NCBI GenBank assembly: GCA_002269645.1
Contig: NIVC01000441.1
Coordinates: 310,001 to 374,000, forward strand
Direction: 5' to 3'
Length of the DNA stretch: 64,000 nucleotides
Source: Macrostomum lignano
Lineage: Eukaryota
The notes below the pieces were generated by a model. The model was not told the DNA's origin, did no database searches, and was given only the letters and a program-made list of their open reading frames with translations. Positions 1-64,000 of the stretch are shown here, in pieces. Position 1 is the stretch's first letter. Every line of letters starts with the position of its first letter. The position numbers were made by a program, and so were the translations under genes.

Positions 1-80
1 TCTCAGCAAAACACTGCAGTTCGGCTCGTGTGATTTTGAAGACTTCAGCGAAGCCATGCAAATAAATCCTGTCAACCTAC

Positions 81-325
81 CGAGCGCAGCATCTCCTTGA
101 ACTTGGTGCGGCGTACAGTCCGCAGAATCCTGACGCGCATCTTTCGGTAGACGCTGACAAAGCGGCCCATGTCAGGACAGGCCACCCAGTAGCAGCCGAA
201 GTCGCGCACAGTGAGGAAGCCGGCCTGCACCAGATCGGAGATTTCCGTATCAGAGAAGGGCAGATTCGGGCCCAGGGTCACACTGAGGTCTGTGGTCTCA
301 CGAAGCACCAGATTGAGGTACCTTC
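81..325 (-). CDS. STK19: STK19 second coding exon; gene continues beyond the left window edge
   Basis: Acceptor CTGCCAG| at 326. The phase-1 join gives FRRYLNLVLRE...PFSDTEISDLVQAGFLTVRDFGCYWVACPDMGRF...VRRTKFKEML, matching human GFRDSEITHLVNAGVLTVRDAGSWWLAVPGAGRF...VRKAKYREL. Donor TCG|GTAGGT at 80. Confidence 0.88.
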
Positions 326-409
326 CTGGCAGTGGTTGGTGTATGCAATTAAATGATGCTTTGTACTCGTATTAAAGTATTCAACTTTCAAACCATGCCT
401 CAAATGCTA

Positions 410-886
410 ATGCACCTGCTGAAAAACTGTCAGATGCTAATACACCTGTTTACACTGTGTCAGATGCCAATGCACCTGCTGATACAGTCTGTGTCAGATG
501 CCAATGCACCTGCTGATACAGTCTGTGTCAGATGCCAATGCACCTGCTGATACAGTCTGTGTCAGATGCCAATGCACCTGCTGATACAGTCTGTGTCAGA
601 TGCCAATGCACCTGCTGATACAGTCTGTGTCAGATGCCAATGCACCTGCTGATACAGTCTGTGTCAGATGCTAATGCACCTGCTGATACACTCTGTGTCA
701 GATGCTAATGCACCTGCTGACACTCTCTGTGTCAGATGCTAATGCACCTGCTGACACTCTCTGTGTCAGATGCTAATGCACCTGCTGATACAGTCTGTGT
801 CAGATGCTAATGCACCTGCTGACACTCTCTGTGTCAGATGCTAATGCACCTGCTGATACAGTCTGTGTCAGATGCTAATGCACCTG
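410..886. repeat. 34-bp minisatellite (~14 units) inside the STK19 intron
   Basis: Unit AATGCACCTGCTGATACAGTCTGTGTCAGATGC(C/T) repeated in tandem. Confidence 0.95.
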
Positions 887-921
887 AAATACATAAAAGT
901 ACACAGTGAACTGGCGCTCAC

Positions 922-1294
922 TGAAGACCACATCTGGCAGGCGGCCTTGCCGAGTCCGGGCAAAAGCTTCGAATTCTTCAGACAGCATCAGAGCGAATCT
1001 TTCGTCAGTTTCGCCGCCAATTTTAAACATTCGCAGCCGGCCGGAGTCGCGCAGCTGCTGAAGCTCCTGATCGATGCAAGCCCGGCGCAGACAGAGGCTG
1101 TACAGCTGGTGCTTGAAGGCGATGCGGGGCAGAGCTGGCTTGAAGCTGTCAGCTGGGAACAGCGTCAGGAGGCGCTGGACGCTGGGCCAAACTTCGCCAT
1201 CCGAGTCCGATTCGTTGCCATCATTGGACTGGCGAGCCCGCTTGATGTGGCCTGGCAGCACCAGGTCCCGGATGATGATGCGCCGCTTCAGCAT
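922..1294 (-). CDS. STK19: STK19 (winged-helix DNA-binding protein, 'Ser/Thr kinase 19') first coding exon
   Basis: MLKRR...LLTLFPADSFKPALPRIAFKHQLYSL...IDQELQQLRDSGRLRMFKIG resembles human STK19 (LMQLFPRGLFEDALPPIVLRSQVYSL...ADRQLKELQEQGEIRIVQLG). Donor TTCA|GTGAGC at 921. Confidence 0.85.
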
Positions 1295-1831
1295 CCAGTG
1301 AAGCTCTATCTAATGCACACGCAACACATGTAGCTGCTGTTTGTCAGCCTGTAAATAATGCAAATAGTTTCAATATAAGGAATTGCATGGCTAAATTTTT
1401 ACAGACCAAATACTGTTTTGGGGAAATAACCTTTAGTGTAGGCATTTAGTCCTAGGAAAATGCCATCATTTATTTAATAGCAAAATTTAGTTTTTTTAAA
1501 CAACATGGTTATGCAACTCCATATACTAAAAATTTATTGACGATATTGACAAAGATTCATGGGTTTTATATCAAATAAGGCCCATGCTTATATTATAAGC
1601 CTATATCATTGTCTCTATTTGAATAATAATTCTAGCAGAAATTTGCCAAGGTGTCATTCCCAAAGCTGATGTATGAAGATTATATCAAAGGGTCTTAGAT
1701 TGACCAAGTAAGAGAAAGAGAGAGGAAAGTCTTATATATAATTTTTTTACTTCCTCTTTCTGAAGTCTAAAAAGCTCTTTTTGAAAGCTTTGAAGCTTTT
1801 TTGAAGTTTTTCTCAAAAAATCTTGTTGTAG

Positions 1832-4800
1832 CAAGCCTTGTTAAATGGTGCTAAAGTAGCCTACCATATGCTAAGGGCCATGTTGTAGCTATACTAATGG
1901 CTATATGACAAGCCTTGTTAAATGGTGCTAAAATAGCCTACCATTTGCTAAGGGCCATGTTGTAGCTATACTAATTGCTATATGACAAGCCTTGTTAAAT
2001 GGTGCTAAAGTAGCCTACCATATGCTAAGGGCCATGTTGTAGCTATACTAATTGCTATATGACAAGCCTTGTTAAATGGTGCTAAAGTAGCCTACCATAT
2101 GCTAAGGGCCATGTTGTAGCTATACTAATGGCTATATGACAAGCCTTGTTAAATGGTGCTAAAATAGCCTACCATTTGCTAAGGGCCATGTTGTAGCTAT
2201 ACTAATTGCTATATGACAAGCCTTGTTAAATGGTGCTAAAATAGCCTACCATTTGCTAAGGGCCATGTTGTAGCTATACTAATTGCTATATGACAAGCCT
2301 TGTTAAATGGTGCTAAAGTAGCCTACCATATGCTAAGGGCCATGTTGTAGCTATACTAATTGCTATATGACAAGCCTTGTTAAATGGTGCTAAAGTAGCC
2401 TACCATATGCTAAGGGCCATGTAGCTATACTAATTGCTATATGACAAGCCTTGTTAAATGGTGCTAAAATAGCCTACCATTTGCTAAGAGCCATGTTGTA
2501 GCTATACTAATTGCTATATGACAAGCCTTGTTAAATGGTGCTAAAATAGCCTACCATTTGCTAAGAGCCATGTTGTAGCTATACTAATTGCTATATGACA
2601 AGCCTTGTTAAATGGTGCTAAAGTAGCCTACCATATGCTAAGGGCCATGTAGCTATACTAATTGCTATATGACAAGCCTTGTTAAATGGTGCTAAAGTAG
2701 CCTACCATATGCTAAGGGCCATGTTGTAGCTATACTAATTGCTATATGACAAGCCTTGTTAAATGGTGCTAAAGTAGCCTACCATATGCTAAGGGCCATG
2801 TAGCTATACTAATTGCTATATGACAAGCCTTGTTAAATGGTGCTAAAATAGCCTACCATTTGCTAAGGGCCATGTTGTAGCTATACTAATTGCTATATGA
2901 CAAGCCTTGTTAAATGGTGCTAAAGTAGCCTACCATATGCTAAGGGCCATGTTGTAGCTATACTAATTGCTATATGACAAGCCTTGTTAAATGGTGCTAA
3001 AATAGCCTACCATATGCTAAGGGCCATGTAGCTATACTAATTGCTATATGACAAGCCTTGTTAAATGGTGCTAAAGTAGCCTACCATATGCTAAGGGCCA
3101 TTTGTAGCTATACTAATTGCTATATGACAAGCCTTGTTAAATGGTGCTAAAATAGCCTACCATTTGCTAAGAGCCATGTTGTAGCTATACTAATTGCTAT
3201 ATGACAAGCCTTGTTAAATGGTGCTAAAGTAGCCTACCATATGCTAAGGGCCATGTAGCTATACTAATGGCTATATGACAAGCCTTGTTAAATGGTGCTA
3301 AAGTAGCCTACCATATGCTAAGGGCCATGTAGCTATACTAATGGCTATATGACAAGCCTTGTTAAATGGTGCTAAAATAGCCTACCATTCGCTAAGGGCC
3401 ATGTTGTAGCTATACTAATTGCTATATGACAAGCCTTGTTAAATGGTGCTAAAGTAGCCTACCATATGCTAAGGGCCATGTTGTAGCTATACTAATTGCT
3501 ATATGACAAGCCTTGTTAAATGGTGCTAAAATAGCCTACCATATGCTAAGGGCCATGTAGCTATACTAATTGCTATATGACAAGCCTTGTTAAATGGTGC
3601 TAAAGTAGCCTACCATATGCTAAGGGCCATTTTGTAGCTATACTAATTGCTATATGACAAGCCTTGTTAAATGGTGCTAAAATAGCCTACCATTTGCTAA
3701 GAGCCATGTTGTAGCTATACTAATTGCTATATGACAAGCCTTGTTAAATGGTGCTAAAGTAGCCTACCATATGCTAAGGGCCATGTAGCTATACTAATGG
3801 CTATATGACAAGCCTTGTTAAATGGTGCTAAAGTAGCCTACCATATGCTAAGGGCCATGTAGCTATACTAATTGCTATATGACAAGCCTTGTTAAATGGT
3901 GCTAAAATAGCCTACCATTTGCTAAGGGCCATGTTGTAGCTATACTAATTGCTATATGACAAGCCTTGTTAAATGGTGCTAAAGTAGCCTACCATATGCT
4001 AAGGGCCATGTTGTAGCTATACTAATTGCTATATGACAAGCCTTGTTAAATGGTGCTAAAAGCCTACCATATGCTAAGGGCCATGTAGCTATACTAATTG
4101 CTATATGACAAGCCTTGTTAAATGGTGCTAAAGTAGCCTACCATATGCTAAGGGCCATTTGTAGCTATACTAATTGCTATATGACAAGCCTTGTTAAATG
4201 GTGCTAAAATAGCCTACCATTGCTAAGGCCATGTTGTAGCTATACTAATTGCTATATGACAAGCCTTGTTAAATGGTGCTAAAATAGCCTACCATTTGCT
4301 AAGGCCATGTTGTAGCTATACTAATTGCTATATGACAAGCCTTGTTAAATGGTGCTAAAGTAGCCTACCATATGCTAAGGGCCATTTGTAGCTATACTAA
4401 TTGCTATATGACAAGCCTTGTTAAATGGTGCTAAAGTAGCCTACCATATGCTAAGGGCCATGTTGTAGCTATACTAATGCTATATGACAAGCCTTGTTAA
4501 ATGGTGCTAAAGTAGCCTACCATATGCTAAGGGCCATGTTGTAGCTATACTAATTGCTATATGACAAGCCTTGTTAAATGGTGCTAAAATAGCCTACCAT
4601 ATGCTAAGGGCCATGTAGCTATACTAATTGCTATATGACAAGCCTTGTTAAATGGTGCTAAAGTAGCCTACCATATGCTAAGGGCCATGTAGCTATACTA
4701 ATTGCTATATGACAAGCCTTGTTAAATGGTGCTAAAATAGCCTACCATATGCTAAGGGCCATGTTGTAGCTATACTAATTGCTATATGACAAGCCTTGTT

Positions 4801-7800
4801 AAATGGTGCTAAAATAGCCTACCATTGCTAAGGCCATGTTGTAGCTATACTAATTGCTATATGACAAGCCTTGTTAAATGGTGCTAAAGTAGCCTACCAT
4901 ATGCTAAGGGCCATGTAGCTATACTAATGCTATATGACAAGCCTTGTTAAATGGTGCTAAAGTAGCCTACCATATGCTAAGGGCCATGTAGCTATACTAA
5001 TGCTATATGACAAGCCTTGTTAAATGGTGCTAAAGTAGCCTACCATATGCTAAGGGCCATGTAGCTATACTAATTGCTATATGACAAGCCTTGTTAAATG
5101 GTGCTAAAATAGCCTACCATTGCTAAGGGCCATGTTGTAGCTATACTAATTGCTATATGACAAGCCTTGTTAAATGGTGCTAAAGTAGCCTACCATATGC
5201 TAAGGGCCATGTTGTAGCTATACTAATTGCTATATGACAAGCCTTGTTAAATGGTGCTAAAATAGCCTACCATATGCTAAGGGCCATGTAGCTATACTAA
5301 TTGCTATATGACAAGCCTTGTTAAATGGTGCTAAAATAGCCTACCATATGCTAAGGGCCATGTTGTAGCTATACTAATTGCTATATGACAAGCCTTGTTA
5401 AATGGTGCTAAAGTAGCCTACCATATGCTAAGGGCCATTTGTAGCTATACTAATTGCTATATGACAAGCCTTGTTAAATGGTGCTAAAATAGCCTACCAT
5501 TGCTAAGGCCATGTTGTAGCTATACTAATTGCTATATGACAAGCCTTGTTAAATGGTGCTAAAGTAGCCTACCATATGCTAAGGGCCATGTAGCTATACT
5601 AATTGCTATATGACAAGCCTTGTTAAATGGTGCTAAAGTAGCCTACCATATGCTAAGGGCCATGTAGCTATACTAATTGCTATATGACAAGCCTTGTTAA
5701 ATGGTGCTAAAATAGCCTACCATTGCTAAGGGCCATGTTGTAGCTATACTAATTGCTATATGACAAGCCTTGTTAAATGGTGCTAAAGTAGCCTACCATA
5801 TGCTAAGGGCCATGTTGTAGCTATACTAATTGCTATATGACAAGCCTTGTTAAATGGTGCTAAAATAGCCTACCATATGCTAAGGGCCATGTAGCTATAC
5901 TAATTGCTATATGACAAGCCTTGTTAAATGGTGCTAAAGTAGCCTACCATATGCTAAGGGCCATTTGTAGCTATACTAATTGCTATATGACAAGCCTTGT
6001 TAAATGGTGCTAAAATAGCCTACCATTGCTAAGGGCCATGTTGTAGCTATACTAATTGCTATATGACAAGCCTTGTTAAATGGTGCTAAAGTAGCCTACC
6101 ATATGCTAAGGGCCATGTAGCTATACTAATTGCTATATGACAAGCCTTGTTAAATGGTGCTAAAATAGCCTACCATTGCTAAGGGCCATGTTGTAGCTAT
6201 ACTAATTGCTATATGACAAGCCTTGTTAAATGGTGCTAAAGTAGCCTACCATATGCTAAGGGCCATGTTGTAGCTATACTAATTGCTATATGACAAGCCT
6301 TGTTAAATGGTGCTAAAGTAGCCTACCATATGCTAAGGGCCATGTAGCTATACTAATTGCTATATGACAAGCCTTGTTAAATGGTGCTAAAATAGCCTAC
6401 CATTGCTAAGGCCATGTTGTAGCTATACTAATTGCTATATGACAAGCCTTGTTAAATGGTGCTAAAGTAGCCTACCATATGCTAAGGGCCATGTTGTAGC
6501 TATACTAATTGCTATATGACAAGCCTTGTTAAATGGTGCTAAAGTAGCCTACCATATGCTAAGGGCCATGTTGTAGCTATACTAATTGCTATATGACAAG
6601 CCTTGTTAAATGGTGCTAAATAGCCTACCATATGCTAAGGGCCATGTAGCTATACTAATTGCTATATGACAAGCCTTGTTAAATGGTGCTAAAGTAGCCT
6701 ACCATATGCTAAGGGCCATTTGTAGCTATACTAATTGCTATATGACAAGCCTTGTTAAATGGTGCTAAAGTAGCCTACCATATGCTAAGGGCCATGTTGT
6801 AGCTATACTAATTGCTATATGACAAGCCTTGTTAAATGGTGCTAAAGTAGCCTACCATATGCTAAGGGCCATGTAGCTATACTAATTGCTATATGACAAG
6901 CCTTGTTAAATGGTGCTAAATAGCCTACCATATGCTAAGGGCCATGTTGTAGCTATACTAATTGCTATATGACAAGCCTTGTTAAATGGTGCTAAAGTAG
7001 CCTACCATATGCTAAGGGCCATGTAGCTATACTAATTGCTATATGACAAGCCTTGTTAAATGGTGCTAAAGTAGCCTACCATATGCTAAGGGCCATGTAG
7101 CTATACTAATTGCTATATGACAAGCCTTGTTAAATGGTGCTAAAATAGCCTACCATATGCTAAGGGCCATGTTGTAGCTATACTAATTGCTATATGACAA
7201 GCCTTGTTAAATGGTGCTAAAGTAGCCTACCATATGCTAAGGGCCATGTAGCTATACTAATTGCTATATGACAAGCCTTGTTAAATGGTGCTAAAATAGC
7301 CTACCATATGCTAAGGGCCATGTTGTAGCTATACTAATTGCTATATGACAAGCCTTGTTAAATGGTGCTAAAGTAGCCTACCATATGCTAAGGGCCATGT
7401 TGTAGCTATACTAATTGCTATATGACAAGCCTTGTTAAATGGTGCTAAAATAGCCTACCATATGCTAAGGGCCATGTAGCTATACTAATTGCTATATGAC
7501 AAGCCTTGTTAAATGGTGCTAAAGTAGCCTACCATATGCTAAGGGCCATTTGTAGCTATACTAATTGCTATATGACAAGCCTTGTTAAATGGTGCTAAAA
7601 TAGCCTACCATTGCTAAGGGCCATGTTGTAGCTATACTAATTGCTATATGACAAGCCTTGTTAAATGGTGCTAAAGTAGCCTACCATATGCTAAGGGCCA
7701 TGTAGCTATACTAATTGCTATATGACAAGCCTTGTTAAATGGTGCTAAAGTAGCCTACCATATGCTAAGGGCCATGTAGCTATACTAATTGCTATATGAC

Positions 7801-10800
7801 AAGCCTTGTTAAATGGTGCTAAAATAGCCTACCATATGCTAAGGGCCATGTTGTAGCTATACTAATTGCTATATGACAAGCCTTGTTAAATGGTGCTAAA
7901 GTAGCCTACCATATGCTAAGGGCCATGTTGTAGCTATACTAATTGCTATATGACAAGCCTTGTTAAATGGTGCTAAAATAGCCTACCATATGCTAAGGGC
8001 CATGTAGCTATACTAATTGCTATATGACAAGCCTTGTTAAATGGTGCTAAAGTAGCCTACCATATGCTAAGGGCCATTTGTAGCTATACTAATTGCTATA
8101 TGACAAGCCTTGTTAAATGGTGCTAAAATAGCCTACCATATGCTAAGGGCCATGTTGTAGCTATACTAATTGCTATATGACAAGCCTTGTTAAATGGTGC
8201 TAAAGTAGCCTACCATATGCTAAGGGCCATGTAGCTATACTAATTGCTATATGACAAGCCTTGTTAAATGGTGCTAAAGTAGCCTACCATATGCTAAGGG
8301 CCATGTAGCTATACTAATTGCTATATGACAAGCCTTGTTAAATGGTGCTAAAATAGCCTACCATATGCTAAGGGCCATGTTGTAGCTATACTAATTGCTA
8401 TATGACAAGCCTTGTTAAATGGTGCTAAAGTAGCCTACCATATGCTAAGGGCCATGTTGTAGCTATACTAATTGCTATATGACAAGCCTTGTTAAATGGT
8501 GCTAAAAGCCTACCATATGCTAAGGGCCATGTAGCTATACTAATTGCTATATGACAAGCCTTGTTAAATGGTGCTAAAGTAGCCTACCATATGCTAAGGG
8601 CCATGTTGTAGCTATACTAATTGCTATATGACAAGCCTTGTTAAATGGTGCTAAAATAGCCTACCATTGCTAAGGGCCATGTTGTAGCTATACTAATTGC
8701 TATATGACAAGCCTTGTTAAATGGTGCTAAATAGCCTACCATATGCTAAGGGCCATGTTGTAGCTATACTAATTGCTATATGACAAGCCTTGTTAAATGG
8801 TGCTAAAGTAGCCTACCATATGCTAAGGGCCATGTAGCTATACTAATTGCTATATGACAAGCCTTGTTAAATGGTGCTAAAGTAGCCTACCATATGCTAA
8901 GGGCCATGTTGTAGCTATACTAATTGCTATATGACAAGCCTTGTTAAATGGTGCTAAAGTAGCCTACCATATGCTAAGGGCCATGTTGTAGCTATACTAA
9001 TTGCTATATGACAAGCCTTGTTAAATGGTGCTAAAATAGCCTACCATATGCTAAGGGCCATGTAGCTATACTAATTGCTATATGACAAGCCTTGTTAAAT
9101 GGTGCTAAAATAGCCTACCATATGCTAAGGGCCATGTTGTAGCTATACTAATTGCTATATGACAAGCCTTGTTAAATGGTGCTAAAGTAGCCTACCATAT
9201 GCTAAGGGCCATGTAGCTATACTAATTGCTATATGACAAGCCTTGTTAAATGGTGCTAAAGTAGCCTACCATATGCTAAGGGCCATGTAGCTATACTAAT
9301 TGCTATATGACAAGCCTTGTTAAATGGTGCTAAAGTAGCCTACCATATGCTAAGGGCCATGTAGCTATACTAATTGCTATATGACAAGCCTTGTTAAATG
9401 GTGCTAAAGTAGCCTACCATATGCTAAGGGCCATGTTGTAGCTATACTAATTGCTATATGACAAGCCTTGTTAAATGGTGCTAAAGTAGCCTACCATATG
9501 CTAAGGGCCATGTTGTAGCTATACTAATTGCTATATGACAAGCCTTGTTAAATGGTGCTAAAGTAGCCTACCATATGCTAAGGGCCATGTAGCTATACTA
9601 ATTGCTATATGACAAGCCTTGTTAAATGGTGCTAAAGTAGCCTACCATATGCTAAGGGCCATGTTGTAGCTATACTAATTGCTATATGACAAGCCTTGTT
9701 AAATGGTGCTAAAATAGCCTACCATATGCTAAGGGCCATGTTGTAGCTATACTAATTGCTATATGACAAGCCTTGTTAAATGGTGCTAAAGTAGCCTACC
9801 ATATGCTAAGGGCCATGTAGCTATACTAATTGCTATATGACAAGCCTTGTTAAATGGTGCTAAAGTAGCCTACCATATGCTAAGGGCCATGTAGCTATAC
9901 TAATTGCTATATGACAAGCCTTGTTAAATGGTGCTAAAGTAGCCTACCATATGCTAAGGGCCATGTTGTAGCTATACTAATTGCTATATGACAAGCCTTG
10001 TTAAATGGTGCTAAAGTAGCCTACCATATGCTAAGGGCCATGTTGTAGCTATACTAATTGCTATATGACAAGCCTTGTTAAATGGTGCTAAAATAGCCTA
10101 CCATATGCTAAGGGCCATGTAGCTATACTAATTGCTATATGACAAGCCTTGTTAAATGGTGCTAAAGTAGCCTACCATATGCTAAGGGCCATGTTGTAGC
10201 TATACTAATTGCTATATGACAAGCCTTGTTAAATGGTGCTAAAATAGCCTACCATTGCTAAGGGCCATGTTGTAGCTATACTAATTGCTATATGACAAGC
10301 CTTGTTAAATGGTGCTAAAGTAGCCTACCATATGCTAAGGGCCATGTAGCTATACTAATTGCTATATGACAAGCCTTGTTAAATGGTGCTAAAGTAGCCT
10401 ACCATATGCTAAGGGCCATGTTGTAGCTATACTAATTGCTATATGACAAGCCTTGTTAAATGGTGCTAAAGTAGCCTACCATATGCTAAGGGCCATGTTG
10501 TAGCTATACTAATTGCTATATGACAAGCCTTGTTAAATGGTGCTAAAGTAGCCTACCATATGCTAAGGGCCATGTAGCTATACTAATTGCTATATGACAA
10601 GCCTTGTTAAATGGTGCTAAAATAGCCTACCATTGCTAAGGGCCATGTTGTAGCTATACTAATTGCTATATGACAAGCCTTGTTAAATGGTGCTAAAGTA
10701 GCCTACCATATGCTAAGGGCCATGTAGCTATACTAATTGCTATATGACAAGCCTTGTTAAATGGTGCTAAAGTAGCCTACCATATGCTAAGGGCCATGTA

Positions 10801-13800
10801 GCTATACTAATTGCTATATGACAAGCCTTGTTAAATGGTGCTAAAGTAGCCTACCATTGCTAAGGGCCATGTTGTAGCTATACTAATTGCTATATGACAA
10901 GCCTTGTTAAATGGTGCTAAAGTAGCCTACCATATGCTAAGGGCCATGTTGTAGCTATACTAATTGCTATATGACAAGCCTTGTTAAATGGTGCTAAAAT
11001 AGCCTACCATATGCTAAGGGCCATGTAGCTATACTAATTGCTATATGACAAGCCTTGTTAAATGGTGCTAAAGTAGCCTACCATATGCTAAGGGCCATGT
11101 TGTAGCTATACTAATTGCTATATGACAAGCCTTGTTAAATGGTGCTAAAGTAGCCTACCATATGCTAAGGGCCATGTTGTAGCTATACTAATTGCTATAT
11201 GACAAGCCTTGTTAAATGGTGCTAAAATAGCCTACCATTGCTAAGGGCCATGTTGTAGCTATACTAATTGCTATATGACAAGCCTTGTTAAATGGTGCTA
11301 AAGTAGCCTACCATATGCTAAGGGCCATGTAGCTATACTAATTGCTATATGACAAGCCTTGTTAAATGGTGCTAAAGTAGCCTACCATATGCTAAGGGCC
11401 ATGTAGCTATACTAATTGCTATATGACAAGCCTTGTTAAATGGTGCTAAAATAGCCTACCATTGCTAAGGGCCATGTTGTAGCTATACTAATTGCTATAT
11501 GACAAGCCTTGTTAAATGGTGCTAAAGTAGCCTACCATATGCTAAGGGCCATGTAGCTATACTAATTGCTATATGACAAGCCTTGTTAAATGGTGCTAAA
11601 ATAGCCTACCATATGCTAAGGGCCATGTTGTAGCTATACTAATTGCTATATGACAAGCCTTGTTAAATGGTGCTAAAGTAGCCTACCATATGCTAAGGGC
11701 CATGTTGTAGCTATACTAATTGCTATATGACAAGCCTTGTTAAATGGTGCTAAAATAGCCTACCATATGCTAAGGGCCATGTAGCTATACTAATTGCTAT
11801 ATGACAAGCCTTGTTAAATGGTGCTAAAGTAGCCTACCATATGCTAAGGGCCATGTTGTAGCTATACTAATTGCTATATGACAAGCCTTGTTAAATGGTG
11901 CTAAAATAGCCTACCATATGCTAAGGGCCATGTAGCTATACTAATTGCTATATGACAAGCCTTGTTAAATGGTGCTAAAGTAGCCTACCATATGCTAAGG
12001 GCCATTTGTAGCTATACTAATTGCTATATGACAAGCCTTGTTAAATGGTGCTAAAATAGCCTACCATTGCTAAGGGCCATGTTGTAGCTATACTAATTGC
12101 TATATGACAAGCCTTGTTAAATGGTGCTAAAGTAGCCTACCATATGCTAAGGGCCATGTAGCTATACTAATTGCTATATGACAAGCCTTGTTAAATGGTG
12201 CTAAAATAGCCTACCATTGCTAAGGGCCATGTTGTAGCTATACTAATTGCTATATGACAAGCCTTGTTAAATGGTGCTAAAGTAGCCTACCATATGCTAA
12301 GGGCCATGTTGTAGCTATACTAATTGCTATATGACAAGCCTTGTTAAATGGTGCTAAAGTAGCCTACCATATGCTAAGGGCCATGTAGCTATACTAATTG
12401 CTATATGACAAGCCTTGTTAAATGGTGCTAAAATAGCCTACCATTTGCTAAGGCCATGTTGTAGCTATACTAATTGCTATATGACAAGCCTTGTTAAATG
12501 GTGCTAAAGTAGCCTACCATATGCTAAGGGCCATGTAGCTATACTAATGCTATATGACAAGCCTTGTTAAATGGTGCTAAAGTAGCCTACCATATGCTAA
12601 GGGCCATGTAGCTATACTAATTGCTATATGACAAGCCTTGTTAAATGGTGCTAAAATAGCCTACCATTGCTAAGGGCCATGTTGTAGCTATACTAATTGC
12701 TATATGACAAGCCTTGTTAAATGGTGCTAAAGTAGCCTACCATATGCTAAGGGCCATGTTGTAGCTATACTAATTGCTATATGACAAGCCTTGTTAAATG
12801 GTGCTAAAATAGCCTACCATATGCTAAGGGCCATGTAGCTATACTAATTGCTATATGACAAGCCTTGTTAAATGGTGCTAAAGTAGCCTACCATATGCTA
12901 AGGGCCATTTGTAGCTATACTAATTGCTATATGACAAGCCTTGTTAAATGGTGCTAAAATAGCCTACCATTTGCTAAGGCCATGTTGTAGCTATACTAAT
13001 TGCTATATGACAAGCCTTGTTAAATGGTGCTAAAGTAGCCTACCATATGCTAAGGGCCATGTAGCTATACTAATGGCTATATGACAAGCCTTGTTAAATG
13101 GTGCTAAAGTAGCCTACCATATGCTAAGGGCCATGTAGCTATACTAATTGCTATATGACAAGCCTTGTTAAATGGTGCTAAAATAGCCTACCATTTGCTA
13201 AGGGCCATGTTGTAGCTATACTAATTGCTATATGACAAGCCTTGTTAAATGGTGCTAAAGTAGCCTACCATATGCTAAGGGCCATGTAGCTATACTAATG
13301 GCTATATGACAAGCCTTGTTAAATGGTGCTAAAATAGCCTACCATTTGCTAAGGGCCATGTTGTAGCTATACTAATTGCTATATGACAAGCCTTGTTAAA
13401 TGGTGCTAAAGTAGCCTACCATATGCTAAGGGCCATGTTGTAGCTATACTAATTGCTATATGACAAGCCTTGTTAAATGGTGCTAAAATAGCCTACCATA
13501 TGCTAAGGGCCATGTAGCTATACTAATTGCTATATGACAAGCCTTGTTAAATGGTGCTAAAGTAGCCTACCATATGCTAAGGGCCATTTTAGCTATACTA
13601 ATTGCTATATGACAAGCCTTGTTAAATGGTGCTAAAATAGCCTACCATTTGCTAAGAGCCATGTTGTAGCTATACTAATTGCTATATGACAAGCCTTGTT
13701 AAATGGTGCTAAAGTAGCCTACCATATGCTAAGGGCCATGTTGTAGCTATACTAATGGCTATATGACAAGCCTTGTTAAATGGTGCTAAATAGCCTACCA

Positions 13801-13842
13801 TTTGCTAAGGTCCATGTTTTAGCTACACTAATTGCTATATGA
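1832..13842. repeat. ~12-kb satellite array, 77-bp monomer with a 74-bp variant (~158 monomers estimated from length)
   Basis: Monomer CAAGCCTTGTTAAATGGTGCTAAA(G/A)TAGCCTACCAT(A/T)TGCTAAGGGCCATG(TTG)TAGCTATACTAATTGCTATATGA; starts at 1832 and 1909 give the 77-bp period. Confidence 0.98.
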
Positions 13843-14479
13843 TAAGTGTCATATATCTAGCAAATATAATACAGTACAGTAAGCATAACCTTAGAAAATA
13901 TGTTATATTATTAAATCACATTGAAAATACACATTTGGCAATTAGCCAAGATGCATAAGATTTTAGCTAGGCCTATGGCATAATATATTGCCTCATATTT
14001 AATAATGTTTGCTTGGCATCTATCTGGTTTTTTTGGCATGAGTGCCATGGCATCCTGATCATACATGCGCAACCCCCCTGATTTACACTGGCCATGCGAC
14101 TTACTTTTTGACCAAAAATGCAACTTACCTGTGAAAGAAACCCTAACGCAATTTTGGGTTAAATGGCAGGAGTAACTATGACTGTCTTATAAGGGCTAAA
14201 TGCCTCGTTATCTAATTAGTACTACATTTGTATTCTTTAGGCTGGGCATTTTTGCAACTTACCCCTGGTGCAGCACAATTTACGGTGGCCAGATCGGCCA
14301 GGTTGGCCAGCAGTTGCGCATGTATGATCCTGATTTTTTGACTTCTTAGATTTGGACCTCTAATACCAAATTGGCACCCTGTTTTTTAGATTAATACCAA
14401 ATTACCAAACTTAAAAAAGAAATAAAATTGTCCATGGTTGATCTAAAATGAGATAGAATTGAATAGACTAGCTATGCAA

Positions 14480-14990
14480 GGCATAACTATGGTTTTGTTT
14501 GTTATATTATTTCTTGTTTCAAATTTGTTCCAGCGCATGTAGAAATGGCTGGACAACCATCAGCTCCTACAACGATCATTCCGGTAGGCAATATTTTGCA
14601 ATATTTTTGCCTGCGTCCGCCTGCAAAGCTGTGCCAACTGGACCTCACGATGAGAGACCTGGCAGCCGTGACAACAGATACGCTGGCTACTATTCATTGG
14701 TTGGCCACCTACAGGCTACTTGCCAATGAACAGTAGTGTGGATGCCAGCTGGGTGCTCAAATACATTTGCAATGCCGAGAAGGTGCCTAGTTTATTGATA
14801 ACTTGGCCTGGGCCTGCAAAGACTATCATGCCCAAGTTTCTATAAGGAAGGGATCTTTTTTGAAGCCAGCCATTTGACCCTGCAGCATCTTTTTTGAACT
14901 TAAAATAATATAACGAGCCATTTCTACATGCGCTGGAACAAATTTGAAACAAGAAATAATATAACTTACAAACAAAACCATAGTTATGCC
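14480..14990. mobile_element. Foldback/MITE-like element with ~72-bp inverted repeats
   Basis: 14480-14550 (GGCATAACTATGGTTTTGTTTG...CATGTAGAAATGGCT) is the reverse complement of 14916-14990 except for a short indel. No coding capacity and no clear TSD. Confidence 0.6.
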
Positions 14991-17340
14991 GCGATGCAAT
15001 ATATTAGGAATTTAGGACTTAGGTTAGAAGCTCCAAGTCAGAGCAATGTTAGGAGCAAATTAAAGATATAAGAATATTCTTAATTTTTTAACTTTTTTAT
15101 TAATGCCACTTGGCATCTTAGTATTCATTTTGGCATTGGGGTTTTTTAATTTTAGGTTTAAGACTGACCTTTTTAATTTTAATTAGGCTCTGTTGCAAAA
15201 GTTTTGACTACTTTGGCTATATAAGGCCTAGGCCTAATGTTCATGAATAAATAAAGGATAAAAAGCAAAAAGATGTCATACTATTCTACTAGCCATAGAA
15301 GTTAGTTAAACAAATTTAAACAAAAATAGGAAAAAGTTCTTAAACAAAAATGATTTAAAGAGCAAATGACAGTGCCTAGTAATGGAAAATACAAAATAAA
15401 AAAACAATTTTTAAATATAAATTTTGTAAGCTTTTGATGACTTGACCAATTTTTCTTTGTATTTATACAAATTAGGGCCTAGATTTATCAAATTAAATAA
15501 AAATACTAAAAAATAAGGCCTATTTTTTAAATCTCATTGGAGTTCTTATATATTAGGCCTAATAGGCCTATATTGGATAGATTAATCTATTATTATAAGA
15601 CTAAGTCTATGAGACAAGCAATTTATAAATTAGTTACTCAATTAGGCCTAGCTAGTATAAGATTAAGAACATTTGCCATTATAGCACAATGATAGATCTA
15701 AGATTTTGGCATTCCTTTGGTTAACAATCACCTCAAACAGTGACGATCACCACTAAAAACAGTTGTGAGACATAAAACCTGACGGTGGTTTCCAATGAAA
15801 AGAAATCAGAAGTTGGCGAACTGACTTTGTTTATTTTAAAAGATGGTAAGACTGTCGTAGCTTATATTTCACCTTCGGTTTACGATCACCTACATGTATT
15901 GCCTATTTAATTGAAATGATTGTGAACCAAAAGCTGGCTGTAGGAAAGCATGTCAAATTTAACAAATAGTGACATGCAGAAAACCATGCTGCTCATTCCA
16001 AATCGAGGGCATCAAAATCCCCCCATCTTTGGTTTACGATTGTCGATTGTTGTGTCACTACACGTGATCGTACCAGCTTCCTAAGAATATTCTGCAGCGA
16101 ACGAGCCTGAGAGTTGGCGTCAGCCCACTGACCGGACTGACTCCGCTACTGAGCGTGGGATCGCGTCGAGGTAAGGCAATCAGTCCGTCCCTAGAGCGTA
16201 CGGTACCCACTTTATACACGAGTCCCAAATGATTAATAAATACAGACGCGAGTCTTACTTATGACCACAGATACTATAAACACTAGATAGGCCACTCAGG
16301 CTAATTTTCTGGGCAAGTTTTTTATTCTACTTTCTGCTTAGTAGCAATGAAAGGAAGCAAAAGTATTATTTGCTAAATTAGACAAATCGAGTGACTGTTT
16401 TTAAGACATCGTTTTGCTAACGCCATAAACAACTAACTTGTTTTGTGCAGTAATGGTGTACATTAAGACGCGACAGACAGTGTGCAATGCCGCTATCTTT
16501 CAAAGTGGAGGAAGGGGGGTAGTCTGGAATAGGGTTAATATCAGTTTCGTATAAGGCAGGGTGAGTGGATCAATAATTTAGGCCTACTGGTGGTGGGATA
16601 GAAAATAAAGGACTGCACATAGCTAGCCTGGGTTAGGGGTGGGGGTTGAGAGGTTGTGGGTTAGAAAATTTGGGGGTGGCGAATCGTGCTTAAATACAAG
16701 CTTATATAGATGAACAGGACAAGAGTCAGAGTTAAAGAAAGTTCGAGTGCATACTAGCTTTTCTATCTAATCTTGTACTCGAGAAATGTTTTGATTCGAA
16801 CCACTGCTGTGCTCCCACTTGCACGAGCTTTGTACTAGTGCTATTAACATCCGAGAAAGAAAAATCCGTTGCGAATGCATTAATTACCAAAAGATGACAC
16901 TGGCGAAGCGCTGGCAGCAGCTACTGCAGGAGCGTGGATATTGACCTTTATAAACAATTAAATCACGGGGCCTCCGTGTGTTCGGCTTGCACTTTATGGA
17001 CGAGGCCTACTGCTGCCTTACAAAGTGCCACGGATGTGCAAGACATCTGTTTTCGCTGGGACGCAATCCCACACCAAGAGTTGATGCTGCCTCGGCTCGT
17101 TCAAATAGACCAGCAACCCTCTGTGCAAAGGACTGATAAACGATGAAGAGGCAGACGACATGTACCCTCCAGTGCTGGGGCCAATTAGCAATCTATCTGC
17201 AGCCGAGCCTGCGACTTGCCTGCTGCCAGTGCTGTGGCAGAGCAACCTTCGGCTACCAGATTCTGCGCCGAGAACAGCTGTTGCGGCTGAAAGCTCTCAC
17301 CTCTGCAGCCGATTCGCGGGTTCCAAGCGCTAGAGGCAAC

Positions 17341-18322
17341 GATCAAGCGGCTGCAGCAACGATCCCGAAAGTGACAGGCGAATCAAGCGGCTGCAGCGGC
17401 AATCCCGAAAGCGACCGGCAAATCAAGCGGCTGCAGCAACGATCCCGAAAGCGACAGGCGAATCAAGCGGCTGCAGCGGCAATCCCGAAAACGACAGGCA
17501 AATCAAGCGGCTGCAGCAACGATCCCGAAAGCGACAGGCGAATCAAGCGGCTGCAGCGGCAATCCCGAAAGCGACCGGCAAATCAAGCGGCTGCAGCAAC
17601 GATCCCGAAAGCGACAGGCGAATCAAGCGGCTGCAGCGGCAATCCCGAAAACGACAGGCAAATCAAGCGGCTGCAGCAACGATCCCGAAAGCGACAGGCG
17701 AATCAAGCGGCTGCAGCGGCAATCCCGAAAGCGACAGGCGAATCAAGCGGCTGCAGCGGCAATCCCGAAAACGACAGGCGAATCAAGCGGCTGCAGCGGC
17801 AATCCCGAAAGCGACAGGCGAATCAAGCGGCTGCAGCGGCAATCCCGAAAGCGACAGGCAAATCAAGCGGCTGCAGCAACGATCCCGAAAGCGACAGGCG
17901 AATCAAGCGGCTGCAGCGGCAATCCCGAAAGCGACTGGCAAATCAAGCGGCTGCAGCGGCAATCCCGAAAGCGACAGGCGAATCAAGCGGCTGCAGCGGC
18001 AATCCCGAAAGCGACAGGCAAATCAAGCGGCTGCAGCAACGATCCCGAAAGCGACAGGCGAATCAAGCGGCTGCAGCGGCAATCCCGAAAGCGACTGGCA
18101 AATCAAGCGGCTGCAGCGGCAATCCCGAAAGCGACAGGCAAATCAAGCGGCTGCAGCGGCAATCCCGAAAGCGACAGGCAAATCAAGCGGCTGCAGCGGC
18201 AATCCCGAAAGCGACAGGCAAATCATGCGGCTGCAGCGGCAATCCCGAAAGCGACAGGCAAATCAAGCGGCTGCATCGGCAATCCCGAAAGCGACAGGCA
18301 AATCAAGCGGCTGCAGCGGCAA
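17341..18322. repeat. GC-rich 40-bp minisatellite (~24 units)
   Basis: Unit AATCAAGCGGCTGCAGCGGCAATCCCGAAAGCGACAGGC(G/A). The 461-aa ORF simply cycles through the three frames of this unit. Confidence 0.95.
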
Positions 18323-18981
18323 CTCTCGATGGTCAAGGCAAGTGCAGCGCAGTCGTGCATCCATGGACTGTGGAGGCGTGGCTAGCGCAGCTTCCAGCGG
18401 TCGACTGGGCGGCAGGGCGCTCGCAGTCAGGGGTGCTCTGGTCAAAGGATGTCATTTCATCAGCAGCTCATTGCAGCTGCACCACAAAAGTCCTGCTGCT
18501 TATCGGCTGCCTGTTACGAAACCACTGAGGATTGGCTCTCCATCGGATACATCCCTGGACCTTGAAGTGGCGCATTCGCCAGTTTTTTTCATCTGTTGGG
18601 CCGTTCTGAATGCTGCCTCTGAACAAGGGCGACTGGCGACCCCCTGTTCTTCGACAGCACGCTGCGAGTTTCACAAACAGATGAGCTGATTAAGATGAGA
18701 AATCTTTCTATTTTGCTACACGAATATGGATTATGGAGTATATGATATAGCTCGTATTTGCTAAATATACAATAGTTGACTGCAATAATATAGCCTTCTA
18801 TGCAATCTAAAGCATTCACAATGTTGCTTTGAACTGTGGAAAGTATAATTATAAGTTTCTTTTTGCAAATAAAATCAATATAATTGCTGCATTGCATTCA
18901 TCTGTTTTTTTATTTTTAAAAAATATAAATAACGCTAAAATGTTTTTACTACTACTAAGCAGAAAGTAGAGTAAAGTGTCG

Positions 18982-20439
18982 TGTTGTGAAAATTAGCTGG
19001 AGTGGCCTATCTAGTGTTTATAGTATCTGTGCTTATGACTTCCAATCAGCACGGCGGTGTGCAAGGCGGCGAATTCAGTTGTATAGTAGCATTGAGATTT
19101 CGATATCACAGTTGAAGTTTATTGATTCTGTAGTGGCAGACGTCAACAGCAACCGATCACCTTGCCCACCGCCAGCAGTGATCTCTATTTATTTAGGCTG
19201 CCTGGCGTAAGCCCTAGGGTTTCACGCAAGACAGCATTATCAACAACCCAGAGCAATACCAATTTGTTGGCCAATCACCTTTGAGGGAGGGGTATAGTAG
19301 CGCATATAGCAAAAAAGGGGGGAATTGACAAGTGCTCAAAAAGGGGGGGCAGAGGGGCCAGGCCAGCCAATCCGGCTGGGAACGCATAATAAGAAAAAGG
19401 GGGGGGGGCAGATAATAAGGGGCTGACACACAACTGGGGGGGGTTTGGCGCAGTCAGAAAGAGGGGGGGGTGTCACGTTATTGGCGTGGTGACTACAACC
19501 CTTTAAAGGGCCGTTTTGACAAGAATTGTCGCTAGGTCGTTGTAGTCCAAAAGTAATTGTGAAGTCAATTCTTGCGAAGCGGATTGTGTAGCGGAGCACT
19601 TGGCGTATAAAGGCAGGGGACTGCCGTAAGCTAATTTATTATCGTTATTAATATGATAATTGATTAATGTCAATACAAAACGTATAGCGTTCTGGGGCAC
19701 TGGCGGCTGCAACAATGGTTTTGAATGTAATTGGAGTTATGAAGTCAGGTAGTTGACGAAAGATGCAGTGGCGACGCAACGTGGTGAGCGATGGCGGTGA
19801 GCACAGTGATGGCAGTGAGCACAGTGATGGCAGTGAGTAGCAAGTAGGCAGGCAGACAAGTAGTGGCGAGATTGGGCGTTAGCCCGTGGCAGTACACGGT
19901 GGAGTAAGAGTGCGTAAACAGGCTGGCCCAGACAGAGGGGGCCGTGGCGAGAGATAAGGAGGCACGAGGCAGACAGGAGAGAGAAGGAAACAAGCTGAGG
20001 CCACAAAGCGAGGAAAAGTGAAAAAAACCCCAGCCCGCCGCCAGGCGGGGTTAATAAAGGAGCGCAGGAGGGTTAACATAATATATGCGGAGAGTTATCA
20101 TTGGCTGGCGAGGGAAAAACAAGAAACAGAAATTATCGATCGCGCGTGACTCTACAGGCGTACGCAAAGCTTACAAAGTACGCAGTGATTTAGCAATTGA
20201 TACAGATTAGTTGCGCGCTACAACAAGTAAACGTGAGAATACACAATTGGAAATTTTTAAATAAGAAATTGTAACGAAAATTGTAGTCCAACGGCCCTTT
20301 TGCGGGACCTCCTTAAACTGGCAACGTCACAGGGGGGTTGACGCAGGCACGCGGCCGGGAGGGGTGGGAGTGCAGTGCCGGGCACACATGACAGAGAGCC
20401 AGAGATTGCTCATCGGTGCAAGTGCACCCAGGCACAACA
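18982..20439 (-). repeat. 3' LTR (~597 bp native, interrupted by an 861-bp solo LTR)
   Basis: Terminal inverted 7-mers TGTTGTG (18982) and CACAACA (20439). 19114-19470 plus 20332-20439 align with 25506-25955. The end at 18982 is inferred from the terminal inverted repeat only. Confidence 0.75.
19471..20331 (+). mobile_element. Solo LTR of a different element inserted into a G-run of the 3' LTR
   Basis: Begins TGTCACGTT and ends AACGTCACA (8/9 inverted match), flanked by G-runs, and absent from the 5' LTR copy. TATAAA at 19606 and AATAAA at 20053 on the plus strand. Confidence 0.8.
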
Positions 20440-20451
20440 CCCTCCCCCACC
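20440..20451 (-). promoter_or_regulatory. Polypurine tract (PPT) of the Gypsy element
   Basis: Minus strand GGTGGGGGAGGG directly abuts the TG start of the 3' LTR. Confidence 0.8.
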
Positions 20452-20570
20452 ACAAAAAGTGGGTTCATACCATAGACTAAAAATTATTTCAACAGGATTA
20501 CGAGAACTGACAAAACCGAAAGCATTAACAAAACAAAAGTCGGATTTAGCCCTGCACCCGAATCACCCCT

Positions 20571-21890
20571 TCAAAGTTTATAAAATTCACGCGCATTTGC
20601 AACTAGCTGAGCCAACAGGGAAAAGTCACGACGCACTTCCGGTAACCAGGCCGCCGCTGCCCGGACATCAGTCGGCTTCCCCGGATTCCCTGATAACGGC
20701 GCAGACGACGCGACGAGCAGGCGTTCCAGCGGTATCCTGTCGACTCGCTTGGCATGCCAGCGACTGTGCGTGAACCGAGCAGTGAACTCAAACTTGAGTC
20801 CCGGCAACGACGCCAGGTAGAGCTCAAGACGATCACCCGGCCAATCTGACGACTCGGTCACCAGGATGCGTCCGTTCTCAAAGCTGCACTCGACCAAAAG
20901 CCGTAAGAATTGATGCCAGGCCGTCCCATCTGACTCGATACGGCCGCTCCGTTTCTCGCGCAGCTGGACCAGCAGGGGTAGATCCCGCCCCTTTGCAAGC
21001 TGCACCTGTAGCCGCAATGCGGCCTTCTGCTGATCCCACTCAATCGTGCCCGTTCGCCTGTCCAGCTCCGCTTCTCCGATGGCTACTACCCTCGGCCACT
21101 CGCCCGCAACGAAACGCCGCAGATTTGCTTCTAATACAGGTGCGAGCGGCGCTGCAGCGGCCCTCAGGCCAAGCGCGAAGTGGACTCGAGTGTCTTCGAT
21201 TAGTCGAGCGGTTGCGGCATTCGAAGGTCGAAGATAGAATGGCGAATTTACCACCGTGACACAGACTTTCATGCCGTCTAGAAACAGACCACCGGCCCAT
21301 GCGTTCAGACGCAACAAGAAGGCGTGCGCATCTATCAGCTCGTCCGTCCGAGCTTCTTCCGACGAGGTCGCACTTCCCAGTAGGTCATCTGCAGCATCAC
21401 CGCCCAGATCCTCTTGCAGGCAGTCCAGGTCGAGGACGTCCGCGGCGTTGACCTCATCGACGCTCTTCTCCGCCCGATCTTCACACCCCTGGTCCGGGGC
21501 TACAAACACTGTTAGCTCGCGCAGCTTCGTTAGCAACACCCCACCGTCCAAGAGGTCACGCCTCTTAATACAGGACAACACGAAGCCGATCGATGCGGTC
21601 AGCGCTTCGTTTGACAAAACTCGACGGCCCCTTCTGGTCGACCCCTGGCGATGCTTCCGCGGCGACACGTCTGACGCGATGAAACTAAGCGCAACTCCTA
21701 TCGCATCGGACAACCACCTGCGGGGTTCTAGGTCTTCAGCCAAGAACAGCTTCTCTAGTCCTTCTAGACACTCCTGCGCCTGAGCAAGTCGACCAACTCG
21801 CAAATGTTGAGCCAGCTGGTTCCTCAGCTTGCGATACGAGGCTTCGATTACCTCCGGGACTCGCTGCGGGCCAGTGCGCTTGACAGTCAT
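20571..21890 (-). CDS. 439-aa protein: unknown helical N-terminal domain, acidic linker, and a TatD-like (amidohydrolase TIM barrel) domain predicted to be catalytically impaired
   Basis: TatD-like motifs: LIDAHAFL, RVHFALGL, VVAIGEAELD, QQKAALRLQVQLAKGRDLPLLVQLR, IPLERLLVASSAP, ANAREFYKL. The ORF is uninterrupted. Confidence 0.8.
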   Translation of the reverse strand: MTVKRTGPQRVPEVIEASYRKLRNQLAQHLRVGRLAQAQECLEGLEKLFLAEDLEPRRWLSDAIGVALSFIASDVSPRKHRQGSTRRGRRVLSNEALTASIGFVLSCIKRRDLLDGGVLLTKLRELTVFVAPDQGCEDRAEKSVDEVNAADVLDLDCLQEDLGGDAADDLLGSATSSEEARTDELIDAHAFLLRLNAWAGGLFLDGMKVCVTVVNSPFYLRPSNAATARLIEDTRVHFALGLRAAAAPLAPVLEANLRRFVAGEWPRVVAIGEAELDRRTGTIEWDQQKAALRLQVQLAKGRDLPLLVQLREKRSGRIESDGTAWHQFLRLLVECSFENGRILVTESSDWPGDRLELYLASLPGLKFEFTARFTHSRWHAKRVDRIPLERLLVASSAPLSGNPGKPTDVRAAAAWLPEVRRDFSLLAQLVANAREFYKL

Positions 21891-22315
21891 GACCCAGCCT
21901 CCCGGTTCGCGACTTCGGTTGGCAGTGAGTCAGACTCGCCTTCGTCATCACTGATCACAACGAACCCCATTCGCTCCAACCCTTCCTTCACTTCACTCGG
22001 GAAACTGACCCCTTGCGGGGGGCTGAAAAGCTGCGCGTAAGCCAGGGTGTTTGACATTGCTGCTTCTCCGAACTTATCATACAGCGCCCTGTAAAATGGG
22101 TCACTCAGGACAGAGTGCGCGAAAAATATTCTCTGAAACGCCTCTGTACCTCCGATGCTGACTTTGTCGGGGTGCATCGCCAAGGAGCGCTGCCGGAACG
22201 CCGACTTTATTTGCCTCTGGGACGCTGACCGTTCCACACCCAGCAGGTCGTAAAGATCCGACACTGCAATGGCAGGCCGATTCGGAACACGGGGTCTCCA
22301 GAGTAACTCTGCCAC
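21887..22315 (-). CDS. J-domain (DnaJ/Hsp40-type) protein; no in-frame ATG (GTG start or spliced)
   Basis: DLYDLLGVERSASQRQIKSAFRQRSLAMHPDK...AFQRIFFAHSVLSDPFYRALYDKFGE, with the HPD motif intact. Confidence 0.88.
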   Translation of the reverse strand: MAELLWRPRVPNRPAIAVSDLYDLLGVERSASQRQIKSAFRQRSLAMHPDKVSIGGTEAFQRIFFAHSVLSDPFYRALYDKFGEAAMSNTLAYAQLFSPPQGVSFPSEVKEGLERMGFVVISDDEGESDSLPTEVANREAGS

Positions 22316-22496
22316 TAACCCACGCGTACAGTAACCAGCTATTTGTACGAGCTATTATTTACCCATTACGGTACATAGCAGTTCCGAGCGCACTTGAGAA
22401 CTCTCACGTAGCACATATTTCTGACGATTTTTATTAATTTTTATTGTTTTTATTTGACTCAACGCCCTGACTGGGCTGCTCAGGTGCCCAGCTCAG

Positions 22497-25400
22497 TCAG
22501 TACAATATTGGGCTACCGAACCGTCGAGGCGGGACGCCCCTATTAGCACGAGCTGGGCGCCCTTGGTGTACCGGAGGAGGTTCCGTCTGACCTTCCGGGT
22601 GGGTCACTCTTCGAGCCCAAATGGCATCCGGTACGTAATCGTCATACGCAGCGGTCTGCTCAAGATCGGGCGTCGTCAGCAACGGGGGGTCGGGTGGTGC
22701 CCGGCGGGAGTGTCGCTCAGGGTCCCTGACCCTACCCTCTGCACGACGTTTTTCCCGAGCCGGCGGACGCCATTGCCTGGAGTTTGCGTCGACTTTCCTT
22801 AAGTTATTGTAATGGACGACTCTCGGCCTACGAGCCCCTTCGTGCATTATTTTGAAATTTACATCGGAAACTTTCTCTAAGACTCGCGCTGGACCTTTCC
22901 AGTAACGGTGGAACTTCGGTATTTCGTTTGGTTTTATCACCGGATCATCATACTCTAAAACCAGGTCTCCCTCTCAAATTTCAACGCCGCGAGCCCGACC
23001 GTCGTACATGTAGAACTCCTTCTGTTTCCGCTGGTAGGTTCTGAGGTTCTCCCTCACTGCCTCATGCGCCCGCTGAAGATTGTCAGCTAAGCGATGGGTG
23101 AACTCTGGGTAACTCTCAAATATCCGCTCACTTAAGAAATCTATATCAACAGGGAGCTGCATCTCTCGGGCAAACATGGTGTAATGCGGCGTGTATCCAG
23201 TGCCTCTGTGCACGCTTGAGCGGTATGCTAGCAGACTGCAGTCTTCTCAGTCCTTATTCTCTTGCTCTAACTGGCACATCAGCATGTGCTTCAGCGTGCG
23301 ATTGAAACTCTCTGCCTGGCCGTCGGCCATCGGATGATACGGTGTTGTTCGGCATTTGCGGATGTCTAACAGCGTGCATAGACTCTTCATCAGGGCCGAT
23401 TCAAAGTTTGATCCCTGGTCCATGACGATCTCCCGAGGGCAGCCGAACGATGAAATCCAGTGCGTGAAGATCGCACGGGTCACCGTCTTTGCCCTCTGGT
23501 TTGACCAACGTGACAGCGCAGGGCCACTTGCTGAACGAATCTTGAATAGTTAACACAAATCTTGACCCCTTTCTTTGACTTAGGTAGCGGTCCGACTATG
23601 TCGCACATAATTCTCTGACACTGCGCGGAGCTTGGGATCGGTTGGAGAGGTGCTTTGTTTCTTTGCCCTGGCTTGCACTTTGAGCACACGAGGCATGTCC
23701 GGCAGAACTCTTCAACCTTGCGGGACAGTCCCGGCCACCAAAACCGCTGTTTGAATTTCGCTTGTTTTTTTTAATTCCTAGGTGACAGCCGCTTGCACCA
23801 TCGTGTAAGATTTTGGCGACTTCCTCGAAGAGACAGTCAGGCAAGACTATTTTTTCCGCGAGGTGCCTGGAACTCGAATTAGGAAGAGTTCATCGTCCAC
23901 TTCTATCTGATTTCGGTGGGCCCAGATTTCTCTCATGGTTGGGCTGATGATTGGGTCTATCTGCGTGTCCTTCCATCTAAAAACTGCCTTATTCGTACCA
24001 GGGCTGGATCTTGACTTTGAACCTCCTTGAGATAATCTTTGTTTAGCAGCGAAGCCAGCATTACGTTTACCTGTTCTTTAACTAGGGGTGGACTGCTGCA
24101 TGTTGGGCACGAGTCTTGAGCCCAATGCCGTCGAACTTTCCGCGAAAGGCTATCCGCATTCTGATGGAAAATTACCTTCCTGTGCGAGATCTCAAAGTCG
24201 TAACGCTGCAGCGTCTCAAGCCATCTAGCACATTGCCCCTCGACGTCCTTAAGATTTGTCAACCACGAGAGAGCGCTATGGTCTGTCCGTATCTTAAATT
24301 TCCTTGCCAGCAAATAGTACTTGTACAGCTTTACGAAGTGAACTATCGCTAGGAGTTCTAGTCTGGTACTACAGTAGTTTCTTTCACAATCTGCCAGCGA
24401 CCTGGATCCATAGGCAATGACGCGCTCTGACCCATCGGGTTGGCATTGTGACAAGACTGCACCGATCCCAATCTTTGAGCTGGCGTCGGTGTCCAGCACA
24501 AACGGTCCAGCTCCCTCGGAAAAGTCTGGATAGGCCATGATCTCCGCTGATGTTAGCGATTGCTTGAGTTCGGAAAACGCCTGCTGTTGTTCTGGGCCCT
24601 AAATAAACTGTGAGTCCTTGCGCATGAGCTTGAACAACGCGGCTGCCTTTACTGAGAAGTCATTCACGGAATTTCTGTAGTAGGAGCAGAGGCCCAAAAA
24701 TGACTGCAGTTCTTTTATATTCTTGAGTGTGGGCCAGTTTCTAATTTCTTCTGTCTTCGCAGGATCTGTCGCAATACCTTCAGACGATACGACATGCCCT
24801 AAGAACTTGGCTTCCTTGGACAAGAAATGGCATTTCTTGGCTTTCAAACGGATCCCAGCAGTTCGTAAGCGATCGTAAACATGCTGCAGCCGCTCGAAAT
24901 GCTCTTTGTAAGACTTTGAAAAAACTATTATATCGTCGAAATATACAAGACAATCTCTCCATGTCAGACCAGCCATGACAAGGTTCATCAGCTTGACGAA
25001 AGTCGCCGGGGCATTTCTTAGCCCAAAACTCACATATCGCCAGGCGAACTGACCTCTATTTGGAACTACGAATGCCGTCTTAAGTTGGTCTTTAGGATCT
25101 AGCGGGCACTGGTGATAGCCTGAAGCCAAGTCTAGAGTTGAAAAAATAGCATTTCCTGCAAGTGCTTCTAAAGTTTCATCCATTCGCGGCGGCGGAAATG
25201 GGTCAGGATTGGTTACTTCGTTTAGCCGGCGATAATCCAGGCACAGCCTAATGGATCCGTCCTTCTTCCGTACAGGTACGACCAGGCTAACCCACGGGGA
25301 TTGACACTGGTAGATCCTACCGCAGTCTATTAGCCTGTCGATTTCTTTATTGATTTCTGGCCTTATGTGCGGCGGGATGCGGCGTGGTGGTTCTCTAGTT

Positions 25401-25500
25401 GGCCTGGCGTCCCCGGTGTCTATGGTATGCATTGCCTGGTCAGTTGAACCCAGCTCGCTATCGTCCTTGGCGAAGACATCTCTGTGAATGAGAATGAGAA
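22497..25500 (-). pseudogene. pol: Gypsy pol (RT - RNase H - integrase) with several frameshifts, 5' truncated
   Basis: RT (LCLDYRRLN, LDLASGYHQ, FGLRNAPATF, YFDDII); RNase H (LDTDAS, YCSTRLELLAIV, RTDHSAL, NADSLSR); INT zinc finger (HDGASGCH) and core (DQGSNFES, TTPYHPMADGQAE); C-terminal WKGP...VVHYNNL. Spread over about 6 ORF fragments. Confidence 0.92.
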
Positions 25501-25505
25501 TGACG

Positions 25506-25955
25506 GAAGTTTATTGATTCTGTAGTGGCAGACGTCAACAGCAACCGATCACCTTGCCCACCGCCAGCAGTTCTCTATTTATTTAGGCTGCCTGGCGTAA
25601 GCCCTAGGGTTTCACGCCAGACAGCATTATCAACAACCCAGAGCAATTACCAACTTGTTGGCCAATCACCTTTGAGGGAGGGGTAGCGCATATAGCAAAA
25701 AAGGGGGGAATTGACAAGTGCTCAAAAAGGGGGGGCAGAGGGGCCAGGCCAGCCAATCCGGCTGGGAACGCATAATAAAAAAAAGGGGGGGCAGATAATA
25801 AGGGGCTGACACACAACTGGGGGGGGGGGTTTGGCGCAGTCAGAAAGAGGGGGTTGACGCAGGCACGCGGCTGGGAGGGGTGGGAGTGCAGTGCCGGGCA
25901 CACTTGACCGAGAGCCAGAGATTGCTTATCGGTGCAAGTGCACCCGGGCACAACA
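25506..25955 (-). repeat. 5' LTR, truncated at its 3' end and fused directly to pol sequence
   Basis: Aligns with the 3' LTR with a few substitutions and indels. The last ~130 bp of LTR, the PBS, gag and protease are missing. Confidence 0.8.
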
Positions 25956-26228
25956 CGATCACTTCCATATATGAACTCTACTGAAATTATTGCAAACCGA
26001 AGCTGGTAATATTACCTTTACCCTAAGTGCATGTGCAATATGTACAATATTAATTTTAACCCAGCTTTGGTTCACAATCATTTCTATTTGCGTTACAAAT
26101 TTAAATTATCATTTACCTAAGCTGATATATAAGCATCATCTAACAAACCGCACTTTCAACTTTGCATATTTTTAGTTTTTTTTTAGTTTTTTGATTTGAG
26201 CATTTGAGCATAATATTTTATATGCGAG

Positions 26229-26602
26229 AGTAGTAGGTAAAACAACGCTTCTAGACCCAGAGCACTTTTTTAATAGCAGTTTTAAGGGTCTAGAGGGGGG
26301 ACACGAGGGGGTAATAAAAAAACACATCTAAACACCCTTAACACATCTAATCACCCATAATCACCCACAACACATCTAAACACATCTAATCAATAAAAAT
26401 CACCTCCAACACTCCCCCTCGTGTCCCCCCTCTGGAACCTTATAAACGGCCATTAAAAAAGGTCTGATCTAGAAGCGTACTTTTACCTACTACTACTCTA
26501 CCCAACACATCCAACACTTCCAATTCTCTATAACACTTCCAATTCTCTATAACCCCTCGCACGCGCCGCAGGCGCGAAGGGTCTTTTTCTGTTACTAAAA
26601 AT
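26229..26602 (+). repeat. Left TIR of Maverick (374 bp)
   Basis: Reverse complement of 43388-43761; no differences seen on visual comparison. Confidence 0.95.
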
Positions 26603-26915
26603 GACCAGAGTTTACACCTTTTCTGTTAGTGATACTTTTGAGACTGTTGCTAAAAATGCAGAGATAATAAAACAACATATTTTGAATGGAATAATTGATG
26701 AAGTTTATTTGAAGTATGACGACAAGCATGACCTAAAACTTTATCCATTAGAGTTGGATGAGATGTATGATTTAGAACAAGAGGGAGAGTTAATATTTCA
26801 ACTTGGAGATTATTTAAATTCGGATGATTGGGAGGTTCGTTCAGACGATTCCAACTCAACAAATAGCTCATATGAAACTAGTGATTCTGAGAATGAAATT
26901 GAAATTTTTATGTGA
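26601..26915 (+). CDS. Maverick small acidic hypothetical protein (104 aa)
   Basis: AAAAATG start context, D/E-rich ORF; no family recognised. Confidence 0.55.
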   Translation: MTRVYTFSVSDTFETVAKNAEIIKQHILNGIIDEVYLKYDDKHDLKLYPLELDEMYDLEQEGELIFQLGDYLNSDDWEVRSDDSNSTNSSYETSDSENEIEIFM

Positions 26916-26929
26916 AAAAAATATTAAAA

Positions 26930-27156
26930 AAATGAACTATTATTCTATAACAGAAACAACATTTATTATGAAAAATATATATAAAAAAATGAAGGTAAAC
27001 TACTCCTACATCGGAAATGTGCCGATTAATGAACTTAATGAAAATTTAAGTTTGATATCTGTTGAACAAATGTCAATAATTATATTAGTTACAATAATAG
27101 TAATAATATTGTTTTTGTTTGTTATAAAAAATTTACTACCATGTTGTCTCAAGTAA
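26930..27156 (+). CDS. Maverick small single-pass membrane protein (start uncertain)
   Basis: C-terminal hydrophobic stretch IIILVTIIVIILFLFVI followed by KNLLPCCLK. Confidence 0.4.
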
Positions 27157-27166
27157 TTGTTCGAAC

Positions 27167-28317
27167 TTAGTTCGCTGATATTAGTTGGTTCTCATAAAAC
27201 GAACCTAATATTTCTTCACCATCCTTATCAGCAATTATATAGGTTGTAGGATTTGTATTTAAAACTTTACTGATGGTAAATTTCTCACTTATCTTCCAAT
27301 ATCCTTTTCTTCCTTTTTCAAACTTATCTTTCCATTTATAGATATAAACAGAATCACCAACTTTAAAATCTTTAGTTTTCTTTTTTTCAAATTCTCCAAA
27401 AGTAACTTTAACGTTTTCAGGATTGTTATAAGCTTGTTGAGGAGTCATCTTTATAGCCGAATGATATGAATTATTATAATCTTTCACGACGTCTGGTAAT
27501 ATTTTTACCCACTTTTGGTTTCCATTAAGACTAAACTGAAACCACAATTTCTTACCTAAAGTTCGATTAAATCTTTCAATTAATGCATTTTTGCTTTCTC
27601 CATAAATAGAATAAATTTTATTAATATACTCCCCATTCGCGTCTTTTTTCCTTTCTTGTCCTTTTTCAAAATGATATAATTTATACATATGAGGATTGTA
27701 AAATTCTTTTCCCTCATCAACACACAAGCGTTCGCTTTTTTCATCAAGACTTCTAAAAGCAGCAGCAACCTCCTCACCTTTTTTGGATTTCAAAGGAACA
27801 GCCCACGCGTATCGAGTAAAACCATCTAGTATGGTTAAGATATATTTATATCCTCTTTCATTTGGCATCGACATTAAATCAGCATACCAAATTTCGTTCT
27901 TTTTGAAGTTCATGATTTTTCTATAAAATTTAGGTTTTCGATATTCTTTATGAAGAATCTTTGCCTCATCAGAACTTAACCCACCACCACTTAATAGCAA
28001 ACACTCAACACAATTATTTCCATGTTGGTTGTAATTAATTCCCAAACCAAATTTAACTTTAGATTGCAAGATTTTTTTAACCATCCACCGAGTTAATCTT
28101 TGGCCTACTGTTAATCCCTGTAAATTATCTAATCCTTGAATCATTTTTTGATCGGCTTCATGTTTTAATCTTAATGCTTCCTCAGGAGAATTCTTATCAG
28201 CATCTCTGTATGCTAAGTCATGATAGTATGCTAACCAATCAATGCCGTTAATGGGAATTGAATCAGCTTTTGGAGTGTCATCAGGATTTAATCGGAGATC
28301 GAGTCGAGTCAACCCGG
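27167..28317 (-). CDS. INT: Maverick rve (DDE) integrase fused to the C-terminal part of a parvovirus-like PLA2 domain
   Basis: WYADL, YILTILDGFTRYAWAVPLK, CVDEGKEF, ALIERFNRTL and a C-terminal FKVGDSV...GEEILGSFY motif. PLA2-like PINGIDWLAYYHDLAY upstream. Confidence 0.92.
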
Positions 28318-28641
28318 CCTTTTTACCTTTGCTTTCACAAAGGAGTAGACTGTGTCTTAAGCTATCATAAGGATTGACTAAGTCCCTCAAGCCCACCAGC
28401 GTACAGTCGTTGCATCTCAACCATACTCAAGTCATACGAGGTTAGGTTTTCGATTCACTCTTGTCCATATATATCTTCAAGCTTGTTACCGTTGGGAACA
28501 GGAGTTACCTGTGTTCCTTCAGAAGATTTCTCAACTGAAGTGGTACTTGAAGCTTTAGGAGATTGAGTGAGCGGCTGGTGTTGCCACTAATAGTGACTAG
28601 CAGTAGGTTTGCTTCTACCACTCGGGCACAGCTCGAGCTCC

Positions 28642-28770
28642 ACCCGTGAAATTATGAGATGGTAGGTGTAATTCATTTGTATACCTTCCAGTAGTAAAAA
28701 CGCTTGGTAAGCTTGTTAATCCTTTTTGAACATCTAAAAATCCTCCTTCAAATACTAATTGATTGCTCAT
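28642..28770 (-). CDS. N-terminal piece of the PLA2-integrase gene, separated from the rest by a 324-bp insertion
   Basis: MSNQLVFEGGFLDVQKGL...TGRYTNELHLPSHNFTG with an AAAAATG start; the expected continuation PGT-RLDLRL lies at 28317. Confidence 0.7.
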
Positions 28771-29368
28771 TTTTAATAGCCTTAAAAATACACGATAGCA
28801 CCAATTGTTTTGCAAATTCTTCAATGGTTGGTTGTTTATCATTTTTTGAAATATTATCTACAGCAACTAAGTATCTTTTATTTCTCCAATTTTCAGACTT
28901 TTTAATTTGTTCTTCATCGCGATAATCATATGAAGAAGCAGGAATAAAATGATCAACATGTAAAACACCAATATAATCTTTTGGGACATAATAACGTTTT
29001 GTGAAATTTAAACAATCAGTAAAGAATTCAATTGAGCAACCAAGGTAATCAATAGTATGATTATTTTTTCGAGTATTATTAGATTTTAGAAGAGAATTTA
29101 TTCTACATCTGGTGTTTTTTATATTTCTAAAATTTTCATCAGTTAATCTTCTTTCGTTTTCATATTTTCTGCGGCTTTCTAGATTATTTTTATCGTATTC
29201 TTTTTTCCTTTGAAGCTTATATTCACGATTTTTCTCATACCATTCTTTATCATACTTTCTCTCACAAGGTTTGCAAATACTATAATATCTATTTTGATCT
29301 CTACGAAATCTAAACTCAAACAAAAATTTCTCTTCTTTACACTTAGTACAAACCTTTTTAGTTTCCAT
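28748..29368 (-). CDS. HNH endonuclease-like protein with an N-terminal Zn ribbon
   Basis: CTKC...CKPC, then YLGCSIE...LHVDHFIP...NWRNKRYLVAVDNISKNDK, a pattern typical of large-DNA-virus and phage free-standing HNH nucleases. Confidence 0.8.
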   Translation of the reverse strand: METKKVCTKCKEEKFLFEFRFRRDQNRYYSICKPCERKYDKEWYEKNREYKLQRKKEYDKNNLESRRKYENERRLTDENFRNIKNTRCRINSLLKSNNTRKNNHTIDYLGCSIEFFTDCLNFTKRYYVPKDYIGVLHVDHFIPASSYDYRDEEQIKKSENWRNKRYLVAVDNISKNDKQPTIEEFAKQLVLSCIFKAIKNEQSISI

Positions 29369-29425
29369 TTTATAAAAAATAAATTTAACAATTAATTAAT
29401 TAAACCGAACCTTTGGTTCGCGACC

Positions 29426-30097
29426 CTACGGGGCGATTCCAGTATGTCCAGCAGCTTTCGCAGCAGCTAAAACAAGTTTTCGCGGAGTTTTAAATCCTTC
29501 TCCAACAGCCGGTTTGTTATTTATAGAATCAACAAGCCTTTTATATAAACTTGTGTTTTTAACAGCTCTTACTCCTAACTCATCATAAAAAATTTTAGCA
29601 CTTACTAATTCATCTCTAGTATATAATTCCGGGTTAAATTTTACCCTAGGGTTGGTAATAATATTAAATGCTCTACCCAATTCTCTATATAGTTCATTCC
29701 GATTTTTAACAACCTCACCAATTCGATAATTACCATCATGTAAATCTGTCACAGCAATACTAGGTGGTGCAGGTCTTGGATATTCATCAACACCACCCCT
29801 TTCTGCAGCCCTAATTTCTGCAACTCTCAATAATGCTTGATCGGCCTCATAAGTAGGCGGCTCATCCTCCTCATCTTTTGGTTCGGTATTCTTAGCAATT
29901 TTTTCCAGAAGGTCTTTATCTGTTTTTTCTAGTTCACTAATTTTCCCCGTAATAGGATTAACAAAAGGAGCAGCAAATCTTTCACCCGCTAATTGTATTC
30001 CTAACTTTCTTTTTTGTAAATTTCTAACAAAATCAGAATATCTTTGCTTCTCTTTATAAATCGCCAACTCTCCATCAACGTCCATAAATTGACTCAT
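29426..30097 (-). CDS. Maverick hypothetical protein (223 aa)
   Basis: Long ORF with an AAAAAATG start, divergent from the MCP; no family recognised with certainty. Confidence 0.7.
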   Translation of the reverse strand: MSQFMDVDGELAIYKEKQRYSDFVRNLQKRKLGIQLAGERFAAPFVNPITGKISELEKTDKDLLEKIAKNTEPKDEEDEPPTYEADQALLRVAEIRAAERGGVDEYPRPAPPSIAVTDLHDGNYRIGEVVKNRNELYRELGRAFNIITNPRVKFNPELYTRDELVSAKIFYDELGVRAVKNTSLYKRLVDSINNKPAVGEGFKTPRKLVLAAAKAAGHTGIAP

Positions 30098-30131
30098 TTT
30101 TTAACATAAAAAACTTTTTTAACATAAAAAA

Positions 30132-31604
30132 ATGGCTGAAACAAAAACTATATGGAGTGATAAATTTCATTTCAAAAAGCATCGTCAGTATATTAATGAA
30201 GTCAGAGCAAGAGATTTAAATTTTACCCTACCAACAAGTGATAATTCAAATAACTTTACTACCGGAACGGTAACTTTTGACATCGGTGCAACCAACACCA
30301 TATTGGATATGAAAAATGCGTTTTTCCGTGTTAGATGGTTGTATACTAGAAATGATGGAACTGATCTTGCAGCCGGTGATATCGCAGATCGTTCTGGAAT
30401 AATAATAGAAAATGATTGGTTTTATAAATGTTTTTCCCAAGCACAACTATCAGTTAATGGAGCCGAGGTTGAGACAGCATCAAACCCCGCAGAGATTAAT
30501 GGAGTTTTGAAACATTTAAATTATACTTATTTATCAAAACAAGTTGGTGATAATGTTGGGTGGATGCCTGATAAGGGTAATGGTCAAGCAGTAGTTTTCC
30601 CTAATGTACAAAACGCAGCTGGTGCAGATACCGCAGCTCTTATAGCTTATCTTAATACCAATATAGTTCCAGTTGTAACCACCATGACTAATACAAAAGA
30701 TATTAATACAGGTTTTATAGATCGTCAGAATAAATTCCCAGTCGCGGTTTTAACCACTGCAACCGCATATGAGCAAGACTTTTCAATCTTTCCACTATTT
30801 GGGTTCTTCTCACCAAATCGGGTATGGAAAGGATTAAAATTTGGGATACAGTTGCAAATATCTGGTGGATATCAGCCTAGGATACTTTATGGAACCTCAA
30901 TTTCAACCGATATAGCAGTTCGTATAGATTCAATTCAATTAGTCGTGCCAACTCTTGAGGTAACAGCCCCGCTTTTAAAACATGTTGATAATCAATTAAC
31001 CCATGATCAGGAAATATTTTATTTGAATCGTCGACATTTTATGCGAACCATTAATAATAATCAGGATTCATTCCAGTGGCAGATAATTACATCAAAACGT
31101 CGGGTGAGATATATTTTTGTTTGGTTTAAAATAACAAACAGAAGGAGTAAAAGAGCAAATGGGGATTTATATTGGCTTCAATCCGGTGCCATAGCAGAAC
31201 AAGCAGCCACCGCAACAGACAATGCGGCTGCAGCTATTAACGAGTTTAATGTTCAGAATATCCGCCTGCAGGTTGATGATCAATATTATCCGGTTAAAGA
31301 CCCCCTTAATCTAAACATAGCAAATAATAATGTTAATGATTTTATAAAATATTATCAAGATTATGTCAAAAATGAAGCGTATGCAGTCCCTCAGTACACA
31401 CCCACAGAGTTTCTAAACATTCATCCAGTGGTTGTTTATGATCTAACGGCACAGAAAGAAAACGTAGCCAATGTTGGACTTAATTACATGTTAGAGATTA
31501 ATAAAACCGGCAATCAGGCAATCGACGCCCACGTATTGTTTCTAGAGGAATATATGTCAATTGCTAAAGCTGATGGCACGATTGTTCGGGACGCTCCTAT
31601 TTAA
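30132..31604 (+). CDS. MCP: Major capsid protein (double jelly-roll)
   Basis: 490 aa, beta-rich. TFDI...LDMKNAFFRV...TRNDGT, FSQAQLSVNGAEVE and PLFGFF...KGLKFGIQL match the Polinton MCP pattern. Upstream of ATPase and mCP. Confidence 0.85.
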   Translation: MAETKTIWSDKFHFKKHRQYINEVRARDLNFTLPTSDNSNNFTTGTVTFDIGATNTILDMKNAFFRVRWLYTRNDGTDLAAGDIADRSGIIIENDWFYKCFSQAQLSVNGAEVETASNPAEINGVLKHLNYTYLSKQVGDNVGWMPDKGNGQAVVFPNVQNAAGADTAALIAYLNTNIVPVVTTMTNTKDINTGFIDRQNKFPVAVLTTATAYEQDFSIFPLFGFFSPNRVWKGLKFGIQLQISGGYQPRILYGTSISTDIAVRIDSIQLVVPTLEVTAPLLKHVDNQLTHDQEIFYLNRRHFMRTINNNQDSFQWQIITSKRRVRYIFVWFKITNRRSKRANGDLYWLQSGAIAEQAATATDNAAAAINEFNVQNIRLQVDDQYYPVKDPLNLNIANNNVNDFIKYYQDYVKNEAYAVPQYTPTEFLNIHPVVVYDLTAQKENVANVGLNYMLEINKTGNQAIDAHVLFLEEYMSIAKADGTIVRDAPI

Positions 31605-31619
31605 ATTATTTCTTTAAAA

Positions 31620-32378
31620 ATGGTAAAGGCAAAACACGATAAAATATTTCCAAATGATCCTTTTCTTTGTTTAGTAATCGGAGGATCAGGTAAAGGAAAA
31701 ACACACTTTGTTTACGATTTATTAACAACAGATGGAATGTTAGACTATAATAATTTAATAATTTATACTAACAAACCTAAAATAAAATATTATGAATTTC
31801 TTAAACATGGATTAAAAAACAAATTAAAAAAAGATATTATGTTTAGAATGTTAAGAGCATATGAGCAATATGAGGACGATGATGAACCAAGATTTACCCT
31901 CGATGACATTGAGGATTTATGTAAAACAACTGCAAAAGAACCGGAAAACACCACCGAGAGAGCCCCAACTGTTAGAGTACCAACCCAATTATCCTATGAT
32001 CAAATTCCAAAACATGATAAAACACTAATTATTTTTGATGATTGTATTAATGATGGTGATCAAGAATTGCAAAAGGAAATTTTTGTTAGTGGTAGAGGAG
32101 ATGGAATTGGAGCTTTTTATCTTACTCAATCCTTTAGAGATTTAGAATCGATTATAAAAAAGAATGCTAGCTGTTGTGTAATGTTTGATTTAGATAGCTA
32201 TGATTTACAAAATATACACGCTAGATTTAATCCGGGGTTGGATATAAAACCATTTAAAAGTATGTGTAAAAAAATTTGGGATGATAGTCAATACAAACAT
32301 ATTTATATCAATCCGAGGTTAGAAAGGAAACATAGAATTTTAACAAATTTGATAAAAGAAGATAACGAGGAGGAATAA
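31620..32378 (+). CDS. A32/FtsK-like genome packaging ATPase
   Basis: Walker A GGSGKGKT, Walker B LIIFDD, and GRG...FYLTQS. Confidence 0.92.
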   Translation: MVKAKHDKIFPNDPFLCLVIGGSGKGKTHFVYDLLTTDGMLDYNNLIIYTNKPKIKYYEFLKHGLKNKLKKDIMFRMLRAYEQYEDDDEPRFTLDDIEDLCKTTAKEPENTTERAPTVRVPTQLSYDQIPKHDKTLIIFDDCINDGDQELQKEIFVSGRGDGIGAFYLTQSFRDLESIIKKNASCCVMFDLDSYDLQNIHARFNPGLDIKPFKSMCKKIWDDSQYKHIYINPRLERKHRILTNLIKEDNEEE

Positions 32379-32392
32379 TTCCCACTATAAAA

Positions 32393-33178
32393 ATGGCCAC
32401 AAATTTAGACGCTATAAAACAATTGGTAGATCGAACTAATTCAAAATATAGTACAACTTTACAGTTTATAATGACAACCAGTGAACAACGTATTCAATTG
32501 CGCGATCCGTTACAACTCGATCAAAGCCTAAGTTATCAAATAGGTTTGATATTATTTTCAGTTTTTAACATGCCTCAATTAATTAATGCAACAAATAATC
32601 AATTTAGATATTCTAAAGATTCCGGAGCCAATTGGACAACATTTAGCGTTAACCCAGGAGCATATTCTTATACCGATTTAAATGCTTATATAGAAGGAGA
32701 ATTAACAGCTAATGGAGATTGGGTAGCTGGCGCGATTGTTATAGGAGTTGATTTACCATCTGGCAGATTCACGCTATCACTAGGATCCGGATATCAGGTT
32801 GATTTCACAATTGCAAATTCACTCAGAACCATACTCGGATTTAATTCCCGAATCGTTACCACATCAAGCACCGGCGATACCGTTGGAAATATTGAGGGTG
32901 GAGTTAATACAATTAATATTACAACCGACATTTCAAATGGTGGTTATATAACAGATGATAACGGAGTTTTGGTTCAACGTGGAATTATTTATTCAATCCC
33001 ATTTCTTGCTGTTCCAATTGGAGAGAAAATGATTGTGTCACCCCAAACCCCAATATATTATCCTTTAAATCAATATAGTGTTCAATCAATTTATATTAGG
33101 ATTGTAGATGAAAGCGATAGATTAATAAGTTTTGGTGGGCAATCAATAACGGTAATTTTACGGATAAAACAGGTTTAA
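32393..33178 (+). CDS. mCP: Minor capsid protein (penton, single jelly-roll)
   Basis: LQLDQSLSYQIGL...INATNNQFRYSKDSGANW...PGAYSY pattern, and position in the morphogenesis module. Confidence 0.8.
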   Translation: MATNLDAIKQLVDRTNSKYSTTLQFIMTTSEQRIQLRDPLQLDQSLSYQIGLILFSVFNMPQLINATNNQFRYSKDSGANWTTFSVNPGAYSYTDLNAYIEGELTANGDWVAGAIVIGVDLPSGRFTLSLGSGYQVDFTIANSLRTILGFNSRIVTTSSTGDTVGNIEGGVNTINITTDISNGGYITDDNGVLVQRGIIYSIPFLAVPIGEKMIVSPQTPIYYPLNQYSVQSIYIRIVDESDRLISFGGQSITVILRIKQV

Positions 33179-33188
33179 AACTGTAAAA

Positions 33189-33365
33189 ATGGGTAACCAT
33201 TCTGGAGCGTTAAAAAAACAATCAGATAAAGTTCAAAACGCAAAGGAATATTATGAAATCGAATTAACAAAATTGAAACAATTACAGGCAGAAAAAATCC
33301 GAAAGGAACTGTTAAAATCTAAACCTACGAAACTAACTAAAACCAAGAGTTTTTCAGGAACATAA
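33189..33365 (+). CDS. 58-aa basic protein, absent from the ORF track
   Basis: TAAAAATG start; MGNHSGALKK...KTKSFSGT*; fills the gap between mCP and the protease exactly. Confidence 0.5.
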   Translation: MGNHSGALKKQSDKVQNAKEYYEIELTKLKQLQAEKIRKELLKSKPTKLTKTKSFSGT

Positions 33366-33366
33366 A

Positions 33367-33843
33367 ATGACTATGAATTGGAGTGGACGGACGGAGTCCT
33401 CCCCCTCACTAACGTGGGGTGGGTTCAAACAAAGATATGGAACAGACACAACAAGCAATATCGAATTAACAAATTGGGCGCGGCAATTAAAAATAAAACC
33501 ATTCAGATGTGTTATGCGAGATGAGATCAAAGACTTACCACAATATGGATCTTACATTGTCAATATAGAAACAACAAAAGAAAACGGTGTTCATTGGTCG
33601 GCAGTTTATTCCAAACCCAAACTTGTTTATTTTTTTGATTCATACGCGCTTCCTCCGTTACAGGAAATAAAAGACAAATTTAATCATACTAAAAATCGTT
33701 TATGTGGAGATCATCATGAACAATTTCAAACCTTTGATAAAAGTTATTGCGGGCAAGCGGCGTTGTATTTTTTATATAAAATTAATAACTCTAAGGAAAG
33801 AACCGAAGACTTTAAAGATATCATGCGAAGCATGCGAACCTAA
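33367..33843 (+). CDS. PRO: Adenain-like cysteine maturation protease
   Basis: Catalytic H (GVHW), D (FFDSY), Q and C (QTFDKSYCG). Confidence 0.9.
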   Translation: MTMNWSGRTESSPSLTWGGFKQRYGTDTTSNIELTNWARQLKIKPFRCVMRDEIKDLPQYGSYIVNIETTKENGVHWSAVYSKPKLVYFFDSYALPPLQEIKDKFNHTKNRLCGDHHEQFQTFDKSYCGQAALYFLYKINNSKERTEDFKDIMRSMRT

Positions 33844-33910
33844 AGTTCGATCGGACGAAGTCCGCGACCCTACGGGGCGATTTTAGATTCTATAAAATAG
33901 ACAGTAAAAA

Positions 33911-35784
33911 ATGATATTTTCTGGAACGCCCTCATGGAACGGAACAACAAGTACTGGTGGTGGTACATCTGGTGGAATAAGTGTTACATTCGGAGATAAC
34001 CGATATATTAATGAAGATGAAGGTTATAAAAAACTGAAATTGATAATAAACTAAATTTAAAAAAAAATGTTGCAGATTCCTATACCAAAACTGAAATCGA
34101 TACTTCATTAAATTTGAAAAGAGATATTAGTGATTCATATACAAAAACTCAAATAGATGATTCATTAAATTTAAAAAGAGATATAACCGATTCTTATTCT
34201 CGAACTGATTCTGATTCGCGTTATGTTCAAACCACCGCAACCGGAACCTTAGATATGGACAACAATCGAATTATAAATGTTGCAATTACAACGAATAACT
34301 CAGTAGTTGATAAGAACTATGTCGATAATCAGGTTGGTAGTCGTACTGGCAATATCAATATGAATAATTTTAAATTAACAAATTTATTATTTGGAACAGA
34401 GGCCACAGACTCGGTCAATTTAGGACAAGTCAACGCTCGAGCTAATGTAACCGACGCCGATATTTTTTCCACGCCGCTTACATCAAATACTTCAAATCCA
34501 GATGTTGTTCTTACAGCATCCGAAAATACCAACGATGCTTTTCGAGTTGGAGATGGAAGCCTTGCGACACAATGGTCACCAAATACCGGAACCACAACCA
34601 ATATGGAAATTCAATTTGAATTTTTAGGTTATAATCGAAGAATAAATGAATTAAGAATTACAGGCAGCGCAACAATTGATATTCCATCGGGATGGTCGGT
34701 TCGTGCAAAAAATGTTGCTACCGATGCATGGACGGTATTACGAACGTCGGGATCACCAATTCAAGCAACTTCATTTGCGTTAACTAATTTAACGGTTAAT
34801 TTTTGGAAATATTATAGCGTTTTATTCCCAACTGGTGGCACCGCTACACAGCCTATCGAGGTTCGTCTAATACAATTATTTGAACACCGAGTTGAAATTC
34901 AAGATCTTAATTGGCCAAATGAAATACTATCTGCAACCCCGCGAGTGTACGTAGATCAGGTAGCTACCCCAATATCAAATGGCAGAATGTCTGCCGGTGA
35001 TAAAAATAAATTGGATAATATTCCCGCCATTGATGCCGCATTATTCGAGCCAGTAATTTGTAATTGGACTGGATATCAAAATCCAACAACCGCCGGAGAT
35101 ATATATCCAGTTGGTTCTTTAATTGGCGACGCTTCTTATATCGATTATCAAAATGGTGCTAGAATTACTCGTGAAACTGGTGGTGTCAGTGGGGCATTAC
35201 AATTTAATTTCACACATTTTCAAAATATATCAGCGTCTTTCTTTTTCAGAGTTGCCAATTCTGGAGGAACTGGTGCAGATGCGGTTTGGTTTTATGCATA
35301 TTGTCACGAACGACCAACAAGCGAAAGCGGGACGGGTTTAGCAACAGACGCCGGATTGATAGTTTTTGCAAGTGAGTGGCATGATAAATTTGGCCTAGTT
35401 TGGAGTTCTAAAAAATCAGACGGATCAAGCCGCGCGGATGTTAATACTGACGCGGATCAAACGGTAGACTATACAAATATTGATAGCGGTGATTGGCATC
35501 TGTTTGAAATTAATATTTTAAATCAAAGGGTTTGGTATAGAATACATTCATACAATGTCTCAGCCGATTCTTATACCCTCATTGGGCAGAACGTTTTCAC
35601 ATATGATAGTGGAAATTGGGGAACTTTAGATAAATCTGGAACTCTTATGGGTTTTGGTGCTCGAACTGGAGGAGCAGATGCTGCACATTTTATTCGTGGC
35701 GCTGCTGTTTGTGGTAGCACATCATTTGGTTATGTTTATCCATCTACTGCTTATTTGGAAAAACCTCCTGTTGCTATAACTTAA
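33911..35784 (+). CDS. Fiber/spike-like protein with a 1-nt frameshift near 34030; putative discoidin-like and L-type lectin-like domains
   Basis: N-terminal SYTKTEID repeats continue upstream of the listed ORF; DMDNNRIINV, KNYVD and VYVD shaft-like motifs; DGSLATQWS...IRVLIQ-type (VRLIQLF) region; GADAVWF...GFGARTGG...H region. Confidence 0.7.
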
Positions 35785-35799
35785 ATATTTATATATAAA

Positions 35800-36126
35800 A
35801 TGGCTTTTAGTAGAACTCCATCGATGCGACAAAATAATGTTATCATTCCAATTCCTAAACAAGAATCAAATATAAAAACTTTTAAATCTCATACGCGAAT
35901 TTTATTTAGTGGAGTGAATGTTCAGGATAATAAGAAACTTCAAGAATTAATTAAATTATTAAAAAATCATATTATACTTCAAGAGTTTTGGAAAATTGGA
36001 TTTAAATGGGAGAAAAAAGAAAGAATAACTCCAATACAATACCTATTGAGCTCAGGACAAATCCCCAAAGAGCGCGGGGAATTCATTTTAGTGCTATTAA
36101 AAATAGACGAGAATGTCGGTGTCTGA
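35800..36126 (+). CDS. Maverick hypothetical protein (108 aa)
   Basis: TAAAATG start, in a tightly packed gene series. Confidence 0.55.
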   Translation: MAFSRTPSMRQNNVIIPIPKQESNIKTFKSHTRILFSGVNVQDNKKLQELIKLLKNHIILQEFWKIGFKWEKKERITPIQYLLSSGQIPKERGEFILVLLKIDENVGV

Positions 36127-36769
36127 AGCAGATAAAAGGGAACGTGACCATTTTAACCAACGTAAAGGTCACATGTTAAGTAATGTTGATCGTATTAACT
36201 ATGATTATGATTTATATGCTAAAAAAGTAAGAAGAGTTTCAAACCATATCAGAAATATAGATTTTTTCAATATTGGTTTTGGAAGCTTATCAATGTTATG
36301 TGTAATCGTTTTAGGTACTTTACAATCTATTCCAACTCTTAATTTATCTCAATTATTTTTAGGTATTGCAATTGGCTCAATATCAGGTTTTGAATTAATT
36401 AGAAATTTATCAATACTTTTAGCAATTAAATTATATCTTAAAAAAAGAAAGGAAAAATATAAATCATTAAGAGATGTTGCCAAGCAATATAAAAATCAGT
36501 TATATTTATATGTGCAAAAAATATTGGATGACGGAGAGATAACAATTCACGAGTTATCAACCGCGGTTGAATTATATGAAAAATATTTAAAAGATCGAAA
36601 TAGAATTTTAGATGTTGAAACTTTTACCGATATAGAATTAAAAGAATTACGTTTGGACAAACCCAAAGCTCCTCCGATAGATACATTAGGTATTTACGAA
36701 CCTGAAACTGTTGGTACTGGGGTACAAAGCCCGCGAACCGGTAGTGCGGTAGAACTTAATGTTGTTTAG
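36113..36769 (+). CDS. Maverick protein with two predicted transmembrane helices
   Basis: Hydrophobic FFNIGFGSLSMLCVIVLG and LFLGIAIGSISGFELI segments; C-terminal KILDDGEIT...YEKY motif that I recall from Polinton membrane proteins (not verified). Confidence 0.65.
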   Translation: MSVSEADKRERDHFNQRKGHMLSNVDRINYDYDLYAKKVRRVSNHIRNIDFFNIGFGSLSMLCVIVLGTLQSIPTLNLSQLFLGIAIGSISGFELIRNLSILLAIKLYLKKRKEKYKSLRDVAKQYKNQLYLYVQKILDDGEITIHELSTAVELYEKYLKDRNRILDVETFTDIELKELRLDKPKAPPIDTLGIYEPETVGTGVQSPRTGSAVELNVV

Positions 36770-37249
36770 TTTTTCTAACGCATACGTTATGTATTCTTCC
36801 CAAAGTGGTAATTCTCTTTTAATTCTAGGTTTAAATTTTTTATCAATACATAAAAATTCCAATGACTTTTTCAGTAACATTTCGTTAGGTATGTTACCTA
36901 TCCTTATAAACTTTGTATTCTCTCGCATAAGAAAATTAAAATAATATCCAACTAAAATTAAAATCCTTTCGGAGTCTTTCGAACTTAATCCCTTTCCTTT
37001 ATTTAAATGGAAAAAGTTGTTATATAAATAAACATTATTTCCGGGAATTAAAATTGGATCAGATATGTCTCTTGTAAGATTTCTTAAAATTGTGTTTTTA
37101 AAATAGTAATATGAGTTTTCAATCTTTTTTGTTTTTTCAAATTGATATATTTTAGAACATGAATAGCACATATGATATATATCTCCGCTTGTTGTTTGAG
37201 CTCTATGCATAGTCACATTACATTTTTTACATACATAAATGTCTTTCAT
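36686..37249 (-). CDS. Zn-ribbon hypothetical protein (187 aa)
   Basis: CKKC...CYSC at the N-terminus; A-rich start context. Confidence 0.55.
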   Translation of the reverse strand: MKDIYVCKKCNVTMHRAQTTSGDIYHMCYSCSKIYQFEKTKKIENSYYYFKNTILRNLTRDISDPILIPGNNVYLYNNFFHLNKGKGLSSKDSERILILVGYYFNFLMRENTKFIRIGNIPNEMLLKKSLEFLCIDKKFKPRIKRELPLWEEYITYALEKLNNIKFYRTTGSRALYPSTNSFRFVNT

Positions 37250-37276
37250 TTTTTTGTTATTTTTTTAGATTAAAAA

Positions 37277-37609
37277 ATGGAGAGCTGGTTCAAAACCGAT
37301 TCTAATGTGATTAATTATCTCACACCCAATATGTTGGAGAATAAAGAATATAATATTGTATGTTTGAGACAGGTTAAATTTATTGGACTTCAATCGATAT
37401 TTTTACAATTAGATGGTCAAACAATACTATGTTTAAGTGGGAATGATGTTAAAAATTTTCCAGTTTTAGTTATTAATAAACCTAAAGCGTTCATTATAAA
37501 ATACAGTCTGGAGGGTGGATTGCAATTTAAACTAAAACAAACAAATAATAAAAAGAGTGATAGGACTGTAAAATTGGCATCAGTTTGGGAGGCTGACGAA
37601 GATTGTTAA
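37277..37609 (+). CDS. Maverick hypothetical protein (110 aa)
   Basis: TAAAAAATG start, divergent from the 187-aa ORF. Confidence 0.55.
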   Translation: MESWFKTDSNVINYLTPNMLENKEYNIVCLRQVKFIGLQSIFLQLDGQTILCLSGNDVKNFPVLVINKPKAFIIKYSLEGGLQFKLKQTNNKKSDRTVKLASVWEADEDC

Positions 37610-37625
37610 ATTTTTTTATAAGAAA

Positions 37626-37970
37626 ATGGACGAGCAAAAAATCCTTATCGCTAAACATCGTGAAATTAATGATATTAATAAAAAAATAAATTCAATGTCT
37701 TATAGTGAGTGGGAGGACGATATGTTTCCCATTCGATATGAGTTGGATAAAAGAAAGTATTTTTTATATAAAGATATTGCTTATGCTGAAATAGTAATTG
37801 AAATTGAAATAGCTAGATTGGTTAGACGAATAAAAAAACTTAGGATAAAAATAAAAGAATGTTTAAGTTATCCTGACGACTGCGAGGAAAATTGGCCTTC
37901 AATAATATATGAAATTGAAGTTGATGATATGCTTAAACAATTACATGCTTTAGTTTTTTACCATTATTAG
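37626..37970 (+). CDS. Maverick hypothetical charged/coiled-coil protein (114 aa)
   Basis: ORF convergent with the pPolB 3' end. Confidence 0.5.
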   Translation: MDEQKILIAKHREINDINKKINSMSYSEWEDDMFPIRYELDKRKYFLYKDIAYAEIVIEIEIARLVRRIKKLRIKIKECLSYPDDCEENWPSIIYEIEVDDMLKQLHALVFYHY

Positions 37971-40900
37971 TTTTTCTGTTAATCTCTTCCAGTTATCCAA
38001 GACTTTTTCCTTGTTTAATTTTTTAAGTTCTTTTGGAAAAGTTGCATAATAATTATCTATATCTTTTTTATATTCTAGAAATGTATTATATTCACATTCA
38101 CATTCGGATTCACAATAACAATCGTAATAATAATTATTTATTGCCTCTTTGTATTCATTATATTTGCTTATTATATCTTCTTTTTGTTTTTTATCTTTTA
38201 TCATATTTTTTATCTCTTCTTTTAAACCATATGGATATGTTTTAATTTTATCATCTAAATATCTTTTATCATCAAATGGACTTAATGTTTTTTTATCTGT
38301 CTCGATGACAAACATCTGATGCTTATCTGAATTTAATCGATATTGTGGAGCATAATAATTTTCAATTGTATTAAGGTAATCTAAAAGTACGTTTTTATAA
38401 TCATCAAATGTTATCTTTTTAACTGCTGCCCTTGATACCCCTTTTATTTTTTTTACCTCTCCCTCCTGTCCTAAAACTTTAAATGCATAGCATTTTGATC
38501 TTATTGCTATAAACTCGGTTATGATTTTGCTATTTAATTCATCTTTCATTTTAAGTACAACTTTCTTATTTTGATTCGATTTTAAGGGATGGTTATCCGG
38601 ATAGTCGGATGTATCCAATGTATCTTTAATTTTTTCCATATCTTTATAGACATCGAACCTTTGGTTCGCGGGCTTTGCCCGGTCATCTGTTTCAACCTTA
38701 AATACCAAACTGTCGGTGTCCGCATATATTGGATAGTTATCTGGCCATGTTTTATTTATAACATCATAATAGTATTCATACATTACTAGCTTTGCAAAAT
38801 CTAGAACAACCATTCCAATAAATATTGGTTTAAGAAATTTTGTTGTTTTATTTCTCATATGTATTCCCATAAAGTTATCATCAAATTTTATAAAATCTTT
38901 AAAGTTAGGTTTTGAGAAATATTTCTTTGCTTTATCAATATCCTTTTCTAAATGGAATTGGGTTCTATCTCTAATATTTTCAACCGTTTTTCCATAAAAA
39001 GCATTATTCATTAATTTCCAATAATCTTTCTCAAAATTTGTTTTTGACATCTGTCTCTGATTTGAATTAAAATCAATATATTTAGCTAACCAATCTTCCT
39101 CAATAAACGATATTGTTCGATGTACTTTAGACACTTTTAATCCCTGCTTTTCATAAAATTGTAGAAGCTTATAATGCACTACATAGTTTTTCTTATCATG
39201 TAAATTTAATATTAATTTTTTTGTTGCTAGGTGTTTTGCATTATCTGCTTTAAGATAATCTTTTTGTGTTTGTGATAAATCATCTTCATTAACTGAACAA
39301 TGCTCTGGAGCTAAAGGATATTTATATGTTTTTGCTTTTGCTTCCCGAGTATATTGCAAATCCACTTCTACGATACAACCCCTTCCTTCGGGAATATTTT
39401 TGTAATAATCGGGGTCGTCTTCCCATTGGAAATCAGCTATTGGTAATTTTTGTTTCATACAACCACCGTATAAATTGTTTGCATCTAGATATAATACATA
39501 TGATGATTTTTCTTTTTTATTATAATTTGGTAGATATTTATTATTTACTTTAGTATATCTATCTCCTAGTACCCCCGAGAATCCGCCGCGAATTCCTCTC
39601 TCAATCATTAACAACATATCATGATCAGTTAATAAATCAATCTCAACATCTGTGTATTTCAAACCGCAAGCCCATGTTAATCCGGGTGCACTAAAACAAT
39701 AAGCGGGATCAATTTTAAAATTCTCATAAGTATGATTCCTAAAGTTTTCAAATGCATCAGCTAATAGGAGAACATCTGCTTTAAGATATAGATTATGATA
39801 ATCTTTAAATGTTTTACAATTAAAATATTTCCATACTTTTTGAGCATGTTCATAATCCGATTCACTTATATTTGTTTGTGATAATGTTGAATAAAACTTT
39901 TCTATGGGTGGTAATTCGGTATGAAAAAATACGTCTTCAGATGTTACATATTCATATGGATACATGCCCTTACGAGTTAATAGTATTAGTTCTTCCTCGG
40001 ATAGTTTTTCCTTTTTGAAATGATTCAATAGTATTGGAAAGTTTTTCTTTACTATTTCTAAATCCCATGGTTTTGGAACTAATGATGAAACAACATTTGC
40101 TAAAGATGTTGATAAGAATCTCAAGGAATCTAGAAAAACTAGATGGGAGTATTTCTTACCATATGTTATTGATATGTAATTTTCTGATGTTTTAGGTAAT
40201 ATATTTATTTCATATTCATCCTTTCCTAAATGAAGCAATTCTCGAACTAGGAAATGAAAATCATATCCGGAACCATTATGAAAAAATACTGGTATTTCCT
40301 TACATCCTTTTCCTTCTTTTGCATTACATGATCTACATGCTGCCCCTCGATAAATTCCCGTTAGATGACAATGTTCTCGTATCTTATTTTTCTTACTTAA
40401 ATATCTTTTGCATATATAACAATTTGTTGCATTTTTATAATTGTTTCTATCCTTATCTGTCATAATAATATTTTTTGATAATTTATCATATTGATTTTGA
40501 ATATATTCAAATACATTTACTAATGATTCTGCCATGTGCTTAGCTGCATCCTTACCGTGGTAAGTAATCATCCTTGATTTAAATATATTATCAGCTACGG
40601 AGTGTACATATATACAATAACTATTCGGAAACTGTTGTGCCAATTTTTTTGTGCATTCACCATCATCAGATACTGTCTGTGGTTCTTTTAAGGGAACATT
40701 TGTTGCTTCAAAATCAGCATATATTACTATTGGTTTTTTAATTGCAATATAATGTTGTTGGAACATTAGGGTTGCATCTTCAGATGCTGGCATTACAACA
40801 TTAGTAAATTTGTGATCTAAACAAAATCGTTGATGATTTTTAAGAGCTGTTTCATCATATTTAAATGTGAAACAGTTTCTACATAATGGCTTTCTATTTC

Positions 40901-41909
40901 CATTTTCTCTTAAAAAGGAACTAATGTCCTTTATGTATATATAATGTGTTTCATTTTCACGCTGCATGTACAAAAGGTCGATTTGATCTGGTGCTGTTAT
41001 ATCAGTTGCTGGTTTTACTAAATAACAGTTTTTCTTATACCATTCTGGATCGGTTGAAATTTCTTCTAGATCTTCTGGTTCTTCAATTGTAAACACATTA
41101 ATATTTAAACCATTCATTTTTTCAATCTTATATATATCATCTATTGCTACTGGATATGATATGTTTTTCATTATTATTTCATCCTCATATTGTCTATAAT
41201 TATATATTTTATTAATGTGTGATTCTACTTGATTGTGATATTTATGAATTAATAAACACCATAATAAACATTTATTATCTTTATTGTCTGGATTTATAAT
41301 CATTGGTGATTTAAATTTGAGATTCATATGTGATCGTCCTTTAAGAATTTCAATAGGAACAATCTTTACTATTGCTGAATTACAGGATACAAATATAAAC
41401 CCGGATCCGTTTTCTGTCATCCTATCTATCCATTCATCAAACTCCGCTTCTATTTGATTAAATTGATTATTGTAGTTTCTCATTGATAGTAGTGTTTTAT
41501 ATGATTCTTGTGAAAAGTTATTTATTACTTCAATTTCTGAATTTGCATTAAGAATATTTGGTTTTTTAAATTCTGTTTCAACTTCTATTTTATACTTAAT
41601 TGGCTGTCGTTTGTTATTTGGCCTTATAGTATAATTGTTTAATATGGTCTTTAATTTATCTTTCATTTGTTTAAAATATTCTTTATAATTTGTATTTATA
41701 TCTATATCTATATATATTACTTCAGCTCCATTTTGTCCTTGTGGTTGGGGGTTATCAATATCATTTAATTGTCTTTCTAAACGTATCTCATTTTCTGCCC
41801 TAACTCTAGCTTCTATTTCAGCCCTATCGGCAATTCGTTGTGCATCGATTTGAGCTATTAATTGCGCTCTAAGTTCGGGGTTGTCGATTTGAGCTAAAAT
41901 TGATTCCAT
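37950..41909 (-). CDS. pPolB: Protein-primed family B DNA polymerase (1319 aa) with an endonuclease VII-like Zn insert and an N-terminal terminal-protein-like region
   Basis: Exo I YADFEA, Exo II FHNGSGYDFH, Exo III YLKADV; Pol YLDANNLYG, KLMNNAFYGK, YADTDS; insert CYIC...EHCHLTGIYRGAACRSCN. Confidence 0.97.
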   Translation of the reverse strand: MESILAQIDNPELRAQLIAQIDAQRIADRAEIEARVRAENEIRLERQLNDIDNPQPQGQNGAEVIYIDIDINTNYKEYFKQMKDKLKTILNNYTIRPNNKRQPIKYKIEVETEFKKPNILNANSEIEVINNFSQESYKTLLSMRNYNNQFNQIEAEFDEWIDRMTENGSGFIFVSCNSAIVKIVPIEILKGRSHMNLKFKSPMIINPDNKDNKCLLWCLLIHKYHNQVESHINKIYNYRQYEDEIIMKNISYPVAIDDIYKIEKMNGLNINVFTIEEPEDLEEISTDPEWYKKNCYLVKPATDITAPDQIDLLYMQRENETHYIYIKDISSFLRENGNRKPLCRNCFTFKYDETALKNHQRFCLDHKFTNVVMPASEDATLMFQQHYIAIKKPIVIYADFEATNVPLKEPQTVSDDGECTKKLAQQFPNSYCIYVHSVADNIFKSRMITYHGKDAAKHMAESLVNVFEYIQNQYDKLSKNIIMTDKDRNNYKNATNCYICKRYLSKKNKIREHCHLTGIYRGAACRSCNAKEGKGCKEIPVFFHNGSGYDFHFLVRELLHLGKDEYEINILPKTSENYISITYGKKYSHLVFLDSLRFLSTSLANVVSSLVPKPWDLEIVKKNFPILLNHFKKEKLSEEELILLTRKGMYPYEYVTSEDVFFHTELPPIEKFYSTLSQTNISESDYEHAQKVWKYFNCKTFKDYHNLYLKADVLLLADAFENFRNHTYENFKIDPAYCFSAPGLTWACGLKYTDVEIDLLTDHDMLLMIERGIRGGFSGVLGDRYTKVNNKYLPNYNKKEKSSYVLYLDANNLYGGCMKQKLPIADFQWEDDPDYYKNIPEGRGCIVEVDLQYTREAKAKTYKYPLAPEHCSVNEDDLSQTQKDYLKADNAKHLATKKLILNLHDKKNYVVHYKLLQFYEKQGLKVSKVHRTISFIEEDWLAKYIDFNSNQRQMSKTNFEKDYWKLMNNAFYGKTVENIRDRTQFHLEKDIDKAKKYFSKPNFKDFIKFDDNFMGIHMRNKTTKFLKPIFIGMVVLDFAKLVMYEYYYDVINKTWPDNYPIYADTDSLVFKVETDDRAKPANQRFDVYKDMEKIKDTLDTSDYPDNHPLKSNQNKKVVLKMKDELNSKIITEFIAIRSKCYAFKVLGQEGEVKKIKGVSRAAVKKITFDDYKNVLLDYLNTIENYYAPQYRLNSDKHQMFVIETDKKTLSPFDDKRYLDDKIKTYPYGLKEEIKNMIKDKKQKEDIISKYNEYKEAINNYYYDCYCESECECEYNTFLEYKKDIDNYYATFPKELKKLNKEKVLDNWKRLTEKLIMVKN

Positions 41910-41993
41910 TTTATAGAATAGAATTTATATAATGTTTGAATTATTGATTTTTTAATTTTGTGTTTTTGGTGTCCAGACCCACCCCCCAGGAGC

Positions 41994-42968
41994 CTATTCG
42001 AGATCTGCTTTTGGTAATAGCAATCCATTGCCCATAACGTTTGAATTTAAGAAAATTCCTGAACCTGCTTTTGGTCGCATTTCGAGATATAATCCGCTTC
42101 CGTCGTGTTTTTCAATGATATTAAAATCTTTTCCTAATTTATTAAAAATTTTCTGAACAGCTGGTCTAAAATTGGATCCAATATTGTCAAAAAATCCTTT
42201 AGCTTTCTCACCCGTTTTTTCTAAAGTTTGGCCAAATTCATGTAGTTTATCTGCGACAACTCCACTTCCTTGGGTTGTTCCTTTTAGTACCAAACCGTTG
42301 CCATTTAACAGTAAACCTTTTCCGGCTGCTAACCTAGCTTCTGCATTTCTTTTTTGCTCTGCTGTTGCTGAACTACTATTAATGGTATCAATAAGTTTCT
42401 GTTTGAATTGTGCGTCCTGTGTTATTTGCTGTCTTTGAAATTCTGCATCTCGTTTAGCTTTTTCATCCGCAGCTTTTTTATCATTTACTGCTTTTGTGAT
42501 TCCAGCTGCGCCCCCTGCTATTCCACCAGCTGCTCCTATTCCTGCAAAAATTATTGGTAATAAAGTTGCTAATGGCAATATTCCTCCTTGTTTTGCTTTT
42601 AATTCTGCTAACTGTTTTCGGTTATCATGAATTCTTTTACCTGCTAAACCGGCTGCTCCGGCTGCTCCGAGGCCTAAAAGAATTGGTAAAATAGGTAACA
42701 ATCCACCGTCTTTTTTAGTGTGAGTCTCCAATAAAAATTTTACATCGGAGTCTGTCAACCTATAATTTCTACCATGATTCTTAAAGGATATTGGCCTTCC
42801 TTCTTGTGCATATTTTGCAGCAAGTTTAAATGTATCGATATCGTAGTCAAGTTTTTTACCTAAACGATCCAATCTTTTTAACATTGTGTGACTATGTTTA
42901 TTATCGTCTAGATTTAAAGTATCTACAATTTCTCCTATAAAATATAAGCGGTCGTTATCTGTGTCCAT
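41994..42968 (-). CDS. Putative virion core or membrane-active protein with GGxLP hydrophobic segments and repeated GxGL motifs
   Basis: GGLLPILPILLGLGAAG, GGILPLATLLPIIFAGIGAAGGIAGG, and GKGLLL/GSGLYL/GNGLLL. Confidence 0.65.
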   Translation of the reverse strand: MDTDNDRLYFIGEIVDTLNLDDNKHSHTMLKRLDRLGKKLDYDIDTFKLAAKYAQEGRPISFKNHGRNYRLTDSDVKFLLETHTKKDGGLLPILPILLGLGAAGAAGLAGKRIHDNRKQLAELKAKQGGILPLATLLPIIFAGIGAAGGIAGGAAGITKAVNDKKAADEKAKRDAEFQRQQITQDAQFKQKLIDTINSSSATAEQKRNAEARLAAGKGLLLNGNGLVLKGTTQGSGVVADKLHEFGQTLEKTGEKAKGFFDNIGSNFRPAVQKIFNKLGKDFNIIEKHDGSGLYLEMRPKAGSGIFLNSNVMGNGLLLPKADLE

Positions 42969-42978
42969 TTTTATATTG

Positions 42979-43377
42979 TTAAAATTTTTTTAATCCTTTT
43001 CCGCCTTTAATTGTGGTTAACATTTTATTAAAATCCTGAATATCTTTATTACTTATTGGCGCGCTTTTCGTGGGGGTTTCTGTTGGTTGTGCGGCTTGTG
43101 CCAGCTTTAAATCTTTTATTGCATTTATTTGTGAGAGGGTGTCGTTAAAATCTCTCAATTTCTTTAGTTCTTCTGCTGCTCTAGCTGCTTCAATTCCTCC
43201 TTTTACAGCATTTGTTATAGAACCTGCTGCGGAGCCTGCTTGCCCTATTAGACCCATATTGTCTTTAACAAAATTCGCTGCTGTTCCAACCACATCAAAA
43301 AGCCCCTCACCTCGGTATTCAATTGGGTCTCCTACCTGCAATTCGTTCAGATTTTGCATATGAGTAACGTGTGTCAT
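42979..43377 (-). CDS. Maverick small Gly/Ala-rich protein (132 aa)
   Basis: GEGLFDVV...amphipathic helix...GGKGLKKF; A-rich start next to the right TIR. Confidence 0.6.
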   Translation of the reverse strand: MTHVTHMQNLNELQVGDPIEYRGEGLFDVVGTAANFVKDNMGLIGQAGSAAGSITNAVKGGIEAARAAEELKKLRDFNDTLSQINAIKDLKLAQAAQPTETPTKSAPISNKDIQDFNKMLTTIKGGKGLKKF

Positions 43378-43387
43378 TTTTTGTTCT

Positions 43388-43761
43388 ATTTTTAGTAACA
43401 GAAAAAGACCCTTCGCGCCTGCGGCGCGTGCGAGGGGTTATAGAGAATTGGAAGTGTTATAGAGAATTGGAAGTGTTGGATGTGTTGGGTAGAGTAGTAG
43501 TAGGTAAAAGTACGCTTCTAGATCAGACCTTTTTTAATGGCCGTTTATAAGGTTCCAGAGGGGGGACACGAGGGGGAGTGTTGGAGGTGATTTTTATTGA
43601 TTAGATGTGTTTAGATGTGTTGTGGGTGATTATGGGTGATTAGATGTGTTAAGGGTGTTTAGATGTGTTTTTTTATTACCCCCTCGTGTCCCCCCTCTAG
43701 ACCCTTAAAACTGCTATTAAAAAAGTGCTCTGGGTCTAGAAGCGTTGTTTTACCTACTACT
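43388..43761 (-). repeat. Right TIR of Maverick (374 bp)
   Basis: Reverse complement of 26229-26602. Confidence 0.95.
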
Positions 43762-44450
43762 TGCGAGCAACAGTGTAATATCATCCGAACTCGAGCTCAT
43801 ACATGTACCAATCTCTCAACAGATCGCAAAAACCTATCTTACTTACTGGCTAAAAATCAGACACAAAAAACTCTGTCCAACAACACTTGATATTTTTCAC
43901 TCAAATACCAGCCAAAATAACCCTTGGGTGACAAATGTTCATAAAGAAACTGAAAAGTATAGACCTCGAGACACTATACAAAGATAAAACCCCCCAATTA
44001 AGTTTTAACAATGAGAAACTTCTAGTGAAAAAGCAACTGCACATGTATAGAGAAAGAGAACTAAGCGGAAAGCTAGACAACCAGCACCATACTAAATATT
44101 ACAAAAGCGCTTACTTATTCAAAAAAACCTGCAGACCTGTCCTCTCAAATTACTTTCCAAGTCTACTTAGAAACAAAAAATACCTAACGACCCTTCTGAA
44201 ACTGAACTGTGAACTCATGCACAAGGCATTCTCTCAGGAAGCTTGTGGACTCTGTGGAGCAAGAAATGGAGCCGATATTCTCCACTACCTAAGTGAGTGC
44301 CCACAAACACTAGAAATTAGGAAAAAATACTTCTCTCAATACCTTCTAGATGCCACACACATGCATAAAATAGGGTATGCCACAAATGAAAAAAGAATCA
44401 GAAAAGAGCTCTCCGGAGTAGCCACAATTTACGATGTCATGTACAGCTAA
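43762..44450 (+). mobile_element. 5'-truncated non-LTR retrotransposon (LINE) ORF2 3' end, frameshifted
   Basis: SELELIHVPI...YLTYWLKI, then C-terminal CCHC-like CGLC...ILHYLSECP...IRKKY; two overlapping ORF fragments. Confidence 0.6.
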
Positions 44451-46474
44451 ATTTATTTGCATGAAATATATAACATGTTTATATACATGCATAGCAGTTA
44501 AGTACTGAGTCCGCTTCTTACCCCCCCCCACCATCACGTTTTCAAAAAATCTGGATCTTTTTTAAAATGCTATTGTAATTACGGTTATATATGCTTTGAT
44601 ATATTGGCATAAAATAGTTATTTTTTTCTTTTCTTTTGGATTTTCCGTTCGAACTACATTCGCAACTTATCGTAATCAAAGTAATCTCGCAATTAAAGCT
44701 ATACCTCGTAAAACGTACTCATTTTTGTATTAATATTTATACTCGTTGTTAGTTGTTAGTCGTCACTTTTCGTCCAAAATTACCGTAAAATCCAGGCGCG
44801 CTTTCAAATACTTTATCTTTTACAATAAATCTCGTCAAATCGTCGTCAAATCGTCTTTATAAACTTCTATTTCGAAAATTTTTCCAAATACATAGCTCTA
44901 TAATATATTGGCCAAACAGGCTAATTGCCTGAGCCAAATTCTTACTACTACTACTACTACTAAATATTTTAAAGTACGTGATCGTAATAAAATTGGATAC
45001 GTATCAATCAAGGACATTCCCGCAACCAAAAAGTTACACATTAGAGACATCCCACTTTCTATTGGATATGTAATTTTGCTATGCGGGAGACACGGCCGCC
45101 GTGTCTAGGCCTAGGAACTACCCTTTAAGTACTCTGTTTAGTTTTAATAAACTATTATAGTCAATCGCATATTGGAATTTTCTGACATGCAATGCGTCAC
45201 TCAAATTAATGTATACATATACCATATACTATCATCGTTTGTTTGTTCCACATTGACCCATTGGCCCATTGGATTGGGTCCATGGTAGATTCAAATAATA
45301 TGGATTTGAATATTAAATTTGGGTTGTAAGTTTCTATAAAAATTTATTATAGCAACTAAAAACCTGGCAAAAAAAGGGAATGAGGGACAATTTTTGTTGA
45401 AGGTCAGCTAAAAAATTATGGCACACTCTCGTATGTGGGTAGGCCTATGCAATATGCCCACACATTGCATACCCACATAATTCATAAATTCAATTATTTA
45501 AATTATTAATATTATTATAAATTATAAATATAACTATAAGTTAGGCCTAATTAAAAATTTTTTAAATATTAAAATCCCACTTCAGTTCAAACAATCACAC
45601 ACTGGCATTCCTAATCTGGCAATCCTTTGGTTTACAATCCCTTCAATGTTTAATAATTTAGTAATATTTCTAGCTATCTACATTAGATATTTAATATTGA
45701 CTAAATACCTATATACTTTTTTTAATCACTTACTGGAAGAATTGCTCTTCATCAAGTTCATTCAGGGTGCATGACCAAGATAGCCACATACTAAGATGGC
45801 CATATCTTTGAATAGCTACACGCATAGAAGTAGGTCTATATCTTTCTTCACTTTCTATTGGCTATGATAGGGACAAGATATATATCTAACTTCAAGTTTC
45901 AAAAGAAACATATTTTATAATAAAATTCAACTAGGGTCTAGTAAAACAAAATGTACTTACTATACTTACTATTTTCACCTTTAACTTAATTACTAATAAA
46001 TATTTCTAATTGTCTATCTTATTCCCCCCTTGCATCCCCATATCTGCCCTTTCTATGCTATCCAATAATAAATCAGTTGTCATTTTTTGTGACTTTGGCC
46101 CCACCTCCAGCTGAGGCTATCTTTGTGTATGGCCATCTTTGTCTTATATCTTTTCAAACACTATAGGCTCTATTATTTTTTTACAAAACTCATATTTAAA
46201 CTAATAGCCTCCTCTTGAATTATTATTAAATAAATTGAATTATATTAGCCAAATAGGCTCTTTTCCTGAGCCAAACTTATTATTATTACTTATGATCACC
46301 TAAATGTACATTTCTCATTAAAATGATTGTAAACCAAAGCTAGCTATAGAAAAGAGTGTTAAATTAAAAAAGTTAAAAGAGTGTCATCAAAAACTGCTGC
46401 TCATTTGTGTTTAAAATAGCATGTTTAAAATTGACCAACAAAAAATACACAAAATTAAAAGACAATGTTTATAT

Positions 46475-47263
46475 CAGGGATGTCCCAAAAGTAGTGTTAC
46501 TTTTCACTATATCTCCTGTTCTGCTGATCCAAATAGCATCATTTTGCACAGATTTACAGCAACAACTCTCTTCTTTATATTAACTTCAACATCATTAAAA
46601 ACAGACAATGGAAACAAAAGTTATAAACTAAAATGTAGCAGGACCTCGACCATAGACTTACAGTAAATAAACAAGTTAACAAAATTTTAAAAGTGTTAGC
46701 TCACAAATGGGTAATTGGCTGTAATGAATACTGCAAAATGACTGTGGTGAATGACTTCAATAGACCCATGAGCCGATGAAAGTTGAACATGAATCTTAGT
46801 TAAACTGTGCCCTATCCTCCAAAGGGTATATAACACACTCCTCTGATCAACACTTGAATGCACATCCAGGACTTTTAGTGCATTAAAAGAAGAGAACAAA
46901 AAGCAATAAAGCTGAAGCCTAGTTTGAAATATTCTGTTGCTTTAAAAGCTATATGCTTCTCCAAGTTTTTCCATAGATATCACTTTGTCATAGCAACCTA
47001 ACAAAGAAGTCTAAGTTCATTCAATCCAAAGTACTTTTGCTACTTTCTGCTAGCTTGTCAAATTACTATAACTCTATGGTTGAGGTCCTGCTACATTTGA
47101 GTTCATAACTTTTGTTTCTATTAATCCATTGTTTGTTTTTAATAATTTTAAAGTTAATATGAAGAAAAGAGTTGCCACTATAAATCTGTGCAAAATGATT
47201 TTATTCAGATCAGCAGAACAAGAGATATAATGAAAAGTAACACTACTTTTGGGACACCCCTTG
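46475..47263. mobile_element. Old Tc1/mariner-type MITE with ~200-bp diverged TIRs
   Basis: CAGGGATGTCCCAAAAGTAGTGTTACTTTTCA... versus the reverse complement of ...GGGACACCCCTTG|TA; non-coding interior. Confidence 0.6.
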
Positions 47264-49479
47264 TATATCACTATCAACTTTGGTTTACAATATTTGAGTA
47301 TATAATGCACATAAAAATGATTATAAACCAAAGCTAGGTAAAAGTTAATATTGTAAAGGTAATCCCTATGTATTCCTTGTAAAGGCAAAAGTATTGCCAG
47401 CTTTAGTTTGCAATCATTTCAATAGAATACATGTATAGAAATGATCATAATAAACTAAAGGTAAAAGGATATAGCACTAAAGATTAATTTTAATAAGGCT
47501 AAGAGCTTCCATTTCCATTATGTTTCTATTTGAAAGTTTATAGATAAATAACATGGAATTGGAAGCCACAGTATAGTGGTCTCAATATTTCATATTTGCC
47601 CTTGATCTAGAATGAGTAGCAGTTTTCTATGACTATTTGATATGCTTTTCTATAGCCAGCTTTGGTTTGCAATCATTTTAATAAAAAATGTATATTTGGA
47701 TGATCATAAAGCAAAGGTGATTATGAGCTACTAGCAAACTGATGTTTGAAAACATTTGACATTAAAAAACATTTACAATCATTTAAAACTACTGTTAGTT
47801 TTTATGTTTTACAATGAGCAAAAATGGCCTATAATGTGATCATAAACTGAAATTAGCAAAATAGAAAATGATTGTAAACTGAAAGATTGCCCCTAATCTT
47901 ACATTGACATTTTATCTCACATTTTAATTTTAATTTTAATTTTTGTCTTTTTTAGGTATTTCTACTTTGAATTAGATTTTTAGCTTCTAGACATATTTTA
48001 AAAAAGCAGGCTAGGCATAAAAGGTAAGCAGCCAGGCCTTATTACTTTAATTGAGATAGATAGAAAATGATCAGATAAAATATTTTGCTCTTTGATTAAA
48101 TATGATTAAATATCTTTGATTAAATATCTAATCAGCTAATTCCTTAGGAACATAAGGTAATAAATGGTCAAAGTGACTTAGAGAAAAAGAGAAGAAAAAA
48201 GTATATAATCTTTAAATTAAAATACCAATAAATTATTTTTTTACTAAATAATATTCATACATATTATCTCTACATATAAAAATTAAAACTCTGTCTGTTT
48301 ATGTGTCTGTGTACAAATTTGATCGCTATGGACTCCCAAACCACTCAACCAAATGATACCAAGTTTTATACCCACCCTAAACTCACTATGGAGAATGTCT
48401 TAGGCTACCTTTAAATTTCCTAAATTTGAGTCTTCCCACCTAAAAGTGCAAAAAACTGCTCGAAATGCGAGATTTTTTTACTAAATCCTCCATAGCACTG
48501 CTCCACTTCTACCGATCCTCTTCAAATTTGACACAATCAATTTTCAACTATTTTGACACAATCGTGTAAAATTTTGAATCTGAAAGTTAATCCTGAACGG
48601 CACTGTGCACTTTTAAAGTTAGGCTGTTTTTATTAGCAAGGTAGCCATCCCAACCTCCGCCCGCCTGCCTCTCTTTCCTGATCTGGGCAAAGGGTATAAG
48701 TAGGTTTTAAAATGCCTAACTTTCGGCTGCCATAGTTTTGCTCCACGTGAAGCGATTGACTTCAAATTTGACACAATTCTTTATTGACTCATTCTCTGCC
48801 TACATGTAAAGTCTCAACTCTGTATCTCAATCAGGACAGAAACTGTAAGCATGTGAAGTTTGTCTGCTTTTTCTGTTGTTTGTGCCGCTCACTCACTCAT
48901 TCCCCCAGCCAAGACAAAGGGTCAAGCAATAGGGCTCAATGTACTTAGCGAATGTACAGTGTTTTGGAATAACTTTTTAATAGCCTTCTTGGCACCCCAC
49001 ACGCGGAGAGGCTATGTTTAGACATGATGACAGTTTAGCCAGAGATTCAAACTAGTGTCTTCTGTATAGACAAGTATATAGCCGTTTAACAGTGGATGGC
49101 AAATCAAGGCGATATGGGATGGTTTGTAAAAATAGCGAAAAATTAATGAATAACTGATTAGTAGTGATTACAATGCAATCCTACTAAATTAGTTACACCA
49201 TGAAAATTTTAACATCAAGATTCGCATAAGGTACTTTAAAATTTAAATGGCTCCTAAGAAATATGTATTTCCTTGGTTGCTAGACTACTGTAGACTGTGG
49301 TGGTGGAGCTGGGCTAGAGGGAGATACGCAAATTCCTCTCAGGGCTGCTAATTGGCCAGAAATATGATGTGATTAAAGCATAACAACTATGAGAGTACTA
49401 TGTCCCACAAACGCTTTCGAAGCGGGGATTGACAGACTTTAACCTCAAATGGCAGATAAAGAATCAAGCTCATGGCTGA

Positions 49480-50820
49480 TGAGATGAGAGTGAAAAGGAG
49501 AAGGAATAGACTATAAGAAAAGAGGAGAAGTGAGAGAAGGATAAGAGAAAAGATAGAAGACAAGAAGAGAGATGATGGGATAAGGATAAGGAGTGAGCAG
49601 ATAATATTGGAGTAAGAAGCGAGAGGAAGGGAGAGAGAAGAGAGAGGAAAGAGTAGAAGTGAGAAGAGGGAGAGAGAAGATGGGAGAGATGAGACAGGAT
49701 CGATGACAGAGGAGAGCAGAGAAGAGTGAGAAGAGAGTAGAGATGAGAGATGAAAGAGGGGAGAGCAGAGTGCAGAAAGGCAAGAGAAGAGAATAGAGGG
49801 GAGAGGGTATAGAAGAGAGAAGAGAAGAGGAGTAAGGAAAGAGAGTAATCAGAAGAGGGTAAAGAGAAGAGTACACTGAAGATTAGAGAGTACAGATGGC
49901 AGAAAAGAGAGGGGATGAGAGTGAACACGATATCTAAGAGGAGAGAGGAGAGAGGAGTCAGATGAGGGGAAAGAGAAGAGTACAGAGGAGAGAGGTGAGA
50001 ACATACGAGTATACGAGAGTAAAGATGACAGATGAGAGAGGGAAGATAAGACTGGGAGAGCAAAGACGAGAGTGAACACACGAGAGATAGGAGAGTAGAG
50101 AGAAAAGAGGATTAGATAAGAAATAAGAGATGAGAGATGAAAGGTGAGACAAAGGGGGAGAGAGAGAGAGAAGTGAGTGAGGAAAGAGGAGGGGAAGGGA
50201 GAGAATCAAGAGGACAGGGGAAAGAGGGGAAAGGATGAGAAAGGGGTGAGGAGAGAAAGGTAGAGAGCATGCAGAGAGAAATGAGAAGAGATAAGAGAGA
50301 AAAGATAAAAGAAGAGAAAGGAGAGATAGATAAGAGAGCAAAGACAAGAGAGGAGAGGTGAAGGAAAAGATGATAGAAGAGAGGAGAGGAGAGAGACGAG
50401 AGAGTACAGAGTACAGAGGAGGGAGGAGAGGAGAAAGGAGAGAGGAGAAGTGTTCAGAGAGGGTAGAGTAAGGAGTGAGAAGAGGGGAGAGGGAAGAGAG
50501 AATAGAGAGTAGAGAGCAGAGAGAAGATAGAGCAGAGAGCAGAGGGAAGATAGAGTAGAGAGCAGAGAGAAGAGAGAGTAGAGAGCAGAAAGAAAATAGA
50601 GTAGAGAGGAGAAAGTAGAAAGCAGAGAGAAAATAGAATAGAGAGCAAAGAGAAATGGGAAGAGATAAAACAGGAGAAAGGGAGAGATAAGAGAGCAGAG
50701 ACGAGAGAGGAGAGGAGAGGAGAGAAAATAATAAGAGGGAATAGACAAGAGAAGAGGGTATAGAGGAGAGAGAGAAGAGCCCATAGACCAGAGAGAAGAG
50801 AGAAAACAGAAGAGAAGGTA
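49480..50820. repeat. GA-rich (polypurine) low-complexity tract
   Basis: Almost exclusively G/A on the plus strand; the minus-strand S/L/F-rich ORFs are artefacts. Confidence 0.9.
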
Positions 50821-52729
50821 GAGATAGAAGTTTCTAAGGATCCAACTTCCAAGGGACACAAGGAGAGGCAGAGGCCATGAGTTTGCCTGACATTCTGTGC
50901 AGCACCCCAATCAACAATATTAATGTTTGCTTCAAATACTAATTGTACATGAATGTACTCTATTTTATGTTTAACTCTATCCTAAATTCCTAACTATTAA
51001 AAAGTTTTTGTTTAAGTATGGGCTCAGATTTCAGAATACATGCAAAAATAGTTCCGGGGTTGGAATTCCCTGGGTTCAAATTCTGCGGGTTTCAACAGCT
51101 TGTAGCTATATATAGGCTTTCTAATTTAATTTAATTTGTAATTATAATAGTTGATAAAAAGACTAGCAAATCTTAAAAATTGAACTGCTATATAACAAAT
51201 ATAAATATAAGATATCTTTTATCAAAATATTTGGAATCTAGTTAATGCTTTAAAAAAGAACCAAGTCAAGATATTAAACTAGATCATAGTCAACATGTTA
51301 AAACCTATCCTTACTAGTATATTGCAAATCAAATCAACATATTAAAACTAAAACCTAATATGCTAAGTCTTACATTGAGAGTTTAATATAGGGGTTTAAT
51401 ACAGGATTGGCAACCTTTTCAGAGCAAGGGCCAAAAGGCTATTTTTCAAGGGCTTAGTGGCCAATAAAAAAAATTGAAAAACTAAAATTGTTTCCTGCCA
51501 GTTTAAACAAACATTTTTCTAAATAGATGATGATAAAAACCTTAATCTCATCCAACCATTTAGGTTCCCTTACCCCAAAACCTACCTTGTTCTATCTCTT
51601 CTTATTTCAACCCCAATAACTACCCCCTAGAAACACTTAGTGCACCTATCTTTCCCCCATAAAAGGCCAATATATGGATAAGAAAGGTGAGTATGAGAAA
51701 GAGAAAAAGAAAGAAGGTGGATTGAAATAGCAAGGGGCCAGATGCAATCCTATATCATTAAGGGCCTTAGGAGCCAGATTGGAAGGCTTCAGAGGCTAGA
51801 TCTGGCCCTAGGGCCAAAGATTGCTAACCCTTAGTTTAGCATAAAATTAAACTAGTCTTAGCTTTCATTCTTTATATTGGCAATATAACTAGAAATTCAA
51901 TGAAGTTGAAACTCTAGAGTGTTAAAACTAAAAGGGAGAGTAGAAAGAGACAAGCTTATATTTTGATAATAATTTGGATTTATATATTAGACCCATACAT
52001 TTAGTCATTAGTGATTTACCCTGGCTATGCTACTTACTTATGAAAAAACCAAAGCAAAAATTAAATTTTTTTTGAATAAATGGCATTAGTAACTATGACT
52101 TTATAATTAGGAATAAACACTTAGTCATCTAATTAGTACTTTGCCTATATTTTTGGGTGGGAGTTTTTGCAACTTACCTTGGCCAGATTGGTCACTATAT
52201 TGTTAAACTGCAATCTTAAATATTACTTTTCACTAATATAAAGTCAGTCCATCTCATTGTATAAAGCATTTTTGTATCTTTCTGTGCTGATTGTTATTAC
52301 TTTCCCAATTAACTACTTGCAGTAGTCAATTGATATTTGCTTGGGAACATTTTTGCAGAGCTGATTTAGAAAGCAAAATAGAATGTTTATTTTCTAGTGC
52401 TGCATCCCTAGGCAATGTGAATAAGTCTTTTGTGACTCTCGGTTATATATTGTTGATCTCAGCTCTCTCTTGCCAACCTGATCTCGGGTCAAACATCTGG
52501 CTCACTCAAGGTTTGTGTCTCTTCTCAGATCCCTTCTCTCTTATCTGCTCATCTCCTCTCCTCTCCTCATCTCCTCTCCCTCTCTTCACTCCTTTCCTCT
52601 CTCCTCTTCTCTCCCTTATCTCTCTCTTCTCCCCTTTTCGATTTAATCCCTCCTCTCGTTGCCTTGATTCCCTCGCCTCCTTTCCCTAACTCTTCTCTCT
52701 TCTCTATTCCCTCTCCTCTCTCTCCTCTG

Positions 52730-52790
52730 GCCCGCAGTCATGCTTTAGGTTCTCTATCTGGCACTTGAGGTAAACAAGTTTGCCGACCCC
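52730..52790. mobile_element. hAT-like MITE terminus remnant
   Basis: GTTTGCCGACCCCTG resembles a hAT/Charlie TIR end; weaker similar ends near 51400, 51830 and 50880. Confidence 0.3.
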
Positions 52791-53584
52791 TGATATAGAT
52801 AAACGTTCCCTTTATGCTTGCTCCAAGTTTGCACACCTTGAGACTGAATTTCTGTCGGTTTTATCGTAATTCGCCTATAAATTACATTATCAATCGTAAC
52901 GGGGATTGAAATTGGGCTCAAAATCTAGCTATATACAAAATTTCCACTTGTGTGCGCATATAGGCTCTGTCGCATTTGTCGACTCTTGACAGCAGTGGAT
53001 AGAGGGATAGAGAGTCAGCAGCTGCTTCTTTGCAAAGCAGTCGTCAAAAAAATGGACTCCCATTCAGTTCATTTTTTCTTATTGTCTTACTCCCTTCTAT
53101 TCTGTCTCTGCTCCTTATATTCTTTTATTGGTTCAACCGGCTTAGTAAAGTAATACACACTAGTAGTAATATGCATGTAAGCGATCCATTCTGTCTCTCA
53201 TATGCCATGCACACTGCATGCGATAGTCGATAAGTTATAACCGGCAACTCGCCAACTGCACCGCGTATTTCCAGCCGGCGGGAGAAAAGGTTCCGCAGTT
53301 TTCACACTGAGCAATGAACGGCTGTCTGGGCGCTACCACCCAACAGCGGCGGTCGCATCACAGCCGACTGTCGCAGCTAGACGGAGCTGGCGCAAGCGGC
53401 TCTGACTACTACAGCTATGTGGCCTCCTTCTCACCTGCTGCGGCTGCCGCTAGCAGGTTGGGCTTATTGCGACAGCGGCTGATTGCTAGGATTGGAGACC
53501 TGACTCTGCGTCAGGTGCATATCTGGTTAGTGCAGACTGGGCTATCCGGTTTTTATTCGAAGCTTGGTATTGATCTTGTAGCAC

Positions 53585-54370
53585 TGTGAGATTGTTGCTC
53601 ATCTGATTGAATCATTGAGATTATTGCTCATCTGATTGCAGCACTGTGCGATTATTGCTCATCTGATTGCATCACTGTGCGATTGTTGCTCATCTGATCG
53701 AATCACTGAGATTGTTGCTCATCTGATTGAATCATTGAGATTATTGCTCATCTGATTGCATCACTGTGAGATTGTTGCTCATCTGATTGCATCACTGTGC
53801 GATTGTTGCTCATCTGATCGAATCACTGAGATTGTTGCTCATCTGATTGAATCATTGAGATTATTGCTCATCTGATTGCAGCACTGTGCGATTATTGCTC
53901 ATCTGATTGCATCACTGTGCGATTGTTGCTCATCTGATCGAATCACTGAGATTGTTGCTCATCTGATTGAATCATTGAGATTATTGCTCATCTGATTGCA
54001 TCACTGTGAGATTGTTGCTCATCTGATTGCATCACTGTGCGATTGTTGCTCATCTGATCGAATCACTGAGATTGTTGCTCATCTGATTGAATCATTGAGA
54101 TTATTGCTCATCTGATTGCATCACTGTGAGATTGTTGCTCATCTGATTGCATCACTGTGAGATTGTTGCTCATCTGATTGAATCATTGAGATTGTTGCTC
54201 ATCTGATCGAATCACTGAGATTGTTGCTCATCTGATTGCATCACTGTGAGATTGTTGCTCATCTGATTGCATCACTGTGAGATTGTTGCTCATCTGATTG
54301 CATCACTGTGAGATTGTTGCTCATCTGATTGCATCGCTGTGCGATTTTTGCTCACCTGATTGCATCAATG
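53585..54370. repeat. 29/31-bp minisatellite with 120-bp and 240-bp higher-order periods
   Basis: Core GATTGTTGCTCATCTGATTG; the segments starting at 53701, 53821, 53941 and 54061 begin identically. Confidence 0.92.
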
Positions 54371-54772
54371 TGATTGATATAATTTTTGTTGTGCTTTTGT
54401 CACAGTATAATATTTAAAATATATTTCATGGATAATATGTGTTAGTCTGTGCCCTACGCAACTACTAGAATTAGCGAAAAAATCAATTATTTTCTTTATA
54501 AAACATTATTTTTAGTTCTTTCCGCCCAAATTGAAAACTAAACCAGCCAGTGAGTTGTTTTCTGCATGGCATATTTTTATTCATATTTTTGTGTAGTAGA
54601 TTAGCTCAGTTATTCCTAGATTAATCATGTTGTTACCTAGAAACTGCGGTGTTACTATTCAGTGTTTGAGAGAAACTTTCATACTATCTTTGTTTAATTT
54701 TGTTATTTGGTCAGTTGCTGTGTACTTTAGCCTATTTATCTATATTGTGTATATACTGACCTATAGTATATG

Positions 54773-54830
54773 GTATATACCAAGGACAACTTAAAAACTT
54801 GAACTTTATCAAGTTGTCCTTGGTATATAC
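54773..54830. repeat. Perfect 20-bp inverted repeat (58-bp hairpin)
   Basis: GTATATACCAAGGACAACTT - 18 nt - AAGTTGTCCTTGGTATATAC. Confidence 0.85.
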
Positions 54831-55242
54831 TGAATATAGCTTTTTGCAGCCCATTAGGGCTTACGCGCATTGAATTGAATCCGAGATACGTTTGCCAATG
54901 TAATGGAGCTTTTGTCTATGGTGGCAGGGCTGGCACAGCGGCATTTCAAAAAGCATCAATTTGGTCCATAGCTTCATTTGCAACTGCTGCGGAGGAGCAA
55001 GATCAGCCCCAGAATTGTGGACCATGTGCCATTGGCTTGTGATCGAAGCACTCGACAGAGGTGAACACCTAAAAGACATTGCAAGGTTGCTGAATGTAAA
55101 AGAAAAGATGGTTTACAGCATCCATCAGCGCGTTGAAACTCTGCCGGCAGAGATTGCCTGCAAAGGGGTGGCAATCGCCAAGGCAACAACCCGCAGACGG
55201 TTTCAAGGGGGCCAGGAGTTTCTCCAATGGCTCACGAGCGTT

Positions 55243-56230
55243 TGGACCAAATTGATGCTTGTTGGACCGAATTGATGCTTGTTGGACCAAATTGATGCTT
55301 GTTGGACCGAATTGATGCTTGTTGGACCAAATTGATGCTTGTTGGACCAAATTGATGCTTGTTGGACCAAATTGATGCTTGTTGGACCGAATTGATGCTT
55401 GTTGGACCAAATTGATGCTTGTTGGACCGAATTGATGCTTGTTGGACCAAATTGATGCTTGTTGGACCAAATTGATGCTTGTTGGACCGAATTGATGCTT
55501 GTTGGACCGAATTGATGCTTGTTGGACCAAATTGATGCTTGTTGGACCAAATTGATGCTTGTTGGACCGAATTGATGCTTGTTGGACCAAATTGATGCTT
55601 GTTGGACCAAATGGATGCTTGTTGGAAATTGATGCTTGTTGGACCAAATTGATGCTTGTTGGACCAAATTGATGCTTGTTGGACCAAATTGATGCTTGTT
55701 GGACCAAATGGATGCTTGTTGGACCGAATTAAATGCTTGTTGGACCAAATTGATGCTTGTTGAACCGAATTGATGCTTGTTGGACCGAATTGATGCTTGT
55801 TGGACCAAATTGATGCTTGTTGGACCAAATTGATGCTTGTTGGACCAAATTGTTGCTTTTTGGACCAAATTGATTCTTGTTGGACCAAATTGATGCTTGT
55901 TGGACCAAATTGTTGCTTGTTGGACCAAATTGATGCTTGTTGGACCAAATTGTTGCTTGTTGGACCAAGTTGGTGCTTGTTGGACCAAGTTGATGCTTGT
56001 TGGACCAAATTGATGCTTGTTGGACCAAATTATTGATTGTTGAACCAAATTGATGCTTGTTGGACCAAATTGATGCTTGTTGGACCAAATTGATGCTTGT
56101 TGGACCAAATTGATGCTTGTTGGACCAAATTGTTGCTTGTTGGACCAAATTGTTGCTTGTTGGACCAAGTTGATGCTTGTTGGACCAAATTGATGCTTGT
56201 TGGACCAAATTGTTGCTTGTTGGACCAAAT
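55243..56230. repeat. 20-bp minisatellite (~49 units)
   Basis: Unit TTGGACC(A/G)AATTGATGCTTG. Confidence 0.97.
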
Positions 56231-56348
56231 CAAATGTCGCTGTGCCAGCCTTGCTACCATAGACAAAAGCACCGTTACATTGGCAGACTTATCTTGGATT
56301 AGATTTAATGTATGCGCACGACTACTAAATATACTTCAATCTATCTTA

Positions 56349-56462
56349 GGCCGTTTCTATTGGCAACACACACATGTAAGTCGCTATTGGCTGAGAGCAG
56401 TCACGTGACTACTATTCCGTCCAATAGCGACTTACATGCGTGTGTTGCCAATAGAAACGGCC
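56349..56462. mobile_element. 114-bp palindromic MITE-like hairpin
   Basis: GGCCGTTTCTATTGGCAACACAC...GTGTGTTGCCAATAGAAACGGCC with ~42-bp arms; central GTCACGTGAC; TTA on the left side only. Confidence 0.6.
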
Positions 56463-57338
56463 GGGTGAATCCCTAGGTTGCGCCCAAGCATGCACGTAAG
56501 CCCCAATTGACTGAAAAAGCTATATTCTCTGCAGTGCCATTGAAATATGTCATTTCCAATTGGACATTCTAGGGCAACGGTTCAACTCAGCTGGGCTACT
56601 CTAGTAGAATTTTTTGGCCCATTACGCGAAAAGCCGGGGGTTTTGGCCTTAGACAGTGGCTTCTGCAGCTCTCAAGCACTAGCACTAGAAGAAAAAACTG
56701 ACTGTCAGCAGCAGCTAGTTGTCTCTGGCTCTAACCCCGGGGTTTTCGGGGTTAGGCGACGGTCGCTAAATACATTAGCAAATGCTGTAGTGACAGAATA
56801 TAGTACATAGATCTCTATTCTTGAGCGGGCCGGATTGCTATTGAGAAGTTTCAATGGCCGGATAGAGAGGCCTCGGGGGGGGTGGTCTCTTCATGGTTTG
56901 TTCGACCAGTGACTCAAAACGGTAAGGTTAAAGGTACTAAAGCAGACAGAAACATATAGGACCTGATTTCTGCCATGGACTTGAGCTTTAACTCCTATTT
57001 TCAATAATAATTGAATTGAAAATAATTAAATTAAAAAACGACTTAGTTATTTCGTGCATTTTTCTAGTATTCATTACAGTAGAGTGTAGCGAATTGATAT
57101 TCGCATTATCAATTTTGCACATTTTGTAATTTAGCATATGTTTCAACACCAACAATTTTCTGATGTCTTCATTGTTTCTGCTGTTTTGGCTATTAATCAG
57201 CTTTTTTGTTGGATTGGATAATAAGTTATCTATTCTCAGAGTTGTCTCACAGAATCACTGTTTCTTACAATTTGAAAACCTGTGCTTTCTGGTTTGCTAT
57301 CTGGTCTATCAAAGTAATTTCACTACCCTAATCTATTG

Positions 57339-57992
57339 GATGGTATCTCTGGATCCCACACCCCATCGGATGGTATCTCTGGATCCCACACCCAATCGGA
57401 TGGTATCTCTAGATCCCACACCCAATCAAATGGTATCTCTGTATGCCACACCCAATCGGATGGTATATCTGGATCCCACACCCAATCGGATGGTATCTCT
57501 AGATCCCACACCCAATCAGATGGTATCTCTGTATGCCACACCCAATCGGATGGTATATCTGGATCCCACACCCAATCGGATGGTATCTCTGGATGCCAAA
57601 ACCAATCGGATGGTATCTCTGGATCCCACACCCAATCAGATGGTATCTCTGTATGCCACACCCAATCGGATGGTATCTCTGGATCCCACACCCAATCAGA
57701 TGGTATCTCTAGATCCCACACCCAATCAGATGGTATCTCTGTATGCCACACCCAATAGGATGGTATATCTGGATCCCACACCCAATCGGATGGTATCTCT
57801 GGATGCCAAAACCAATCAGATGGTATCTCTGGATCCCACACCCAATCGGATGGTATCTCTGGATGCCACACCCAATCGGATGGTATCTCTGGATCCCACA
57901 CCCAATCAGATGGTATTTCTGTATGCCACACCCAATCGGATGGTATATCTGGATCCCACACCCAATCGGATGGTATCTCTGGATGCCACACC
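57339..57992. repeat. 30-bp minisatellite (~22 units)
   Basis: Unit TGGTATCTCTGGATCCCACACCCAATCGGA. Confidence 0.95.
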
Positions 57993-58082
57993 CCATTTTA
58001 AACGATATATATACTCAAAAAATCATAACTGATCCCCATACGTAAGCAATGCATTTCGTCTAACCTAAATTAAAAAATCCAG

Positions 58083-58304
58083 TGTCGTCGGCCTGTTGCT
58101 AAGCGCCTGCGCTTTTGTCTGCCTGCCAGCCCTGCTTGGCTACCTGCTGCACTCGGGCGCTGGCGAAGCTGCTGGGTCTCACAGTAACGGCTGGTGGCTG
58201 GGCCGCCTTCTGGCTAATCTGATTGGCTACGGGTCTGTGCTGCTGCCTCTGGGCGGCGTTGTGCAACTGGCTCAGGTGTGGGATTACGAAAGTCGCGGGC
58301 CAAG
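58083..58304 (+). CDS. SLC35B2: SLC35B2 (PAPS transporter 1) exon; start codon lies in an unidentified upstream exon
   Basis: Acceptor CCAG|; WWLGRLLANLIGYGSVLLP resembles human LWFFRFVVNAAGYASFMVP; donor AAG|GTGAGT. Confidence 0.8.
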
Positions 58305-58419
58305 GTGAGTTTGATGAATCTGGATATTTTGCTGTTCATTTTTGTCTGATATTTAGTACTTTGATTATCGGGATAAAGTTTCAGCTCAAAATGAATTATC
58401 GGGATATTAAACTACCAGG

Positions 58420-59070
58420 GATTATCGGGGTGTTAAACTGCAAGGGATTATCGGGGTATTAAACTGCAAGGGATTATCGGGGTGTTAAACTGCAAGGGAT
58501 TATCGGGTATTAAACTGCAAGGGATTATCGGGTATTAAACTGCAAGGGATTATCGGGTATTAAACTGCAAGGGATTATCGGGTATTAAACTGCAAGGGAT
58601 TATCGGGTATTAAACTGCAAGGGATTATCGGGTATTAAACTGCAAGGGATTATCGGGTATTAAACTGCAAGGGATTATCGGATATTAAACTGCAAGGGAT
58701 TATCGGGTATTAAACTGCAAGGGATTATCGGGTATTAAACTGCAAGGGATTATCAGGTATTAAACTGCAAGGGATTATCAGGTATTAAGCTGCCATGGAT
58801 TATCAGGAGTATAAGGCTACTGTTGATTATCAGGAGTATTAGGCCTCTGTTGATTATCAGGAGTATTAGACTACTATTGATTATCAGGAGTATTAGGCTA
58901 CTGTTGATTATCAGGAGTATTAGGCTACTGTTGATTATCAGGAGTATAAGGCTACTGTTGATTATCAGGAGTATTAGGCTACTGATGATAATCAGGAGTA
59001 TTAGGCTACTGTTGATTATCAGGAGTATTAGGCTACTGATGATTATCAGGAGTATTAGGCTACTGATGAT
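58420..59070. repeat. Intronic 25-bp array grading into a 27-bp array
   Basis: TAAACTGCAAGGGATTATCGGGTAT, then TTGATTATCAGGAGTATTAGGCTACTG. Confidence 0.92.
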
Positions 59071-59307
59071 AATCGGTGGTAGAATGGGTGATAATTGGGG
59101 AAAAATAACTAGCCACTTGGTTATTAATTATATTTAAGATTATTAAACTAGTGATTAAAGGGAATAATAGTCTACTGGTGATTATTGTGAATAATAATGA
59201 CAGACTGTCAGAGATTAGTCAGTCTAAATTATCTATACTAAGGATTAAGGCGGTTCGGGTCAATCATACAGCTGTATTTAGTAGGCACATTTTTTCCACG
59301 TTTGCAG

Positions 59308-59506
59308 GCGCAGTCAGCAGGGCTGCGCCGGCGGCTGCCTGGCCTGGCTAATCCGCCTGCTGTCAGTGGGCGCCGAGCCCCAGTCCGATTTGGAGGCCGA
59401 GCTGGGCAAAGCCGCTGCCGAGCGGAAGCCTGAGCCGGCGGCTCAACAGCAGCCGCACAGCCGGCAGTGGTACGCCAGCCTAGCCGCCTGCGCTCTTGGC
59501 CTGCAG
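59308..59506 (+). CDS. SLC35B2: SLC35B2 exon
   Basis: TTTGCAG| acceptor, phase-consistent; ends LAACALGLQ|GTTAGT (human LFCATGLQ). Confidence 0.85.
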
Positions 59507-59639
59507 GTTAGTAACTCCTGCCTGATTATTGCACTCCAATATGCTCATGTTTTTCTATGGTCACAGTCGTACCCTTTGTCATCGGTAAGCTTTTCACGAT
59601 TCACTGTCCTTACTATTACGCATCCCATTTTCACGAATT

Positions 59640-60381
59640 CCGGATTCACAGTTCTCACTGTCTATCACAGATCCCAAATTCACAGTCCCCATTGTGAGTC
59701 ACAGATCCCGAATTCACATTCCCCCCAATGTCAGTTACAGATCCCACATTCACAGTCCCCATTGTCAGTCACAGATTCCACATTCACAGTCCCCACTGTC
59801 AGTGACAGATGCCAAATTCACAGTCCCCATTGTCAGTCACAGATCCCAAATTCACAGTCCCCACTGTCAGTCACAGATCCCAAATTCACAGTCCCCACTG
59901 TCAGTCACAGATCCCAAATTCACAGTCCCCATTGTCAGTCACAGATCCCAAATTCACAGTCCCCACTGTCAGTGACAGATCCCGAATTCACAGTCCCCAC
60001 TATCAGTCACAGATTCCACATTCACAGTCCCCACTGTCAGTCACAGATCACAAATTTACAGTCCCCATTGTCAGTCATAGATCCCAAATTCGCAGTCCCC
60101 ACTGTCAGTCACAGATTCCACATTCACAGTCCCCACTGTCAGTCACAGATCCCAAATTCACAGTCCCCACTGTCAGTCACATATCCCAAATTCACAGTCC
60201 CTACTGTCAGTCACAGATCCCAAATTCACAGTCCCCACTGTCAGTCACAGATCCCAAATTCACAGTCCCCACTGTCAGTCACAGAACCCAAATTCACAGT
60301 CCCCACTGTCAGTCACAGATCCCAAATTCACAGTCCCCACTGTCAGTCACAGATCCCAAATTCACAGTCCCCACTGTCAGT
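59640..60381. repeat. Intronic 34-bp minisatellite
   Basis: Unit CACAGATCCCAAATTCACAGTCCCCACTGTCAGT. Confidence 0.95.
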
Positions 60382-60421
60382 AGCGCCTGAAACTACATGA
60401 ATTGCTGCCCCAACCCGCCAG

Positions 60422-60791
60422 GCCGCCTATCTAACCTGGGGCGTGCTTCAAGAGCGCATGGTCACAGCAGACTACGGTCATGGTGAACGCTTCCGTGACT
60501 CGCAGTTCCTGGTGTTCGCCAACCGGTTGCTTTCCGGCCTGCTGGCTGTGGTGGCGCTCCGCCTTATCAGCCGGACGCCGCATCGGGCGCCAGCCTTTGA
60601 GTACACTTGGAGCTCTCTATCTAACGTGCTCAGCTCCTGGTGCCAGTACGAGGCCCTGCTCTACGTTAGCTTTCCAACCCAGGTGTTGGCCAAGGCTTGC
60701 AAAATTATACCAGTGATGCTGATGGGAAAACTGGTGTCAAGGAAGTCATATCGATGGGACGAATATGCTACCGCCGCCCTAATTAGCGCAG
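60422..60791 (+). CDS. SLC35B2: SLC35B2 exon
   Basis: [13 protein letters not shown]...[12 protein letters not shown]...[40 protein letters not shown]. Confidence 0.95.
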
Positions 60792-60879
60792 GTCTGCGAC
60801 TGCCGCTTATTTATGAGTACCTCATGGGTTCAGTAGGGAACTTGTGCCGTAATAGACACCCTAATCTCCAAAAAAATCC

Positions 60880-61180
60880 TCATTATGACCCAATCCAAAT
60901 CCTCAATATGACACAATTAAAATCCTCATTATGACACAATCCAAATCCTCATTATGACACAATTAAAATCCTCATTATGACCCCAATCAAAATCCTCATT
61001 ATGACCCCCTTTAAAATCTTCATTATGACCCCCTTTAAAATCCTCATTATGAAACAATCCAAATCCTCATTATGACCCCTAATCAAAATATCCATAATGA
61101 CCCCCCAATTTAAATCCTCATTATGACCCCCAATCAAAATATCCATAATGACACCCCAATCCAAATCATCGTTATGACTA
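60880..61180. repeat. Intronic degenerate ~22-bp minisatellite
   Basis: Core AAATCCTCATTATGAC repeated. Confidence 0.85.
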
Positions 61181-61191
61181 TATCCCCGCAG

Positions 61192-61736
61192 GCACCAGCA
61201 CATTTCTACTCGCCTCCGAATCGGATGAGCACGCAACGTCGGCCGCGGCCACGACGCTCAGCGGCGCCGCCCTCCTAGCCGGCTACATGGCCTTCGACGC
61301 ATTCACCAGCACCTGGCAGAGTGTGCTGTTCACCCGCCACGGCGTCACCACCCTGCAGATGATGGCTGGCACCAGCGTGCTGTCCTGCGTGCTCACGGTG
61401 GCCGCCCAGCTTGAGCAGGGCTCCCTGCCTGCGGCTGTAGCGTTCGCTTGTCGGCATCCGCAGTTCCTCATGCATCTGGGCCTGTTGTCAGTGTGCTCCA
61501 CAATTGGCCAGCTGGTCATCTTCCAGACCATCGCCAGGTTCGGCTCGGTCACTTTTATCATCATTATGACCGTCAGGCAGGCTTTCGCCATCCTGCTGTC
61601 CTGCCTCATCTACCAGCATCGGGTGCCGCCGCTTGGCTACCTGGGCGTTGCCGTTGTTTTTCTGGCTCTGTTTCTTAGAATCTACCTGGGCCAGCGAATG
61701 CGACAGCAGCCCAGGACTGGCCGACCTTCTGGTTGA
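61192..61736 (+). CDS. SLC35B2: SLC35B2 last coding exon
   Basis: CCGCAG| acceptor in phase 1; LLAGYMAFDAFTSTWQ...GQLVIFQTIARFGSVTFIIIMTVRQAFAILLSCLIY; stop at 61734-61736. Confidence 0.95.
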
Positions 61737-61814
61737 GATGTTGCTTTAGGGGTCAGAGAGTGGCGATTGTTGTCTGAAGTTTACCGCGTGACCATATTTA
61801 AGCCCTCCGATTCG

Positions 61815-62630
61815 AATTGTTGGGATTCGAGTGACTAATTGTGGGGATTCGAGTGGCTAATTGTGGGGATTCGAGTGGCTAATTGTGAGGATTCGAGTGG
61901 CTAATTGTGGGGATTCGAGTGGCTAATTGTGGGGATTCGAGTGGCTAATTGTTGGGATTCGAGTGGCTAATCTTTGGGATTCGAGTGACTAATTGTGGGG
62001 ATTCGAGTGGCTAATTGTGGGGATTCGAGTGGCTAATTGTGGGGATTCGAGTGGCTAATTGTTGGGATTCGAGTGGCTAATCTTTGGGATTCGAGTGAAT
62101 AATTGTGGGGATTCGAGTGGCTAATCTTTGGGATTCGAGTGGCTAATTGTGAGGATTCGAGTGGCTAATTGTGAGGATTCGAGTGGCTAATTGTGGGGAT
62201 TCGAGTGGCTAATTGTTGGAATTCGAGTGGCTAATCTTTGGGATTTGAGTGGCTAATCTTTGGGATTTGAGTGGCTAATCTTTGGGATTTGAGTGGCTAA
62301 TCTTTGGGATTTGAGTGGCTAATTGTTGGGATTCGAGTAGCTAATTGTTAGGATTCGAGTGACTAATTGTTGGAATTCGAGTGGCTAATCTTGGTGATTC
62401 GAGTGGCTAATTGTTGGGATTCGAGTGGCTAATCTTTGGGATTCGAGTGACTAATTGTTGGAATTCGAGTGGCTAATCTTGGGGATTCGAGTGGCTAATT
62501 GTTGGGATTCGAGTGACTAATCTTAAGGATTCGAGTGGCTAATTGTGAGGATTCGAGTGACTAATTGTTGGGATTCGAGTGGCTAATTGTGAGGATTCGA
62601 GTGGCTAATTGTGGGAATTCGAGTTGCTAA
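61815..62630. repeat. ~22-bp minisatellite downstream of SLC35B2
   Basis: Unit GGGATTCGAGTGGCTAATTGTG. Confidence 0.95.
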
Positions 62631-63064
62631 CCGTTCCTTATTAACTGACATTTCAATAACTATTTTGAATGTTCTGGCATTTCTATGCTAAAAATCTAAA
62701 TATTTTCATTATTAATTATTACACGCATTAATCATTATAGATGCTTTTTGAATTGCCGCGCAAATTGTATTTCGCTTTAATGTGCTGTGCGTGTGTGTGC
62801 CGAGCTGTCTTTCCCGTGAAAGTCAAAGTGGTAATAACTTACCAGCAAGTTTAATTACATTTATAGTTCTCATTTTGTTACAGTAACACACAGTAACAGT
62901 TCAGCTCTGTTTGTTCCCGCGTGTTCGACCAATCAAAGTTTATTTGTTTTATTTTGTTATTTTTAAGTATTCGAATCTGCGCCCTCTGTGCTGTGCGATG
63001 AATTAATTGTTTTTAGCTAAATTTATAAATGATGCTACTCTTGCTGATTATTGTATTTTAAATA

Positions 63065-64000
63065 GAGTGAGTAGGGTGAATGGGGAGAGTGAGGGTGAAT
63101 GGGGCAGAGTGAGGCTGAATGGGGGAGAGTAAGGGTGAATCGGGGAGAGTGAGGGTGAATGGGGGTGAGTGAGGGTGAATTTGGAGAGTGAGGGTGAATG
63201 GGGGAGAGTGAAGGTGAATTGGAGAGAGTGAAGGTGAATTGGAGAGAGTGAAGGTGAATTGGAGAGAGTGAAGGTGAATTGGAGAGAGTGAGGGTGAATG
63301 GGGGAGAGTGAGGGTGAATGGGGGAGAGTGAGGGTGAATGGGGGAGAGAGGGTGAATCGGGGAGAGTGGGGGTGAATGGGGAGAGTGAGGGTGAATGGGG
63401 GAGAGTGAGGGTGAATGGGGGAGAGCGAGGGTGAATGGGGGAGAGTGAGGGTGAATCGGGGAGAGTGAGGGTGAATGGGGGAGAGTGAGGGTGAATGGGG
63501 GAGAGTGAGGGCGAATGGGGGAGAGTGAGGGTGAATGGGGGAGAGTGAGGGTGAATGGGGGAGAGTGAGGGTGAATGGGGGAGAGTGAGGGTGAATGGGG
63601 AGAGTGAGGGTGAATGGGGGAGAGTGAGGGTGAATGGGGGAGAGTGAGGGTGAATGGGGGGAGAGTGAGGGTGAATGGGGGAGAGTGAGGCTGAATGGGG
63701 GAGAGTGAGGCTGAATGGGGGAGAGTGAGGGTGAATGGGGAGAGTGAGGGTGAATGGGGAGAGTGAGGCTGAATGGGGGAGAGTGAGGGTGAATGGGGGA
63801 GAGTGAGGGTGAATGGGGAGAGTGAGGGTGAATGGGGGAGAGCGAGGGTGAATGGGGGAGAGCGAGGGTGAATGGAGGAGAGTGAGGGTGAATGGGGGAG
63901 AGTGAGGGTGAATGGGGAGAGTGAGGGTGAATGGGGGAGAGTGAGGGTGAATGGGGGAGAGTGAGGGTGAATGGGGGAGAGTGAGGGTGAATGGGGGAGA
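63065..64000. repeat. G-rich ~20-21-bp minisatellite running off the window
   Basis: Unit GAGAGTGAGGGTGAATGGGG(G). Confidence 0.95.

Follow-up and report, generated by a model that had tools for sequence, protein, structure and literature searches.

What is a Gypsy retrotransposon doing with a J domain and a TatD-like fold encoded between pol and its 3' LTR? The question is raised by one insertion in the window, the 64,000-nucleotide stretch of Macrostomum lignano DNA analysed here. Additional ORFs have been described in the env position, but no J domain or TatD fold there was found in the literature searched.

The insertion and its third ORF

A Pfam scan supported the Gypsy identity given to the element by the initial annotation, as RT, RNase H and integrase are all encoded by a minus-strand pol. 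The element comprises the following features:

25506..25955, minus strand: 5' LTR, 95% identical to the corresponding pieces of the 3' LTR
22497..25505, minus strand: broken Gypsy pol with RT, RNase H and integrase (Pfam RVT_1, RT_RNaseH, Integrase_H2C2, rve, Integrase_p58_C)
20440..20452, minus strand: polypurine tract, read from the sequence; relatives have the same tract
16048..20439, minus strand: interrupted 3' LTR, three pieces of which match the uninterrupted 3' LTR of copy C525; its end reads ...CAACA, then ATCG
20331-19471: solo LTR inside the 3' LTR
19031-16266: TIR element inside the 3' LTR, with an 8-bp target duplication

As annotated, the 5' LTR starts at 25955 and the polypurine tract precedes a 3' LTR that starts at 20439. 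The end of the element had been misplaced at 18982; the 3' LTR ends at 16048 and is followed by the 4-bp target duplication ATCG, which is also found at 25959-25956, beside the 5' LTR. Paired LTRs (TG...CA) with a target duplication, as expected of Ty3/Gypsy, are thus present in the window, and distinct 4-bp target duplications were seen in 6/6 family-B and 4/4 C150-type copies checked. The 5' LTR is truncated at ~25506 and passes straight into RT, the deletion having taken the LTR end, PBS, gag and protease; gag and PBS are present in relatives. Pol is frameshifted, as had been reported, and is also broken by stops (about seven lesions in all, compared with an unbroken relative); it ends at 22497. 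The order PR-RT-RH-INT is complete in all four unbroken relatives scanned, of which the window keeps RT-RH-INT. None of four pol proteins scanned had the chromodomain at the integrase C-terminus that is a chromovirus trait, and the LTR starts of families A and B had no match among the six families in supplement 5 of PMC12801592. As an insertion of a Gypsy retrotransposon, the copy in the window is decayed and dead.

Downstream of pol, the following features were identified:

22351-21887, minus strand: J-domain frame (PF00226, HPD present)
22264..22271, minus strand: splice-acceptor-like motif just before the J domain, with no in-frame ATG after it in the window lineage
22076..22258, minus strand: N-terminal J domain of ORF3 with HPD (PF00226, E 7.8e-17; dN/dS 0.09 against C471)
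21941..21961, minus strand: SIM-like hydrophobic-then-acidic motif VVISDDE in the ORF3 linker; the same motif occurs in families A, D and F
21867..21940, minus strand: interval with the one-base frameshift that splits ORF3, one base shorter than in C471 and C340
21890-20571, minus strand: 439-aa frame (PF01026)
21498..21854, minus strand: ORF3 five-helix domain with a basic loop (five helices in a predicted model), common to all seven families
20571..21341, minus strand: C-terminal TatD-like TIM barrel of ORF3 (PF01026; 2/8 active-site positions kept)

These frames had been taken for two uninterrupted ORFs making up a two-gene cassette. Neither description survived: the J frame has no ATG ahead of its J domain, and relatives have a single ORF3. 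Compared with C471 and C340, whose frames continue across the interval, the window lacks one base in the stretch bounded by two conserved anchors; C471/C513 and the C340-type copies have ORF3 in one frame apart from lesions of their own. Family B, which is young (LTRs 99.2-100% identical), has ORF3 as one 571-codon frame, and a frame of 571-575 codons was present in 10 of its 19 matches. We are highly confident that the J and TatD frames of the window belong to a single third ORF that a one-base frameshift has split. An assembly error was ruled out, since C525, ~98% identical and on a separate contig, has the same shift. C525 is the same insertion as the window, with the same flanks and target duplication, and the split is therefore seen in a single insertion (n = 1); independent insertions (C471, C340, family B) are continuous. 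It is very improbable that the split is real in the window sub-lineage, as two coupled genes with overlapping stop and start (ATGA). The stop of the J frame does overlap the start codon of the 439-aa frame, neither frame contains any other stop although pol has about seven lesions, and C525 has the same split; however, C525 shares a pol stop with the window too and adds no second insertion, sister copies have a Leu codon where the 439-aa ATG lies, the second frame still resembles the sister protein upstream of that ATG, and every other family has ORF3 in one frame.

A J-domain protein in seven Gypsy families

Seven Gypsy families in the genome, with RTs 49-61% identical to that of the window, have an ORF3 3' of pol. 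Its core consists of the J domain, an acidic linker and the five-helix domain, the last belonging to no known family; families C-G have such a J and helical-domain ORF3 after pol. To this core are added a TatD-like tail in sister families A and B, which form one RT clade (support 98/95), and a chromodomain in family E. TatD, present in 2/7 families, is therefore a tail and not the core that it had been taken for. At 19 of 20 loci fetched for a J match (class representatives, chosen non-randomly), same-strand pol pieces lay upstream, and almost every copy fetched had the module linked to pol or LTRs of Gypsy type. The proposed element-encoded accessory module is thus real, being linked to Gypsy and under purifying selection, with dN/dS mostly 0.07-0.35. 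Values for the window against C471 (J 0.09, helical 0.07, TatD 0.14) are near saturation, with pS near 0.7, and the window is saturated against family B. Since wider comparisons are saturated or nearly so, the claim of selection is carried by within-family pairs: 0.29 (0.17-0.52) for ORF3 of family B, 0.10 for the J domain and 0.26 for the helical domain of D, 0.32 for the chromodomain plus helical part of E, and 0.25 for ORF3 of F. Intervals include 1 for ORF3 of family G and for the TatD part of family B alone (0.41-0.47).

In the same D and E pairs, synonymous divergence was 0.51-0.78 for ORF3 versus 0.16 for RT, and the window is 95-96% identical to C150, C222 and C252 in RT but only 66-69% in TatD. 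Because ORF3 and RT divergence disagree, ORF3 versions have been exchanged between pol backbones. Moreover, ORF3 is missing from several young lineages and is therefore accessory; its close ORF3-less relatives are young and mobile, with LTRs 98.7-100% identical. That a single ORF3 is shared by seven families, with modular add-ons, purifying selection, exchange, ORF3-less young lineages and loss of most TatD active-site residues, is shown with high confidence.

The J domain with intact HPD noted in the window was confirmed, and HPD is present in 6/7 families. J domains above the Pfam cut-off with HPD (the class C criterion) were found in the window and in families C-G; that of family B is under the cut-off and lacks HPD. 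Hsp70 recruitment, as the initial annotation proposed, is plausible with HPD in so many families, and ORF3 is predicted to be a J-domain protein that recruits this host chaperone. The linker motif resembles the SIM consensus; the pattern was defined after the sequences were seen, occurs in its strict form in only 3/7 families, and has 0 occurrences in 6,077 aa of gag/pol. Such acidic motifs can alternatively be kinase sites. LxCxE was absent from 10/10 ORF3 pieces scanned.

The most constant part of ORF3 is the helical domain, whose profiles from families A/B and C-F matched each other with a probability of 97.6 (E 4e-12). It received no Pfam or PDB assignment, and no Pfam family was common to more than one of ten members. 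Its PDB sequence matches are designed helical proteins, and its model had a best Z of 7.8, to unrelated helical repeats, and no Foldseek match at E<=0.001. The basic loop holds 6-8 K/R in 16 residues. The family E chromodomain (PF00385, E 1.4e-12) lies inside ORF3, not at the integrase C-terminus, and one of its three cage aromatics seems to be missing.

An AG lies 0-16 nt ahead of the J start in 7/7 families and immediately precedes the ATG in D, E and F, which makes the site a putative splice acceptor. At the J start of the window lineage an ATG is missing, a point against the adaptor reading given below. Contigs from four runs, which are RNA by guess only, span the whole family-B element and contain no splice joint, a result that argues neither for nor against splicing. 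ORF3 is not the membrane glycoprotein with signal and transmembrane segments that characterizes errantiviruses: top 19-residue hydropathy in ten pieces was 0.81-1.49, below the threshold of ~1.6 for membrane segments, giving no strongly hydrophobic segment, and Pfam scans of the elements found no env family.

The TatD-like tail

The TatD-like fold described in the 439-aa frame is real (PF01026, E 1.1e-7, above the curated cut-off) and is backed by Pfam, a PDB profile search and Foldseek. In the structure check that had been suggested, a predicted family-B model (mean pLDDT 55) had TatD structures as its top Foldseek matches (E about 2e-5; 17 matches at E<=0.001, TatD-led). We scored the active-site positions HxH or GxN, His, Glu, His, His, Glu and Asp. 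Of these eight metal and phosphate ligands, lineage A keeps two and family B one; each is kept in 48-53 of 53 microbial TatDs, and host TatD exons keep those visible in them. The domain is probably a pseudo-nuclease, judging from its residues. Given the lost active-site residues, the binding or decoy role that had been suggested would suit it better than catalysis. A still active nuclease, trimming cDNA or RNA:DNA intermediates, is unlikely. The central glutamate is kept in 4/4 copies aligned and, among single-residue losses in TATDN1, its loss is the only one that reduced both activities (PMC10085689, excerpt), and a conserved Glu replaces one His; however, 6-7 of eight positions that are nearly invariant in the 53 microbial TatDs have been replaced together, including the Asp whose loss cuts TATDN3 30-fold.

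The ORF3 barrel resembles the cellular TatD nucleases YcfH, YjjV, TATDN1 and TATDN3 in its TIM-barrel fold and motif order (PMC10085689, excerpt), and an HxH remnant persists in lineage A. It differs from them in keeping 1-2/8 active-site positions and in being fused to J and helical domains; the nearest stand-alone TatDs among the matches listed are about 25-30% identical. With the TatD profile, host exons scored 6-11 bits versus 37-59 bits for microbial TatDs, but since this sets partial exons against matches selected by that same profile, we claim no donor.

Outside relatives were scarce. Queries with the 439-aa protein of the window and with ORF3 of family B gave no match in word-indexed searches, which covered near lengths only, and the six matches of a full phmmer scan were two chimeric gene models containing family-B ORF3 and four generic TatDs. 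The TatD-domain profile had 253 matches, of which the 120 listed, none better than E 1e-10, all belong to stand-alone TatDs. An Atlas search returned no usable match for family B and generic DnaJ clusters under 0.9 for family D, and no ORF3 relatives were found in viral or metagenome contigs. No prior description of this ORF3 family was found in the literature searched: nothing was found on Macrostomum LTR retrotransposons with DnaJ, and nothing relevant on TatD with gypsy retrotransposons. Neither DnaJ nor TatD is mentioned in the main texts of PMC12801592, PMC8775202, PMC6338049, PMC6431247 and PMC13547354. The supplements of PMC12801592 have no mention of TatD and name DnaJ 13 times in a gene table, at least two of these being a host transcript.

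A candidate nuclear Hsp70 adaptor

HPD is needed for Hsp70 stimulation, and Hsp70, which dismantles native complexes, is a target that J proteins of phages and polyomaviruses hijack (PMC13254874, PMC11720896; excerpts); in Drosophila, piRNA-guided silencing rests on SUMO-SIM contacts (10.1101/2021.07.27.453956). By analogy with the T-antigen J domain of polyomaviruses, which does so for its own targets, ORF3 may act in trans in the nucleus as an adaptor through which Hsp70 reaches silencing complexes marked by SUMO or heterochromatin; we make this proposal tentatively. ORF3 would be made from a spliced subgenomic RNA, its basic loop would direct it into the nucleus or let it bind nucleic acid, and the SIM-like motif, chromodomain or dead TatD barrel would serve for docking, whether on chromatin that is SUMOylated or methyl-marked or on nucleic acid of the element itself. 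HPD would then stimulate Hsp70 to dismantle the bound complex, loosening host silencing, and ORF3, acting in trans, could also serve relatives that lack it. Family B, a young family with an intact TatD-bearing ORF3, would need a modified mechanism, because HPD and the SIM-like motif are absent there. To the explanation as a whole, namely a dead copy with a split ORF3 whose working form would be a nuclear Hsp70 adaptor that loosens silencing, we assign a probability of about 0.45.

The acceptor-like site in 7/7 families and the K/R-rich loop would also fit a Rev- or CERV-like protein, made from spliced RNA, that binds unspliced element RNA through an arginine-rich loop while Hsp70 remodels the RNP so that it can leave the nucleus; a dead TatD barrel would be able to bind nucleic acid in single-stranded form, and CERV of Cer1 is a precedent (PMC10309623, excerpt). 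Such a role has perhaps one chance in five by our reckoning, as CERV is required for export, yet young lineages lack ORF3, and a chromodomain would not be expected. The first objection is softened in the C150 type, which lost the acceptor too and therefore would not need export help.

The initial annotation favoured particle assembly or RT folding. Hepadnaviral RT is activated by Hsp70/Hsp40, and HPD is present in 6/7 families. Viruses also use Hsp70 for their own folding needs (PMC13254874, excerpt). A cytoplasmic co-chaperone for Gag assembly or RT folding and priming is nevertheless less likely than a nuclear role because young, mobile lineages do without ORF3 and the added parts (chromodomain, SIM-like motif) are of chromatin type and suggest a nuclear site of action; ORF3 has also been swapped independently of RT. 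We rank this reading slightly below export.

In chromoviruses, integration is steered by chromodomains. An LEDGF-like integration tether, whose helical domain, a compact five-helix bundle in the model, would bind integrase while the chromodomain or TatD barrel reads the target, could draw on this and on the chromodomain's listing as an accessory domain (PMC6338049). We consider it improbable: the J domain would be superfluous for tethering, and ORF3 moves between integrase backbones. Among the fold matches listed for the helical domain, none was of IBD or TFIIS-N type.

The adaptor reading has several known counterparts. Juno and Vesta of bdelloid rotifers are likewise Gypsy-like, with captured enzyme-derived ORF3s in the env position (DEDDy exonuclease, GDSL esterase; non-env), lineage-specific gain and loss, and expected expression from spliced messages; those ORF3s retain their catalytic residues and have no reported J domain in the excerpt (PMC5408684), whereas here a constant J and helical core, a dead-looking nuclease fold and clear purifying selection were found. 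Polyomavirus large T antigen and phage J proteins (Rki) share with ORF3 a layout in which an HPD J domain at the N-terminus precedes a disordered or acidic stretch and targeting parts, and are parasite-encoded hijackers of host Hsp70 (PMC11720896, PMC13254874; excerpts), but they belong to DNA viruses, not retroelements, and ORF3 lacks LxCxE, so the analogy is functional only. CERV of C. elegans Cer1 is also a nuclear accessory protein of a Gypsy element, from spliced RNA, but is required for RNA export, and the excerpt mentions no J domain (PMC10309623). VANC of plant MuDR is a transposon-encoded anti-silencing factor from a captured host-type domain; unlike ORF3 it belongs to plant DNA transposons, is sequence-specific and, in the excerpt, has no J domain (PMC13547354).

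M. lignano is a transgenic model whose LTR elements exploit the heat-shock response through promoters (PMC12801592). Canonical heat-shock elements were found in none of six LTRs scanned from ORF3 families, which would therefore tap the same machinery at the protein level. It is possible, if doubtful, that this is an animal LTR retrotransposon clade with a modular, swappable, T-antigen-like J-domain anti-silencing effector, in which chromodomain and dead TatD would be alternative aiming parts and ORF3-less elements cheaters served in trans. To our knowledge, few element-encoded counter-measures to chromatin silencing are known in animals. A conserved Hsp70 co-chaperone in seven families, with interchangeable targeting parts and ORF3-less relatives as natural controls, makes the anti-silencing question testable.

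Structure and surroundings of the window copy

By the features tested, the minus strand of the window carries a Ty3/Gypsy element that is not a chromovirus. Its pol, in which RT, RNase H and integrase domains are recognizable, is interrupted by stops and by frameshifts, the latter as the initial annotation reported. The features are as follows:

25955-25506, minus strand: 5' LTR, directly adjoining RT
22351-21887, minus strand: J-domain frame (PF00226, E 7.8e-17)
21890-20571, minus strand: 439-aa frame (PF01026, E 1.1e-7)
20439-16048, minus strand: 3' LTR, with a 4-bp target duplication at its end and two nested elements inside

The 5' LTR abuts RT because a deletion removed the LTR end, PBS, gag and protease; this copy is dead. 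A polypurine tract and then the 3' LTR follow the 439-aa frame, and the element extends to 16048 rather than ending at 18982 as proposed. Within the 3' LTR, an 861-bp solo LTR of another family (TG...CA; 19471-20331) sits in a run of C, and a 2.77-kb TIR element (16266-19031) has an 8-bp target duplication and holds a 40-bp tandem array. Neither nested element occurs in contig C525 of the same genome, where flanks and target duplication are the same as those of the window copy; therefore, the two are the same insertion.

A young-looking Polinton/Maverick-like element (26229-43761) lies ~270 bp upstream of the Gypsy 5' LTR. It has 374-bp terminal inverted repeats (100% complementary) and a 6-bp target duplication. 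Its coding content comprises an integrase, an A32-type ATPase, a match resembling adenoviral protein X, and a 1,319-aa ORF in which an endonuclease VII domain is found. Satellites surround the Gypsy element: positions 1700-16000 and 49500-64000 contain a long tandem array of a 74/77-bp repeat and numerous shorter ones (20, 22, 25, 27, 30 and 34 bp).

A single third reading frame in seven Gypsy families

Domain matches confirm the J-domain and TatD-like frames; their proposed status as two separate, uninterrupted genes is not supported. The window's J frame has no ATG ahead of the J domain, and similarity of the second frame to the sister protein extends upstream of its ATG, which aligns with a Leu codon in sister copies. 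In those copies, on contigs C471/C513 and C340/C518/C3879, one frame spans the J domain and the region after it, and the ISDDE-to-PRVPE interval is one base shorter in the window and C525 than in C471 and C340. In the young family B, whose RT is 61% identical, gag is present along with a ~1,340-aa pol and, in 10 of 19 matches, a single J-helical-TatD frame of 571-575 codons; its LTR pairs are 99.2-100% identical at 12 of 14 fetched loci and target duplications were distinct in all six copies checked. Since sister copies and family B are continuous and the ATG aligns to Leu, the split is, judging from sequence, most simply a lesion, comparable to the pol stop common to the window and C525. The J-frame stop overlaps the start of the 439-aa frame, which leaves a small chance of a genuine coupled gene pair in the window's sub-lineage, against which the continuous frame of both sister groups and family B argues. 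We refer to the frame as ORF3.

A genome search with the J region gave 150 scored matches among 228 candidates. Beyond the window's lineage (A) and B, these included multicopy classes whose frames measure 322, 332/361, 333, 327 and 292 codons, at about 19, 23, 21, 5 and 5 places, as grouped by score and frame length with only some places fetched. ORF3 is thus not confined to the window copy but occurs in seven families (A-G), and the proposed linkage to Gypsy pol and LTRs recurs: same-strand pol pieces lay upstream of the J match at 19 of 20 loci fetched as class representatives, and, where both LTRs were in view, these were mostly 99-100% identical. Of 30 loci retrieved around the first DNA and TatD matches, 25 had same-strand pol pieces; another four are truncated but retain the element's LTR, and the last is a fragment.

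In all these classes, a J domain and an acidic linker are followed by a C-terminal domain whose homologue in the window protein is the middle part (A/B vs. C-F profile match: probability 97.6, E 4e-12). This domain is predicted to form five helices with a basic loop, and structure and sequence comparisons gave no specific match. Family E has a chromodomain inserted in the linker (PF00385, E 1.4e-12), found also in two relatives. The TatD-like tail is confined to A and B. In a 14-row RT tree these two group in a single clade (support 98/95), consistent with one gain of the tail. The PBS common to A, B and G (L061:1195-1212 and relatives) resembles the tRNA-His 3' end. Of the seven families, only B lacks HPD. 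A VVISDDE-like motif, which we take to resemble a SUMO-interacting motif (SIM), is shared by families A, D and F but was not seen in 6,077 aa of gag/pol, the pattern having been set post hoc.

An AG lies 0-16 nt upstream of the J start in all seven families; in D, E and F it directly abuts the ATG. Since a YAG would occur by chance in 11-56% of the upstream 19-nt windows, the weight rests on these three exact placements. The phase of the putative acceptor varies among families, as would suit a leader that is not translated; in lineage A, the J start lacks an ATG. Two public Macrostomum lignano gene models (P0003 and P0004) contain family-B ORF3 spliced into chimeric proteins, both entering at an acceptor just before its ATG, and this may be why ORF3 escaped notice. 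Paired copies of these elements fit the genome redundancy that PMC12801592 describes.

No part of ORF3 resembles a transmembrane segment; therefore, ORF3 is not an Env, and the window element is not an env-bearing one. Profile and structure comparisons identify a TatD fold in the tail of A and B, which departs from TatD nucleases at the active site: of eight positions nearly invariant among 53 microbial TatDs, A keeps two and B one. The glutamate that is retained is, in TATDN1, the single residue that matters most (PMC10085689), so residual nuclease activity is possible.

Two loci depart from these arrangements. L088:1469-3024 (contig C1874; similar match at C853) has a decayed lineage-A-like J and helical-domain remnant and, downstream in the same orientation, a 355-aa frame that carries a P-loop NTPase motif in place of TatD, either a third cargo or an unrelated insertion. 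At L087:2200-5496 (C506), a family-G deletion fuses protease-RT-RNase H in frame with ORF3, giving 1,099 codons.

Selection, exchange and loss of ORF3

Pairwise dN/dS (NG86) between the window and C471 was 0.09 (J), 0.07 (helical) and 0.14 (TatD), with pS near 0.7. Family B gave 0.29 (0.17-0.52) and 0.34 for whole ORF3 vs. 0.15 for RT and 0.11 for integrase; D gave 0.10 (J) and 0.26 (helical), E 0.32 (chromo+helical), F 0.25 and C 0.18 (J). Values in most families indicate purifying selection, with weaker results for family-G ORF3 (0.36; 0.13-1.11) and the family-B TatD part alone (0.41-0.47), whose intervals include 1. The window and C525 gave 0.53 for ORF3 and RT alike, as expected because their divergence follows insertion.

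Synonymous divergence in D and E pairs was 0.51-0.78 for ORF3 and 0.16 for RT, and the window is 95-96% identical to C150, C222 and C252 in RT and 66-69% in the TatD part. Old ORF3 versions have therefore recombined onto near-identical pol. Four young insertions from the window's own lineage, independent of one another, have lost most of ORF3, and only five of 20 further RT-close loci showed ORF3 parts; ORF3 is therefore dispensable in cis. In C150-type copies, a deletion has taken out the acceptor together with the J and helical domains and half of the TatD part. Among the other 15 loci, B has a young sister and C a young relative; the more distant 53% families and some truncated copies are also represented. 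The young lineage with RT 95-96% identical to the window's comprises L015-L020, L053-L054 and L108 (C150, C2475, C109, C222 and C3798). The B sister family (L090-L094 and L109; C23, C4067, C382, C1445, C1405 and C952; RT 85%, young LTRs) yielded no J, helical or TatD match; an unrelated frame of ~200-250 codons with no Pfam match follows its pol.

Possible role of ORF3

Literature searches and term look-ups, which did not extend to Repbase, Dfam, GyDB or subscription journals, gave no retrotransposon with an ORF for a J domain or TatD, and limited searches found no relatives outside this genome. These families were probably already counted by RT in PMC12801592, most of whose family sequences fell outside the comparison. 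Among known cases, the Juno and Vesta elements of rotifers come closest, with an ORF3 that was captured and is not an env (PMC5408684). In terms of function, the nearest analogies are T antigen, CERV (PMC10309623) and VANC (PMC13547354).

Selection and pol linkage support the accessory module of the initial annotation, in a one-gene form. Spliced RNA would yield a soluble ORF3 protein, whose J domain would stimulate Hsp70 while the remaining parts select the target. We suggest, with a probability of roughly 40%, that ORF3 is an anti-silencing factor. J proteins, which phages and polyomaviruses hijack, steer Hsp70 to dismantle native complexes (PMC13254874; PMC11720896), and the piRNA silencing platform of flies is built by SUMO-SIM contacts (10.1101/2021.07.27.453956). 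A role in RNA export is unlikely, and one as an integration tether very unlikely. Chaperoning of the particle or RT, as initially suggested, seems rather improbable, given that ORF3 is non-essential, potentially usable in trans, frequently swapped and furnished with presumed chromatin-reading add-ons; a counter-defence factor fits this combination better than a core assembly factor. The main case left unexplained by the anti-silencing reading is family B, which lacks HPD and the SIM-like motif, and whose ORF3 may be a binding-only or decoy form.

Follow-up and report, generated by a model that had tools for sequence, protein, structure and literature searches.

A group I intron in the PLA2-integrase gene of a young Polinton/Maverick element

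The window analysed here, the whole stretch of 64,000 nucleotides, contains a recently inserted Polinton/Maverick element of 17.5 kb, and the insert that interrupts its PLA2-integrase gene (PLA2-INT) is, as judged from its sequence and modelled fold, a group I intron. The preliminary description had counted this insert as a lesion of PLA2-INT, which was a misreading, as 28318-28641 has the complete structure of a group I intron (152.7 bits against a covariance model); with the ribozyme intron classed as a lesion, what is most unusual about the element went unnoticed. The account that we regard as likely is that of a young copy from a diverse multi-copy Polinton family under purifying selection, with the intron as a family-level passenger derived from a nucleocytovirus-type donor and with this particular copy probably being defective.

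Structure and identity of the intron

28318..28641, minus strand: group I intron, 324 nt, without internal ORF (covariance model, helices)
within 28318..28641, minus strand: intron elements P1, P2, P2.1, P3, P4, P5abc, P6, P7, P8 and P9

The covariance model was built from 26 other viral introns from IMG/VR, with the window intron excluded, and its match to the insert covered all 283 positions (E 6e-46). The model structure covaries in the 26 introns, with 94.9% of cells paired, a value matched by 0 of 500 shuffles. In an nhmmer search, the window intron matched that of locus L039 (E 2e-24), to which, as to those of L011, L080 and L007, it is approximately 70% identical. The window helices are fully paired in P3 (7/7), P4 (6/6), P6 (3/3) and P7 (5/5), and 79 of 79 modelled intron pairs hold, though, with the pairs placed by hand, this figure cannot serve as an unbiased statistic. 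Five P4 pairs are invariant in 26/26 introns, and the window changes both sides of all five while keeping the pairing, a wholesale compensatory swap that constitutes a natural experiment on a ribozyme core. A search of viral contigs with the swapped P4 pattern gave 0 matches.

The compensatory replacement of P4 and part of P3, which distinguishes the window intron from those of giant viruses and PLVs, causes Rfam to miss it: no match to RF00028 was obtained even at E ≤ 1, and the related intron of L001, an unrelated Polinton-like contig, was also undetected. The RF00028 gathering score, which is a library threshold and not a defining biochemical trait, was reached at 7 of 20 tested intron loci, two of the 7 being in the model set. 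As Rfam is blind to the window intron, similar Polinton inserts may be miscalled as lesions, and intact elements undercounted.

P1 is formed by pairing of 28646-28642 with 28627-28623, and the U.G pair at 28642/28627 marks the 5′ splice site. Candidates for the terminal G are found at 28318 and, alternatively, at 28319, 28313 and 28310, of which 28318 combines the best P9.0 pairing with a boundary matching that of L001. The P9.0 rule is a weak one, fitting 12 of 49 introns compared to 8.05 in shuffles (105 of 2000 shuffles were as high), and guide-sequence duplex energies are alike for the four candidates (-9.2 to -10.8 kcal/mol). The intron would leave the mRNA in the usual two steps, the first of them started by guanosine, with the P1 U.G pair placing the predicted 5′ site after 28642, and P9.0 together with the terminal G placing the 3′ site at 28318. 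By removing itself from the mRNA it would be, at the family level, a tolerated passenger and not a lesion. Among the contig joints listed (15 of 66) none skips the intron, contigs of this kind showing presence and not absence.

Two further identities for the insert were rejected. A solo LTR or TSD-flanked transposon conflicts with the group I model match, and its 5-nt end repeat would leave a stop codon in the pre-insertion PLA2, while a spliceosomal intron is contradicted by the full group I core and by the lack of a branch or pyrimidine tract.

The element, its genes and its relatives

26223..26228: left target-site duplication (TSD) TGCGAG, intact
26229..26602, plus strand: left TIR, 374 bp, starting AGTAGT
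43388..43761, minus strand: right TIR, same sequence as the left
43762..43767: right target-site duplication TGCGAG, intact

The TSDs are 6 bp long and lie 17,533 bp apart. The 374-bp TIRs are complementary at 374/374 positions, and the absence of differences bounds their divergence at < 0.8% (95%). The preliminary description had reported identical TIRs and an intact 6-bp TSD, both of which are borne out, and its view of the element as young is supported by this bound; the check on TIR divergence that it had proposed was run, and no divergence was found. The first ~266 nt of the left TIR (26229-26494) form an imperfect fold-back hairpin (DNA fold z -14.7; 73 paired among the first 95 nt), and an Rfam search over 26000-44000 returned chance miRNA matches to this hairpin and nothing else. 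Outside the element, a flanking Gypsy reverse transcriptase has its closest named relative in Macrostomum lignano (58%), the one named match behind the reading that the host is probably an invertebrate animal.

30132..31604, plus strand: double jelly-roll major capsid protein (MCP), 490 aa (PF21738, AlphaFold)
31620..32378, plus strand: A32-like packaging ATPase, 252 aa (PF04665 above cut-off)
32393..33178, plus strand: probable minor capsid (penton) protein, 261 aa, from homologues at INT loci
33367..33843, plus strand: probable maturation cysteine protease, 158 aa, from homologues at INT loci
37950..41909, minus strand: DNA polymerase B of the protein-primed type (pPolB), 1319 aa (motifs, L002 homology)

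In Polintons, replication of the linear genome by pPolB proceeds from the TIRs, its integration with a 6-bp duplication is the work of the rve integrase, and particles are built by the MCP, penton, ATPase and protease. In the MCP alignment, PF21738 was matched by 33 of 43 sequences, and the AlphaFold model (pLDDT 84.8) gave a structural match to the mavirus MCP (E 8e-16); a preceding prediction based on 4 sequences was of low quality (pLDDT 50.8) and was set aside. Homologues of the penton-like ORF occur at 28 of 84 Polinton-like INT loci, its nearest Atlas clusters being viral, and those of the protease-like ORF at 31 of 84. The latter displays a His, Asp, Gln, Cys motif, read by eye, and one of its homologues has a weak Peptidase_C5 match (E 0.019); family searches matched neither ORF to a named family. 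The polymerase is 35% identical over 1123 aa to that of the INT-bearing L002 and carries an EndoVII domain at residues ~491-543, as well as the Exo and Pol A/B/C motifs. PF03175 was not matched by pPolB in the Pfam search, and PDB sequence searches with pPolB and the protease gave no match.

26601..26915, plus strand: accessory ORF, 104 aa, no family
26824..27156, plus strand: accessory ORF, hydrophobic C-terminus, no family
29426..30097, minus strand: accessory ORF, 223 aa, no family
33189..33365, plus strand: small basic ORF
35800-36126, plus strand: accessory ORF, no family
36113-36769, plus strand: accessory ORF, no family
36686-37249, minus strand: accessory ORF, no family
37277-37609, plus strand: accessory ORF, no family
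37626-37970, plus strand: accessory ORF, no family
41994..42968, minus strand: 324-aa ORF, weak adenovirus pX-like match (PF05829 E 1.4e-4, below cut-off)
42979..43377, minus strand: accessory ORF, 132 aa

The earlier statement that all replication and morphogenesis genes are present holds for pPolB, MCP, ATPase and the integrase core, while penton and protease are present only as open, homologue-backed ORFs without a named family; accessory ORFs were likewise found, at about 13 instead of the 10 or so first estimated. ORF starts are preceded by AAA in 18 of 21 cases, compared to 47 of 615 for all ATGs, which an A-rich host translation context explains equally well as a helper promoter motif.

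Runs of a single species, spread over 7 studies, contain related but diverged copies. The stretch of the element that was compared, running up to the right TIR, carries 9280 contig records from run X1, with identities from at least 99% down to below 90%, and an exact copy of the window element is absent from the four runs compared (best word share 0.48). Among the 40 differences listed, 38 are coding and 23 of these synonymous, including 5/5 in the MCP. The family is probably under purifying selection, and the data support the recent insertion of a Polinton whose family is diverse and multi-copy. None of the listed runs with copies is recorded as RNA; in three that were guessed to be RNA, contigs fell in 30, 30 and 29 of 30 bins, which is not proof of transcription.

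Polintons/Mavericks were taken to span 13-25 kb, with TIRs of 100-1500 bp and TSDs of 5-8 bp, and the window element falls within these ranges and has a protein-primed PolB, an rve integrase, a double jelly-roll MCP and an A32-like ATPase. Compared to animal Polintons/Mavericks (adintoviruses, class Polintoviricetes) as defined in 10.1101/2023.08.22.554363, PMC8502044 (section 3.1) and 10.64898/2026.06.19.733378, the element is alike in its 17.5 kb, TIRs, 6-bp TSD, pPolB, rve integrase, double jelly-roll MCP, ATPase, penton-like and protease-like genes and parvovirus-type PLA2 domain. It differs in that the PLA2 is fused to the integrase and not to pX as in PLA2X, in the group I intron within PLA2-integrase and the adjoining HNH gene, in an MCP with only three homologues above 40% identity, and in the ~266-nt fold-back that opens each TIR. 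An Alpha adintovirus with PLA2X is not what was found, with PLA2 fused to INT, the pX-like match on a separate ORF and PF03175 unmatched.

Reading frame and condition of this copy

28642..28770, minus strand: PLA2-integrase exon 1, 43 codons, AAAAATG start context (homologues P0316, P0318)
27167..28317, minus strand: PLA2-integrase exon 2, rest of the parvovirus-type PLA2 and rve integrase
33911..35784, plus strand: fiber-like gene, frameshifted in an A run near 34027-34033 (weak tail-fiber match)

The integrase matches rve PF00665 (E 2.7e-07) at 31.2 bits, just below the Pfam cut-off of 32.6, and its 357 homologues are mostly annotated PF00665; viral contigs searched with INT as a single protein gave no match. 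Behind the best-supported 3′ splice site, 28318, exon 2 is out of frame, and a small separate frame break probably lies within its first ~10 bases. The fiber gene is also broken, at an A run whose length differs in contigs of all four runs. Each of the two breaks could have arisen recently by mutation or could be an error of assembly. Because exon 2 is out of frame at the best 3′ site and the fiber gene is broken, this copy is probably defective. Of the only two lesions first reported, the fiber frameshift is real in the window sequence and the PLA2-INT insert is none, while the further break in exon 2 was probably overlooked. An explanation of the fiber break by programmed frameshifting in the A run was set aside: by eye, the run is not in the canonical slippery register, and its length varies among copies.

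The state of the gene can be read in other ways. That the insert is inert DNA inactivating PLA2-INT, as first described, is extremely improbable: the unspliced frame meets a stop inside it and Rfam is blank there, but the covariance model match refutes this identity, and the nhmmer match, the paired helices and the same-site intron in L001 also argue against it. It is unlikely, though less so, that the insert, although a genuine group I intron in its ancestry, no longer splices usefully in the host, the PLA2 half being dead throughout the family and the integrase translated alone from the Met at 28144. This Met has an A-rich start context like that of other genes, exon 2 loses its frame behind the best 3′ site, and its start is without length differences in the indel rows listed (12 of 53), so that other copies may share the break; short contigs may, however, clip indels. 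Exon 1 is moreover open with a proper start, and pairing holds in all modelled helices, including pairs that are invariant elsewhere and are here exchanged in a compensatory way, a state that a dead intron would soon lose. Conversely, the window copy could be fully functional, with a shifted 3′ site and a fiber break that is a homopolymer assembly error, a reading to which we would give roughly one chance in a handful. The three alternative 3′ sites are in frame (G at 28319 or 28313 being the ones invoked), the duplex energies do not separate the candidates, and the fiber A run is variable. The alternatives would, however, alter a spacer that is 3 residues long in 44/44 matching homologues and give up the L001-matching boundary at which P9.0 pairs best, and the four runs, having no exact copy, provide no test of the assembly. 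A young, probably defective copy with a family-level intron is the reading retained here.

Distribution and origin of the intron

28748..29368, minus strand: candidate homing endonuclease of HNH/EndoVII type, 206 aa, encoded by a free-standing gene (phrog_1035 E 5.3e-13)

In the PLA2 of L001, a related intron sits at the same Gly|Pro codon boundary, although the integrase of L001 is only 35% identical to that of the window. The site is uninterrupted at 64 of 65 informative metagenome loci, empty in the closest homologues P0001 and P0316 and uninterrupted in P0318, while P0003, which shares a 90% cluster with P0318, carries a foreign N-terminal part that extends to the intron-site Pro. The tree groups the window and L001 introns (91/91, unstarred), joining two long branches, that of the window being 0.52. 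The HNH gene ends 106 nt upstream of the intron. Its family lies within 2.5 kb of the same intron type at 14 of 80 viral loci and occurs at 0 of 84 INT loci. An endonuclease gene upstream of PLA2-INT is present in the intron-bearing L001 and at 0 of 36 intron-less loci, an association that comprises two intron-bearing Polintons, with many of the control loci being near-duplicates.

The occurrence of the HNH family beside these introns at viral loci suggests homing from a giant virus, although a giant-virus label appears in the names of only 20 of the 80 intron loci listed. The lineage would have gained the intron together with the adjacent HNH gene from a donor of the nucleocytovirus type, and the HNH enzyme would spread the intron by cutting intron-less alleles (collaborative homing), which suggests that the element lineage once shared cells with giant viruses. 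More tentatively, and with doubt prevailing, an animal Polinton lineage may be, or recently have been, a virophage-like parasite of nucleocytoviruses that took a giant-virus group I ribozyme and homing endonuclease in a shared virus factory, a working self-splicing intron now residing in many nuclear copies of a bilaterian. A comparably doubtful possibility is that intron and HNH are long-standing cargo, which an autonomous nuclear element received by vertical descent from a protist Polinton-like ancestor, with no giant-virus contact in the host lineage implied. The long-branched window intron does group with that of L001, whose integrase is so distant, and PMC12220804 describes RF00028 introns of 309-376 bp in the PLVs of Paulinella, Desmodesmus and Rhodomonas; the patchiness of the site, however, is easier to reconcile with recent gain or homing than with an ancient inheritance that was lost very many times.

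Acquisition from a nucleocytovirus-type donor bears on whether the Polintons of animals act as autonomous elements of the nucleus or need large DNA viruses, since a giant-virus-type intron and endonuclease would be a traceable mark of shared infection and point to a helper to be sought. A group I ribozyme would, moreover, be situated in the nuclear genome of an animal, in the middle of a protein-coding gene; a 2025 database (PMC11835236) records group I introns of animals only from placozoans, corals and sponges, most of them mitochondrial. In the open-licence PMC/bioRxiv literature, group I introns were found in protist PLVs and none in animal Polintons, though supplements (e.g. the intron tables of PMC12220804 and PMC11835236) could list animal cases. 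The window intron shares its core, P5abc extension, P2.1, P8 and P9 with those of giant viruses and protist PLVs, and differs in its host gene, PLA2-integrase, and in its carrier, a full Maverick-type Polinton in an apparent animal chromosome. The pairing of an ORF-less intron with an adjacent free-standing endonuclease gene resembles phage collaborative homing; in contrast to the phage systems, it belongs to a eukaryotic integrating virus, cleavage is predicted, and L001 carries a GIY-YIG gene where the window has the HNH gene.

A group I intron in the PLA2-integrase gene

The insert in the minus-strand PLA2-integrase fusion gene (PLA2-INT; 324 nt, 28318..28641), which the preliminary description had counted as a lesion, turned out to be a group I intron, scoring 152.7 bits over its full length with R1, a covariance model trained on 26 viral (IMG/VR) introns alone. 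These were aligned from 35 non-redundant viral introns after exclusion of nine longer or odd ones, and the structure covaries across them. The fold energy of the insert was better than that of 100 of 100 shuffles (z -2.8), and all 79 of 79 pairs in the helices form in the window intron, a count biased by hand placement of the helices. The P7-flanking motifs of the insert retrieved at least 122 viral stretches, with giant-virus MAG names in 20 of the 80 matches listed.

The strongest sign of structural selection is a compensatory swap in P4, where five pairs are invariant in 26 of 26 viral introns and the window replaces both partners of each of the five with bases that again pair. This swap probably explains why the insert remained unmatched in an Rfam search. 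Compared with the best RF00028-type locus, the insert matched at E 2e-24. The RF00028 cut-off was reached in 7 of 20 tested viral loci (the other 13, among L005-L126, gave no match); since most introns of the giant-virus-associated type thus fall below it, the family is probably under-annotated.

Group I introns are already known in protist PLVs (PMC12220804). For animals, a survey of the NT database published in 2025, in the portion consulted, records them from placozoans, corals and sponges alone, for the most part in mitochondria (PMC11835236). In the consulted parts of PMC11296320 and 10.64898/2026.10.13.758929, self-splicing introns are mentioned only in the discussion, and the excerpts of open-licence PMC and bioRxiv literature that treat Polintons, Mavericks or adintoviruses together with group I introns or self-splicing contained no animal Polinton case. 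The unusual part of the element is its apparently intact group I intron of giant-virus type, a predicted ribozyme, together with the adjoining endonuclease.

Same-site introns and the neighbouring endonuclease

L001 carries an intron (302 nt; 179 bits with R1) at the very same Gly|Pro junction in PLA2; this Polinton-like contig also has ORFs for an ATPase and for MCP-like and protease-like proteins. The two introns share 64.5% identity and form a group among the viral introns, with an unstarred support value of 91/91 on long branches. Among 80 metagenome loci, a same-site intron occurred only in L164, whose sequence is identical to L001. The junction could be checked in 66 of the 80: 55 were uninterrupted by a motif test and 9 more by eye, one starts past the site, and the last is L164. 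At the protein level, the homologue P0318 is uninterrupted at the site, and the N-terminus as far as this Pro is foreign in P0003 of the same 90% cluster and likewise in P0026 and others. Another pair of P7-like motifs, at about 936-1060 of L001, gave no R1 score and is probably due to chance.

The 3' end of an HNH/EndoVII ORF (28748..29368, minus strand; E 5e-13) is 106 nt upstream of the intron's 5' splice site. Members of the same HNH family occur within 2.5 kb of introns of this type in 14 of the 80 viral loci listed, two of which (L005 and L006) overlap, and near the integrase in none of 84 Polinton-like loci carrying integrase homologues. L001 has a GIY-YIG gene where the window has the HNH gene, and an endonuclease upstream of PLA2-INT was found in 0 of 36 intron-less loci with sufficient flank, in a scan of up to the four longest upstream ORFs per locus (110 of 121 ORFs). 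The arrangement is that described for collaborative homing (PMC3984707), which would make the HNH protein a candidate homing endonuclease. In viral contig L007 (1616-3366, minus strand), a ubiquitin-like gene is interrupted by the same intron type, with the window's HNH family directly behind.

Splice sites and reading-frame breaks

P1 places the 5' splice site directly behind 28642, where the 43-codon exon 1 ends. The 3' site is less sure; the P9.0 rule fits 12 of 49 introns, compared with 8.05 in shuffles. G28318 gives full P9.0 pairing and agrees with the L001 intron boundary, and exon 2 is then out of frame. Use of G28319, G28313 or G28310 keeps the frame and alters a spacer that is three residues long in 44 of 44 matching homologues. 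We therefore read the sequence as carrying a small, separate frame break in the first bases of exon 2. The 12 indel rows listed, of 53, include no length difference at this point, so the break may be common to other copies.

The fiber gene begins at 33911 in the usual A-rich start context, and the frameshift described earlier is indeed present, in an A run near 34027-34033. As the length of this run differs in contigs of 4 of 4 sequencing runs, the family as a whole does not share the break, which may have arisen as a slip in the assembly. AAA stands upstream of 18 of 21 ORF starts (26601-43377), as against 47 of 615 ATGs overall, and would represent either a late promoter motif like that of poxviruses or a host translation context.

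The element, its copies and its surroundings

Features of the window
26229-43761: Polinton element; identical TIRs of 374 bp, TGCGAG at both flanks
22497-25510, minus strand: Ty3/Gypsy pol in fragments (RT and RNase H), ~700 bp to the left of the element
20571-22351, minus strand: GC-rich ORFs with a TatD DNase domain (E 1e-07) and a DnaJ domain (E 8e-17), adjoining the Gypsy remnant
1700-14000, 17140-18500, 53400-64000: long satellite of 74/77-bp units and many minisatellites of 20-120 bp units

The element represents a known kind and is genuinely young. The identical TIRs and intact 6-bp TSD noted in the preliminary description were confirmed (0 differences over 374 bp), and so was the young insertion, since zero differences limit TIR divergence to <0.8% at the 95% bound. 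The MCP is a double jelly-roll protein as judged by PF21738, matched by 33 of 43 aligned sequences, and by a predicted model (pLDDT 84.8) resembling the mavirus MCP at E 8e-16; the ATPase matches PF04665, the integrase matches PF00665 slightly below the family cut-off, and the 1319-aa polymerase has locatable Exo and Pol motifs plus an EndoVII insert. The penton-like and protease-like ORFs matched no named family and are conserved alongside related integrases, in 28 and 31 of the 84 loci, respectively. Young Polintons with open genes have been described (10.1101/2023.08.22.554363, PMC8502044, PMC11161782), and animals are almost exclusive hosts of Maverick-Polintons (10.64898/2026.06.19.733378). 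From the terminal base inwards, ~266 nt of each TIR (26229-26494; 43496-43761) fold into a long imperfect hairpin (z -14.7), which recalls hairpin telomeres.

The element is AT-rich (GC about 0.27-0.37), and the Gypsy remnant adjoining on the left is GC-richer. Among the 120 matches listed for its RT, the highest identity (58%) was to a protein from Macrostomum lignano, also the sole eukaryote-named one. The host is likely to be an invertebrate. The TatD and DnaJ ORFs are possibly cargo of another mobile element.

Parts of the stretch were present in each of 20 runs from 7 studies under one labelled organism, none of them recorded as RNA. The best run shares 0.48 of the stretch's words, or ~2.3% difference per site if evenly spread. 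One run gave 9280 contig records on 25700-43387 (3124 at >=99% identity, 2976 at 95-99%, 2503 at 90-95% and 677 at <90%), a depth that is no copy number. Among 40 tool-selected differences of 1384 in total, 38 were coding and 23 of these synonymous (5 of 5 in the MCP), a pattern that fits purifying selection. Small GC-rich hairpin modules occur at 29399-29438, 33817-33881, 33369-33424, 38654-38681 and near 31594, one such module lying in frame within pPolB, and a 19-nt motif at 29420 and 33864 has each time the sense opposite to the local gene. Several modules are missing or replaced in other copies, resembling tiny mobile palindromes.
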